A stretch of 63,696 bases of DNA, counting the filler, from Reclinomonas americana ATCC 50394 (taxonomy: Eukaryota): the NCBI GenBank assembly GCA_048213135.1. It is 4 parts of one record of this genome, joined end to end, with 100 filler letters (N's around TTAATTAATTAA, not from the genome) between each part and the next. Parts side by side here need not be neighbours in the genome. Positions count along the whole stretch, not along the records: positions 1 to 19,998 come from PS015013.1; positions 20,099 to 37,231 come from PS015013.1; positions 37,332 to 52,007 come from PS015013.1; positions 52,108 to 63,696 come from PS015013.1. The stretch is one strand, 5' to 3'. A program made the position numbers and the translations under genes. Below the pieces are notes generated by a model. It had not been told where the DNA came from. It made no database searches and was given only the letters and a program-made list of their open reading frames with translations. Below are positions 1 through 63,696 of this stretch, piece by piece; positions within the stretch are counted from its first letter, which is position 1; each line of letters begins with the position of its first letter.

Positions 1-3000
1 TGCTGCTGCTGCTGCTGCTGCTGCGGCTTGTGCGGCGGTGACCGGACGTACTCGTTGCGCGCAGCCATTGTTGTCGGCGACGCAGAACGCACCTACATCA
101 TGTAGACGATGAGCAAACAAGAAAAAAGGAAGAGACTATATGAGTGTCTCCCTGCTCACCTCCGGCTGAACCGTCTGCAAGAATCCACTATCCGCCGCCC
201 ACTTTACAGTCGACTCCGCAGCCGACTGCAGTGCTGTTCGACTCTGCGTATCCTCCACGGATGACGGCTGATTCTGCATGTGTGAGCGCACTCACGAGAG
301 AAACAGGGCATGGACGAGGCGACCATGATGCAAACCTGACTCTGCGGCGCAGTGATCGGCGGCGGACGATGGCGGTCGTGGGGTGCCACTGGCGCATACG
401 AAAAGTCAGCGACGGTGGAGGTAAGGAGACGGAAATCGGCATACCTTCTTGCGCTGAGAACGCGGGCTGCTGTGGCGCGGATCCTCGACGATCTGCATAC
501 AGCGAATGAGAAAATAACGCCAAGAACAGAAAACACATGCTCACAAGTGTGTACACACCGCCGTGTGGGGTCACCAACGGAGCGTAAGGCAGACCGTCAG
601 CAGGATCGCGTTGTTGCTGCTGGCGATGATGAAGCTGTTGTTGTTGCTGCTGCTGGTACTGCTGCTGTTGCTGGTGCTGTTGTTGGTGCTGTTGCTGTTG
701 TTGTTGTTGTTGCTGTTGCTGTTGCTGTTGGTGCTGCAGCTGCTGATGGTGTTGTTGTTGTTGTTGATGGTGATGCAGCTGTGCTTGGGCAAGCTGGAAC
801 TGCTGCACTTGCGCAAAGTGTTGCGCAGCAGATGGTGCATCAGAACCGTCTCCACCACGAGTGCCGGCTGCGGAATGAGGGTCACCAGCCGGCTGCGGCA
901 TGACACCCGGATGCGGCGGCATCATTGGCGGCATGAAGAACGGATACGGGAACATGCCTGCGGGGCGGAAGTGGAAGTCAATAAGCCACCTACGCACTTG
1001 AAGCATGCACATGCCAACACTTGCACGTACCAGGCACAGGTGGAGGACCCATGTACATGTAGGGGTGAGGAGGCAAGGCGTACATCTGCGGCGGCATGCC
1101 AACTGGGTGCGGTGGGAGCACACGGACAGCGTCGCCCGCCGACACCTCATCATGCTGTCCTGGTGCTGGCGGCACTGCCGGTTGCTGTGGCGGCTGCGCA
1201 ACGTGCTGCGAATCCGCCGCCGCGACGCTCGACATGGGTGGACTGGCTGACTTCGGCGCCGCCTCCTCGATCTTCCCCGCTTCCTCCTCCTCCTCCTCCT
1301 CCACCACCACCTTCTGCTCCTGCTCCTGCTCCTGCTGCACAGCGACCGCTGCCTCAGCAACAACCGCATCCGGTGCCGTGCTTTCCACCACAACGACCTC
1401 GGCACTGGGTGCCACCAACTCCTCTGGATCCACCTGCACTGCCACGGTCGTGACAGGCGAGGTGACGACACCAAAGAGGATCGGCTCGTCGTCAGCATCG
1501 CCATCGACCAGCATCACCAGCGGCGACGACGGACTATCCGCGGCAGCTGCAGTGCCCTTGTCCTTTCTGCCACGACGCGAGTGGCGACCACCACCTCGAG
1601 GACGCAAACTGACTGGTGTGCCTTCGACCTCGGGTGCGGAATCGACCACGGCGACGGTAGCGGACTCGAGCGCCTCTCCACTCGCCTCTGTTGCCACATC
1701 GGTGGCCGTGGTGGCGGCTGCGGATGGCGCCTCCTCGCCACCAGCCTGATGCACACACACACATACACACATCAGACAAGGCAGAAAACATGACCTGCAC
1801 GAAAAATCACACGTACCGCATCCCCTCCTTCGCGACGCGGTTTGGACCGTCGTTGTCGCTTCCTCTTCTTCTCGTCGCCTGTCGCCGGCGTAGCATCCGC
1901 AGCAGCACTGTCGCCAGCCGTCTTGGCGGGCGACTCCAACGTGTCGGCGGCAGGCGACATTGCGGCACGCTCCGCCGCCACCCTGGCCGCCACCTCCTGC
2001 TCCAGCAGCGCATCTGACGAGTACTCGGGCGCCGACAATTTCCCGTGCAGAAGACGCACACGCTCGCGCAGCTCATCATCTGTAAGCGGCGCAGTGTGTG
2101 GTGAGCAAGTGCACGCCACGTGCGTGCGTGCGATCCCGGAGACGAAACTTGTCAGACCACACGACAACGAATCGCTACCGCCGTCGGTGACGAGGGTCAG
2201 CACCACCGTCGTCAGCGATGGCGATGCATCGGCGTCATTCGTGTCCGCTGCAGCCAAACGCGACAGCAAGTCACGCAGCCGCTCAATGGGCTCGAAGAAT
2301 GCAACCCCCTGTTGTTTTTCGTTGTTGGCAGGCAACTGAGTGACAGTGAAACACCCTTCCGCCGTGGTGCATGCACACACCTGCTCAAACTGCTCCACGA
2401 ACAGCGCCACCGCACGTGCGCCGAGCACCGTGGACGCATTGAACGCATCGCACACAGCCGTAGCAGTCACCAGGAACTGCGTCGCCAGCACCAACGGAGA
2501 CGGTTTCGGCGGTTCCTGCAATCGACAATGAGCCTCGATTCACCACCCTCCCATCGGCGACTGAAACTAGCAACTCGGTACCTTTTCCGCTGCACTCGCA
2601 TCAGTGTCGCCACTCGCCTCTGGAGCCGATACCGCCAGCTGCATTGCGAGACGACATTGGCAAGGGTGGTGAGTAAGGGCACCCCACCCAAAAAAGGACG
2701 CACCAGCGGGAACTTGGCCAGCAGCGTCTCATACAACTCGGTAACAAAGGCGAACCGCACGACGTTCTCCTCGTAGCCCTCCACTATCTCCAGCTGCGCC
2801 GGCCTCAGCTTCTCACCATTGTCTTGTCGCTGTGTGCACGCACGCGTGAGTGCAAGTGCAAAAGTGTGCGTGGGGAGAGTAAACAGCACCTCTACGAGCT
2901 TGCGCTGTTTGGAGACGGTTCTCCGCAGTTTCCGCAACGAAGTGAGAATGGAGCGGATAATCTGCTCCCCCGGGCTGCTCGTCTCACCTGTGCGCGCGCG

Positions 3001-3446
3001 CAGAGGAGGCCGCATGTGAGCGAGAGCGAGAGAGACAACTGCTCATTCCCACGAAATGCACAGATGCAAATGAAGATGGCGCAAGTGTGCATTACGCGTG
3101 TGCGTGTGTGCTTGTGTGCAGTGGTGTGAAGAGAGAGAGAGGAAGAGGCGGAGAGAGAGAGAGAGGGGCAGAAAGAGGAATGACAACAATTGGTCGATAC
3201 AAGTGACTTGTGCAAAACTCTGCGCACGCGACGAGCACGCACACGCACACGCACACAGACACAGACATGCATGCACACACACACGCGCACGCACAGAGCG
3301 AGACACGTGCGACGAGATGGACATGTCGACGACAACAACAACACCCCTCTCCACTCCCTCATTTCTCACGCACCCGCACCAGCAGGCTCCGCCACCACTC
3401 TGCCCACCGCCACTTTGCCGCTCGATGCCGACGCCGCCGACGCCAT
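1..3446 (-). CDS. Multi-exon Caprin-1-like (HR1-type coiled coil) protein with acidic, Pro-rich and polyQ low-complexity C-terminal region; runs off the window edge
   Basis: ATG at 3446 (MASAASASSGK). GT-AG joins give EQIIRSILTSLRKLRRTVSKQRKLVE-RQDNGEKLRPAQLEIVEGYEENVVRFAFVTELYETLL, which resembles the Caprin-1 N-terminal KKLRNLEKKK...GERLNQDQLDAVSKYQEV...FAKEL segment. Later exons are E-rich, P/M/Y-rich and polyQ. The gene is solid; the product call is by eye. Confidence 0.55.
635..780 (-). repeat. CAG/CAA/CAC trinucleotide tract encoding polyQ/H
   Basis: (TGC/TGT/TGG)n on the + strand, translating as HHHQQQQQHHQQLQHQQQQ... on the - strand. Confidence 0.9.
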
Positions 3447-3479
3447 GTGTGATCGAAGTTGTCAGTCGATCGAGCATCC

Positions 3480-4663
3480 ATGCCTTCTACTTCAACTCGC
3501 ATGGCGCGGGAGACAAGGTGCGCTGCCTTGCTTTCTTGCAGTGTGCATTGTGCTGACAGTGGTGTGTGTCGCGCAGATATGAGGCCAAGCGCATGAGCTG
3601 CGGTCGATGGACGCTGATCCTCTCAATTCCGATCATCACTTCATTGCTGGGAGTTGCGCTCTCACGTACACACACACACAGAGACAGGCAACGAGACAGA
3701 GTGCACTGATGCTCACTCTGTGTGCATTGCATCAGTTGGTGTTGGTGTTGGCGACCGCCGGCACGCAAAGTGTGGCCGCACTTGTCATTGTCTGTCTGTC
3801 GTGGACGCCGGCGTATATCATTCTCTTCTTTGCACTTCCGTTGCGCATTAGAGCATGCTCTTCTTCGTTGTCACCCTTTTGCTCATTGGCGATGTATCGC
3901 ATCATCAAAGTCGCTATTACTCGCTAAGTCGAACACGCTTCCGCTGTCACGGACTGTGGTGCTGCGGCTGCTCGTTCCCTGTGGCGACCATTGACGAAGC
4001 CGTGCGAGGTACACCCTCCACACACAGCTTGTCTTGGAGATACATATAATGATCCGGTGCGCATTGCAGGCGATCCGAGCGATACGATGGTGTTTTGCGG
4101 AATCCGCCTGGCCTCGGCGCAGGAGAATGCCGTCATTCTCAAGCGCAAGGAGCCGACGCAGGCGATGCCAGGTGCGTGTGGTTTTCGATCTGTGCTCACA
4201 CGGAGGTATTAATACGTTTGCGTGTGGTGATCTGATGCAGCGCATCTTCTGGCCCACGATCCCAGCTCGTCGGCTGAGCCCTGCTGCGCGGACCACTGCT
4301 GCAAGTACACATGCTGCTGCTGCTACCGTTGCGTCAAATGTCGTACCGCTGTCTTCCAATCTGCTGACACAAGGCCGGTATTCTGCAGCCTGCAATGTCG
4401 TGGTGACTCCCGAGGATCGCGACAAGTGCATCATCGACATCAACAAGCAGTTGCGCACCTCATCTCACTCCCGTTGCCTTGTGTGTGAGCCTCTTGCTGA
4501 ATGCATGCGTACTAGGATCATGGCGCTGCGAGCTGGCGGCTTTGATCCGGAAACCGGCCTCACCAGCGACGAGCCACTGGCGATGCAAGCTGCACGCGAG
4601 CGCGAGAGGCAGCAACTGATCGATCAGGGCAGAGGAGGGCGTGGAGGATTCGGGAGACTTTGA
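3480..4663 (+). CDS. Hypothetical membrane protein with two N-terminal hydrophobic segments and a possible bacterial-PH-like C-terminal domain
   Basis: ATG at 3480 or 3501. Spliced reading WTLILSIPIITSLLG-LVLVLATAGTQSVAALVI-SMLFFVVTLLLIG...NVVVTPEDRDKCIIDINKQIMAL, ending at TGA 4663. About 7 GT-AG introns, some junctions tentative. Confidence 0.65.
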
Positions 4664-4742
4664 TACATACAGTGAAAGAACAGGCAAGGTGATGAGTTGT
4701 GCGAAATGGCGGGAATCAAAGGAACATTGTGCGATCGTAAAG

Positions 4743-4745
<3 letters not shown>

Positions 4746-4784
<39 letters not shown>
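4746..4784. repeat. (GA)n microsatellite immediately upstream of the next gene
   Basis: Pure GA dinucleotide run. Confidence 0.95.
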
Positions 4785-4790
<6 letters not shown>

Positions 4791-4807
4791 CAACCTTCCT
4801 CCTCACG

Positions 4808-7563
4808 ATGTCGTCTGCAGCCAGACATTGGCGGCAACTTGCTGTGTGTCTCTTGTGTGTGGCACTGCTGGTGACTGCAGTGGCCAATCACGATGACAAT
4901 GAGGACCACGAGGGTGGTGCTCAGCAGCAGCAGCAGAAGGAGGATGCGCCCAAGGGTATCAACACATGGTGAGAGGGAGAGAGGGAGCAGAGAGGAGAAG
5001 GGAGAGAGGAGAGGGTGGAAGGGGAAGAATGTGACAAACTGTGCGAGAGAGAGACAGGCAGGCACGCACACACACACACAGAGAGAGAGAGAGGAGAGAA
5101 GAAGGAGAGAGAGAGAGAGGAGAGCACGAGGAAGGGAAGAGAGAAGGCACAGAAGAATACAGTGACAGATTGCGAGATAGGAGAAGAGTGAGCGCAAGAG
5201 ACAGGCACAGAGAGAGAGGGAGGGAAGGAGGGAGGGAGGCTGAGAAGGAGCGTGTCTCAGAGAGACAGAGAGAGGGAAGGAGAGAAGAGAGATACGTATG
5301 ATTCATGCCTTCTCACTCCTTCATTGCTCAGTGAATCACGCTACCCACTGCTGGCCAAGCAACAATGGGGACGCATCGCTGGTCAGGACGGGTGGATGGG
5401 CGACGGGACGACGGGAGGCGATCCGCTGACCGATGCGCGTCTGGGGCGCGTCTTTAGTGTGCTGGAAGACCCGGTGGGCTCGGGCGACTACTACTGGTTT
5501 GAGGTGAGACTGTGCTCTTGTCTCTCTACTCGACAATGCTGCTGTTGTCTATAACTTGCTGTTCGTCGCGCAGGAGAACAAGAACGGGAGGATCGAGTGG
5601 CGCGCGATTCAGAACGGCACGGTGCCGGAGGGTCCCAAGGTGGTCTACTGCAGCGGACCGGCAATGCCTGTGCGAGTTGCGTGCACGTGCGCTCACGTAT
5701 CTCGTCTGCCGCTGTTCGGCTAAGAGCTCGTGTGCTGGCAGATGCGTGGTGGATCACTGGTGCAGCCGCGCGTGGCACTTGTCGCACCGCACGGCTCGCC
5801 GTACTTGATTGTGGCCTCGGTGGTGTCGACCAGTTCCGTACTTGTGTTCACTGTAGATGTGTGAGAGGTGTGAACTGACACCGTCTCGGAGCAGGGCACC
5901 AGGGTCAGTTCAATGTGTGGGGTCGCATCAATCAGGTTGGCGACAGCGACGGTAACACGCATTCGTGTCTGTTCCACAAGTTGCGCGCTGTGCGTCTGCC
6001 ATCCTTCCACCACTTGGTGCTCGTGTTAAATCGCGTTGACGGTGCAGGATCCTGGGTGTCACCGAACATCCACAAATCCGCGGTAAGCCTGCGGTATGAC
6101 ACACGGCACTTGTGCCTTTTTTTGCTTGCTCACTCTCCTCTTATTTGCCGCAGGCCTGCTGTACATTCTGGACATGGACTTGTGGGGGCAAGCGCGTGTG
6201 CGCGAGTTGCACGTCGACATGAATCCAGTGGTGAAGACCATTATTCCCACCAGCGATTGGTCGCCGGGCATGGATTCGCCGTTCCAGTTCACCGGGTGGG
6301 TGGTGGTGGTGTGCCACTCGGGCGTGTACTGTAATCTGACGAACGACGCACACTTGTACTGCCCAGGCCCGATCCCGCCGGCTCGTTCTACTTTGCCGAC
6401 TTCGACAACAACTCGGTGGTGCGCATGAATGCCGACTTTTCGGTGCAGTCGTGGGGCGAGGGCGACGCCGGCTGGAACGACGGTCCAGGTGGGTTGGGAG
6501 AGAGGAGTGTAGGCGTAAGGCTGCATGCTGAAAGTGTGCGTGTGTGGCCACAGGTGATCGTGCACTCTTCAACGGACCATTTGGAGTGGCTCTGCTGGAC
6601 AACGATCACATTGTGGTGTCGGACTCGGTTTGTGCCGTCCGCTTGTGCTTTTGCCTCTCACTCCTCTCATTTTTGTCACTTGCGCGCATGTGCAGAACTC
6701 GCACACTCTCCGTCTGATCAGCATGAAGACGAGTTGCGTTGTTTTGTGAAGGATGTCACTACTTTTTGTCTCCTCGTTCTCACCCCGTCGCTTGCAGACG
6801 AAGTGTGCACTCTGGCAGGTGCGCACGCCATTGCTACCTCCATCCCAAGTGCTCGGTGACTGAATTGTACGCAGGTCGACCCAATGTTCGCGGCTTTGGC
6901 GAGGGCGACGAGTCGCAGCTCCTCAACTTCCCCAAGGTGCCGTTCTCCTTGCTCCTCACCACTTTCTTTCCTCGTTCTCATCCCCACGTGCGGCGCAGGG
7001 TCTCATGTGGAACACGGCCACCAAGACCCTGCTCATTGCCGACAGCGGCTCCTTGTTGCGCCTCTGCTTCCCCATTCCTTTCTCTCCCTCTTCCGCACAA
7101 GTTTTGCTTACTTGTGCACCGCCAGCACCATCCGCACGCTGCACTTCCCGGCTCTCAAGGCCGCTGCCGACAAGGCCGAGCGTGACCGCCTGCAACGCGA
7201 GCACCTGCAAGCCCTGCGTGAGCAGGCGCGTCGAGTCCGCGAGATGCGCGAGCGCCACCTGGCCGAGATGGCGCGCGCCGCCGAGATCGAGATCCAACAG
7301 CGCCAAGACATGGAGAAGAGGCGTGCCGACCTGCTCAAGGCCAACCCCGACATGTCAGTGGACGGACACACCGGCCCGCAGTCGGTGGAGGGCGCCACGG
7401 CAAGCGCCGCACAACCCCCACCGGAAGAACTGGCCTTTGACGCGCGGCAAGAGAATCCCACGCCACCGCCACCTCCTCCGCCTCCACCACCACCAACACA
7501 AGCTTCGCCACCTCCTCCACCANNNNNNNNNNNNNNNNNNNNCCGCCACCACCACCAGCGTGA
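4808..7563 (+). CDS. Secreted/ER NHL-repeat (beta-propeller) protein with C-terminal coiled coil and poly-Pro tail
   Basis: Signal peptide RQLAVCLLCVALLVTAVA. NHL-like blades YFADFDNNSVVRM, ALFNGPFGVALLDNDHIVVSDS-NSHTLRLI and LNFPK-GLMWNTATKTLLIADSG. Coiled coil ERDRLQREHLQALREQARRVRE. Stop position is uncertain because of a 20-N gap at 7523-7542. Confidence 0.75.
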
Positions 7564-7658
7564 TGAACCGCGAATGCACGACAACAAAGGAGATCGTACG
7601 ACTATTGATATGTTCATTGCATCATCTCGTGTCAAGGGGCGTGCGCCCTATGGTGCGA

Positions 7659-7958
7659 TTACTTGGGGTGCGCAACACCGTGGTCGCGGTGCTTCTCCGC
7701 CTGGTGCTCCAGGTGTCGCTCCTGCTTCTCGGAGTGGCTCAGCTGGTGCTCCGGATGTGAGCAGGGGCCCTTGTGGCCGTGCTCGGCGTGCGAGCCAGGT
7801 GCCGGCACTGAGGCGTCGGCTTGAGCGAGGAGCGAGCCAGCGTTGTGCTTGGCCTGCACGAGCAAAGATAAGTCAGCACAAAAGCAAGGTGGGAAGAGGA
7901 GAAAGGAGGAGAGAAGAGAACGCACATCGTGAGTGTGGACGTGTCCGTGGCCTGACAT
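7659..7958 (-). CDS. Small His-rich protein (about 75 aa, 16 His), two coding exons
   Basis: Exon 7958-7926 MSGHGHVHTHD, intron 7925-7854 (GTGCGT...CAG), exon 7853-7659 AKHNAG...HRDHGVAHPK*. An upstream intron at 8045-7980 (A|GTTGCG...ACAG) is probably in the 5' UTR. Confidence 0.6.
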   Translation of the reverse strand: MSGHGHVHTHDVRSLLSSFLLFPPCFCADLSLLVQAKHNAGSLLAQADASVPAPGSHAEHGHKGPCSHPEHQLSHSEKQERHLEHQAEKHRDHGVAHPK

Positions 7959-9095
7959 TTGTTGGTGTTCGAGGGGAATCTGTGTGCGCGATTGTAAGGG
8001 TGAGTGATAAGAGCAGAGGGGGAGAAAGAAAAGAAAGGACGCAACTGAGAAGGAGTTGGTCTGCGCTCGCAGGGAAGAAAGAGAAAGCGAATGTGCGAAA
8101 CAAAAAGATGCGCCCGGTGGCCAGATGCGCGTTCGCATCTTTTTTCTCATTCCCGCGCGCCGATCATCGTAGACGCACACTTCGCTGTACACACTGGAAA
8201 CAGCTTTCATTTACAACAANNNNNNNNNNNNNNNNNNNNNNNNNNNNNNNNNNNNNNNNNNNNNNNNNNNNNNNNNNNNNNNNNNNNNNNNNNNNNNNNN
8301 NNNNNNNNNNNNNNNNNNNNNNNNNNNNNNNNNNNNNNNNNNNNNNNNNNNNNNNNNNNNNNNNNNNNNNNNNNNNNNNNNNNNNNNNNNNNNNNNNNNN
8401 NNNNNNNNNNNNNNNNNNNNNNNNNNNNNNNNNNNNNNNNNNNNNNNNNNNNNNNNNNNNNNNNNNNNNNNNNNNNNNNNNNNNNNNNNNNNNNNNNNNN
8501 NNNNNNNNNNNNNNNNNNNNNNNNNNNNNNNNNNNNNNNNNNNNNNNNNNNNNNNNNNNNNNNNNNNNNNNNNNNNNNNNNNNNNNNNNNNNNNNNNNNN
8601 NNNNNNNNNNNNNNNNNNNNNNNNNNNNNNNNNNNNNNNNNNNNNNNNNNNNNNNNNNNNNNNNNNNNNNNNNNNNNNNNNNNNNNNNNNNNNNNNNNNN
8701 NNNNNNNNNNNNNNNNNNNNNNNNNNNNNNNNNNNNNNNNNNNNNNNNNNNNNNNNNNNNNNNNNNNNNNNNNNNNNNNNNNNNNNNNNNNNNNNNNNNN
8801 NNNNNNNNNNNNNNNNNNNNNNNNNNNNNNNNNNNNNNNNNNNNNNNNNNNNNNNNNNNNNNNNNNNNNNNNNNNNNNNNNNNNNNNNNNNNNNNNNNNN
8901 NNNNNNNNNNNNNNNNNNNNNNNNNNNNNNNNNNNNNNNNNNNNNNNNNNNNNNNNNNNNNNNNNNNNNCAGCGGCGGCGGCGGCGGCAAAGGCAGCGAA
9001 TTACTAATTAATGGCCACAGACACACACATTCCCGACTCTTTCTCTAACAAATTCTGTACGATTCCATCTATCCTCCTCCTTTCCAAGTCGTCGG

Positions 9096-11034
9096 TTAGC
9101 GAACGTGCAGCTCTTGTGAGGGCCTGCCACCCAGATGCGGCGCCGAAGGCTGTGGTCTGGAGAGCTTGCCAATGATCTCCGCCTGCGGTTGCAGCTGCAG
9201 CGAGTGCAGGATGCGATAAAACGTCTTTCCGTACTCGCGCCACGCAGACTCCTCCGCCTCCATGACGATCACCACGCCGAGGCACCGCGCGTACTACAAG
9301 AGAGGGAGAGAAAGGGAGAGTAAGAAACGGTGTCGACAGAAAGAAGCTCGTGTATCGGTGCGGCACCTTGATTTGCGCCGCCACCAGCGTGTCTCGCCGC
9401 ATGACCTTGTCGTCCTGCGCGTACGTGTACCTCATGAACTCGAACGTGCGCTGCACCGTGCGCAGCGAGTCGGTGGTGTCGATGGGCGCCCACGGCACGG
9501 GAATGGACGGCAGCTGCTCCGACTGGACCACTGTGTCGTCGGTTTCGGTGGGCGGGTTGTCCGGATCCACGTGCGCCAGATCCACCAGACTGGCGCTGTG
9601 CCGGACTTGGGTTTCGAGGACTTCGTGTTTGAATAGGAATTGCATGTTGATTTCCTGTGGGAGGAAGACGGGAAGGGGGGAGAGGGGAAGAGGGGAGGAA
9701 GAGGGAAAAGGGTGAATATTGGGCGGACAAGAACAGGGAAAAACGTGGCGACAGGGAGCAAAAGGAAGGATGAGGGTGCACGCTGACACCAGCAGACTGG
9801 AGACCAGAGACAGGATCAATGGAAAGAGGAAAGGGCGAGGCGATGAAGCTTGAGACCACAAAAACAAAGGGAGGACGTGTAGAAGGAGAGAAGCAAGGGT
9901 GCGACAGAAAAGGCTCGATGCACAAGAAGCAACTGAGGACGCGGATGCTGACAGGAAGACATTGGATGACAATGATGTAGAGAGGAAAAGGCGAGGTGAT
10001 GAAGCTAAATACCACACACACAACGGGAGGAATGGTGGTACAGGAGCACTAGCACATCCTGTGTCAGAAAATGCTCGAGACACGAAGCAAGTGACGACGT
10101 GGATGCTGACTGTAAGAGATAGGAGAACAGAGGAAGCGTTGATGGAGAGAGCAGAAGGTGAGAGAGCGAGGCTGGAGACCACAAGCTCGCACGTACACAC
10201 AAAGGGAGGGATGGTGGAGAAGAGAGAAGTGCTTGATTCAGTCTGCGAAAACAGAGACAAGACGAAGATCGATGTGAGAGATAGCGGCGAGGAACACTGA
10301 ACCTGCAAGGTTGGAGCAGAGAGAAGGACAGGACGAGTGAGCCGGTGAGGATGGAGAAGAGAGGAACAGTGGAAGAGGGCCGAGCAAAGGACGTTCTCAC
10401 CGATCCTCGCCCTTTCTGGGCCCTCTAAAATCGATCGTCGGCATTCTCTCTTTCCTCTCACTGTCATCTCTCTCTATCTCTCTATATACACGTTGTCGTA
10501 TGCTCCCTCCTCACCGGCTCCTGCTTCCGCCGTCTTCTCTATTCTCCATCCTCGCCAGCTCGAGCTCACCGATCTTCGCCCTTCTCGGCCCTCTCACATC
10601 GATCGTCGTCTTCTCTCTTTCCTCTCACTTGTCATCTCCCTCTATCTCTCGATGTGCACGTTGTCGTGTACTTCATCTTCACTGGCTCGTTCTCTCTCTC
10701 TCTCTCTTCCAGTTTCTCGGCCCTCTTCAATCTCCTCTCTTTCTCCCTTCGCCCTCCTCTTTCCCCTCTTGCCCATCCGCCTCCTCCCCACCTTGGCCAG
10801 CTCACGCGTTGTCCTGGGCGGATCGAGCTTCTCCAGCTGGAACTCCATGCTGGCGCCCGAGTTGTGCGCGACCACCACCTTGCGCGCACACGAACCACCC
10901 TGATGCCGCACACTCCACCCGGCCACACATGGATACACAAACGTCAGACCGTCGTTGCGGAAGGTTTTCTCTGAGAGAGACACAAGTGAGAGACAAGTAA
11001 GTGTGAAAGCGATCGTCGTCCGTTTGAGCACCAT
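9096..11034 (-). CDS. Hypothetical protein, weakly PsbP/Mog1/DcrB-like
   Basis: Exons KTFRNDGLTFVYP...MEFQLEKLDPPRTTRELAK | 1137-nt intron 10791-9655 | EINMQFLFKHEVL...FEFMRYTY...AAQIK | YARCLGVVIVMEAEESAWREYGKTFYRILHSLQL...HVR* (TAA 9096). The fold guess rests on the F-x-Y-P...W start and the F..IL.SL end. Confidence 0.6.
9655..10791. repeat. Fold-back intronic element built from degenerate ~160-170 bp tandem units in inverted orientation
   Basis: 10261-10280 is the reverse complement (19/20) of 10591-10610; 10339-10351 of 10508-10520; 10372-10384 of 10716-10728. Direct tandem copies at ~10397-10520 and ~10566-10688. Purine/pyrimidine strand flip at ~10395. Confidence 0.7.
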
Positions 11035-11367
11035 TTTTTGTGCGTGCGTGTGTGTGTGATTCTCTCTTTCTCTTTATTTGTGTCTGTGATCACGCACCAT
11101 TCTGTATGTCGCTGATTGGTGGTGGCTCGTCACTGTAGCTGCACCCCTGTTCCTCACACCCCCCAACGAACAGAGTGAGTGAATGTGAGCTATTGTGTGT
11201 GCGATTGATGGGAATCGTGTGTGCGCGTGTGAGTATGTGTGTGTTGTTGGGAGAGGCGCACCATGTTGTGAGTCGATCGCGTTGGCTCACTACACAAAGT
11301 GGTGATTGGATTTGGAGAGTGAGTGCGTTCGTCGGTTATCGCGGACTGCGAACGCTTGATCACTTGC

Positions 11368-14300
11368 ATGACAAACCGGAGGCGGCAGCTTCCACCCGCA
11401 CAACACGCATGTCGTGACATCTTGGCGTTGCTGCTTGTCGTGTGTGGCGTGTGCGCTGCACTCGTCCATGTGACATGTGCACACACCGACGATGATGCAT
11501 TAGTTGGCGACAAGTCCGACGACGCGCTGCCACTTGCCCGTCGTAGTGTGCATAGCCTTGCTGCCTCCTCGGACACCCTCTGTCAAGGTGTGTTGCAGCG
11601 ATTCCCACATGAATCGGCCGCTGTGAAAGAAGGGGGACGCGCAGCATCAATAATGCTTGTTGTGCCAAGTTTTCTGCCTTGCGACTGCTCTCCTCTCTTT
11701 CTCTCTCACACACACGCACTCTGCTCATCTGCATACACGCGACAACCGATGCAGAAGCATCTCTGCGAGTGTAACGTTCATAAGCTTCCTTCACTCTGTT
11801 GCGAGACGATTCTGAGTTTTGTGTGGCGTGCATGCACAGTGCTCGTGGCTCCGCAGGGTGTCACAACAGCACCATGTGGCGACCCGAGTGTGAGCAGCAG
11901 TACACCGTGCGCGCTGAGTGCGACACTGTTGTCGTGCACGCAGCGTGGATACAACTCCGCGTCGCCTGTGTGGGCACTCGAGGTAGTCATGCAAGGCGGA
12001 GTATACGACTTGGCCGCGAGTGGATCTCAGCTGGTTGTTGTCGGTGAGATAAACAGGGAGGAGGGGGGAAGACGAGACAACAGCATGGGAGAGGGGGGAA
12101 GAAGGAGCAGACTTGATGACTTTGATGCCGCGCAGGTCGCAATGTCACCGCTTCGCCAGCTGCTGCCGCCGACACATCCGCTCCAGTCACCGTCACTGCG
12201 TCCACAGTCGCGGCCTTCTCTCTGCAAGAGGTGCCTGCGGTTGTGCTACGTGGAATCGTGTTCAGTGGTTCCACTGCGGCCGCGTTGGCCGTGCAATGGA
12301 CGTCGCCGATTGGCTCATCCGCCGCGCACGTCAGTCTCGTCGACTGCGTGTTCACGGATTCTGTGGCTTCACTGGATGCTTCGGCTGCCGGTGCGGCGCC
12401 GTCGTTGCTCACGGTAACAAACTGCACATTCATGCACCTGCGATGCGCAAGTGCATCGTTGTCGGCGTTGACGGTGAGTGGCCGGTTCGCTGCCATCTCC
12501 ATCAGCGGCTCGCTGTTTCACGACAACGTGAAATCGACCATCGATGCTTCGGGCGCCGCCGTGCTGGCCACTCAACTGCCAGCTGGAGCGGTGGTGACCA
12601 TGGTGGCCTCCAACTTCACCGACAACATGGTCGTTGGTTCATTGTCGACTGCTCTCTCCAAGGGCAGCGCTGGCGGTGGTGCAGTGTTTGTAAGTGGTGG
12701 TGGTGGCATGAATGTGACGACTACGGGGTGCAACTTTGCGACAAACTCGGCGTCCAATCTTGCTGGCAACTTCACGGGCGGTGGCGCCGTGTATCTGGTG
12801 ACGACGACGACGACGAGTGCTACAGCTATTGATATCTCATTCACCGACACGAATAGCACGTGGGTGGAGAACACGGTGACAGAGTGTGGTAACGGAGACT
12901 CACTGGCATCGCCGAACAGTATATCGCCGAACGGTGCGTCGTATGTGGGAGGCGGCGCGATATATGCGTTGAATGTGAACGCAATGTCGCTTGTGGGTTC
13001 GTGGTTCTCGGACAATGTCGTGTCGATGAGTGCGACGGGAGTGAACTGCACGGTGGGTGACCTGTGTACGGGGATAGACAACAATGCGTACGGTGGCACC
13101 AATGCCGGCGGCGGAGCAGTGTGGATGATGGCGCCAGCAGCAGCCAAACACGCACTTTTGCAGGTGACAAGAAGCGAGCTGATTTGTTTGGTGTGTACCA
13201 CTCATATGTAGATACATGCATATGCAGGTACAAGACTCCGACTTTGTCGCCAATAGTGCAGCCGCGAATTGTGTGGGCGGTAGCAACAACAACCTGCAAG
13301 GCGGTCCCATAGTCTCTGGGAACTCTGGTTTCTATTGTGGTGGTGGCGCTGTGTGGCTCAGCAGCATGCTGTCGAGTGGTGAATACGTGACGATCGATGT
13401 AAGTGTGTGGTGTAGTGAGAGGGGTGTGTGCTTCTGTCTTCACGTACATTCACTGAGGATGAGACTTGGATGCAGGTGACCTCCAGCCGCTTCATTGGGA
13501 ATAGTGCGACAGGAAATGCGTCAGGGGGAAGCAACAACAGTGGTGCCGGAGACGCGGTCGCCTCGCAGAGCACCATGATGAGCTTGTCTGGTGGTGGAGC
13601 GATATGGTCGCTTGCCTCTATTGCTGGACAAACTGAATCCGTAAAGAGTGGCCTGCAACAGCGTGTATGTCGACGACTGTTTTCAGTGTTTGCTGTTCCG
13701 ATTGTGGACTGACAGCCGTTGGACGGCAGTTTCGTGGATCGCAGTTCGTGGGCAACTCTGCAGTGGGCAACGGAAGTGGAGGGAGTAATAATGGTGGCTC
13801 GCAAAACTCGAATGTTTACGCAACGGGGGGTGGAGTTATCATGATGTATTTGTTTTCAAGTGCAACTCAGGTGCGCTTTCTTTGGCAATGATGTTGGTGT
13901 TGTTGTGCGTTGACAAGATGCCTCTGGCATGCAGGTTATTGAAAATTGTCTCTTTTTCAACAATACGGCACGTCGAAACGGAAGTGGAGGTTGCGATCTG
14001 TTGTGTGCACTGCTTTAGATTTATGTGGTTGTGTTCTGAGAGATTCGCTTTGCGACCGGTTATCCAGGCTACGGCGCAGACGGAAATGCTGGAAATTCCT
14101 ATCACGGCGGCGGTGCTCTGTGGACGGCGTTTTCGAGTCTTGGCAGTGTATCACAAGTGCGCTCACAGTGCTGCTAGTGTGCTGTTATCTTACAAAAGAA
14201 CTGAATTGCGGATGTATTTCATAGATCGACAACTGTTCGTTTGTGAGCAATGTGGCTGCCGAGAATGGCAGCGGAGGTGCGTTTAATGCCGGTCAACAAT

Positions 14301-17300
14301 CTTCATTTTCATGTCACATGTCTGCGTGCTAAGCAGCCATTCTGCTGCTGGTTTGTATACAGGACCAAATACTGGACAATACGGAAGCACCAGTGGTGGC
14401 ACCGTCGCCGGTGGTGGTGCGGCAAACATCCTGTTCTTCAACGGTGGATTGCAGGTTTGTTCGTCGTTGTAGTTGCAAGGTGGCTGTCGGGGGCATTTAC
14501 ACGTATCATTGACAACCGTACACCTGCGTAGTACGCGAGTTCTTGTAACTTCACGGACAACGTGGCCGTGTCAAACGGCGCTGGTGGTGGATGGGGTGCA
14601 AGTTTCGTGGTCTTGATTGTCAAGGCTGTCATTGTCCTCGCAAACGAAGTGACACTGTAACTCTACGTTACTAGACCCAGCGCAACAAGGATCTGCATCA
14701 GGTGGTGCCAAAAGTGGTGGTGGCGCTCTGTTTGTCTACATTGCCCAGCCATCAGATTCTGCCGCCATATTCAATCAGGTACTGCTCGCAACACAAAAAC
14801 ACTCCAACATCGTCGAATACTGCAGTCTACACCCCCAGTATATGGCCAACATGACACTCTGCAGACCATTGTAGACTGTCGGTTCTTCAACAACTCAGCG
14901 ATTGGAAACGGTTCAGGCGGTAAGTGTGCATGATTTTTAGTCTTTTTTGTCTAGGCCATGCACTGACTTGCTGCTTGTCTGCCACAACAAGGTCGCTCGC
15001 AATCGGATTCCGGAGCTGCAGGCGGTCTAAGCGGAGGTGGTGCACTTTTTAATTACTTCGATGGTGGAGGCCAAGGGCGAAGTGCATCGCAGGTAGGAAC
15101 ATTGAGGTCTCGTCAGATGCACAACTGCGCCTCCAGTCGTCCTGAAAATTCATGAACGCCCGTGCAGACCATACTGCGTACATCCTTTGTTGGCAATCGA
15201 GCAGTCAATAACGGAAGTGGTGGTTGGTTGTTGGCTATGAGTTGATGGCTCTCGGAGTTCACTGAGTCGACTCTCACGACAGGTGTTGGCAGCAATGCAA
15301 GAAGTGCTGCGTACCAGAACGGTGGCGGAGCTATGTGGACATTCTTCAGTGTACCAGCAGTGCAGGTAACTATACACAACAACCATGTATATGAGTCTCT
15401 TGCGAAGTGCGTGAGTGCCATTACTCGCAGATCATCGACACGTCATCCTTCCTGGAAAACGTTGCCGAGGGGAATGGAAGTGGTGGCATCGTTGGTTTGT
15501 TGTGTGCATCACATATTTACGACTCTATCTCTAGTTACATCTACAGTTCTCACTCTGATTGCTTGGCGTGACTATATTCAGGTTTCGTTTCTGCAAGAAC
15601 GCCCGCCAGCAGTGCTAGTATTGGTGGATTCAATGGCGGAGGCTGTGTCTGGGTGCTGTTTTTGGTCCAGGCAACTCAGGTCTTGCCATAGGGCGACAGC
15701 GGAACTTGGTCAATTCACTCACTTATTTTCAGGTGATCAAGAACACATCCATTGCGAATAATGCGGCGAGGTGGAACGGCTCTGGGGGTGAGTACGTGTC
15801 GCCCAGTCTTCGCTGTTTGCTTGTATAGAAGTTGACATGAGTGTTGTCGACAACGCTGCACAGGGCAAGTAGCACTCGTCAGAGTAGGCTTGGCAGACAG
15901 CACCGGTGGCAACAACGGCGGTGGTGGCCTGTGGGTTCAGTTTTCAAGTTTCAATACTCTTCTCAGCATTNNNNNNNNNNNNNNNNNNNNNNNNNNNNNN
16001 NNNNNNNNNNNNNNNNNNNNNNNNNNNNNNNNNNNNNNNNNNNNNNNNNNNNNNNNNNNNNNNNNNNNNNNNNNNNNNNNNNNNNNNNNNNNNNNNNNNN
16101 NNNNNNNNNNNNNNNNNNNNNNNNNNNNNNNNNNNNNNNNNNNNNNNNNNNNNNNNNNNNNNNNNNNNNNNNNNNNNNNNNNNNNNNNNNNNNNNNNNNN
16201 NNNNNNNNNNNNNNNNNNNNNNNNNNNNNNNNNNNNNNNNNNNNNNNNNNNNNNNNNNNNNNNNNNNNNNNNNNNNNNNNNNNNNNNNNNNNNNNNNNNN
16301 NNNNNNNNNNNNNNNNNNNNNNNNNNNNNNNNNNNNNNNNNNNNNNNNNNNNNNNNNNNNNNNNNNNNNNNNNNNNNNNNNNNNNNNNNNNNNNNNNNNN
16401 NNNNNNNNNNNNNNNNNNNNNNNNNNNNNNNNNNNNNNNNNNNNNNNNNNNNNNNNNNNNNNNNNNNNNNNNNNNNNNNNNNNNNNNNNNNNNNNNNNNN
16501 NNNNNNNNNNNNNNNNNNNNNNNNNNNNNNNNNNNNNNNNNNNNNNNNNNNNNNNNNNNNNNNNNNNNNNNNNNNNNNNNNNNNNNNNNNNNNNNNNNNN
16601 NNNNNNNNNNNNNNNNNNNNNNNNNNNNNNNNNNNNNNNNNNNNNNNNNNNNNNNNNNNNNNNNNNNNNNNNNNNNNNNNNNNNNNNNNNNNNNNNNNNN
16701 NNNNNNNNNNNNNNNNNNNNNNNNNNNNNNNNNNNNNCCGTCTCGCAGGGAGCGATTTCCCACGAATTTGCAGGTGGAGATGGCAGCGTCGACCTGTGCA
16801 CACACACACAGTCAGTTTTATGTGGGACGATGTCTACGGTGTACGAAAACCCACTCCAGTAGCCTCGGTCGCCGAAGCCACCAGCAGCACCGCTCCGCCT
16901 CCATGGAAGCCACCAGCCGAAGATCCATTGCTGGTGCGGCTGCCGCCAGCACCGTTGTTAGCCGAAGTGTTGTCGATGAACACAGACTGGGTGAGTGACT
17001 GCATGTGATTCGTGAGATGCGTGATGAATCTTTAAAGGCCTTGAAAGCAACGACGGTTGAAAACGAACAAACGATGCTTGTGTCGTTGATGGTGGCGAGT
17101 ACACAAGCAGAGCACCACCGCCACAGTACGTCGTAGATGACAGTGCAGAGGAGCTCAAGAGACTTCCACTGCCACCATTGCCTGAGTGATGACCATACAC
17201 AGTGCAGTGTTAAATCACGGTCAAAATTTCGCTGGCGACGACGAACAAACTACGCGGTTATGATCACCGTTCCCTGAAGCGGTGTTGTTTGTAAACGTGC

Positions 17301-19998
17301 ATGAGGTGATCTGCGAGTATCGTCATAAGCGGGAGTCACACAATCAGAAGTGCTCTGACCTGCGAGTTTCACAGAAAACATGAGTTGACGATTCCCCTTC
17401 GGCCTCACCTGCATCGTTCCACTGACGACGGCCAGCATTGCGCCACCGCCGTCCACAGAACCCGAACTGTCGGCCCTGCCGACATTGACTCCTCCAGCTG
17501 AATTGCCCACGGCACTGTTACCCACAAAGTGACAGTCGGACATGTTGAGCTGTTCGGAACCCACCAGTCTGTCAAGTGCGAAAGCGAAAACATGCATAGT
17601 GCAGATTGATCATTGCAAACCGCAATGTTGGTGCCCTGCTGCAACCAGAGTGCGCCGCCACCATTTTGGGAGCCGATGGCATTGCCGACCAGACTGGCCG
17701 TGCCGCCGACACCATTCGACGAGGCAGAGTTGCCGGTGAATGTCAAGTTGCGTAGCTCCATTGACCACGATTCAGCTGCTGACATGTCGACAGTACTGAT
17801 CCACAGTGCACCACCGCCGTTGCTGCCACCGGAACTGGTTGCTGAAAACTGGGGGCCTGTGCAGAGGAGGATTGATGCGAAGAAGTGATGCTCGTTGGCA
17901 CGCAGCACTCAGCAACAACTGGCACACAGAGATCGTGAAAAAAAGCACCTGAAACACCTCCACAACCGTTTCCCACCGCCGTGTTGTTCGTGAAGACGGT
18001 GTCCGTNNNNNNNNNNNNNNNNNNNNNNNNNNNNNNNNNNNNNNNNNNNNNNNNNNNNNNNNNNNNNNNNNNNNNNNNNNNNNNNNNNNNNNNNNNNNNN
18101 NNNNNNNNNNNNNNNNNNNNNNNNNNNNNNNNNNNNNNNNNNNNNNNNNNNNNNNNNNNNNNNNNNNNNNNNNNNNNNNNNNNNNNNNNNNNNNNNNNNN
18201 NNNNNNNNNNNNNNNNNNNNNNNNNNNNNNNNNNNNNNNNNNNNNNNNNNNNNNNNNNNNNNNNNNNNNNNNNNNNNNNNNNNNNNNNNNNNNNNNNNNN
18301 NNNNNNNNNNNNNNNNNNNNNNNNNNNNNNNNNNNNNNNNNNNNNNNNNNNNNNNNNNNNNNNNNNNNNNNNNNNNNNNNNNNNNNNNNNNNNNNNNNNN
18401 NNNNNNNNNNNNNNNNNNNNNNNNNNNNNNNNNNNNNNNNNNNNNNNNNNNNNNNNNNNNNNNNNNNNNNNNNNNNNNNNNNNNNNNNNNNNNNNNNNNN
18501 NNNNNNNNNNNNNNNNNNNNNNNNNNNNNNNNNNNNNNNNNNNNNNNNNNNNNNNNNNNNNNNNNNNNNNNNNNNNNNNNNNNNNNNNNNNNNNNNNNNN
18601 NNNNNTCTACGTGGAAGGCGCGGCTTCCGTGCTGCTTGTGGACTGTCTCTTGCAATCGAACAATGCCACCCTCTCGGCCGGTGGCATCTACATGTCACAA
18701 GCGGCCAACGTGACCACACGTCACACCCGGTTTATCGGAAACACTGCCGCCACCGCCGGCGGTCACCTGGCGTCAGTTGGCCTGGGGACCTGGACGGATC
18801 ATAACAGCACGCTGAGCAGCGGCACCAGCGGTCTCGATGGCGGAGCCGTCTATATCCTCGGTCAGTCGATTACGGCATTGTCGAACTCAACGTTTTCCGC
18901 CAACAGTGCCAGGCAAGGAGGCGGTGCAGTGAGCGTTGCAGAATCGGCAGTGATGCAGGCCGAGAATGTGATGTTCAAATCCAACAATGCACAAACGGGG
19001 GGTGCAGTGGAAACAGCCGACTCACCCACCGTGCACTTCGCTGGCACTGAGTTCCGATCCAACATTGCTGTTGACGCTGGTGGCGGTATGTTTGCTGGTG
19101 GCTCTGCCACAGTGGCTTGCATCGAGTGCCGATTTGTGTCCAATCAAGCTATGATGGGTGACGGAGGTGGTGCGAGTGTGGCCAACAGCACGAGCACGTC
19201 GATTGTGGGTTCACAGTTCTTTGACAACGTCTCTGGTAGTCGCGGTGGTGGACTGTCTGTCAACATGACAGCCGCCTCTGCATCGTCCACCCCCGGTACC
19301 GCAGCGGTCGATCCCATGGGAGTGTTGCTGCTCGACGTGGTCTTTGACAACAACGGCGCTGTTGCTGAGTCTGGTGGGAAGCATCTGTTGGGTGAAGGTG
19401 CAGGAGGTGGAGTATTCTGGAACGGCGGCACCGAGCCTCACGCCCTGTCGACGGTGGCAAGCACTGTCAATGCATCGGGAGGCTGGTCGCAGTGGTCGGC
19501 GCAGCGCAGACTGACGATGCTCGGCAACTATGCCACCAATGCACACGCAGCCGACGTGGGTAGTAGTTGCGTAATACTCCAACACCACGCCTTTCTATGG
19601 TTCTTGTGTGTACTTACGTAATGTGTGATCACGATGACACGCGCGCGTGTTGCAGCCATGTACACGGTCGTTGTTGATGAAATCAATGGCGAGGCGTACC
19701 CGTCGCCCAGTGAGCCGAGAAAGATCACTGTCAACGCCACCGACTGCTTCGGCAACTTCATGTCAACACTCGACAACACGCTGATCAGTCTCTCGTGCAG
19801 CAATTCTGGATGCAGTCAAGAAGTTGCGGCCGCGTGTGCGCGTGCGATGAGTTCTTCTGAAGAGTGCTGACACAGCGCGCGACATTTGCAGACATCATCG
19901 CAAACGCAGGCTGCGAGCAATGGAACAGCCGTGTTCCAGCTGATTGTCGTGCAACGAGCAGTAGAACTGTCATCTGCACAGCGCCAGCAGCTCACCAT
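11368..19998 (+). CDS. Large secreted/surface protein with polymorphic-membrane-protein-like GGA(I/L/V) and FxxN repeats (right-handed beta-helix); interrupted by gaps, 3' end missing
   Basis: Signal-like ILALLLVVCGVCAALVHVTCA. Dozens of motifs such as FTDN, FATNSA, GGGAVY, FVGNSAVGNGSGG, FSANSARQGGGAV and FRSNIAVDAGGGM. Many GT-AG introns at repeat-equivalent positions. Confidence 0.8.
16738..18006 (-). CDS. Internal exons of the same GGA/FxxN-repeat gene on a contig placed in the opposite orientation
   Basis: Minus-strand TVFTNNTAVGNGCG, GGSNGGGALWIS, FTGNSASSNGVGG and FVGNSAVGNSAGG; bounded on both sides by N gaps. Confidence 0.75.
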
Positions 19999-20042
19999 NN
20001 NNNNNNNNNNNNNNNNNNNNNNNNNNNNNNNNNNNNNNNNNN

Positions 20043-20054
20043 TTAATTAATTAA
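20043..20054. other. Artificial six-frame-stop contig linker TTAATTAATTAA
   Basis: 12-mer centred in N padding; identical copies at 37276-37287 and 52052-52063. Confidence 0.95.
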
Positions 20055-20221
20055 NNNNNNNNNNNNNNNNNNNNNNNNNNNNNNNNNNNNNNNNNNNNGG
20101 GAAGAGAGAAGGGGAAGGGAGCGGAAGAAAAGAGGGAGGGGGAAGGGAGCTGGAGATGGCAGAGTGAGAAGGAGAGAGGGACTCAGGCGTTCATTTCCTA
20201 ACTCGACGTATTCGCTCCCAG

Positions 20222-20970
20222 GCGGCGGTCATTGTGCCCATGCTGCAGCGGATAGGCACGCTGTGGAACGACTCGGAGGTCATGGAACACGTCTTGTGGG
20301 GCTTTGCCTTTGTGGCTGAGCCATGGGATGGCTTGCTGCTGCAGCATCCGTGGTCTGTGCGCGTCATGCTGTGGGCCATGCAGGGCAGGATGATGGACGG
20401 AAGGTGCGTCACTGCGTGCATTGCCTTGACTCGCGCAACCATGCCAACCGCGTGTGCGTGCCCAGAGATCCGCCGACGCCAGTGGCGCTGGAGGCTGCAG
20501 TGCGCGCGTTTGGCAGCTTTGCCGCCGGTCCCGACGCCAACGTGGCGGTGAGTGTGGGACACTCTGCATGTGAGTGCGTTTTGTGTGTGCCGCCTCACTC
20601 TGCCCTCTCTCTCTCTCTCTCTCTCTGTCTCAGCTGCTGCTGGAGCTCGGTGTCTTGGAGGCTGCTTTGCCGCTGACTCGTCACCCCAAGACCGCCATTC
20701 GGAAAGAGTTGTGCTGGGGCCTCTCCAACATCACTGCCGGCACGCCGGAGCAGATTGATGTGCGTGTCGCTGTCGTTGTTAACGATTTGCTAACGGGGTG
20801 GTGCTGATCATATTTTTTTTATCGCACAGACATTTGTGCAAGCACCGCTGTTTGGAGAAATGTTGCGCCTGTGTCGCGACCCGCAGCGCAATGTGTCGCA
20901 CGAGGCGTTGTATGTGGTGTCGAATGCCACTGGCTGTTCGCAGAGATCCACCATTCAGTGCGTGTGCTTG
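20222..20970 (+). CDS. Importin-alpha-like ARM-repeat protein, C-terminal exons (contig inverted relative to the N-terminal part)
   Basis: EVMEHVLWGFAFVAE, LEAAVRAFGSFAAGPDANVA, AIRKELCWGLSNITAGTPEQID and VSHEALYVVSNATG are importin-alpha ARM repeats. The phase-0 acceptor at 20221 matches the phase-0 donor at 21720 on the - strand. Confidence 0.8.
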
Positions 20971-21720
20971 ANNNNNNNNNNNNNNNNNNNNNNNNNNNNN
21001 NNNNNNNNNNNNNNNNNNNNNNNNNNNNNNNNNNNNNNNNNNNNNNNNNNNNNNNNNNNNNNNNNNNNNNNNNNNNNNNNNNNNNNNNNNNNNNNNNNNN
21101 NNNNNNNNNNNNNNNNNNNNNNNNNNNNNNNNNNNNNNNNNNNNNNNNNNNNNNNNNNNNNNNNNNNNNNNNNNNNNNNNNNNNNNNNNNNNNNNNNNNN
21201 NNNNNNNNNNNNNNNNNNNNNNNNNNNNNNNNNNNNNNNNNNNNNNNNNNNNNNNNNNNNNNNNNNNNNNNNNNNNNNNNNNNNNNNNNNNNNNNNNNNN
21301 NNNNNNNNNNNNNNNNNNNNNNNNNNNNNNNNNNNNNNNNNNNNNNNNNNNNNNNNNNNNNNNNNNNNNNNNNNNNNNNNNNNNNNNNNNNNNNNNNNNN
21401 NNNNNNNNNNNNNNNNNNNNNNNNNNNNNNNNNNNNNNNNNNNNNNNNNNNNNNNNNNNNNNNNNNNNNNNNNNNNNNNNNNNNNNNNNNNNNNNNNNNN
21501 NNNNNNNNNNNNNNNNNNNNNNNNNNNNNNNNNNNNNNNNNNNNNNNNNNNNNNNNNNNNNNNNNNNNNNNNNNNNNNNNNNNNNNNNNNNNNNNNNNNN
21601 NNNNNNNNNNNNNNNNNNNNNNNNNNNNNNNNNNNNNNNNNNNNNNNNNNNNNNNTTTCCCTCCTCCTCCCCTTTCCCTCCGCTTCCCTGCCCCCTTTCC
21701 TCCCCCTTCCCCATACCCAC

Positions 21721-22610
21721 CATTTCTTCGCTCACAACCGGCTTCCAGCGGCACAGATTGGAGAGCGACCACGCCACGTTGCGCACGAGCCCGATGCTCA
21801 CCGCCGGATTGGCGGAATCACCCGCGTCTTGCGCATCCGGATCGCAATGCAACAGCGTAAACAACTTGACATGCATCGCTCGACCCAGCAGCATATCACG
21901 CAATTCCGCACAGTCGCCCGACACGTTGCCGATGAACCACACCGCCTGCGAGCGACGTGACATGAAAAGACCGCAAGTGGCGCGCGAGGCACACACACAC
22001 ACACAAAGGTTACCTGTTCGCGAACATCAGAGCTCGGCGACAGGAGACACCGTTCGACATCCGGCAGCACCCCCGACGTCATCACCGCCATGGTCTGATC
22101 ATGCGACCCCGATGCCACATTCGACAAGATCCACAGGCACTCAAACTGCACATGCACACGTGAGTCAAAAAACAGTCAGTGGTCATCATCATTCCTCACC
22201 TGCAACTCATGCGACTGCTCCTGCCGCACTCCATTGACTACAGTTTCCAACGCTTCATCGGTATCCAAGAACGCCTGCAACGTGCCATCCTGCGCCGCAC
22301 TCTCTGCACAAACACGTCACATGACCGAAATAACACACACACACTCGCGCGCGCGCACACACACACCAGTAGACACCAAGCGACGAATGCTATGTGCGCC
22401 CGACACCTGCTCCGCCATGGTACCAACGCGGATCATGTTCACACCACGTTGAATCTGTTCTCGCGTGTGTGTGTGTGTGTGAGAGAGACAGTGTGCATCA
22501 TACGCGCACACACAATCAAGCAAGCAAAACGCAACTCGCTGAGCCACATTATGAGGTTCCTCAGCGCCAAACTGCCTGACTGCATTGTTCTCTGCGATCT
22601 TCTCCGCCAT
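21721..22610 (-). CDS. Importin-alpha-like ARM-repeat protein, N-terminal exons
   Basis: ATG 22610. HSIRRLVSTE...ELQFECLWILSNVASGSHDQT, DVREQAVWFIGNVSGDCAELRD and LVRNVAWSLSNLCRWKP are classic importin-alpha ARM1-4 motifs. Confidence 0.85.
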
Positions 22611-22662
22611 GGTTCGCGCGACAAAGGAGGACACAGGACGTGAGTTGTCTTCATATCATTGC

Positions 22663-25034
22663 ATGGCGTCGAGCACAGAGAGCGTGGCTGTGCACGGCTT
22701 GCTCGGCTCTGTGCTTGGTGACGCACTGGGCTGGCCGTTTGAGAACTTTCGCGGTGGGCGGTTTGCGCTGGAGACGCGCTGGGAACTGCGTGCGTCGTTG
22801 CGGTGAGCACTTCTCTGCGTGTGTGTGTGTGTCGTCTTGTCGCGTGACTCACTGATGCGCCATCAGCACGTACCCGGAGAGAGAGATTCCGCCGGGTCAC
22901 GGCGTGTGGACAGAGGGCTCGCAAGTGTCGCTCACGCTGATGGATGTGTTGCATGAGTTGCAATTGATCCGATTCCTTTTCCTTCTCGTTCTCTTGTTGT
23001 GACGCTCGCCGACTGCAGATGCAACGATGGATCGGTGGACTTTGATGCGCTGATCGAACTGTGGGTGTCGCTGGCCAACGTGGAGTGGTTTCGACAGGCT
23101 GGTCAGCCGCTGCGCGAGAATCAACGAGGTGCCTTTCGAGCAACATCGCTGGTCAGTCAGTCAGTCAGTCGTTTGCTTCTCAGGAGGCGCATGCTCGCTT
23201 ATCTGTGAGGTGAATTGCAGGCTTTCCGTAACGCTCTGCGTGCGTGGCAAGACGATGGCACGCGGGCCGATGATGCCGCCGAGCTGAAGTCGCGTTCGTG
23301 TGTCGACATGCAGGTCGACTTGCGACTGACATTGTGTTTTTTTCTCGACTCTATGCAGTCCCGGGTGTGCTGCTGCGTTGCGCGTGTTTCCACTGGCGGT
23401 GCTGGCCGCCACGAGTGCTCACTCGGCCGAGGTGAGTGGACACGAGCATTTTTCATCTCGTGTTATCGACACTCATCGCGTGCAGGAGGCGATTGCATCG
23501 CTGCAAGAGCTCGTCACTGCGTCGACTGTGCTGACGCATGGCGACGTGTTTGCCGTGGTGCCGGCCTACGCTCTGGCGTACATGATGGCCAACATTATCC
23601 TCGAGTCCGAAGGACTGGTGCGTCGGAAGAGAGAGATGGAGAGTGTGATACGGTCTCCCTGACCTTCATTCAACCACAGGTGCGCATGTTTGAGCACAAT
23701 CACTCGCTCGAGGCCGTACTGCTGGAGCTGAGTCGCGAGATGGCCATCTTTGAGGACTTTGTGGCGGTGCGCTTGCCTGTGCGTTGGCGGTACGTCTTCC
23801 CACATTCGACTTTCGGTGTCCGTTTTCCTTCTGTAAGCTCACATGCACACACTCTTTGCAGGCCCGTCAACGCGCAACACTACCACTCCTACTCTACGAT
23901 GCTGGCGCAGGTGGCCACCGACTGTGCGCAGTTTGAGGCATCGCGACTCCCACCGCCCGAACTCTTTGGCAAGCTGGTGACGTCGATCAAGCAGCACGCG
24001 AGCGCCGTCAGTGCGCGTCCACTGGACAACCCGTGCACGGCGGCCTTTGCACCGGCCGGCGTGACCATCAGCATCTGTTTGGCTCTGTTGTACCGTTCGC
24101 CGGCCTACACCTTCTTGGATGGGTTGTGGATCCTGTTTGCGCAGGGTGGCGATTGCCGAGCCACCGGTGCCATGGCCGGTTGGTGCAGTCTCTTTTCTTG
24201 CCTTTACTATCTCCTTTACTCGTTTTCACTGGCTTCTGTAGGTGGCCTTCTCGGTGCCTTTCAAGCAAAGCAGGGTCGCCCGTCGCTGGTGAGCGAGGTG
24301 CACTGGTTGCATGCGGGTCACCTTGTAATCTCACTTGCTTCGCACAGGTCGATGACGCGCTCCCGCTGTTGATGGTGCACGAGCGCTTGCGTGACTTTGT
24401 CTCGCGCTTTGTGGCGTGGTGCTTCCGTCGTCGCATACCCTCGACCACGGAGTTGGCGCCGGAGGAGCGAGGTTGTGTCTGTGTATGCAAGATGCCGCAC
24501 CATGCCGAACAATGCTGAAGACATTCCCCCACGCAGAGCCACCATTGGACGCGGCAGGCCTGGAGCTGCTCGTCACTCGCGGTATTCTCGAGTTGCCGCA
24601 AGAGACGCGACGCGACTACTTTCGAAGCGGTGCCTATCAGAAGAATAAGCAGGCCTTTGTCAAAGGTACGTACTCCAGGTCGTCGGCACGTCATGTGCGC
24701 CACCGCTCACAACTTTGCCCGTGTTTCACAGCGGCTACAGAGAGAGCCAACGAGCTGGCGGAAGCGCAACTGGTCGGAGTCGACGTCAACGACGACGTGG
24801 CCGTGCGACGTGCGGTGGAAGAACTGTATGTGCAAGTGTTTCAGGAGCACGACGAACCGCTGCTGTCGTTGGTGTTGAAGGGCAAGTCACTTCGCTGTGA
24901 TATGCCACAACATGCTTGTGTCGCCTCACACACCAGTTGCAGCCGACGAACGACAGCGCCTGATCTTCAGTGTTGTTTCTCGCGTGCTACCGCCGCGATC
25001 TGCGACATCAGCCGGCCCCAGCGCTGTCTCATGA
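22663..25034 (+). CDS. ADP-ribosylglycohydrolase (ARH/DraG/crystallin-J1 family)-like protein with degenerate metal-binding motifs
   Basis: GLLGSVLGDALGWPFE, GVWTEGSQVSL (normally WTDDT), NPGCAAALRVFPLA, STVLTHGD and GGDCRATGAMAGGLLGA (normally GGDxDT). The last exon junction is uncertain. Confidence 0.8.
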
Positions 25035-25141
25035 ACCTCATGTCGTGCAGTAGTATGCAGTTGTTTACGACATTTTCCATATCCCTCTCCCCCTTCTGTT
25101 TTTCTTTTCTCAAAAGTTGCCCACATGCATGAGCATGTCTC

Positions 25142-26268
25142 TTACGACATCTCAAAGGCAAAGGTGGGGTCACGCTGTGGCTCCTTGGCGGGATCGGTGT
25201 ACGCCTGCCGCACTGTGGTCATGTAGTGCTGTGCGCCACTGTGAATGTTGGAGCGGACGATGCCGCCGGTGACGGTCCTGTTGGTCACCACAATGGTGCG
25301 TGCCGTCTTTGGCTCCTCGTGCGCCAGGCCCATCGAGTCCTCCACCGTCGGCCCCCGCTGTGACACAAATGAGTCAGTTGAAACAACCACAGGCCACACG
25401 CTGTTGACATACCGGGGAATTGTACGGCCAGCCCGTCGAGGAGCGCTGGATCCGCGACGTCTCCAGTCGCCGCTCGGTGATTTCACGGCAGTAGTCGGCC
25501 AGCTGGTGGTCGTCTTTGACTGGCCGCCGGTACGAGGACTGCTGAATCGTGACAAGGTCGCGTGCCCATTTGGCCTCGCCAACTGTGCGCGGCAGCTTGT
25601 TGCGCGTGGTGTGGGCCATGCCCGGCGGCGCTGGGACGTGTGCGCCCTCGGGCAGGTCGGGCGTGGAGCCCGTTCGTGCAACAGTCAGCGGCATCAGCGG
25701 CGGAAGGGTCAGTGTTCCGGACTCTGCAAAAAGTAACAATAGAGTGAGTACGTGCTGCCGGCAGCACCCCGTGCTCGGCGAGGAGAGACGCAACTGCCAA
25801 CAACCGTGATGGGCTTGGTCGCCTGCATGCTGAAGCGCACAGAACCTCTGTAACGAGCAACAGGAGTCAGTCCAGAAACCACTAAATCTCGCACACCACG
25901 ACCCGGCACACACCGTGCTGACATTGGTTCGCCGGTGAATCCCATCTCGCGCGGAGTGGCGCGGTCAATGCCACCCACTGGAAGCAGTGCCACCTCCTAC
26001 ACACACACACAGATTCACGCGCGAGTATTTGTGAGTGAGAGCGGAAAAAGAGGTGACACGGCAACGACCACCCGAAATATTTCACCTTGGACTGGCGCTG
26101 GAGATCACCACGAAGCACACTGCTGCCGGCGTTGCGCTGCTTGGAGCGGTCGCGCACAATCGTGGCAAAGGGGCGTGGCGATGTGGCGGAGGCCGAGGGA
26201 CCCGGCGGGTGCGAGGAACGCTGATACGTTGCGAATGGATCGCTCTTGTTGCCGAGCCACGAAGTCAT
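25142..26268 (-). CDS. Hypothetical basic, Pro/Arg/Thr-rich protein
   Basis: ATG 26268 (MTSWLGNKSDPF). About 4 GT-AG introns join open frames through WARDLVTIQQSSYRRP and HYMTTVRQAYTDP...FAFEMS* (25142). Confidence 0.6.
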
Positions 26269-26466
26269 GGCTCACTGTCGCTGGAGTCACAGCGCAAAGT
26301 GGTGGCACTCGAGAAAAACCAACAGAAAAAATAAAACACACACTCGCACGCACACACAATATAGCAGAAAAGCGCGTGCCAGCCACCGAAGAAGACAGTT
26401 TTCAATAAGCCGTTTTTGACGGTCGGGTTCGTTCGTCGGCCCTTACAGCTGCTCCTTACGATTCCA

Positions 26467-28077
26467 ATGCAGACTTGGGTGCTGGTGCTGCTGTTGCTGC
26501 TGCAGCTCAGTGTGGCGCACAGCACGAGCACCACGCTGGTGCAGGTCGCACGCGCACCGCGATGTGACCGCGCAGACAGTGGGAGTCGACTGCTGGCAAT
26601 CATTGGTGAGGAACCCGCTGTGTTGTCGAGCGACGCGCGTGTGCTGGTGGCGAGCTCGGTGCCGAGAGAGCGGCTGGAGTGGAGGGTGTGGCAGGGTGTA
26701 GTGCAGAGCGATCGTGCAGCATTGTGTCGATGGCACAACGATGATCAGGATGATGATCAATGCGGTCGTCATCTGGTGCCACTGCCGTGTGTGTTTGCCG
26801 ATGCAATGCTCGGGCGCCACCACACCCCAGCGGGCACCCAACGGGCCTGCTGGCTTTCACCGTCGTCTGTGCATCTGAATGCCGATGAGCAGCGCATTGT
26901 CGATGAATTGAGTGGCGGCGTCGTACACCAAGTGGTGCTGGTGGTGTGGCAGTCGGTGCGTGCGAAGGGAAAAAAGGAAGCATCTGACATCCCCCCGACA
27001 AGGACTCACGCTTTGGTGGCACGCAGGGCATTCGTCAGGTGCTTGTCGACATGCGACCGACCGACAGCTCACCTGTGCGCCTCCCCGGCGTCCGCGGTGC
27101 GTCCTCCTCTCTGTTTGTCGCCAGTGTGCTCATCTTGCTAACCTTCTGACGACACAGTGGTGCAGCACAGTGCGGAAACCTGCGAAGCGTGGCGCGAGAT
27201 GGAACAGCAGGCCACCGACTGCGACAGTTTTGTGACTCTCCTTCTCTTACTCTCTACTCTGTCTCTCCCCTCAGTCTTGCTCGCCGCAGATGGACCGTGC
27301 TCGACGATACGCACCATGGCCCGGTGGCTGCCGTCGTCTCCATTGCGCCTGGGCAGTGGCCTGGCTGGCGGCGCCCGACTGGTGACCAACAACGGATACC
27401 ATTTGCACGTGACCACGCGTGTGGTGGGACCTGATGAGCATCCGCCGCGCATCCTGCTGCAACCGATGCCGTGCACGGCTTTCGTGGACGAGTTCGAGCT
27501 GCAGACGGTGCAGCAGGAGCTCGGCGGCGCCTTTCGGTACTCGGTGATGCCGAGCGGCGGGCAAGTGAGTGTGGAGAGCGATGCGACGGATTCGTTTGCA
27601 CATCTGGCCATCATTCGACATGACGGCAGCGGCGGTACCGATGGGCATCGAGTGCTCTCCGGGGGCATGGAGTTGCAATACGCGCTTCCCGTGCACTTGC
27701 GGTACCAGGCGCCCGTGTGGGACAGTCGAGTGACACACCGCGTTGCGCGTATCCCCCCTCCACTGCTGTTCTCGTCATTGGAAGACACGGGCGTTGTGGA
27801 GTTTCTCTACCACGAAGACATGTGGACGGATCGGGACACAGTCGACTGCGATGTCGTGCCCTCATCACCCCAAGCAAGCTTGGCAGCTCCGCCGTTGAGG
27901 CTCTGCCACGATGGAGCTGTGGTGGCGCACGTACCAGTTCCGCGTCTTGGTCACGTGGGTTGGGTGCCGGCTGTCTCCAATGTCATGCTGCTGGTAGTTT
28001 GCGCCTTGGCCGTGTGGCTCGCCGTGCGTCACGTGAATCGTACGGCGCCTGCTGCTGTTCATCACAAAAATGAATGA
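26467..28077 (+). CDS. PIGX: GPI mannosyltransferase I subunit PIG-X/Pbn1
   Basis: Signal peptide. GYHLHVTT, RILLQPMPCTAFVDEFEL and ALPVHLRYQAP match the PIG-X pattern GFH...LP...VDPYEL...LPVH.RY. VPVP is followed by a C-terminal TM (VMLLVVCALAVWLAV). Confidence 0.8.
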
Positions 28078-28130
28078 CACAGACACACACACACGCCGAT
28101 TGTTTACTCGCTGTCGGTGTCGTCGCCCTC

Positions 28131-31100
28131 TCACTGTGCTGGTGGGTAGAGATCGACAGCGTCGCGACGCCGGTGCAGGGCCTTGGGCGTCACATACTCG
28201 GGGAAGTCTGTGCTAAACATGCGAATGACACGGTCACGCTCCTCGTGCACACGTCGATCAAGGACCTTGGAGGACTGCGCAGCTCATTTAGTTTTCTAGT
28301 TGCCATCACACACACTGTCTCATATTCGAACTCACCGTGAACGCGTAAAGGTAAAGGTTGAGCGGCTTGGCCAGTTGCTGTACAAAGGACTGGCCGTCGC
28401 GTCGTCGCATGACTTGCACGGAGAAGCGCACCAACTGCGGCGCCAACGTTCCGCTGTTGTACTGCTCGCTCTCATCGAACATGGCCTGCACAGTGCACCA
28501 CAGAGCGCAAGTGAGACACTTGGAATTCTCATACATCATCATCATCACCGGCACACACCTCACGCTGTTCCAGACGAGGCACGCGCACAGAGAATGTCAC
28601 ATCGATGCAGCGCGTGAGCGGATTGTACAACGACTGGGTGTCGGTGCATTCGGTGTCTTCGACACTGACACGGAGTGCGTACACATCGCGCTTCTCGTAC
28701 ACCTCGAAGCCAGGATCGCTGTGGTCACAATCAGCAACGGGACGAGGGAGACAAGGAGATGACAGTTGTTGTGTAACGCAACACTATGCTCAGAGTTACG
28801 GAGCACGTCGTTCCGTGCAGCACGAGGAAGCGACCCTCGTCGTTCAAGATCAAGTGCGAGTCTGCAGTACGAAGAGAGCACGTGAGCGATACTCACGCAA
28901 ACACCACACAGTGTCGAACAGAGACGCAACCAAAGTTGTCCTTGATGGAGGTCTCAATGTAGGCGGTGTCCGGAGGCAACGATGTTGCCATGAGCTCCAA
29001 GAAACTGTGTGTGTGATGGCATGAGTATCAAATCAGACACACTCGCTCGTCGCGCACATCCCACCTTGCAGGCGTGGGCAGCCGGCGCACCAGGATCGGA
29101 TCCAGGTCGCACAAGCGGCTGCGCAAGTGTTCAAGGCGAGCTGCACGGTACACGGGTGCCCGCTGCAGCGTCACGTCCAGCGGATAAAACAGGTCGCTGG
29201 TGCCGCTGAGCAGTGCACCAAACACGGTGCGCACACGATCACACACTGCGTCTTCGATCTGCTGCAACTCGTCCATATCCACAGTGCCGACAGTCGCCTT
29301 GCGCGACGGCGACAGCGCGGATAGCGACAATGGGCGATCCAGCCCGTCGTGCTGTTGGACACCGTGAAGAGCCTCTGACATGTAAAACAGTGAGGGCGGG
29401 TCGAGTGGCGTGTCGCGCAACATCCTTGCCAGACAGTGCTCACCGTCCACAGCCGCCATGGTGCTGGCGTACATGCGCTGCTGTGCTATCGTCTCGTGCA
29501 CCACCGCCGTGATGCTGCCCTCGATCACGGCCAGCAAATCAGCGGTCTCGTCGGTGGGCTGACCCGCCCGCGCGAATACCGGACTGAGAGCACGATGGTT
29601 CGGGCTGCGCAGCGCAGTCGGCGAGTACAGTGGACGCGCTGCAGAGGGCGACAGAATAAGAAGTGAGGCTTCCATTTTTTGTGCACAATTGAGAGTACAC
29701 ACCGGTTGCGTATTGGGGCGTCGTGGGAGAGGACACGGTTCGTGGCTCATCGGCCGCAGACACAGGCGACATGATGTCGGGTGCGTCAATCACCTCCTCG
29801 TCCTCGGTTGCCGCAGTGTGCACCTGCATACCATCATTAGTATCACAACAATAAAGTCGAAGCAAGTAAACACAAACACACACACCGCTTGTCGCTCTAG
29901 ACGCTGAGCAATGCTGTCGATCTCCGCGTCCTCCATTTGCTGCTCCATGGCGCGCTCAAACACAACCTCCATCTGTCGGTTCCGGTGCACCGCCTCTGCC
30001 GCTCGCCTGCCACGCGAAAAAAACGGGTGAGGCAGAAGTCGGATGCGAGCAGCGCTTCAAACACGACCACACACAAACACACACCTCTCAAGCTCCTCGC
30101 GGTTTGGCGACACAGCTCCCACCGAGGCTGCAACGAAAATGCGGGTCAGGCGTGCATCTGGAGCACAATGGAGCAGCAGAGGAGGAGAGAGACTGGAAGA
30201 CAACACTGACACGTGAGCACATAAAAGAGCAGTTCATTCACCATTTGCAGTGGAGCTTCCACCCTGGCCGGCGGCAGATCCATCGTCCTGTGCAGGTGAC
30301 GCAACCAGAGTGAGTGCGCAGCGACGAAAGAGGGGGAATGCGGGACCGACTCACGGAAGACGACAAGACAGACGGGAGGTCGGTCAATGGGATCTGCCGC
30401 GGTACAGAGTCAAGCGGTCAGGAAGTCTACACGCACAAGCAGAAGCACGGACAGTGCATACCGATCTTCCAGTCTTGTTGCGCAGCATGGTGAGCAGACG
30501 AAGCTGATAGGCACGCAGGTTGTCCAAACTGTGCAAACAAGTGCCCATGTGAGCAATCTCCCGACTGCATGTGCGGTGGCGCAAGCAAACAAAAAGAGCG
30601 CAACTCGGCTGCATCGTACGCAGTGCGGTCTGTGCCGTCGGCCTTGTGACTGCAGCTGGAATACACGACACGAAAAGTGCGCGGCAGTCAAGGGAGAACA
30701 GAGAGCAGCGATGGAAGCAAAGCAATGATCGTGGCGGTGTGACACAAAAGGATATTCGTTGAACTCGGCTCGGTCGTCGAAGCGCACAGAGAAGACGCTG
30801 TCGCGGCTGATCATCTGCCACGTTTGTGCCTCGCTGACCACAAGTGGCATGTTGCCGTTGAGTCGGAAGAGCGTCACCGGCTGCGCGAGACGAAAAGCTG
30901 TGGTGAGTATGAACTTCTGCACCAGCAGCTCGACGCTATTGGACGCACAGCAAGAGTTGGCTTGAGGAAAATGGCGGCCATAAAGGGGTCCACCGAATTG
31001 GCCAGAGGAGCAGTGGGAGAGGCCGACAGGATGCACACACGGCACTGTCCGCGACTGACCCAGCGCATGCGACTGAGGTCGAGCTCATAGAGCCGACCGT

Positions 31101-31604
31101 CGGCCGACTGCAGACACTGCCAGTTGCTGCACGAGGACAGTCAGTGACGCGCGTCAAACGCACTCATGACCACACATGAACACTCAACTGCGGAGTATCG
31201 ACAGGCACGTCACTGAAGGACGAGGTCATGGAGACGTTGGACCATCGCTCGTCTTGTGGAGTCGGCGGCGCACGCGGCTGTGGCGTTTGCTCGAGCACAG
31301 ACGGGGCCGCTCCTGTGACATTCAGTGCTCTTTAACAACTCAACGTGCTCGACACAGCAGAGGGGGATTTTTTGGGCGAGTGGTGCGCACCTTCTGCAAC
31401 GCGCGGGGGTGACGGCAACTCAAACGTCACCGTGATACCGGATGCCGACGAGCCAGATACCGGCTGCTGCAGCTGCTGAGACGAAGAGGAGGAGGAGGCG
31501 GCACCGGCTCGGGTGGGCGGTTGTGGTGAGGCTTCGGCTGCAGGCGGCTGCGGAGCCGGCGTCCTCCGCGGAGCAACTTCTGCATGAGTTTTTTGTGGCG
31601 ACAT
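28131..31604 (-). CDS. Hypothetical protein with an N-terminal PH-superfamily (RanBD/EVH1-like) domain; contains a U12 AT-AC intron
   Basis: Spliced WQCLQSADGRLYELDLSRMRWVSRGQ...TWQMISRDSVFSVRFDDRAEFNDFRVVY (PH-like). In-frame exons continue to TGA at 28131. The start is uncertain because it abuts a gap. Confidence 0.65.
30677..30755 (-). other. U12-type (minor spliceosome) AT-AC intron, 79 nt
   Basis: 5' ATATCCTTT; branch site TCCCTTGAC about 11 nt before the terminal AC. Removal restores GAG TTC AAC GA|T TTT CGT GTC GTG TAT (EFNDFRVVY). Confidence 0.85.
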
Positions 31605-31970
31605 TGAGCNNNNNNNNNNNNNNNNNNNNNNNNNNNNNNNNNNNNNNNNNNNNNNNNNNNNNNNNNNNNNNNNNNNNNNNNNNNNNNNNNNNNNNNNNNN
31701 NNNNNNNNNNNNNNNNNNNNNNNNNNNNNNNNNNNNNNNNNNNNNNNNNNNNNNNNNNNNNNNNNNNNNNNNNNNNNNNNNNNNNNNNNNNNNNNNNNNN
31801 NNNNNNNNNNNNATGCAATCCGACGTTGAAAAAAGGGGCACAAGGGACGGACGGACGGCATCCACAAAAATAACTACAATAGCCGCACTCTTCCTATCCT
31901 TCACCCCGCACACACACACACATACAATCAACTCCGTTCAACTTTCTCTTTCCCCACCACACACACACAG

Positions 31971-34900
31971 TCACTCACGAGCGGCAGCATCAGCGGCTGC
32001 GGTGGAGCTTGCACCTGCAGCTCCGGCGTCGGCTTCAAACAGGCGCGGATACTCGTCAGCCAGGGAGCCGTCGACAGAAGCAGACTCGGCAATGCTCGAT
32101 GCTGTGCCGGCAACAAAGCGTCAGCGTGTGTGGGCATCATTTCGTCATCTGACAAACAAAAGCACAAACGAACCAGATGATCCGGCGGCGCCAGTTGACC
32201 CGGCCGAGGGCGATGCNNNNNNNNNNNNNNNNNNNNAAACGGCTTGTCCAACACACTCTCCTGCAGTCGAGGACCCTTGATGTCGCGGAAGACTCGGAAC
32301 ACCTTCCATTTGCGATTTTGCACAAAGTTCAGCGTGCCCTTGCTCTGGTACATGCGCTCCAGCAGAGCTGTGCGGAACGGACTGTCAGGAACACAGAGAT
32401 CAACAGGAATCGCAATTGACGACACACCTCGAATCTTGGCGACAGTGGTCGTGTACACCGCACCGTACTGCGCCGACGAAAAGGCGTAGAGTGCAATGCG
32501 GCCGAGCAGCTCCAAGAACTCGTAAAATGTGATGCTCTCCGGCACACCCGGCACCGTCTTGTGCACACAGGCGCGATACAGCTGCAGGAGCGCCGGCTTG
32601 GACGCCAGCGACGGGAACAACTCAAAGTCGCGGGCAAACATCGAGAACTCGTCAAAGTTCATAGTCTCCTGCGCCCTCGTCACCGTCTTCCACGACGTCT
32701 CCTCACCCGGCAGTTTGTGCAAGTCGCAGTAGTAATCAAAGATCTGTGTGTATGCAGTGTGAGAATGATTCGCAACTCGTCAAACGCACACGACGACGGC
32801 GTGACAGACCTCACGAATCGGGGCTTCGAACTGGCGCCACGTCTCAATCACATCAGGCATCACCAGCTGCTTGTTGTCGCGTGCAGCCGCCATGGCTTCC
32901 ACGTGCCTGGCCGGGGCCGACGACGACCCTGAAGACGACGATGCTCCCGATACTGCACTCGTGTTGACCGCATCCGGTGAAGCGTCTAATGCAAAGGAAA
33001 TGAGTTCGCCTGCGCGAATGCACATCTACACCAGCCAGCACGACACGCAACAAAGGTGTGGTGACAGCTGCTCCGGTCGCAAGCGGGAGCAGTTGGCCAG
33101 AATGTAGCGAGTGAGGAAGGCGTGGAAATCTTCACTGGCCAGTGGTCGGTCCGTGGCTGCTCGGAGACGCGCATGAGAGAGAGACACACAATGAGACGAG
33201 GGAGGAGAGAGACGAAATGGAAGCGCACCAAGATGTTTCCGACTGGCCAACATGTAAATCGCAGTGAGGAACTCCTGGTAGTTCATGCGCGCCTCTTGTC
33301 GCGGCTGTGTGGGTGACACAGGCCGCATGGCAAGCGTGGCACTGGCCGCGGAGGCATTGAAGCTCGGCGACCCAGTGGCCGGAGGCAGTGCCGTGAATGT
33401 GTCACTGCATGCATGCGACCAGGCGTGGTGAGCGAGAAGAGATAGATAGAGTGGTCATCAACGACGCAACGTCCGGAGGGCGCCACGCGTGCACTCGACA
33501 AACACCAGATCAACGTCGCCAAAGCTGAGACTCTTGTTGTCCACTGCGCCGCTCTCCCTCATGAGGCGAGCGAAGGAGCGACTGGAGATGGTGTCACTGC
33601 GGTTCATCCGATCGCCCGAGTGGCTGTAGTGGTGGAAGATGCAACGCAAATCCTCATCTGCATCGAGTACGACTGTGAGCAAGTGGTCTCACCAGCATGA
33701 ACCGCAACAACAACAACACACACACACACACACGCACCGTGAACCGACAACAGTGCCGCTGGCGTGTTGTTCTGCAGCGGAATGGCTGAGCGATCGGGCG
33801 GTGCATCGCCTCGGGCTGCCGACTGCTCAAAATCTGCAATCGTCATGCGCTGGCGAGTGGAGCTGGGCGACACCGGACCCGGCGAGGCCGCGGCTGCGCT
33901 TCCAAGATCCATACTCTCGCTGCGGCTGCACGCACAGACGTGATCAGCGGAGTGGGGGGAGCGAACAAATGCAACCCAACAAAGCCTCGCATCCATCAAC
34001 TCACCGACTGATAGACGACGCCGATGAAGGCGACGACGGTGGTCGCTGGTTGGCGAGGCCGGGCGACGGTGACCGACGACCCACTGCCAACAAGAATAAG
34101 CAACAAAACAAGAAATCACAACGACAATCACCACCAACACACACCTGCGCGCACTGGACCAGCAGGAGATGACTGCAGCGCCAATGGCGAAGACTGCAGT
34201 GCCAACGGCGGCGGCGGCGAGCTGCTTCCTCCCACTGCGCCGGCTGGCGAGGCCGACAGTGACAAACGCCCAGATGAGGAACCAGACGCACGACTGGCGG
34301 ACTCTCCCGCAGCACCAGTGGAGAGTCGATCGGTCGACCGCGCAGAGCTCGAGGGAGATGAGGCGGCAGCAGCTGCCACCAAGTTTGACGGCTGTGCGGC
34401 GAAGATACATGTGAGCAAGCTCGACGAGGGGCAGGAGCACGAGTGCATCAGTCCTCACCTCGCCGGCACGCGCGGCTGCTCGGGATCGCCGCAGAGTGGC
34501 AGCGTACAACTGAACAACCGGCGCCACCTTGGCCGGATCCTTCCACAGCAGGCGAATGGCGTTGTTGCCGAGATCGGCCACGTACACCTCGGCCAGTTGC
34601 GTCACGAGAATGTCGGAGAGAGAGTTGAATTTGGCCTGCGACAAACAACACGGTGAGCACCAAGTGTGTCGAGTGGCACTTGCAATACATCGCAACTTCA
34701 TCGGCGGTCCCATTGACGTGACCCCAGCCCTTCTGACCGGCAAATGTGACGACACTGGTGTAGTCGCGCGACACCTTGCGAATGCTGTTGTTCTCGCGAT
34801 CCGCCACGAGGATCTCGCCACTCGGCACCACCGCCACCGCCACCGGAAAACTAAAGGCCGTCGACTCAGCGGGCCCATCGCGGAATCCCGACTTGCCCGA

Positions 34901-35911
34901 ACCGGCCACGGTGCTCACCAGCTCCAGATCGGCCGACAGCTTGCGAATGACATGGTTGCGCGAGTCGGCCACAATGAAGCCGCCGTCCACGTCGGGTGTG
35001 ATGCTCGTGGGTCTCTGTGGGTACCGCGTGAGTCAGCAAAGGAGAACGCGAGTGTGGAATGCGTGTATGCGTGACGCACCCGGAAGAGTGAAGCCGCCGC
35101 CGGACCATTCGTGTAGCCCTCGACAGAGCCGGCGACCGTGGTCACACGGCCCTCGGCCACAGCAATGCGCCGAATGCGATGGTTGAACTCGTCGGCCACC
35201 AGCACCGCCCCATCTTGCGTCACACAAATATCGGAGGGCCCATCAAAGCGGGCCTCGGCCACCGATCCATCACGGAAGCCCTTCTTGCCCGAGCCAGCCA
35301 GCGTGCGCGCATCGGTGCCGTCTACGTGAGAGAAGATGAGCGCGAAAAAAGAACACAAAGTTGGAGAGGAGAGAGGAATGCGCACCAAGCTTGATCATGC
35401 GAATCCGATTGTGACCCGAGTCGCACACCAACACGTAGTCCTCGTACAAGCACATGCCCTTGGGCGCCAGCAGCACACCTCCATCCAGCAGTGTCTCCAC
35501 GCGGCCCTCATCGGGAAACACTCGTCGCAACGAGTTGCTGCGCGTCTCCGACACCACCAACGATCTGCAAACACACACACATGTGAGCAGCGCGCGCAGA
35601 GGAAGACAGAGAATGTGTGTGTGCGCGCACCCATCAGGCAGCTCGCAGAGGCGATTGATGCCTGAGAACTCGGCCGACGCAAAGTCCCCATCGCGCTCTC
35701 CAAAGCGACCGGAGCCGCACAGTGTGCGCACAAGGAACTCGCCTCGCCAGAAGGCATCCTTGGCGAACACAGACGCAGCCTCCGCGGAAGCTAAAGACAG
35801 AAAGATAAGAGAGAGAAGAGAGTGAGTGCATGACGTGTGCGCAAGAGTGTGTGCGTGGACGCAACGAGGGCTGTTGGTGAACATGCGCTTGCCAGTGGGC
35901 GTGCCTGACAT
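31971..35911 (-). CDS. NHL-repeat beta-propeller fused to p25alpha/TPPP-like and EF-hand-like helical domains
   Basis: About 6 NHL repeats (e.g. TLAGSGKKGFRDGSVAEARFDGPSDI; LVADEFNHRIRRI), a Ser/Pro linker, then LRCIFHHYS..GDRMN...FARLMRESGAVDNKSLSFGDVDLVF...RMNYQEFLTAIYMLA (p25alpha-like) and MNFDEFSMFARDFELFP...ITFYEFLELLGRIA. Confidence 0.8.
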
Positions 35912-36020
35912 GGTCTCTCCGCGCGCGCTCAAAGTCTCAAGTGTTTTCGTGTGGAGAGCTGCGTGCGTGAAATTTACACACAGTTTTCGTCTTTTGCGCG
36001 TGTTTTTGAGAGCTGATCGG

Positions 36021-37231
36021 ATGCTTCTTTTGCGACGTGCGTTCGGCCTGTTTGCCGCTGGAGTGTCGACAGTCACTGCTGGTGCGCGTGTGTGTGTCTC
36101 GTTGTTTGCGTCGGGCAACCACATTTGTGCTGATTTTACTTGTGCAGCCATCTGGGCATCAGAGGGCGAGGCTGTGCACACAGAGCCAGCAGTAACGCCA
36201 GCAGCAGCAGCAGCACCGCCGACGCCACAAGCAGTGGCGGCAGCACGCGCGCAGAGTTGCGTGTGTGTGTGTGTGTGAAAAGGAGAGAGTGTGCGATGAC
36301 ATCGCACAAACTTACTTTCTCACGCACTTTGCAGGTGCGGTGGTGAGCGATGGCAAGGCGCATGCGGCGTACGTGTGGATCCACTTGTCGCCGACGGCAG
36401 ATGTGCGCGAAGTCGCGCGTGTGGCCGCGCACATTCACAAGTTGGTCGATCATGTGGTCAGTTGTTGTTTGTTGTCCAGTCCGCATGTGTGCCACACACT
36501 CTCACACTTGTACAGTCACCGCCTGCGGATCGCGACGAGGAGAACGAGGTGTTGACGGCGGTCGGCTTTGGACCGCGCATGTGGTCGCGCATTGGAGGCA
36601 AGACGCATGTTGCGTCGGAGAAACTACCTCGTGTTGCATGATCGTGGCCACTCACTCTCTGTTGCTTCGTCCTCCAGGAGCCGTTTGAGTACAAGCGTCG
36701 TGATGGGCAGTTGGGATCGATGCCGGCCACGGGCGGCGATGTATTTGTGCACATCAAGTCGGACTCGTACGGACGCTGTTTCGATATGGTTTGTGTGTCC
36801 GACTTGCGTTGTCTCGCCGTCGCTTCGGGCTGACTCGCGTGTGCACGTGCAGGCGCGTCTGATCAAGGAGCACTTGGACCGACTGACTCCGGGCGCAGTT
36901 GCGGCGTTTGACGATCGCTACGGGTTTGTGTACAAGGAGGGCCGCGATCTCAGCGGCTTCATCGACGGTAACGCGCACTTTGTCTGCCTCTCTCTCTCTC
37001 CCTTCGTCTCTTGTGTGTTGATCGTGTGTGTGTGCGTGTAGGCACGGCAAATGTGACGGGCGATGAGGAGCGTCGCGCAGTGTGCTTGCTGCCGCACGGT
37101 GGCGCGTACGTGATGACGCAGCGATGGGTGCATCCGCTGCCGACGCTGCGCACGCAGAGCCGCGCGCACCAGGAGCAATGGGTCGGCCGCCACAAGGCCG
37201 ACTCGACACCGATTGAGCCGGCGCCAGTGGG
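36021..37231 (+). CDS. Dye-decolorizing (DyP-type) heme peroxidase with a presequence-like N-terminus; 3' end lost at linker gap
   Basis: AQSAVV...AVGFGPRMW...MPATGGDVFVHIKSD...GFVYKEGRDLSGFIDGTAN (the DyP GxxDG motif)...GGAYVMTQRWVH...QEQWVGRHKADS. Confidence 0.9.
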
Positions 37232-37331
37232 NNNNNNNNNNNNNNNNNNNNNNNNNNNNNNNNNNNNNNNNNNNNTTAATTAATTAANNNNNNNNNNNNN
37301 NNNNNNNNNNNNNNNNNNNNNNNNNNNNNNN

Positions 37332-39030
37332 CGGCGGTGGGTGGTGGCGGAGCTGGTGGCGGAGGTGGCGGAGGCAGCGGCAAGGGTGGATGTGCTGGTG
37401 CCGGCAGCAACGACGAGACAACCATCGACGTCACCGGAGCACCACTGTCCCCCCGAGAATCCCTTCCGCCATCACTGCTGCGATCACCACCACCACCACC
37501 ACCACCACCACGCAGAAGCGAGTTGTCACTGCCGGAGGAATGATGACGATGACGATGATGATGATGACGACGATGATCATAGTCATAGTCATCGTCGCCG
37601 TCCTCGGGCAGCGGTGAGCCCGGTGGCGTGACAATCATCGGCACAATCACAATCTCTGCACACACGCGCATGCAGAGGTGTGAGAAGAAGAAGAGTAGAG
37701 AGNNNNNNNNNNNNNNNNNNNNNNNNNNNCAAACAAGCACACACCTGATCGGTGAGCGTGGACCGGCGAGTCCGCGACTGGGACCGTAGCGGTGATAGAA
37801 GTGGCCGCGGCGGTGACGGCACGCGCACGCGCACCGGCCTGAGCCTTGTGAGCGGCAATCTGCCGCGCAACATCACGCGTAACCGCCGAGCGCAGGAAGC
37901 GCAGAGCTCGCTCGGCCGCTGTCGCACGGGTCACGCCAAAGAATGTGGCAATGTCACGCGGCATCTACGCGAGAAACATGAGGCACAATAACAATACGAG
38001 AATTCGAAGAAAGACTCACCGAGTGGCAGCCCCATTCCTCCGGCACAATGAATTTGGTCAACAACATGGGCACGCGGACGTACGACACGGTGCCGGCATG
38101 CATCGTCTCCACGTCGCTCACGACCAGGGCCTGTGGCTGCAACACGAACATGGCAAGCAAGGACAGCAGTCAACCTCTCACACACACGCAGCGTACATCA
38201 GCGTGAATGGCACGCACCAGAGCCTCCTTGCCAAACACAGATACGAGAAACGTGCGCAGCAAAGTCAGATGATCCAGCGTGTCGTCCGGAGCTGCGATTA
38301 TTCCAGTGTGTGTGGGCAAGTGTAGCGAGGAAAATGAAAGGAATGCGCTTGCAGACACGCACGTCGCAGCGGCTCCACCACGGCACGAATCGGCACTCGC
38401 GGACGCGACAAGCGCACGACAGCCTCGGCCACACTCGTAGCATCGGCCTCCGACTGACACCGCAACATACGGAATGCGAGCGGCAGCGTTTCCAGCAGTC
38501 GCACAGCACCAACTACACGTTGCGAGCGCAGTTCATCCTCAAGTCTCGCCAGCGACCAATCCTTCGGTACCCTCTCCGCCCACACCAGCCAGTCGTCAGG
38601 CGACAGCGAGCCCCTCAGTAAGCACTCAGGAACCGAGGTGCGACGTCTCTTGCGCTCGGGCGAGTCTGATTCTGTCCTTTTCACCTCAGGTGGAGAGGGC
38701 ATCGCCGGCGGAGGCGCCACCGCCTTTTGCTTCTTCGACGCCGGTGGTGGTGGCGGTGGCGGCGGCGGTATTGGTTTCGCGGCCGGCGGAGGCACAGACG
38801 GCGGCTGCTTCTTCTGCACAGCCGGCGCCGTGGCCGCCGCTCGCCGCAACGCCGCCGCCTCGCGCATCAGCTTGGAAGCCTCCCGCTGTGCCTCGGCCGC
38901 CTCGCGCTGCGCCTCAGCCGCCTTTCTCTTCGCCTCCTCCATCTGCCGCTCCAGCTCCCGCATTTTCCGCTCTTCCTCTGACAGTTCCTCCGCCAACGCA
39001 CTGCGCGCTCGCTTCTTCTTGTTCTTTGTC
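37332..39030 (-). CDS. Hypothetical protein with coiled coil and poly-Pro segments (partial; both ends in gaps)
   Basis: Long open frame KKKRARSALAEELSEEERKMRELERQMEEAKR...PPPPPPP...WLVWAERVPKDWSLARLEDEL, followed by GT-AG-joined exons. 5' exons may lie at 39591-39943. Confidence 0.55.
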
Positions 39031-40013
39031 GNNNNNNNNNNNNNNNNNNNNNNNNNNNNNNNNNNNNNNNNNNNNNNNNNNNNNNNNNNNNNNNNNNNNN
39101 NNNNNNNNNNNNNNNNNNNNNNNNNNNNNNNNNNNNNNNNNNNNNNNNNNNNNNNNNNNNNNNNNNNNNNNNNNNNNNNNNNNNNNNNNNNNNNNNNNNN
39201 NNNNNNNNNNNNNNNNNNNNNNNNNNNNNNNNNNNNNNNNNNNNNNNNNNNNNNNNNNNNNNNNNNNNNNNNNNNNNNNNNNNNNNNNNNNNNNNNNNNN
39301 NNNNNNNNNNNNNNNNNNNNNNNNNNNNNNNNNNNNNNNNNNNNNNNNNNNNNNNNNNNNNNNNNNNNNNNNNNNNNNNNNNNNNNNNNNNNNNNNNNNN
39401 NNNNNNNNNNNNNNNNNNNNNNNNNNNNNNNNNNNNNNNNNNNNNNNNNNNNNNNNNNNNNNNNNNNNNNNNNNNNNNNNNNNNNNNNNNNNNNNNNNNN
39501 NNNNNNNNNNNNNNNNNNNNNNNNNNNNNNNNNNNNNNNNNNNNNNNNNNNNNNNNNNNNNNNNNNNNNNNNNNNNNNNNNNNNNNNNNNCCTCCTCCTC
39601 CGCCGCCGCCACCACCACACTACCAACCGCGTGACGCACCGCCATCGAATCGACACGGGAGGTGGCCTACGCCCAGTGGCGCTCCGTTCCCACCGCCATC
39701 AGCACCACCGGCGGCAGATCACTCTCGCCGGCCTTATCTCTTGCCACCACCTCCACCAGCAGTTGTCGCCGCCAAGTACTCGTCGAGTCGGCAGGGATCC
39801 AGTGACTGGCGTTCGTCGTCTGGTGGCCACCGTAGTGGCCGGTAGCAGGAACAGTGTAGAACATCCCGTGACAACAGGAATTCGTTCGGGCGTCTGTGTG
39901 TGTGTGTTTTCCGTTTGCCACCACTACCGTATCGTGTCCACATCGCAATAATAGTGAGTTTCGTATATTATGTGGTGGACGGTACAAGGGAAACGCGAGT
40001 CTGTGTATCGTCG

Positions 40014-43000
40014 TCAGCCAAACTTGAGCAGTACCACTCCCTTGCCCTTCTTCTTGCGATCGGCCTTGCCGGCACTCGGTGGTGAGCCGGCATCAGCGCC
40101 CCAATCGTCGGACTCGTCACGTGCGGCAGACGGTCGGCCTACGGCACCCGTGCGCCACGATGATGATGATGATGATGAGCCAGAGGCAGGAGCGGGTGCC
40201 GGAAGCGCTGTTGGTGGTGGCGGCGTGGAGGGGGCTGGAGGGGTGGTCACCGGCTTGGCCGTCACGCGTTTAGTGTTACTGCGACCACTGCCACCGCCAA
40301 GCTCGGGAAAGTCCTCCTCGGTCGGGCCACGAGGACGCCAGGCGGCTGTTGTCTTCTTGCCTGGCCGCGCGGCGACAGAGGCGGTGGCGGCACCCGCAGC
40401 AGCAACGGCTGGCGCCACAGTGGCGACGGCCGACGAGGGTGCAGTGGTGCCAGACGGCACTGTGGTGAGCTCCGGGAACGCCTCGGCCAGCACCTGGGCC
40501 AGTCGATCTGGAGGAAGGTGCTGGTTCTCCTCCAACAGGGCCGCAAACTCCTCATCCGTGGTCGGCATCGTGTGCAGATAGCCGAATGCTTGATCACGCA
40601 GCAGGCGCTCGGCGCGATATCGCTCCTCGCGCTTGCGATCGCGTGCCGACGCCCGACGGCTCTCCAGCACAATCTGCTTGCGCCGCTGGACTCGGACGCG
40701 AATCTCTTCGAAGAACTCGGCCAGCACCTCCGGCCGCACCACCGACGTCATGTCGAGTTCGACGAAGCGAATGGTCGCCGCCGGCGGAATGTACAGCAGG
40801 TGCTTGTAACGCCGTNNNNNNNNNNNNNNNNNNNNNNNNNNNNNNNNNNNNNNNNNNNNNNNNNNNNNNNNNNNNNNNNNNNNNNNNNNNNNNNNNNNNN
40901 NNNNNNNNNNNNNNNNNNNNNNNNNNNNNNNNNNNNNNNNNNNNNNNNNNNNNNNNNNNNNNNNNNNNNNNNNNNNNNNNNNNNNNNNNNNNNNNNNNNN
41001 NNNNNNNNNNNNNNNNNNNNNNNNNNNNNNNNNNNNNNNNNNNNNNNNNNNNNNNNNNNNNNNNNNNNNNNNNNNNNNNNNNNNNNNNNNNNNNNNNNNN
41101 NNNNNNNNNNNNNNNNNNNNNNNNNNNNNNNNNNNNNNNNNNNNNNNNNNNNNNNNNNNNNNNNNNNNNNNNNNNNNNNNNNNNNNNCGTGCCTCATCGG
41201 TCTCCGGCACGACTTCCACCTCCAGGATCGGTGCCGACAGCGTCGGCGGGAAGGCGCGAACGCTGCCGAATTCACGCTGCAGCATGCGGAAGCAGAGCGG
41301 ATGCAGAAACGCCGACTGCCCATCCGAGGCTATGTGCGGCACGGCACACATACCGATGAGACGCGGACACTGTCACCTTCACCTCGAGAAAGAGAAACTC
41401 ACCCTGGTAAAAGAAGAAAAAGTCCTCGCTGACATCAGAGTGGTGCGGGAAGTCGTGATACGACTGTGATGGGTCAAATGAACGATCGTCATCGTCGTCG
41501 TCGTCGCCTTCGATGCCATTGCCACCACCATCACCGCCGGCTGGTGCGCGTGTCGATGTGGACGTGTCGACGGGTGCGCTGGCGCTGCGGCCAAACGCGG
41601 AAGCGCCGAGTGCAGGCTTGCTGCCGCGTGGTGGCGACGGAGTTTTCGGCAAGCGACGCTCCGACCAGGCCACTGCACGGTCCTGCAACTGCACTTGCGC
41701 CATCGTGATGAACTGGCGGTACATGTCGTCAGCACCGTCGGCCAGCGCGACCTACGAAAACGACGAAGCCAGTCAGCGTCCACTTTCCCCCCTCCTGTTG
41801 TTGCCCCCCACCAGTCGATGAGCAGCAGACCTCTTCGAGAGTGCGCAGCTGCGTCTGCTCTCGGTCCAAAATGTGCGAGATGCCGGCAATGCCGGTGGTG
41901 TACACCACACGACAGAAGCGTGCGTTATCGTCGAGGCACGAAAGCAGAGTCTCGCGGTAGGCACCCATCGGCGTCAGCGGTGGGATGGGCGTGGTGTTGC
42001 GTCGCACCACATTGCTGCCACGCAGGCGACGGCACAGCGCAAAGTGACCCACGTCGCCAGCACTCAGCAGCGACGCAGGCGTGATGGAGACGCTCTTCAA
42101 AGCGCGCGCCTGCACCATTTCGTACACGCACACTGGGCACTTGCGGAAGCCGTTGCAGGTGGCCTGCGCACGGGTCAGCACGGGAGGAGGAGGAGGAGGA
42201 GAGGAGGGAGAAGACCACACACGTGGTCGACGAAACATCGTGCTCGCACAGATACCGCAGAATGCAAGTCATGCAGAATACGTGGCCGCACTTGGTCATT
42301 TTCCTGCGCACGCGACAACCGTTGGCACTTCCCCACAATGGCATGGCATGCACGAGTGCTTCACGCAACGGGACAGTGCATTGCTCGAGGCAAATGGGGC
42401 ACTGGTGGTGCACCCACTCCGGATCAATGGTGCACACTTCCTCCACGTCCTCCCAGTGCACGCGCTGCTGGTTGTCGTGAATGTGTCTCGAGTAATCACC
42501 CGACGACACCACGAAACGGAAGCTGAAGACACACGCGAGGAGTGAGTGAGCACACACACGGCACACACACACACACAAGCTCGCCACTCAACTTGGCGAG
42601 AATGAACCGATCCCGTCGACCGGGGTCGGCGGCAGCACCGAGACGCGAGGTAAAGTACCGCCGTGCGGGTTGTCCGCCGCGACTGCCAGGCTGCAGAATG
42701 CGACCGGCGCGGGCCTGCGTGGTCGTGGCCGTGGTGAAGCTCAGCAAGTGATTGGCTGACCGAGTGACGCGCTTCATCGCCTGCATGGAGGCACACACGT
42801 GAGAGCATGCACTCGGGAGCGACGACGACGACGACGACAGAAAACGATACCTTCATGTCGCCGCTCTTGCCCGCGTGCAGATGCGAGAGATCGCTTTCCA
42901 GCAGATCCTCTGCATCATTGCTCTCTTCCCAATCGTCGTCGCACTCGGCCCAATGCGCAGCCGCCTGCACACATGCTTGTCAGCGGCGCAGAGAGAGAAG

Positions 43001-43272
43001 AGAGGAGAAGGAGAAGAGCGACGCACCGATTGCGCCAATCGCACCATGGTCTCCTCCTCGGTCTCTTCTTCTTCTTCTTCATCGCCATCGTCTTCTTCAA
43101 AATGCTCCACATCACCATCGCTGTCGATGGTGGCGTAGGGACTGGCGGCGGCATCGGCATGCGACGATGAGCTCACAGAGAGCGAGTGAGCAAACTCAGG
43201 CGGCGGCAGTGGGACGTTTGCGCCCTCCACCTCGTCCGTGATACTCGAAGCGGTGATCGCCCTGGATGACAT
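40014..43272 (-). CDS. RNF10: RING finger E3 ligase RNF10/Mag2
   Basis: SANHLLSF, RFILANFRFVV, VHWEDVEEV, CPICL...PKMTKCGHVFCMTCILRYL, RKCPVC, FFYQASDGQSAFLHPLCFRML, RRYKHLLYIP, EEDFPELGG and terminal KKKGKGVVLL. Confidence 0.9.
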
Positions 43273-43831
43273 GCGCTGCGCAGGAGCACGGAGTCAGGCA
43301 AACGCGCACACGCACAGAGAGAGACATGTCCCCGCGCAAGCAAACCTAAGTTGACGCGTTGTAGTTGCTGTTGTTGATGGTGTGATAGAGGCGAGGGTGC
43401 CGCAGCAGGCAGTGGTCGACTCTTCTTTCTGACGCGAAGAAGCGGAGTTGTTGTTGTTGTTGATGATGTTGTTGTTGTTGTTGTGCAGCAGCAGTTGCAG
43501 AAGTGTAGTTGTGGTTGTGGTTGACAGTCGATGTGTATGTGTGTTGTGTGGGGTGTGTTTCTCATGTGAGGCACTGTTGTTGATGTTGGTCTTGGAGGGA
43601 GGAAGGAGAGTGTGGGGGGGAAAAGGGGGTTTCTTGTGTGTGTGTTGCGTGTGTGAATGCAAGGTTTAGAACGACATGATTACGAGGGAACGACCAGGGA
43701 GACTAATGAGCGAGAGAGGGGGTGGATGTGCGATGAGCGGATTGTGTAAAAGAGGAGGGTGGAGTGGAGGAGGTGAGCGCGTGCGAGTCCCGATAAAGCT
43801 TCAGCGGGCGGAAATTTTGCAGTAAGCTTTT

Positions 43832-43843
43832 TTTGGCGCGAAA
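43832..43843. promoter_or_regulatory. Overlapping dyad E2F site TTTGGCGCGAAA just upstream of the CEP76 ATG
   Basis: Exact reverse complement of the classical TTTCGCGCCAAA E2F element; position next to a centriole-duplication gene. Confidence 0.45.
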
Positions 43844-43856
43844 ACTTACGCCAAGA

Positions 43857-46691
43857 ATGCTTCCCAACGCGCGGGTAAAGCAGCTGCGACAGGCGATCAG
43901 CGAGCTGCTGGACTCGCGAGGTACACGCTCACAATGCAACGAAGGAGATCGCTTCTTTCGCTCACTCTCACTCTCTTACAAAAGGTCTGTGGGATCCACT
44001 GCGCGATCTGATCGTGCGTCACGCGCCTGCGATTCTCGGCACACCGCCGCTCGCTGGTGCCGAGGCCGTCAGTGCATCGCCGTTGACTGAGAAGGGTGCG
44101 ATGTGAGTGGGGGCAAGCGATGAGGTGATCGGTCACTGATCACAAGACGCAGAGGTGTTGGAGCGAGTGATTGGATCGTTGCAGACCGAGACGCAGTGGT
44201 TGACGCGACAGTGGCCCAGTGATGTGTCGCGGCAGCCGGAGGACGCCGAAGTACATGCTGCTGCTGCTCGTTGCGTTGAGCGATTGATGCTTCGTCGTCG
44301 TATGTGTTCTCACGATCGTATGTGTGGGGCGACGCAGCGTACGTGGCGGCTCGAGCGGGCACTGCTGGCGTGCTGAGTGGCGGACCGCTGGCGCCCCCGC
44401 AGAGCCCCAATGCGTGGTACTTGCATTTCCGGCTGGAGGGCGGCTGTGCGTTTGTCGATCTGCTGGCGGCGCAGGGTGATTCGGGATCGACCACACCCGA
44501 TCAGTTTGTGCTCAGCGTGCAGTGCGGTGACACGGGCGAGCACACGATCGTGGAGGCGGTGCCGTTGGATGTGGAGCCGGCGTTCGCCGGGCACCTGGTG
44601 TTCCAAGTGCCCACGGTGGGACTGACGCCGCCGACGGCAGATGCGTTGATCCAGAGGCCACGCGAGTTGTACTTGGTGCTGTTGCGACGGTCGGGTCGCT
44701 CTGGTCGCCTCTCGTTTGCAGCGTGTGCGCGGTACGACTGGCGCAAGGTATGCCTGGCTAAGAGGGAGGTGACGAATCGGTGTTCGTGTGTTGAGCTGAA
44801 CGGCATGACATGCAGGTGGCGTGCGGTGGCTCGGTGCGAGTGGCGATTGAGTTGTCGCAGTCGTATGGTGTGATCAATGCACGACTGGAGGCGCTCCCTC
44901 AAGCGCTGCCGTCGTACATTTCAGCCGACGTGTTGCACCAAAAGGTGACGAGTGCTACGGCAAGAGGTTGGTTTGCTGGCACTGATTATTTTCTGTGCAT
45001 GCAGATGGTCGACGAGGCCGACGCCATGGCAGCAGTCGAGGCCGAGGTACGCGCCTACGCCGCGCAGTGGGTTCGCGAGTTTCGGCAGACGCGATCCGAG
45101 AATGCGGTTTGTGTTGCTTGCTACGTGGGTGATGATATTTGTTGAGACTGACACACGCGAGCGACAGTCGCGCTCCATGCGTTTCTTCGCCACCAACGAG
45201 GCCGGCGAACACCGACCACTGATCGCGTTTGTGAATCCACTGCAGGCCGATCGGTGCGCGACGAATGAATGTGTGTGCTGCCAGTCTCTCCTCTTGTCGC
45301 TGACCTCGTGATTTCTGCAGTATGCTGGACTCGCCGCAGCATGCGGCTCGCTTCGTGAGTCTCATTCCGTTTGAGCGTGAGGACGCAGCAGCGGGCGACG
45401 ACGGCAGTATGGATGTGTGGCACTCGCTGCAGACGTTCTTGTGTCGGAAGCGAGGTCAGTGTGTTCGCGTGCACAGTCCCACATCCGTCCGCGACATTCA
45501 CAGTGCGGTCGCAGGCGGCGTGGACTCGCATGCACTACTGTTGTGCTCGCTGCTGCTGGGGTTCGGGCTGGACGCCTACTGCTGTGTGGGCACCGTTGCT
45601 GGTGGGCGGCGGCACACTTGGGTGCTCACGCGCGCCAGCAACGGTCGCATCACCATGTGGGAGAGCCTGACGGGTGTGCGGTATCCGCTGGGCACGTCGC
45701 AGCACAATTTTGAGGATGTCTTTGTGCGTCATACCTTGCTTCCGCTCGTCACTACAGCGGCAGCGTGTTGACATTCGGTGTTCTGCGTGCAGACTTTGTT
45801 CAATCACGCGGTGATCTTGGCCAACATTCAGCCGCGCACTGTTGCGTACGCACACCATGTCCTTGCATTCATCCGTGTGACCGACGCTCGGGCACAGTTG
45901 GTGAGCGAGTTGGACTGGGACCTGTACAACGAGGCGGCATGGAAGCGCACAAATGCCGATCTAATGTCTCGTGTGCGCCACGAGCCACTGGTGCGACTGC
46001 GAGCGTCGACACTGGATGTGGCGCAAGAGGAGCGCGTGCTGGAGACGGAACTGCGCAAGTCGATCGGCGACTATCGCGATCAGGAGGGGGTTCGGATCCT
46101 TCATGAATCCCAGGAGTCGGTGCTGCGCTGCTGACATGCGTTGTGTGTTGTCTCGGCAGTTGTCGGTAGTGTGGGACGACAGCCTGTCATACATGCTGGC
46201 TCCGGCCCTGGTCAGCTACGAGGCCGAGCTGACCCTACAGCATCCCTCTGCCGCCCCGCTGCTCGGATCCGCCGACTTTGCCGAGGCGCTCACACACTCG
46301 GTGCCACAGCACCACGCGTTCAAGGTGCGGTGTGCGTGCAGCACAAACACAACCATCAAGAAGAAAGAAAGCGCTCACCCGCATGCACACAGGGCTACCC
46401 AACCGTCTCGCAACACCGTTCTGCCGCACGCATCCTCGCCTCCATGCTGAAGAACGACGCATGCAGCGCCATCCTCAACACCACGGGCGACACAGTGCGC
46501 TTTGCGCTGCGCTGCAAAGTCTTCCCCTATCCCGACGACACGTTGCGTCTGTCGAACAGGTCCACGCAGTCTCCTCCCTCTCGCCTCACCGAGAGACACG
46601 CCCGCACTACAGAGTGGCCGTATGGACCATGCTGGCCGTGCGCTACCAAACACACTCCACGAGCGCCGCAGGAGGCAGCAAGAGCATGTAA
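43857..46691 (+). CDS. CEP76: Centrosomal protein CEP76
   Basis: VKQLRQAISELL; YLHFRLEGGCAFV (C2 domain); YDWRK; LDSPQHAARFVSLIPFER; DSHALLLCSLLLGFGLDAYCCVGT; HTWVLT; WESLTGVRY; VRFALRCKVFPYPDDTVAVW. Confidence 0.92.
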
Positions 46692-46766
46692 AAAAACACC
46701 AGATCATGTCTTCCAACGAGGCGTCACATTCACAATTCTCTCGCCACACTCACACGCGTACATGCA

Positions 46767-47349
46767 TCAATGTACGACAGGCTTCAGCGGCTCCACCACC
46801 ATCTCATCCCAGTTGATCTGCGAGTCCAGCGCCTCATCGACCTCGCCAATCAATGCACTGTGCATGCAAGCAGTGAGCACGCGCGCGCGCGCGCGCGAGA
46901 ATGCAAACAACACACACGAAACATGTTGTCTCCACGAATGATAAATAGGCCGAGCACTTCTTGCTCTGTTGGTGCGTTGGCTGCACGGAGAGAGTGTGTG
47001 TGTGTGTGTGAGAGAGAGAGAGACGCATTGCATGTGGACGAGACAACACACACCATTGTGCACACGCTCAATCGAGTTCTCCAGAATGACATTGATGGCC
47101 TGATCAAAGCCCTTCAGGTGGCCCTGACGCGCATTAGCAACACACACACAGTGAGCACACAAGAGAGAGAAAGAGAGAGACTGGAGTGAGGAAGACGAAA
47201 CCACAATGTGTCGTCCATCATTGGTGATCAGCGTCACCGTGCCTGTGAGAGTGTGTGAGAGGGAAGTGAGCGGCATGCAAGACAGAGGCAAAGAGCACAA
47301 CAGAGAGAGTGGCGAAACGATCAAGTAGTGTCTCCAACCCGTCGGCCAT
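46767..47349 (-). CDS. LSM8: U6 snRNA-associated Sm-like protein LSm8
   Basis: Five exons: MADGLETLLDRTVTLITNDGRHIVGHLKGFDQAINVILENSIERV...EQEVLGLFIIRGDNIALIGEVDEALDSQINWDEMVVEPLKPVVH*. Confidence 0.95.
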
Positions 47350-47510
47350 TGCACAAGTGAACGAAGGACGATCGTCCTGTGCCTTCCTCGTGCGTGCGTG
47401 GTGAGCGAGCGACGAGTGTGCGCTGTGTGCACGTGTGCATACAGTGTGTAACAGTTGTGTGTCTTACGCGCACAGGTCTCTCTCTCTCTCTCCTCTCTTC
47501 GCCTTTTGTC

Positions 47511-49452
47511 ATGGAGAACGCCGTCGCGTGGTTGTGGTCGTCGCTGCAGTACCAGTTCGAGCACCACCCTGTGCACTTGGGTTGCGTAACTACCACCACC
47601 ACCTACACACGCACACACAGCGCAAGCAAACAAGCAAGATGTGAGAGAAGAGAGAGAGAGAGGCGCTCTGCAACTCACTCTCTCACTGTCACAGTGCTGG
47701 AGTTCCTCTTTGTGACGTTTATCCTGTACCTGCTGCCACAACGCTCGTTCCGCCCCTCGACAAAGAACCCCGATCAGCTCACCAAGGAGGTAATCCGCGC
47801 GCGCGCACACGTGTTTGTGCAACATGTCGTTCGTGATCACTCACACACGTGTCACACACACAAAGGAACGCGATGAGCTGATTGACTTGTGGGAACCCAA
47901 GCCGCTCATCCCGCACGATGAGCGCGTGCAAAAGTTCGACATGAAGGTCGTCGAAGGGTGAGCGATCTCTCCTCAGTCAGTCATTCAGTCTCTCTCGCCA
48001 GTGATTGACAGCTGTCTTGTGGTGGTGAAGGAGCTGCGGTGAGCGTGTTGTGGTCAACGGGAAGCACGCTGTCAACTTTGCCTCGTACAACTTCCTCGGC
48101 TTCCTCGGCGACGAGGACATTAACCGCGCGTGCACGACTGCGTTGCACACGTATGGCGTCGGAGCGTGCGGACCGCGCGGCTTTTACGGCACCATTGGTC
48201 AGCGTCCCTGTGTGCGCGTGCGTGCTGTATACCATACAGTGTCTCTTACCTTGTGTGTTGGCGATCAGATGTGCATCTGCGACAGGAGCAGCTGCTGGCG
48301 CGGTTCATGGGCACGCAGGAGGCGATTCTGTACTCGTACGATTTCGCCACCATCTCCAGTGTGATTCCGGCGTTCTTGAAGCGCGACGATGTGATTGTTG
48401 TCGACGAGTGTGCCAATCATGCGGTGAAGACGGGTGCGATGCTGTCGCGCTCGCGTGTGCTGTTCTTCCGCCACAACGACATGCAGCATCTGGAGGAGTT
48501 GCTGAAGCAGGTGTCGGCGCCCAGCAAGACCAAGAAGCCGCTCAATCGTCGGTTCATTGTGGTCGAGGGACTGTACCAGAACTCGGGTGGTGCGTGTGCA
48601 CAACTGCGCGGGGGGAAAAGGCGCGATCTGACTGAGGAGTGTTTGTGCAGATTTGTGCCCGCTGCCCGACATTGTGCGTCTGAAGAACAAGTACAAGTTC
48701 CGCCTGGCCATGGACGACTCGTTTGGCATCGGCACTCTCGGTCGCACCGGCCGCGGCACGTGCGAGCACTTTGGCATTGACGTGGAGGAGGTGGACATTA
48801 TCACTGGTTCGCTGTCGAATTCGTTTGCCGCAGTGGGCGGCTTTTGCGTCGGCAGCCACGTGGTCTGCGATCATCAGGTTTGTTGTTTGTTTGTTTTTGA
48901 TTCTCCTCGATGCGTCGCTTCGTGATAGCTAATTATGGGTTCGCAGCGTCTGTCTGGCACCGGCTACGTGTTCTCTGCAGCGCTGCCGCCGTACCTGTCG
49001 GCCGCCGGCATTGCGGCGATGAACAAGCTGATTGACCGACCAGAGAGCGTGCAGCAGCTGGAGAGTTGCGACGACCCTTGCCCGTGCCTTTTGAGTCTCC
49101 ATTCGTCTCAACCCGCGTGGGATGTACAGAGAACACACAGACGCTGCGTGAGGAGCTGGCCAACCTGGAGGAGCACGGTCTGGTGGTGTCGGGCGACGCC
49201 AACTCGCCGCTGATCCACCTGCGACTGAAGCGATCACGCGGCTCACGCGACGCCGACTACGACCTGCTGGAGACATTCGTGTCCAAGGCACTGGACCGAG
49301 GAATCGCACTGACGACGGCCAAGTACACGCCACTGGAGAGCCACCCACCGCCACCGAGCATCCGCATGTGCGTGTCGGTGAAGCACACGCCGAATGACTT
49401 GTCGGAGGCCGCCAACGTCGTCAAGCAGCTGGCTCGCGAATTGGTCGCATAG
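47511..49452 (+). CDS. SPTLC1: Serine palmitoyltransferase subunit 1 (LCB1)
   Basis: N-terminal TM; LIDLWEPKPL; NFASYNFLG; YGVGACGPRGFYGTIDVHL; RFIVVEGLYQNSGD. GSLSNSF lacks the PLP lysine, as expected for LCB1. HQRLSGTGYVFSAALPP. Confidence 0.95.
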
Positions 49453-49581
49453 AGTACGGGGGGAAGCACGTATAGGAGCAGGAGGAGGATGTGCATGGAA
49501 ATCATTTATAAAGACGTCGTTGTGAAGAAGTCCTGTGGGATTGGCCTCCACTGTGTGCGTGTGTGTGTGTAAGAGAGAGCA

Positions 49582-51362
49582 ATGATCTTCTTGAGGAAAC
49601 TCGGCCGGCCCTCGGCTCACCGTGAAGGTTGGCGCACGCGCACGACACAGACACTGAGAGTCGCACACACGCACATTCTTCTCTCAATCACACACACTCT
49701 CTCTCGCTCGTCCCATGTATGCATGTGCATGTGTGTGGGTGCATGCGTGTGTGCACTATCACCCCACACGTGCTCTGTGTGTGCACACAAGCGCGTCTGC
49801 AGAGTGGAGAGTGGCACCATGTCTCACTCACTCACTTGCACACACACACACAGCTCTCCTGCGCAACCTGGTCACCGCGCTGGTCAAGCACGAGCAGATC
49901 ATCACCACACTGCCCAAGGGCAAGGAGCTCAAGCGAGTCGCCGATCAGCTTGTCACACTGGTAATCTTACTCACTCACTCTGAGTCTCTCTCTCTCAGTC
50001 TCTCTTGTGTGTCTCACATGCAGTCTGCAGGCCAAGCAAAACACTTTGGCCTCTCGTCGTCGCGCTCTTGGTTACATTTACGAGCCTGATGTGGTGAAGA
50101 AGCTCTTTGCGGAGTTCCCGTTGAGATATGCGCAACGGAATGGGTGCGTTGGGGAGGGGGAAGGGAGAGGGNNNNNNNNNNNNNNNNNNNNNNNNNNNNN
50201 NNNNNNNNNNNNNNNNNNNNNNNNNNNNNNNNNNNNNNNNNNNNNNNNNNNNNNNNNNNNNNNNNNNNNNNNNNNNNNNNNNNNNNNNNNNNNNNNNNNN
50301 NNNNNNNNNNNNNNNNNNNNNNNNNNNNNNNNNNNNNNNNNNNNNNNNNNNNNNNNNNNNNNNNNNNNNNNNNNNNNNNNNNNNNNNNNNNNNNNNNNNN
50401 NNNNNNNNNNNNNNNNNNNNNNNNNNNNNNNNNNNNNNNNNNNNNNNNNNNNNNGTGAGAAGAACTGCAGAGGAAGAGATGAGACGGAGAAAGACAGAGA
50501 ACAAAGACGGGAGAGGAGAGGCTTCTGCGTGGTGCCGTGAATAGTGGGCATGTCGAGATGTGACCTCGTGTTCTTGGATGACATGAGATTGTGGAGAAGG
50601 AAGCGATAGAGAGAGTGCGTGTGTGAGAGAGAGAGAGAGGAGATGACACCGTGGGCAATGAGCTTTAGTTCTGCATTTAGTGACTTGCCCACGTGTTCTG
50701 AGTTGCCATGAGAAGGAGCGATAGAGAGTGTGTTGCCGTGAGTAGTGGGCTGCCCTGAGCCATCTGACTGCAGCGATCGAAGAGGAGCCACAGAGCGAGA
50801 AAGGACTCGCAGAGAGGAGATAGAGCGATCGGTGCAGCGAGACAGCGAACTGCAACGATGGAACAAGAAATGCACGGTGGAGAGACAGTGAGGAGAGTGC
50901 ACGCGCAACTGCACATGGAGAGGCAATGGAGAGACTACACGCGCTACATTGAGACTACGAGCTTGGGAACGATACTGCAAGCATCCAGAGATCCATCGGC
51001 GAAGACAGAGCGATTCATGCAGAGAGACAGCAACTGCAACGAGGTAACGAGCAACTGCAGGGGTATACGCACATGGACCCACTGAAGAAAGAGCGACGAC
51101 TGCAGTGAGACGACGAACCGCACTGAGAAGAATCGACTCCCTAATCGTACGCTCACATCGCCATCCCTCTCTTCCCCTTTCCGTGCTCAGTGGATACACC
51201 CGCGTGCTGCGCATGGAGAACCGACGAGGCGACAACGCCCCCATGTGCCTCGTCGAGTATGTCGATCGTCCTGCCAAGCCCACCACCACCACCACCTCGC
51301 CCAGTACCATCACCACCACTGCCACCACGAAGGCACAACAACCGCAACTTGCATCCTCATGA
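49582..51362 (+). CDS. MRPL17: Mitochondrial ribosomal protein bL17m
   Basis: [49 protein letters not shown]...[32 protein letters not shown]; the last intron, 50144-51190, spans a gap. Confidence 0.93.
50455..51130. repeat. Purine-rich degenerate repeat filling the long MRPL17 intron
   Basis: Recurring blocks: GCCGTGARTAGTGGGC (~50534, ~50735), GAGAAGGA(A)GCGATAGAGAG (~50594, ~50710) and ACAGC(G)AACTGCAACGA (~50842, ~51027). Confidence 0.55.
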
Positions 51363-51720
51363 TAGACCATTCTTTCGCTCACTTCGCGATTCCCTCTCGG
51401 CCGAGAGAGTAGTAAAAAACACAACAATCAGCTCATCAACTACATCACCATACAGGCGACGATGATTGCAACACTTGCTGCTTTTTTTGCTCAATATCAG
51501 CTGCAATCGCCACCGCATTCGTTCGACCGTCGCGCATTTGACGACGAGCGGACGCCCTTGCACAGCAGCAGCACCCCCCGAAAGGAGTTGACGACGGAGG
51601 CAAGTGAAACAACGTCGCACAACAGGACAACCTCCTTGTCGCTTTCGCTAACTCCGTCGTTTACCGCCGGTGCGGGGCGGGCTGATAACACACTCATTAC
51701 ACAAAAATTCGACGATTCTC

Positions 51721-54700
51721 ATGGAGCGCTCACCATCTCGATCGCGGGCGCACAAGGACGATGACGAGGAGGAGGAGGAGGAGGATGAGGATGTGCCCAT
51801 GATGGCCTCTGCGGCGATTGAGGCCGCCACTGCGCGCACAGAAAAGGAAGAGGAGGAGGAGAGTCGAGTGCGTGTGAAGAAGGAGCGCGTGGCCAAGAAG
51901 CGGCCGCGCGATGAGGAGGAGCATGGGGGTGGTAGTGGCAGTGGAGGAGGAGGAGGAGGAGGAGAGTCGTCATCATCAGCAGCAGCAGCAGCAGGTGCGG
52001 ATGACGANNNNNNNNNNNNNNNNNNNNNNNNNNNNNNNNNNNNNNNNNNNNTTAATTAATTAANNNNNNNNNNNNNNNNNNNNNNNNNNNNNNNNNNNNN
52101 NNNNNNNCAATGCGTCACCAACAACACCGCCTCCGACACTGTCCACTGTCTCTCCAACGCTCCTGCGTGTGGTGGAGGAGGAACTCAAGTTACGTAATCA
52201 CACATACACACGCGCTTGATTGATTTCACTTCCGCTCGCCCCCTCCTCTCTCTCTCTCCCTCCCTCCCTTCCTCCACTGTCGAGTGATGTGTGTGAGAGA
52301 GAGGGTGCATGCAATGTGATCTCTTGTCTGTTGTTGTTTGTTGCGTGTGTGGCTTCGCATATTCTGTGTTGCCTTTTATGAGGTGGCGGAGAGAAGCGAT
52401 AGCATATGTTGTGTGGTGTGTGTCGCTTCATCTGGACGCGCGGGCGTATAACATCACCCCGCGCAGACATACCCGCTGTTCGGTACTTTGCGTTTGTCTA
52501 CTTTCGCGCGCTCTCTTCCTGCATGCCCTGTCTCTGCTGCTCCCTGCGCGCTGTCATGTGTCACTGCCAATGCACGATCGTGCGGTGTCGGTGCTGGACT
52601 ACAACAAGAGGGGAAAGATATTCGTCCGGTTTCTCCTTTTTTTCCGTCGCCGCATTTGGGCATCGCGGTTTCCTTCTCGCGATAACACTCCGCTCACTTT
52701 GCGCCTTGGCTCCGCGCAGATGCCCGCTCTGCTTCATGTTGTTGGCCGTGAATCCGATTACGTTGCCGTGTCAGCACTCGTTCCATGCGGGCTGCCTGTT
52801 GCGGTCAAGAGTTGCGCGCTCTCCCTTGTGTTCGGATTGGAAACAAGTGTGAGAAGTTAAAACTCTCCCCCCTCCCTCGCAGGATCACAGCAATCGCTGT
52901 CCAACGTGCCGCGCCATCTACCATGTCGGTGGGCCCAGTGACCTGCCTATCAACACCGTGCTGCGCAATATCGCAGAGGCGTTGTTCCCGGAGGCCACGG
53001 CGGAATTGCGGCAGGCGCTGCTGGAGGAGGTGCAGCCGGATGCACAGTCGCTCCCCCTGTTCATGATTGGTGGTTGCTAGTTGCGTNNNNNNNNNNNNNN
53101 NNNNNNNNNNNNNNNNNNNNNNNNNNNNNNNNNNNNNNNNNNNNNNNNNNNNNNNNNNNNNNNNNNNNNNNNNNNNNNNNNNNNNNNNNNNNNNNNNNNN
53201 NNNNNNNNNNNNNNNNNNNNNNNNNNNNNNNNNNNNNNNNNNNNNNNNNNNNNNNNNNNNNNNNNNNNNNNNNNNNNNNNNNNNNNNNNNNNNNNNNNNN
53301 NNNNNNNNNNNNNNNNNNNNNNNNNNNNNNNNNNNNNNNNNNNNNNNNNNNNNNNNNNNNNNNNNNNNNNNNNNNNNNNNNNNNNNNNNNNNNNNNNNNN
53401 NNNNNNNNNNNNNNNNNNNNNNNNNNNNNNNNNNNNNNNNNNNNNNNNNNNNNNNNNNNNNNNNNNNNNNNNNNNNNNNNNNNNNNNNNNNNNNNNNNNN
53501 NNNNNNNNNNNNNNNNNNNNNNNNNNNNNNNNNNNNNNNNNNNNNNNNNNNNNNNNNNNNNNNNNNNNNNNNNNNNNNNNNNNNNNNNNNNNNNNNNNNN
53601 NNNNNNNNNNNNNNNNNNNNNNNNNNNNNNNNNNNNNNNNNNNNNNNNNNNNNNNNNNNNNNNNNNNNNNNNNNNNNNNNNNNNNNNNNNNNNNNNNNNN
53701 NNNNNNNNNNNNNNNNNNNNNNNNNNNNNNNNNNNNNNNNNNNNNNNNNNNNNNNNNNNNNNNNNNNNNNNNNNNNNNNNNNNNNNNNNNNNNNNNNNNN
53801 NNNNNNNNNNNNNNNNNNNNNNNNNNNNNNNNNNNNNNNNNNNNNNNNNNNNNNNNNNNNNNNNNNNNNNNNNNNNNNNNNNNNNNNNNNNNNNNNNNNN
53901 NNNNNNNNNNNNNNNNNNNNNNNNNNNNNNNNNNNNNNNNNNNNNNNNNNNNNNNNNNNNNNNNNNNNNNNNNNNNNNNNNNNNNNNNNNCATGTGGCCT
54001 TCTCGTCGCACGTCCACCGCCATAGATTTCTCACGGAAGGATCGTGCAGCTGTTTTCCGGGCAGCGGGCTTCCGCTGCATGTTTTCGAGCCTCGATATCG
54101 GCTCATGCTTCGCCGGTGCGTATTTGTGTGTGCATGCACTCCCCTTATTCCCCCACTCACTTGCTCTATTCTGCAGGGTGCTACAAGCATCACGTTCATT
54201 CGGCGTCATGGCGCAACTGCAAGATAGCATTGGAACCATGGTTGAGGTTGACGAGTACTTCCAGGTGCATTTCACCGTTGCTGACTGCCGCACTCTTGTG
54301 TTGTCACTCAACCTCCTCGATCAGCTTCCCGACGGCAGGTTATTCATCCGCACGGTTGGCCGTCGTCGCTTCCGAGTACAGAGGTGCGTCTCTCGCGACC
54401 TCCAACAACGCAGTGCATGCACACGTGGCCGCTCACTCCTCATATTGTGTTGTCGTTGCGCAGAGCGTGGGAGGTCGACGGCTACACAGTGGCTGGTGAG
54501 CAATGTGGTGCATGTGCATGCACCCTTGTGTATTCGTTTCGCTGACTCCTCCCTTTGCAGCTGTCGACTGGATCGATGATGTCGCCGACCCGACGCAGCC
54601 TCGCTCAACAACACGCCCCCCGTGCGACTCGTCAGGAGATGCCGGTCCGTCATCGGCTGCTCGTTCGGCCCCTGATTGCGACGACGCACGAATGGACTGC

Positions 54701-55110
54701 GAGGACGAGGAGTCCTCATTAGGCGCGTACGAGCGCATCACCCGCAGGATCCGCATTTTCCTCAATAGTCTCAATCCTAATGCGCGGTTCGTCTTCGAGA
54801 AGTCTCATGCCTGCATGCTCGTCGTCTGATCGTCACTGCACCACCACAGGGACCAGCTGGTGGACCACTACGGCGACGAGCCCGACCCGTCCGACAAGAC
54901 AGTGCACTCGTTCTGGTGTTGCAGCGTGCTCACGGTGCGTGCTTGTCTCATCCTTCTCCACTCATGGCTCTCCGCCCTCACTGCCCCTCTCCCATCTCGC
55001 AGGCTGTTCTGTCCAGCAACCGCCCCACGTACCTCGAACTGCTGCAACTCAACACCCCGTTAGCTCGCTACCGCAAGCTGAACGACCTGTTGGACGTGGC
55101 TGTTGGCGAC
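51721..55110 (+). CDS. LON peptidase N-terminal domain and RING finger protein (LONRF-like E3 ligase); spans gaps
   Basis: EEELK|CPLC...PITLPCQHSFHAGCLLRSR|DHSNRCPTCR; INTVLRNIAEALFP; FPGSGLPLHVFEPRYRLML; LPDGRLFIRTVGRRRFRV; VDGY. Joining the acidic 51721 exon across the linker is inferred. Confidence 0.85.
52350..52472 (+). ncRNA. Candidate intronic box H/ACA snoRNA
   Basis: Inside an unusually long intron (52189-52719): hairpin (GCTTC...GAAGC), hinge ATAGCA (ANANNA, 52399-52404), second hairpin, then ACA at 52467-52469. Folding judged by eye. Confidence 0.4.
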
Positions 55111-55218
55111 NNNNNNNNNNNNNNNNNNNNNNNNNNNNNNNNNNNNNNNNNNNNNNNNNNNNNNNNNNNNNNNNNNNNNNNNNNNNNNNNNNNNNNNNNN
55201 NNNNNNNNNCTCCCACAG

Positions 55219-55396
55219 TCGCATCAAGTCATCGCTCCACGAGTCGGAGAAGGTGGATCTCGATGCCGTGTTGCTGGAGGTGAACAAGAGCATCCAGGAC
55301 GACGTCTCCAAGGTCAAGGAGATGCAGGCGAAGCTCGACCAGCAGGCGGCCGCGACGAGCGCTGCCGTGTTTGGCGAGACGGCGCCGTCCTCGTAA
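55219..55396 (+). CDS. Probable displaced terminal exon of the prohibitin gene (coiled-coil extension)
   Basis: Phase-2 acceptor CAG|T CGC ATC matches the phase-2 donor GA|GTTGCG at 56669, giving GFEDRIKSSLHESEKVDLD...PSS*. It could instead belong to the LONRF gene. Confidence 0.5.
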
Positions 55397-55772
55397 GCAG
55401 CTCGCTGCGTACTTGGGATCGGTGTGTGTGTGTGTGTTTGTGAGGACGGCGGAGGAGGCAGTGGTGCACGCTCGTCTCGTCCACTCGTTTTCTAGTCGAG
55501 TGTGAGAGGTGGCGGGGATGTGCATGGAGAGGGCTCTTTTCGTCGGCATGCGCGGCGGGTAGTAGTTTGGTGGGGTTTGTTTGCGAGTGGCTAGGGGAGG
55601 GGGTTGTGGTGGTGGCGTTAGTTTGTGTAGCATTGAAATTCTTCTACGACACTGTAACGAGGGAGCATTTCGGTTTGCAACACACACATGAACAATCTCT
55701 ATTGGAGCGAACATCGACCGCTGTGCGGAACACCNNNNNNNNNNNNNNNNNNNNTCGTCTGCGTGTCTACAG

Positions 55773-56668
55773 TGGAAGGCGGTCACCGTGCCGTCGTCTT
55801 CAATCGCTTTGGTGGCGTCAGTGATGAAATCCGCGGCGAAGGAACACACATTGTCATTGTTGCGTCTTTGTCGCTTTGTTCCCCCGTTCGCGTGCTTGGC
55901 GTTGACTGGCTTTGTCTCTCTCGCCGTGTGTGTGCAGCCGTGGTTCCAAGTGCCGACCCTGTTCGACGTGCGCACTCGTCCGCGCATGATCCACTCGTTG
56001 ACTGGCAGTCGCGATCTGCAAATGGTCAACATTACGCTACGTGTGTTGTACAAGCCCGACGTGCAGCGCATCAACACCATTTTCAAGTCCCTCGGCACCG
56101 ACTACGACGAGCGCGTGTTGCCGTCGATCGGCAACGAAGTGCTCAAGTCGGTGGTGGCGCAGTTCACGGTGGCGGAGTTGTTGACGAAGCGACCAGAGGT
56201 CTCGCGAGAGGTCTCACGGCGCTTGGTGGCGCGTGCTGCCGAGTTCCACATTCTCGTTGATGATGTCTCGCTGACGCACGTTGGATTCGGCAAGGATTAC
56301 ATGGCAGCTGTCGAAGCCAAACAAGTTGGTGAGTCGGATCTCGTCGTCGACATTGTGTGTGTCCACAGAGCAACTCACTCGCTCGTGTGTGTGTGCGCCT
56401 GCGCAGCGCAACAGGAGGCGGAACGCGCCAAGTTCTTGGTGCAGCAGGCGGTGCAGGACAAGCAATCTATCATTATTCGCGCAGAGGGCGAGGCTCGTGC
56501 CGCCGCCATGATTGGAGAGGCCATGTCACGCAACCCGTCGTGGTTGGAGCTGAAGCGAATTGAGGCCGCCAAGGATATCGCGTCCACGGTCTCGAACTCG
56601 GCCAATCGCGTTTACCTCAACGCGGACTCGCTCATGCTTAATCTGGTGAACGCTGTCGGCTTTGAGGA
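55773..56668 (+). CDS. PHB2: Prohibitin-2, core exons (contig orientation opposite to the first exons)
   Basis: VEGGHRAVVFNRFGGV, PWFQ, RPRMIHSLTGSRDLQMVNITLRVL, DYDERVLPSIGNEVLKSVVAQF, AVEAKQVAQQEAERA and NRVYLNADSLMLNL. Confidence 0.93.
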
Positions 56669-57240
56669 GTTGCGTTGCGCCGTGTGCCAGTGCAGCGATT
56701 GCAGTCGCTCACGTTTTCCCGNNNNNNNNNNNNNNNNNNNNNNNNNNNNNNNNNNNNNNNNNNNNNNNNNNNNNNNNNNNNNNNNNNNNNNNNNNNNNNN
56801 NNNNNNNNNNNNNNNNNNNNNNNNNNNNNNNNNNNNNNNNNNNNNNNNNNNNNNNNNNNNNNNNNNNNNNNNNNNNNNNNNNNNNNNNNNNNNNNNNNNN
56901 NNNNNNNNNNNNNNNNNNNNNNNNNNNNNNNNNNNNNNNNNNNNNNNNNNNNNNNNNNNNNNNNNNNNNNNNNNNNNNNNNNNNNNNNNNNNNNNNNNNN
57001 NNNNNNNNNNNNNNNNNNNNNNNNNNNNNNNNNNNNNNNNNNNNNNNNNNNNNNNNNNNNNNNNNNNNNNNNNNNNNNNNNNNNNNNNNNNNNNNNNNNN
57101 NNNNNNNNNNNNNNNNNNNNNNNNNNNNNNNNNNNNNNNNNNNNNNNNNNNNNNNNNNNNNNNNNNNNNNNNNNNNNNNNNNGGAGTCGGAATGCAAGGC
57201 AAGCAACGAATGGTGCAGGCACACACACAGACTGACTGAC

Positions 57241-57478
57241 CATTGAACAGACTCTGCGCGAGACCGTATCCCACGAGACCGAGTCCGACCAGCAGTCGGC
57301 CCACGCCCTACACGCGGAGCATGTGTGAGTGCAAGAGGAGAGAGAGACAGTGAGAGAGACAGAGAGTGTGTAAACTCACTCCAAAGGGAATCCCCATTCC
57401 GCCCGAGGCACCTCCGCCACTTCCGCCTTCGCCCGCGTTGGGCATGGCCTTGGAGACAAGAGCGCGGATGCGATTCAT
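57241..57478 (-). CDS. PHB2: Prohibitin-2, N-terminal exons (presequence and TM)
   Basis: MNRIRALVSKAMPNAG...GIPFG|...RLLVGLGLVGYGLAQSLFN + G; the phase-1 donor joins the phase-1 acceptor at 55772 to give LFNVEGGHRA. Confidence 0.8.
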
Positions 57479-57738
57479 TTTGTGTTCTCTCCGCTGCTGC
57501 ATGAGTCAGTGAGTGTGAGGAAGAACAAAGTGCGCACATGGCATGCGCAAACATGCACACACACAAAGAGCGACACAAAGAAGAACGACGCACACACGCG
57601 CGCGCGTACGTGTGTCTATACGAGTGCAGACTGCAACAGTACACAGACAGTGGGCGGGCTGTGAGCTCACCTGTGTGCGACGAGAGTGTGTGAGAGGACA
57701 GATGATATGACGTCACACTCTCTTTGTTTGCCTCGCGC

Positions 57739-60700
57739 ATGGGCGATGCTGTGCTGCTGAATGGGCCACACGGCGACCTCTTTCGGTACTCTCACACACG
57801 GAGAAGACACTCTCTCTTGCACACGCTCACCTCCTTTCAGGTCCACACATGAACTGGAAAAGCAACTGGCCACACTGTGTCGCACGCATCGCGGCTCCTA
57901 TGTCTCCCGCGAGGCCACTGCCATTCGCGAGAGGTGTGTGCCTGTGTGTGTCTCTTTTTGACTCTCTTGCCAGCGCTGATTTGTGTCGCAGCATTCGCGG
58001 GAATTACGAAATGATCATCTGTGAGGACCACGAGTTGGCCTACCAACGCGACTTGGTCGTCAACGTGTGGCGTTTGGTGTATTACAAGCCCATTGAGGAG
58101 TTCCGCCGTCGCTTCAAAGAGGTATCATTTTGCCCGCCTTTTTTCCTCTCTCCTTTTCCTCTTCTTCTCTCTGACACTATCGACAAGGTGACAACGGCGG
58201 ATCAGAAGGGACAGCTCACACTGGAGTTTATGGCGTTTCTCGACGAGGCCAAGGCCTTCTTCATGCTCCTGGTGCAAAAGTTGGAGCTGCAGGCCAAGAG
58301 TTGCGCTGTTCGTTGAGCATTTCAACCGCGTGCGTGTGTGTTCTCATTGTGTGTGTTTTTTGCCGCCAGCGCTGAGCAATCGGGAAAAGCCGCACGTGTA
58401 CTTTGTCATACACAAGTGCTTGGTGTTCCTCGGAGACTTGGAGCGGTACAAGCAGAATTACTCGGCCGAGGTGGAGAAGGACTGGCGTGAGGCCACGCAC
58501 TGTTACCTGCGTGCGCATGCCATGGCTCCGTGCAGTGGTGCGTTTGCAACTGGGTTGGAGCGTGCGTGGCCGGCGACAGTGCTGACGTGTGTGCGTGTGT
58601 GGCGGTGCAGGGAGTCCGCAGAACCAGCTCGCCGTGTTGGCGACCTACCGCAACGACGACTTGGAGGCTATTTATCGCTACTTTCGCGCTCTGATGGTGG
58701 AGAAGCCGTTTCTCAACGCACGAGAGAACCTGCTGACGCTGTTTGAGAAGAACCGCTTGCGCCTGCTCGAGTTGGAAGCGTTGTTGACCCCGAAACGCAA
58801 GGTGGCGTGGTGGCAGTGAAGCACATTTGTTCTTTCTCATTCTCATTCGCTCGCTGTCGCAGGATCGACGCTCCAAGCAGCAGCCGCGTCGAGGCGCCGG
58901 TGCGCCGTCGCTATCGGCTTCGGGTGGATCATCGTCGTCGGCATCATCGTCGCTGCGCGATTCACTGTCCGGATCGTCGTCGGCCACTCCTGGCGGGCCG
59001 TCGTCGACTCCTGGAGGCGACACCCACGCCGGCTCCTCGTCCGCATCGCTCTCGTCGCCGTCGGCCGAGGACTTCCGCTTGTTCATCACACGCTTCATTC
59101 GTTGCCACGGCGTCCTGTTCACCAAGACGAGCGCCGAGACGTTCCACGACGTGGAGCAGCAGGCCATGCGTGCACTGACGGCGTTCATGAAGGCCAACTC
59201 GTTGGAGGGCGACCTGTTCACCATGCTGGTGCTGATGAATGCATTCTCGGTGCACAATCTCGACTATGCTCCCGGTGAGTCGCGGAGTGGAGGAGCGGCT
59301 GTGAACGAACGCACTCATTGTGTTTTTCTGCGCAGAGCACTACACAATGACGGATGTGGATCGGCGCAAGAAGAATGACCTGACCGAGTACGCGTTGGTC
59401 CTGTTCTACGATACGCTGCGCAAGGTGAGTGCGCAGAGCATCCCGTCATCGGTTCGAACGCTGCGCTCACGTGGCAGTGGCGATGCAGGCGTTTGAGAAC
59501 ATCTTCTTTGCCAATGCCACCACATTCCTGGTCGGTGCGATGTTGGGAACTGCCTGGTTGGCGCAACACTTGACCTCGGCTCTGGCCGATTTGCCGCCTC
59601 GGGAGAAGGAGGTTCGTGACACTCGTGGGGTGTTTTTTCCGTTTGTGTGCATGACAAGGGTGTGTTTGTGCGTGATGCAGGCGCGTGCGCGTAAATCGCT
59701 GTGGATGTGCATCGCCAAGGCGCTCTCTGTGTTGCACTCGCGACACCCACACCTGACAGTCTTGGCGGAGGGTGCGCTCTGCTTGTTGCTTCGTCGCAAA
59801 CCGACACACTCACACATGCTTACCATCGCCTCTCACCGCAGAATCCGGCCTCTTTGTTGCCGGTCCTGAGGACTACGATCTGCAAGGCTGCACTCCGTTT
59901 CGCGCCCTCGTCGGCGACGCCGGTGTGTGTGTGTCTCCCCACTGTCTACCTACCTGTCGTTTTGCTGAAACGCATGTGTGTCAAAACGCAGATGTTGCCG
60001 GAGCCAAGGACGGTGAAGACGATGAACGCCTGCAGCAGCGGCGGCGGCGAGTGGTGGCGGTTTCGGATGCCAATGAAGACGAGGAGGACGAATTGGAGAT
60101 GGCGCGCCTGGCGCGACTGTGGAAGTACGCCACAGAGGTGGCCGAGGAGCACCCGGTGAGTGTCTCTCTCTCACACACAATGGCTTCACCTATCCACTCA
60201 CACGCATGCACACGCAGGACTTTGCCGAGGAGGCTGCGGCTCGTGGCGTTCCTCTCGGCCGTGGTCACATTGGCACCGTGTCGGCCGCCATGCCACCCCC
60301 CCAACCGGTCGTGCGCATGGCCAATGGACATGCTGGTCCCTCTGTGGCGGCTGCTCGGCCAGCACCGTCGCCAATGGTGCACGACGCCGACGACAGTGAG
60401 GCCATGATGGTTGATGTCGCGGCTCACCGCCCTGCCGACGCCGGTACGTCACCCACCACTGTGCGCCTGTCAAGTATATTTTCATTCATCTTTGTGGTGT
60501 GCAGACATGAGCTCTCTTCCTGCTGCTGCTGCTGCTGCTGCCGCCGCTGGGGGCGCATCCAGCTTCATGCACGCCGATGATGATGACGATTATCTCCACA
60601 GTCACCAGGCCAGTGCTGCTGCTGGCGCGCCGTCGTCCAGTCTGCGCGCACGCCGTCCGATTGACAGCGACGACGAAGACGAAATGATTGTCTTCGATCC

Positions 60701-61665
60701 GCAAAAGTTCACGGCTCCGCCACGCGCAGTCGCGCCTGCGAGTTCTATTGGAGGTGCGATGTGCTTGGTGTTGCTGTTATCACAGCGTGGGGCTGCGACT
60801 GAACTCTCTTGGCAAACTTCGCAGGCCACCAGCAGGCATTGTTTTCAGCCGAGGACCGCGTGGTGTCGGAGCGCGAGCGCACTTCAGTTGCCGGTGACTT
60901 GTATCGCGGACAAGTCGTTGGCACATCTGCGCTGCCGTCTGTCGCGGTGCCGACCTCCATCCCCTCCATGCCTGCTGCCACCTGGTCATCGTACCAACAG
61001 TTCAATCCGATGGGTGGCATCGGCGGTGCTGGTGGTGGTGGTGGTGGTGGTGCCGGCGGTAGTGGTGTTGGCAGTGGGATGGGTGCCGGTGGCGTGGGTT
61101 CTGGATTCCTCGGAGGCCCCATGTCTGGCTTTGCAAGCGCCATGGGTGGCGCGGGCGGCATGTCTGGCGCCGGTGCCTTTGGTATGGGCGCACCGTCGGC
61201 CGGTGACATGTTCCGTGGTGGATCATCGTCCTTTTTCGGTGGAGCGCAACCGTCGCCTGCCGTTGCGTACGGCAACATGGCGCCGACACACGCTTCCAAC
61301 ACGGATGGGTGCGTTTTTCTGCACAAGCAGAGATCACCGAGATGGTTCTCACAAGTGCACTGCTGTAATGCGCGCAGCGTTGGACCCACTCCCATGTCGT
61401 GGATGTACGACACTGCTCTGCTGCCACCGCGCCCGCCGTCTGCACCGTTGGCTCCAGTTCCCAACTTTTCTGCGTACCCGATGCCGCCGGTGAGAGACGC
61501 AGTGTGCGCTTATGTCAGTGTCGTCCGCCTCCCTCATGCCTGCCGTGTCAGCAGCCGATGGGTGGCATGCCGTTTGGTGCGGCCCCAATGCCCTCTGCGC
61601 CGGGACCGCTGGGCAGTCCGTTTGTGTTCCCGAATCCAACGGGGACTGGCGGTGGTGGTGTCTGA
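57739..61665 (+). CDS. SMG7: SMG7/EST1-family NMD factor (14-3-3-like TPR plus helical domain, low-complexity tail, no PIN domain seen)
   Basis: VWRLVYYKPIEEFR, KCLVFLGDLERYKQ, ATHCYLRAHAMAPCSGSPQNQLAVLA, AIYRYFRAL..KPFLNARENLLTLFEK, FIRCHGVLF and PEDYDLQGCTPF; G/M/P-rich tail to TGA 61665. Confidence 0.8.
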
Positions 61666-63195
61666 GTGCGAAAATTCGCGCGTGAGTGTCTGTGTTCGGA
61701 TGAGTGAGAGAGACGTGCGACCTCAGTGTCGCCTGTGGAGTCTTGCCAATGCGTGCAAGTGATCGCGGCGCCCCGTTCTGTGGCAGCGTGTGCAGATCCT
61801 CCTTTCGTCTTCTCCTTCCACCTCTGCATCCGACCCCCATCTGCGTCAATGACGTGGACGGTGGACGTGCGATGCTTGAGCAACAGAAAACAAGGAAAAA
61901 CTCCCCACTGGTGTGAGATTCGCCAGCTGGGTCACCCGCGGTTGTAAGATATCGTGTGTGGTGCATCATACTATCTATGTGTTGTATCCCTTCTTTCTCT
62001 CTTTTTTTCTCTCTCGTTGTCTTTATCTTCTTCATTCTATATGCCCTTCTATCGTGCTGCCACTGCTCGCTTCCCTGTGAGCGAAGCGCGAGACGTAGTG
62101 TACGCCACTGNNNNNNNNNNNNNNNNNNNNNNNNNNNNNNNNNNNNNNNNNNNNNNNNNNNNNNNNNNNNNNNNNNNNNNNNNNNNNNNNNNNNNNNNNN
62201 NNNNNNNNNNNNNNNNNNNNNNNNNNNNNNNNNNNNNNNNNNNNNNNNNNNNNNNNNNNNNNNNNNNNNNNNNNNNNNNNNNNNNNNNNNNNNNNNNNNN
62301 NNNNNNNNNNNNNNNNNNNNNNNNNNNNNNNNNNNNNNNNNNNNNNNNNNNNNNNNNNNNNNNNNNNNNNNNNNNNNNNNNNNNNNNNNNNNNNNNNNNN
62401 NNNNNNNNNNNNNNNNNNNNNNNNNNNNNNNNNNNNNNNNNNNNNNNNNNNNNNNNNNNNNNNNNNNNNNNNNNNNNNNNNNNNNNNNNNNNNNNNNNNN
62501 NNNNNNNNNNNNNNNNNNNNNNNNNNNNNNNNNNNNNNNNNNNNNNNNNNNNNNNNNNNNNNNNNNNNNNNNNNNNNNNNNNNNNNNNNNNNNNNNNNNN
62601 NNNNNNNNNNNNNNNNNNNNNNNNNNNNNNNNNNNNNNNNNNNNNNNNNNNNNNNNNNNNNNNNNNNNNNNNNNNNNNNNNNNNNNNNNNNNNNNNNNNN
62701 NNNNNNNNNNNNNNNNNNNNNNNNNNNNNNNNNNNNNNNNNNNNNNNNNNNNNNNNNNNNNNNNNNNNNNNNNNNNNNNNNNNNNNNNNNNNNNNNNNNN
62801 NNNNNNNNNNNNNNNNNNNNNNNNNNNNNNNNNNNNNNNNNNNNNNNNNNNNNNNNNNNNNNNNNNNNNNNNNNNNNNNNNNNNNNNNNNNNNNNNNNNN
62901 NNNNNNNNNNNNNNNNNNNNNNNNNNNNNNNNNNNNNNNNNNNNNNNNNNNNNNNNNNNNNNNNNNNNNNNNNNNNNNNNNNNNNNNNNNNNNNNNNNNN
63001 NNNNNNNNNNNNNNNNNNNNNNNNNNNNNNNNNNNNNNNNNNNNNNNNNNNNNNNNNNNNNNNNNNNNNNNNNNNNNNNNNNNNNNNNNNNNNNNNNNNN
63101 NNNNNNNNTCGCCAGCCATGTGTGTTTCACGGTGATTTCATTGCCACGGCCATGTATTCAGTTTTTCGCTCAACAACCACACCGCCTGCCTGTCC

Positions 63196-63696
63196 TCAGT
63201 CAGCAGCCGACGCAGACGCTGCGGCAGCCGCCGCGCCCGGATGCGAGTACAAGGTCACCACAGGCTCCTGGCCTGGCGGCAACATCTTTTGCACAATCGT
63301 CACCTTCTCGCCGAGTGCCAGAGCCATGCCCTGCGTCTTGCAGCGGATGCGGATGAAGCCGGAGATACCGCGACCGAATTCACCGCACTTTTCGATGCTG
63401 ACATTGGCCAGCGAGTCCTCGCCAAAGAAGCTGCGCGCATACAGATTGGCCGACATGAAGCTGCAATCGTCGTCAAAGTCGTCCAGATCCGTCAGACACC
63501 GCATGTTGGTGGACTGGCACAGGTGCTTGATGAACTCCTTCATGTCGCTGCAGCCACACGAGGGAGATTTAGAACAGGGGATTGTGCAGACTAGGACAGA
63601 GGCACGACGCAACGTGAAGAATGTGTGCACGGTGATCTTGTTCTCCCACTCGAACTCGGCCCACATGTTGCGGAACTCGGCGTCGCTGCACAGTCG
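63196..63696 (-). CDS. COPB1: Coatomer subunit beta, C-terminal exons (partial)
   Basis: [53 protein letters not shown] and [20 protein letters not shown]. Confidence 0.95.

Follow-up and report, generated by a model that had tools for sequence, protein, structure and literature searches.

A second, abundant class of 5′ splice sites in Reclinomonas americana carries the donor motif one base downstream of the cut

Our analysis supports the existence of a large second class of donors in Reclinomonas americana ATCC 50394, amounting to roughly one intron in five. The 5′ signal of the class is the normal donor motif (G/GUGCGU, generally G/GUNNGU; the slash marks the cut) placed one base downstream of the cut, reading H/GUUGCGU. 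It is on balance probable that these are major-spliceosome introns whose displaced donor motif is bound by U1 in a shifted register. The window, the whole stretch of DNA analysed, has a length of 63,696 nt, filler included, and joins four parts of record PS015013.1 (assembly GCA_048213135.1).

Abundance and general features of the class

A preliminary description of this DNA had listed 33 donors. All of them (33/33) bear the claimed motif on the strand given, with GTTGCG at 30 sites, GTTGAG at two (31188 and 42592, both −) and GTTACG at one (52189, +). The last exon base (position −1) is A at 20, T at 6, C at 4 and G at 3, and our recount is identical to the earlier hand count. The description took all 33 to be frame-restoring introns. 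This holds for 29/33, each with a GT..AG intron of 57–114 nt that restores the open frame, while the other four run into N gaps (53080 and 56669), gave no acceptor on inspection (52189) or lie in a probable 5′ UTR (8045).

Three further sites, 33470 (−), 44270 (+) and 22797 (+), were added to these 29, giving a set of 32 introns. At 22797, g/GTGAGC, 6 nt downstream, is the likelier donor. Splicing is required in 25/32 introns, where read-through brings a frame shift or a stop, and read-through is open in 7/32. Within 18 nt of the donor, there is no other in-frame GT at 19/32 sites, and an in-frame alternative GT with +5G is found at 5/32.

GTTGCG is enriched both as a word and as a donor. On the two strands of the window it occurs 91 times, where base composition predicts ~35 occurrences and a Markov-4 estimate 71. 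Furthermore, in a self-trained gene finder with donor scoring switched off, but with a codon model trained in earlier rounds that used donor scores, GTTGCG is the commonest donor hexamer; of 167 introns, 18 use it, whereas 1.95 would be expected (P = 4e-12, Poisson). Acceptor scoring favoured CAG and CTNAC equally in both donor classes.

In gene models, GTTGCG is split 56 sense to 26 antisense (p = 0.001). The sense excess is gone (24:26) once the donor set is removed, comprising the 33 listed sites, 33470 (−), 44270 (+) and 22797 (+), with 33 GTTGCG occurrences. Single-base variants of GTTGCG are mostly strand-symmetrical, the exceptions being GGTGCG (55:25), GTTGCA (28:13) and GTAGCG (1:10); GGTGCG overlaps the ordinary G/GTGCG donor.

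In 57 kb of the gene-dense window, ~31 of the roughly 170 predicted introns are credible members of the class, the intron set coming from an ad hoc gene finder of which 2/13 CEP76 junctions are contradicted by orthologues. By our own count the class is carried by about 17/28 gene models, so that its earlier portrayal as used across nearly every gene was overstated.

Apart from the donor, the class introns are ordinary major-spliceosome GT..AG introns of ~69 nt. Class and ordinary introns have lengths of 68 and 69.5 nt and GC contents of 0.53 and 0.55, respectively. A branch-like word is present in 23/32 class and 91/105 ordinary introns, at a median distance of 21 and 19 nt; the branch words CTCAC and CTGAC, ~20 nt ahead of the acceptor, are common to both classes. 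A CAG acceptor is used by 29/32 class and 95/105 ordinary introns.

Junctions placed by homology

Homology, or in one case the spacing of repeats, fixes five junctions (55859, 63613, 45841, 46542 and 34696), and three further junctions (42369, 52811 and 49065) are supported. The prohibitin-2 junction at 55859 is gapless in 4/7 listed orthologues (between residues 31 and 32, 62 and 63, 62 and 63, and 72 and 73), and the alignments of 3/7 end 1–3 residues before it. The flanking exons match the Band_7 profile at positions 2–29 and 30–118. In addition, a Pro codon at this junction exists only with the GT..AG cut, and Pro is found in 7/7 listed orthologues, in accordance with the earlier argument from HIVI/PWF that the cut lies at GT and not one base later. 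Among the five junctions, prohibitin alone discriminates between these two cuts; 25/32 introns have a first exon base other than G. For RNF10 (LAN/FRF, 42592), the orthologue search returned no orthologue.

In the coatomer beta gene, one exon covers profile positions 23–45 and the next 49–128, and three intervening residues fill positions 46–48. The CEP76 junction at 45841 shows no indel in the spliced-model alignment (14 orthologues, 8 displayed per junction). At 46542, orthologues are collinear through YPDD-T-VAVW, and the CEP76_C profile match stops at the donor. The NHL repeat that spans 34696 has the same spacing as three sister repeats.

Of the junctions with further backing, two lie within RING fingers. 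The unspliced frame at 42369 needs ~21 extra residues relative to RING profiles, and the downstream exon begins at profile position 15; at 52811, the upstream exon stops at profile position 30 of 40, and the final Cys pair is obtained only after splicing. The exons flanking the 49065 intron could be aligned with both 6m4n_A and 7yjk_A, and departed from collinearity by no more than 2 residues. At the EST1/SMG-like junction (58300), profile coordinates jump from 64 to 107. Our observations support GTTGCG-type sites as real donors cut at GT.

Table 1. Introns and motifs of the GTTGCG donor class in the window
Feature	Position	Strand	Length (nt)	Phase	−1 base	Remarks
GTTGCG intron	3653..3735	+	83	0	A	frame restored, splicing needed
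GTTGCG intron	4450..4515	+	66	2	A	TAG acceptor; frame restored; weaker support because read-through open
GTTGCG intron	5676..5741	+	66	0	A	in-frame t/GTGCGA 6 nt upstream
GTTGCG intron	6733..6797	+	65	1	A	frame restored
GTTGCG intron	7055..7125	+	71	2	T	frame restored
GTTGCG motif, possible 5′ UTR intron donor	8040..8045	−			A	
GTTGCG intron	13990..14067	+	78	1	G	frame restored
GTTGCG intron	19566..19655	+	90	1	A	frame restored
GTTGCG intron	19823..19891	+	69	0	A	acceptor hand-picked
GTTGCG intron (weak)	22455..22535	−	81	0	A	acceptor hand-picked, read-through open
GTTGCG intron	25724..25794	−	71	1	A	frame restored
GTTGCG intron	28719..28782	−	64	2	T	frame restored
GTTGCG intron	28862..28930	−	69	1	G	frame restored
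GTTGCG intron	30529..30604	−	76	2	A	frame restored
GTTGAG intron	31127..31188	−	62	2	A	frame restored
GTTGCG intron	32986..33051	−	66	1	T	frame restored
GTTGCG intron, absent from earlier list	33405..33470	−	66	2	C	upstream exon aligned to p25-alpha profile positions 3–49
GTTGCG intron within NHL repeat	34636..34696	−	61	0	A	repeat spacing
GTTGCG intron	35791..35865	−	75	1	C	frame restored, read-through open
GTTGCG intron	36256..36334	+	79	1	A	in-frame GTGTGT alternatives downstream
GTTGCG intron	36609..36677	+	69	0	T	frame restored
GTTGCG intron within RING finger	42304..42369	−	66	2	C	RING profiles
GTTGAG intron, RNF10 LAN/FRF junction of earlier description	42523..42592	−	70	2	A	frame restored
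GTTGCG intron, CEP76 gene, absent from earlier list	44270..44337	+	68	1	C	non-conserved stretch
GTTGCG intron, CEP76 gene	45841..45897	+	57	0	T	orthologue alignment
GTTGCG intron, CEP76 gene	46542..46612	+	71	2	C	orthologue alignment
GTTGCG intron, serine palmitoyltransferase-1-like gene	47581..47694	+	114	1	G	read-through open, N-terminal region non-conserved
GTTGCG intron, serine palmitoyltransferase-1-like gene	49065..49129	+	65	1	A	flanking-exon alignment
GTTACG motif, claimed donor	52189..52194	+			A	no acceptor found
GTTGCG intron within RING finger	52811..52882	+	72	0	A	RING profile
GTTGCGT motif ending 75-codon open frame	53080..53086	+			A	N gap 53087–53990 interrupts intron
GTTGCG intron, prohibitin-2 gene	55859..55937	+	79	0	T	orthologues, Band_7 profile
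GTTGCG motif at end of prohibitin-2 homology	56669..56721	+			A	N gap 56722–57182 interrupts intron
GTTGCG intron, EST1/SMG-like gene	58300..58369	+	70	1	A	frame restored
GTTGCG intron, coatomer beta gene	63548..63613	−	66	2	C	profile match

Register of U1 recognition

The statistics of ~30 sites suggest that U1 pairs one base downstream at these donors. We compared a class of our own definition (+3T, +6G, no +5G; n = 33) with ordinary donors (n = 105). Its −1 base (A13 C7 T7 G6) differs from the ordinary −1 (G in 79/105; p = 1.9e-9) and resembles the ordinary −2 (p = 0.66), while its +7 base resembles the ordinary +6 (p = 0.64) and differs from the ordinary +7 (p = 1.2e-4). In the listed set, −1G is likewise depleted (3/33 vs 79/105, p = 8e-12), and −1A (20/33) exceeds the ordinary −2A (32/105, p = 0.0035), an excess that fits an added A:U10 pair.

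In the mechanism that we propose, U1 snRNA would sit one position further downstream than in canonical pairing, with +1G standing in for the exonic −1G, +3U for +2U and +6G for +5G, and with −1A pairing at the usual −2A position. The cut would still be placed at GU by the later U6/U5/Prp8 steps. If this is true, the shifted register serves a fifth of the introns of a genome, the positioning of U1 can be uncoupled from the choice of the cut site as a matter of routine, and natural test cases for the fixing of the cut by U6, U5 and Prp8 would number in the hundreds to thousands.

We searched the window for U1, U5 and U6 snRNA genes and found none, and pairing was modelled by nearest-neighbour duplexes with the human-type U1 5′ end as printed in PMC4856993. 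This U1 gives −1.8 kcal/mol at class sites, compared with −5.8 kcal/mol at ordinary sites, and adopts no consistent register (2/32 sites shifted, 2/32 bulged); the canonical register is chosen for 0/32 class sites. A hypothetical U1 whose positions 5 and 6 are G and C reaches −7.1 kcal/mol in the same model, with 19/32 sites shifted and 5/32 bulged. Furthermore, the GCG core is present in 30/33 class but 34/105 ordinary donors (p = 2e-9), and C occupies the shifted +4 position in 30/33 and 44/105, respectively. What stands of the earlier proposal of a shifted-register class is that the donors are real, that they form a large second class, and that −1 and +7 fit a shift; against it weigh the weak pairing of a human-type U1 and a GCG excess that it does not predict.

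Because the class is far more GCG-restricted than a simple shift predicts, a changed or a second U1 has to be considered; the preliminary description had likewise raised a variant U1. A U1, or a paralogue, with a changed 5′ end (e.g. positions 5–6 complementary to the GC of GUGCGU) could bind donors genome-wide in two registers, with U1 one base downstream of the cut in about one intron in five. We regard this as unlikely; if true, the organism would offer a natural, large-scale instance of U1 recognition uncoupled from U6/U5/Prp8 cut choice.

Rather doubtful, in our view, is a second U1 snRNA or other dedicated 5′ splice-site reader that, in the ordinary register, would complement GUUGCGU and would favour A at −1 through the base facing it. 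The strict GCG core, the excess of −1A, the very weak pairing of standard U1 and the energy reached by the hypothetical U1 would all suit such a reader, and human variant U1 genes are described in the available text of PMC3561869 and PMC10870369. However, −1 behaves as the ordinary −2 and +7 as the ordinary +6, so one slipped reader suffices and no new component is called for, and even the hypothetical changed U1 pairs in the shifted register at most sites.

It is improbable that U1 stays in the ordinary register while a single U (+2 or +3) bulges, the motif being GUGCGU with a tolerated insertion. The intronic part of the signal does equal the ordinary motif plus one U, with +7 following the ordinary +6; a +3 (or +2) bulge register is documented for human sites in the available text of PMC4856993, and duplication of a T after GT is a trivial mutation, neutral for coding. 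Yet a bulged register predicts a preference for −1G, because −1 still faces U1 C9, and −1G is found at only 3/33 sites of the listed set or 6/33 of our own. GTT donors with +5G, in contrast, keep −1G in 11/13, and bulges are rare in the duplex model with either U1. The one-base displacement seen on either flank of the motif favours the shifted register over a bulged U.

That the sites are unused, the motif being enriched for other reasons and the real junctions lying at nearby GTs, or that the introns are mobile "introner" copies, is very improbable: some sites have an in-frame +5G alternative nearby or open read-through, and 22797 has a likelier donor downstream, but five junctions are placed by homology, most sites lack a second in-frame GT within 18 nt, most introns need splicing, the motif is strand-symmetrical outside the donor set, and the introns have no common sequence beyond the donor.

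A recognition mode known as a human rarity thus seems routine here. Our search of the open-access literature (subscription papers and supplements being outside its scope) found no description of a lineage-wide class of such donors. Gene finders trained on one donor matrix will mis-annotate such genomes.

Comparison with known systems

U12-type introns likewise form a second donor class beside the main one, with the donor consensus RTATCCTY and the branch consensus TCCTTRAC near the 3′ end. The class described here differs in its donor, GTTGCG, and in its branch, CTCAC/CTGAC ~20 nt upstream, which it shares with ordinary introns, and U12-type identity was rejected on these features. One separate good AT..AC intron candidate is present in the window.

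Introner elements, which are families of introns dispersed through transposition, likewise comprise many introns with a fixed 5′ end. Here, the mean longest common substring is 6.49 when class introns are compared with one another, 6.34 for ordinary introns and 6.37 across the two classes, and this comparison found no sequence shared among class introns beyond the donor. An introner- or repeat-derived identity was rejected, the copies not being alike along their length.

Shifted-register pairing of U1 is established in human cells (PMC4856993; PMC11162779, citing Roca and Krainer 2009). As far as the available text of these sources describes them, the human sites resemble the class in keeping GU at the cut with an extra U after it, in having the +5G/+6U equivalents at +6/+7 with −1 acting as −2, and in the absence of −1G and +5G from the canonical register. 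The core differs, being GCG here and A-rich in the human example oligonucleotide (PMC4856993). Human +2/+3 bulge sites (Roca et al. 2012, as cited) have the same intronic sequence, the consensus with an extra U after GU, but a bulge leaves the exon side where it is, whereas here the exon side is also displaced. Finally, all non-canonical registers together make up ~1.5% of human sites in the available text of PMC11162779, whereas the class accounts for ~31 of roughly 170 predicted introns here, with a register deduced from sequence.

GTTGCG-type donors and their enrichment

All 33 donors listed in the preliminary description carry the motif on the strand assigned to them (30 GTTGCG, 2 GTTGAG and 1 GTTACG), and a recount of the last exon base (A in 20, T in 6, C in 4 and G in 3) reproduces the original count. 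The introns had all been described as frame-restoring; this holds for 29 of the 33, in which removal of a GT..AG intron of 57–114 nt regains an open frame, and the other four fall outside the count (53080, 56669, 52189 and 8045; see table). With three further GTTGCG introns added here (33470, 44270 and 22797), the 29 make up a set of 32, of which 25 cannot be read through without a frameshift or a stop and so need splicing. No other in-frame GT lies within 18 nt for 19 of the 32, while for 5 an alternative in-frame GT that has G at +5 falls in that range.

To predict introns, we used an ad hoc dynamic-programming gene finder trained on the window, with codon log-odds, any GT..AG of 35–400 nt and gap handling. 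Early passes, with long-ORF codon usage and without signal models, yielded noise, either 5 introns per strand or random donors, and a usable model needed self-training together with modelling of branch, acceptor and length. From a flat donor model at the start, GTTGCG climbed to the commonest donor hexamer. With donor scoring off and the branch, acceptor and length model on, GTTGCG was used by 18 of 167 introns, compared with 1.95 expected from its share of all GT hexamers (91/7,790; Poisson P = 4e-12), the runner-up being GTGCGT with 13 uses; the codon model of this run was derived from rounds that used donor scores. The final model contains 168 introns (26 GTTGCG, 22 GTGCGT, 13 GTGTGT as the third commonest, 9 GTGCGC, 9 GTGAGT, 5 GTACGT and a long tail) and uses 22 of the 33 listed sites. 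Furthermore, GTTGCG occurs 56 times in sense and 26 times in antisense orientation in gene models (p = 0.001), strand calls being partly dependent on the gene finder, and the ratio becomes 24:26 once the listed sites and the three added ones are removed. One-base variants are mostly strand-symmetrical (e.g. GTTGCC, GTTGCT, GTCGCG, GTGGCG, GATGCG and GCTGCG), the asymmetrical ones being GGTGCG (55:25), which overlaps the ordinary G/GTGCG donor, GTTGCA (28:13) and GTAGCG (1:10). The GTTGCG-class sites are confirmed as real, abundant donors.

The gene finder also makes errors. Two of 13 CEP76 junctions are contradicted by orthologues, and the odd-donor tail of the intron set therefore includes false calls. 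Ordinary donors are very degenerate (G/GTNNGY), and CEP76 donors reading GTACAC, GTATGC, GTTTGT and GTTCGG are collinear with orthologues. Two tandem GTTGCG pairs occur, 52798/52811, 13 nt apart, and 56669/56674, 5 nt apart; in the former, the gene-finder model took the upstream copy, whereas the correct length of the RING loop is obtained with the downstream one.

Protein evidence at the junctions

The window is a gene-dense eukaryotic stretch with numerous short introns; 7,030 of its 63,696 bases are N, in 22 assembly gaps, and G+C outside gaps is 58%. A Pfam run on 288 stop-to-stop ORFs, each of at least 100 aa, identified PIG-X, an NHL-repeat protein, two RING proteins, CEP76, an LSM protein, a class I/II aminotransferase (serine palmitoyltransferase 1-like, from PDB matches), a mitochondrial-type ribosomal protein L17, a Band 7 protein (prohibitin-2, from homologue matches), an EST1/SMG-like protein and coatomer beta. 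The presence of CEP76 suggests that the organism builds centrioles. The homologue search with the prohibitin-2 exon returned no window-encoded protein from the protein collection, from which the lineage seems to be absent. Microsatellites of the types (TG)n and (GA)n are very common, as are long purine-rich tracts; there are 309 TGTGTG and 207 GAGAGA where about 25 are expected.

At the prohibitin-2 junction, 4 of 7 orthologues align to 55772–55858 and resume at 55938 without skipping a residue (31 and 32, 62 and 63, 62 and 63, 72 and 73), and the remaining 3 end 1–3 residues before the junction. In addition, the Band_7 profile runs from 2 to 29 in the upstream exon and from 30 to 118 in the downstream exon. 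The claim that conserved residues fix the cut at GT is borne out here: an intron running TT..AGN, with the exon ending one base later, would keep the frame and replace with Ala a conserved Pro that is present in 7/7 orthologues shown. At the remaining validated junctions, the two cut positions cannot be told apart.

An exhaustive representative search yielded 580 relatives of CEP76, and the spliced model was aligned with 14 near-full-length ones, 8 of which are shown per junction. Ten of the 13 junctions are collinear, 2 are contradicted as noted, and the GTTGCG junction at 44270 is not assessable. A homologous-protein search at the 'longer' length setting found none for the CEP76 C2 ORF or the RNF10-like ORF, which leaves only frame and RING spacing as evidence for the RING-gene junctions 42369 and 42592.

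Positions of donors, introns and other features (donors: first intron base)
Position	Strand	Feature	Gene	Observation
55859	+	Listed donor	Prohibitin-2	
63613		Listed donor	Coatomer beta	Profile 23–45 upstream, 49–128 downstream; three residues between fill 46–48
45841, 46542	+	Listed donors	CEP76	No indel among 8 orthologues shown
34696		Listed donor	NHL protein	Junction-spanning repeat spaced as three sister repeats
42369		Listed donor	RING	Read-through demands ~21 extra residues (supportive only)
42592		Listed donor	RING	
52811	+	Listed donor	RING	Last Cys pair gained only after splicing (supportive only)
49065		Listed donor	Serine palmitoyltransferase	Flanking exons collinear with 6m4n_A and 7yjk_A within 2 residues (supportive only)
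58300		Listed donor	EST1	Profile coordinates non-contiguous (64, then 107)
53080, 56669		Listed donors		Run into N gaps
52189		Listed donor		Acceptor sought, not found
8045		Listed donor		Looks like a 5′ UTR intron
33470	−	Added donor		
44270	+	Added donor	CEP76	
22797	+	Added donor		Doubtful, left uncounted; g/GTGAGC 6 nt downstream more likely
52798	+	Donor in our model	RING	Doubtful, left uncounted; competes with 52811, would shorten RING loop
3840		Donor in our model		Doubtful, left uncounted
43921, 44748, 45107, 46090	+	Ordinary donors		Examples of degeneracy
45443–45514	+	Model intron	CEP76	Contradicted; gap of 4 residues vs orthologues
45561–45638	+	Model intron	CEP76	Contradicted; gap of ~25 residues vs orthologues; probably exon
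30677–30755	−	Candidate AT..AC intron		79 nt
55757–56666	+	Exon	Prohibitin-2	Closest database relative 61% identical
53087–53990, 56722–57182, 62111–63108		N runs (examples)		Such runs cut several genes; at least 2 GTTGCG introns truncated
4743–4790, 4975–5290		Microsatellites, purine-rich tracts (examples)		
37539–37605		Palindromic hairpin		Between short N gaps; weak match on each strand to a single miRNA model (28.9 and 26.9 bits; gathering score 69); probably not a miRNA

Displacement of the donor signal

We split the 168 model introns by sequence into class A, with +5G (n = 105), and class B, with +3T, +6G and no +5G (n = 33; 26 GTTGCG, 4 GTTTCG, 2 GTTGTG and 1 GTTGAG). The last exon base is G in 79/105 class A introns, compared with A13 C7 T7 G6 in class B. 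Specifically, position −1 of class B differs from −1 of class A (p = 1.9e-9) and does not differ from −2 of class A (p = 0.66), while its +7 matches the class A +6 (p = 0.64) and differs from the class A +7 (p = 1.2e-4). The entire signal, exon side included, therefore lies one base downstream of the cut, and where the motif normally has G at +1 it has U. GTGAGT, GTACGT and GTTCGT displaced in this way give GTTGAG, GTTACG and GTTTCG, respectively. The proposed link between a non-G last exon base and the GTTGCG class is upheld, with G at −1 in 3/33 listed sites versus 79/105 class A introns (p = 8e-12), and A at −1 in 20/33 versus A at the ordinary −2 in 32/105 (p = 0.0035). GTT donors that have +5G (GTTTGT, GTTCGT, GTTCGG and others, n = 13) retain −1G in 11.

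Apart from the donor, the introns are of the ordinary kind. The 32 GTTGCG-type introns and the 105 +5G introns are similar in length (69.5 versus 68 nt, p = 0.18), G+C (0.55 versus 0.53), branch words about 20 nt upstream (CTCAC, CTGAC, CTCAT and others) and CAG acceptors (29/32 versus 95/105), acceptor scoring having favoured CAG and CTNAC equally for both classes. Longest common substrings average 6.49 among GTTGCG introns, 6.34 among ordinary introns and 6.37 across the two groups. Since only the donor is common to the GTTGCG introns, and branch words and acceptors are as in ordinary introns, an introner or other repeat family and minor-spliceosome (U12-type) splicing are both ruled out. 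Elsewhere in the window there is one candidate minor-spliceosome AT..AC intron, with ATATCCTTTT at its start and CCCTTGAC 11 nt ahead of the terminal AC; its removal regains the frame, and the codon score is then 12.0, versus 10.4 for the model's GT..AG intron there. If real, it would mean that U12-type splicing is retained in this organism.

Possible U1 pairing and known splice sites

In a shifted register, with U1 pairing one base downstream of the cut, +1G would pair with C9 of U1, +3U with A7, +6G with C4, +7U with A3 and −1A with U10. The observed pattern is what this register predicts. Such a register underlies the human sites reported by Roca and Krainer 2009, as described in PMC4856993 and PMC11162779. 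Bulging of a U at +2/+3, for which human examples also exist, would keep −1 opposite C9 and with it the preference for −1G, which is not seen. By their sequence statistics, the sites are shifted rather than bulged. The original interpretation stands to this extent, in that the class is real, abundant and cut at GT, and as a whole it is partly supported.

Two observations argue against a simple shift in which U1 is ordinary. Nearest-neighbour duplex modelling with the human-type U1 5′ end AUACUUACCUG (as given in PMC4856993) yields −1.8 kcal/mol on GTTGCG-type sites versus −5.8 on class A, with no consistent register on the former. Moreover, the class is much stricter, with a GCG core in 30/33 listed sites versus 34/105 in class A (p = 2e-9). 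If U1 positions 5–6 were G and C, the same duplex model would give −7.1 kcal/mol on class B, with 19/32 in the shifted register; such a changed U1 is hypothetical, a model and no finding. No snRNA gene was found within the window at either Rfam threshold.

A search of the open-access literature found only primers, unrelated RNAs and work on human, yeast and nematode splicing. The closest known counterpart is the human shifted-register site, which, like the GTTGCG class, has GU at the cut and an extra U, carries the +5G/+6U in displaced positions and lacks both −1G and +5G. The two differ in core sequence, GCG here, and in abundance: all non-canonical registers together account for ~1.5% of human sites, according to PMC11162779, whereas the GTTGCG class comprises ~31 credible introns of ~170, spread over ~17 of 28 gene models.
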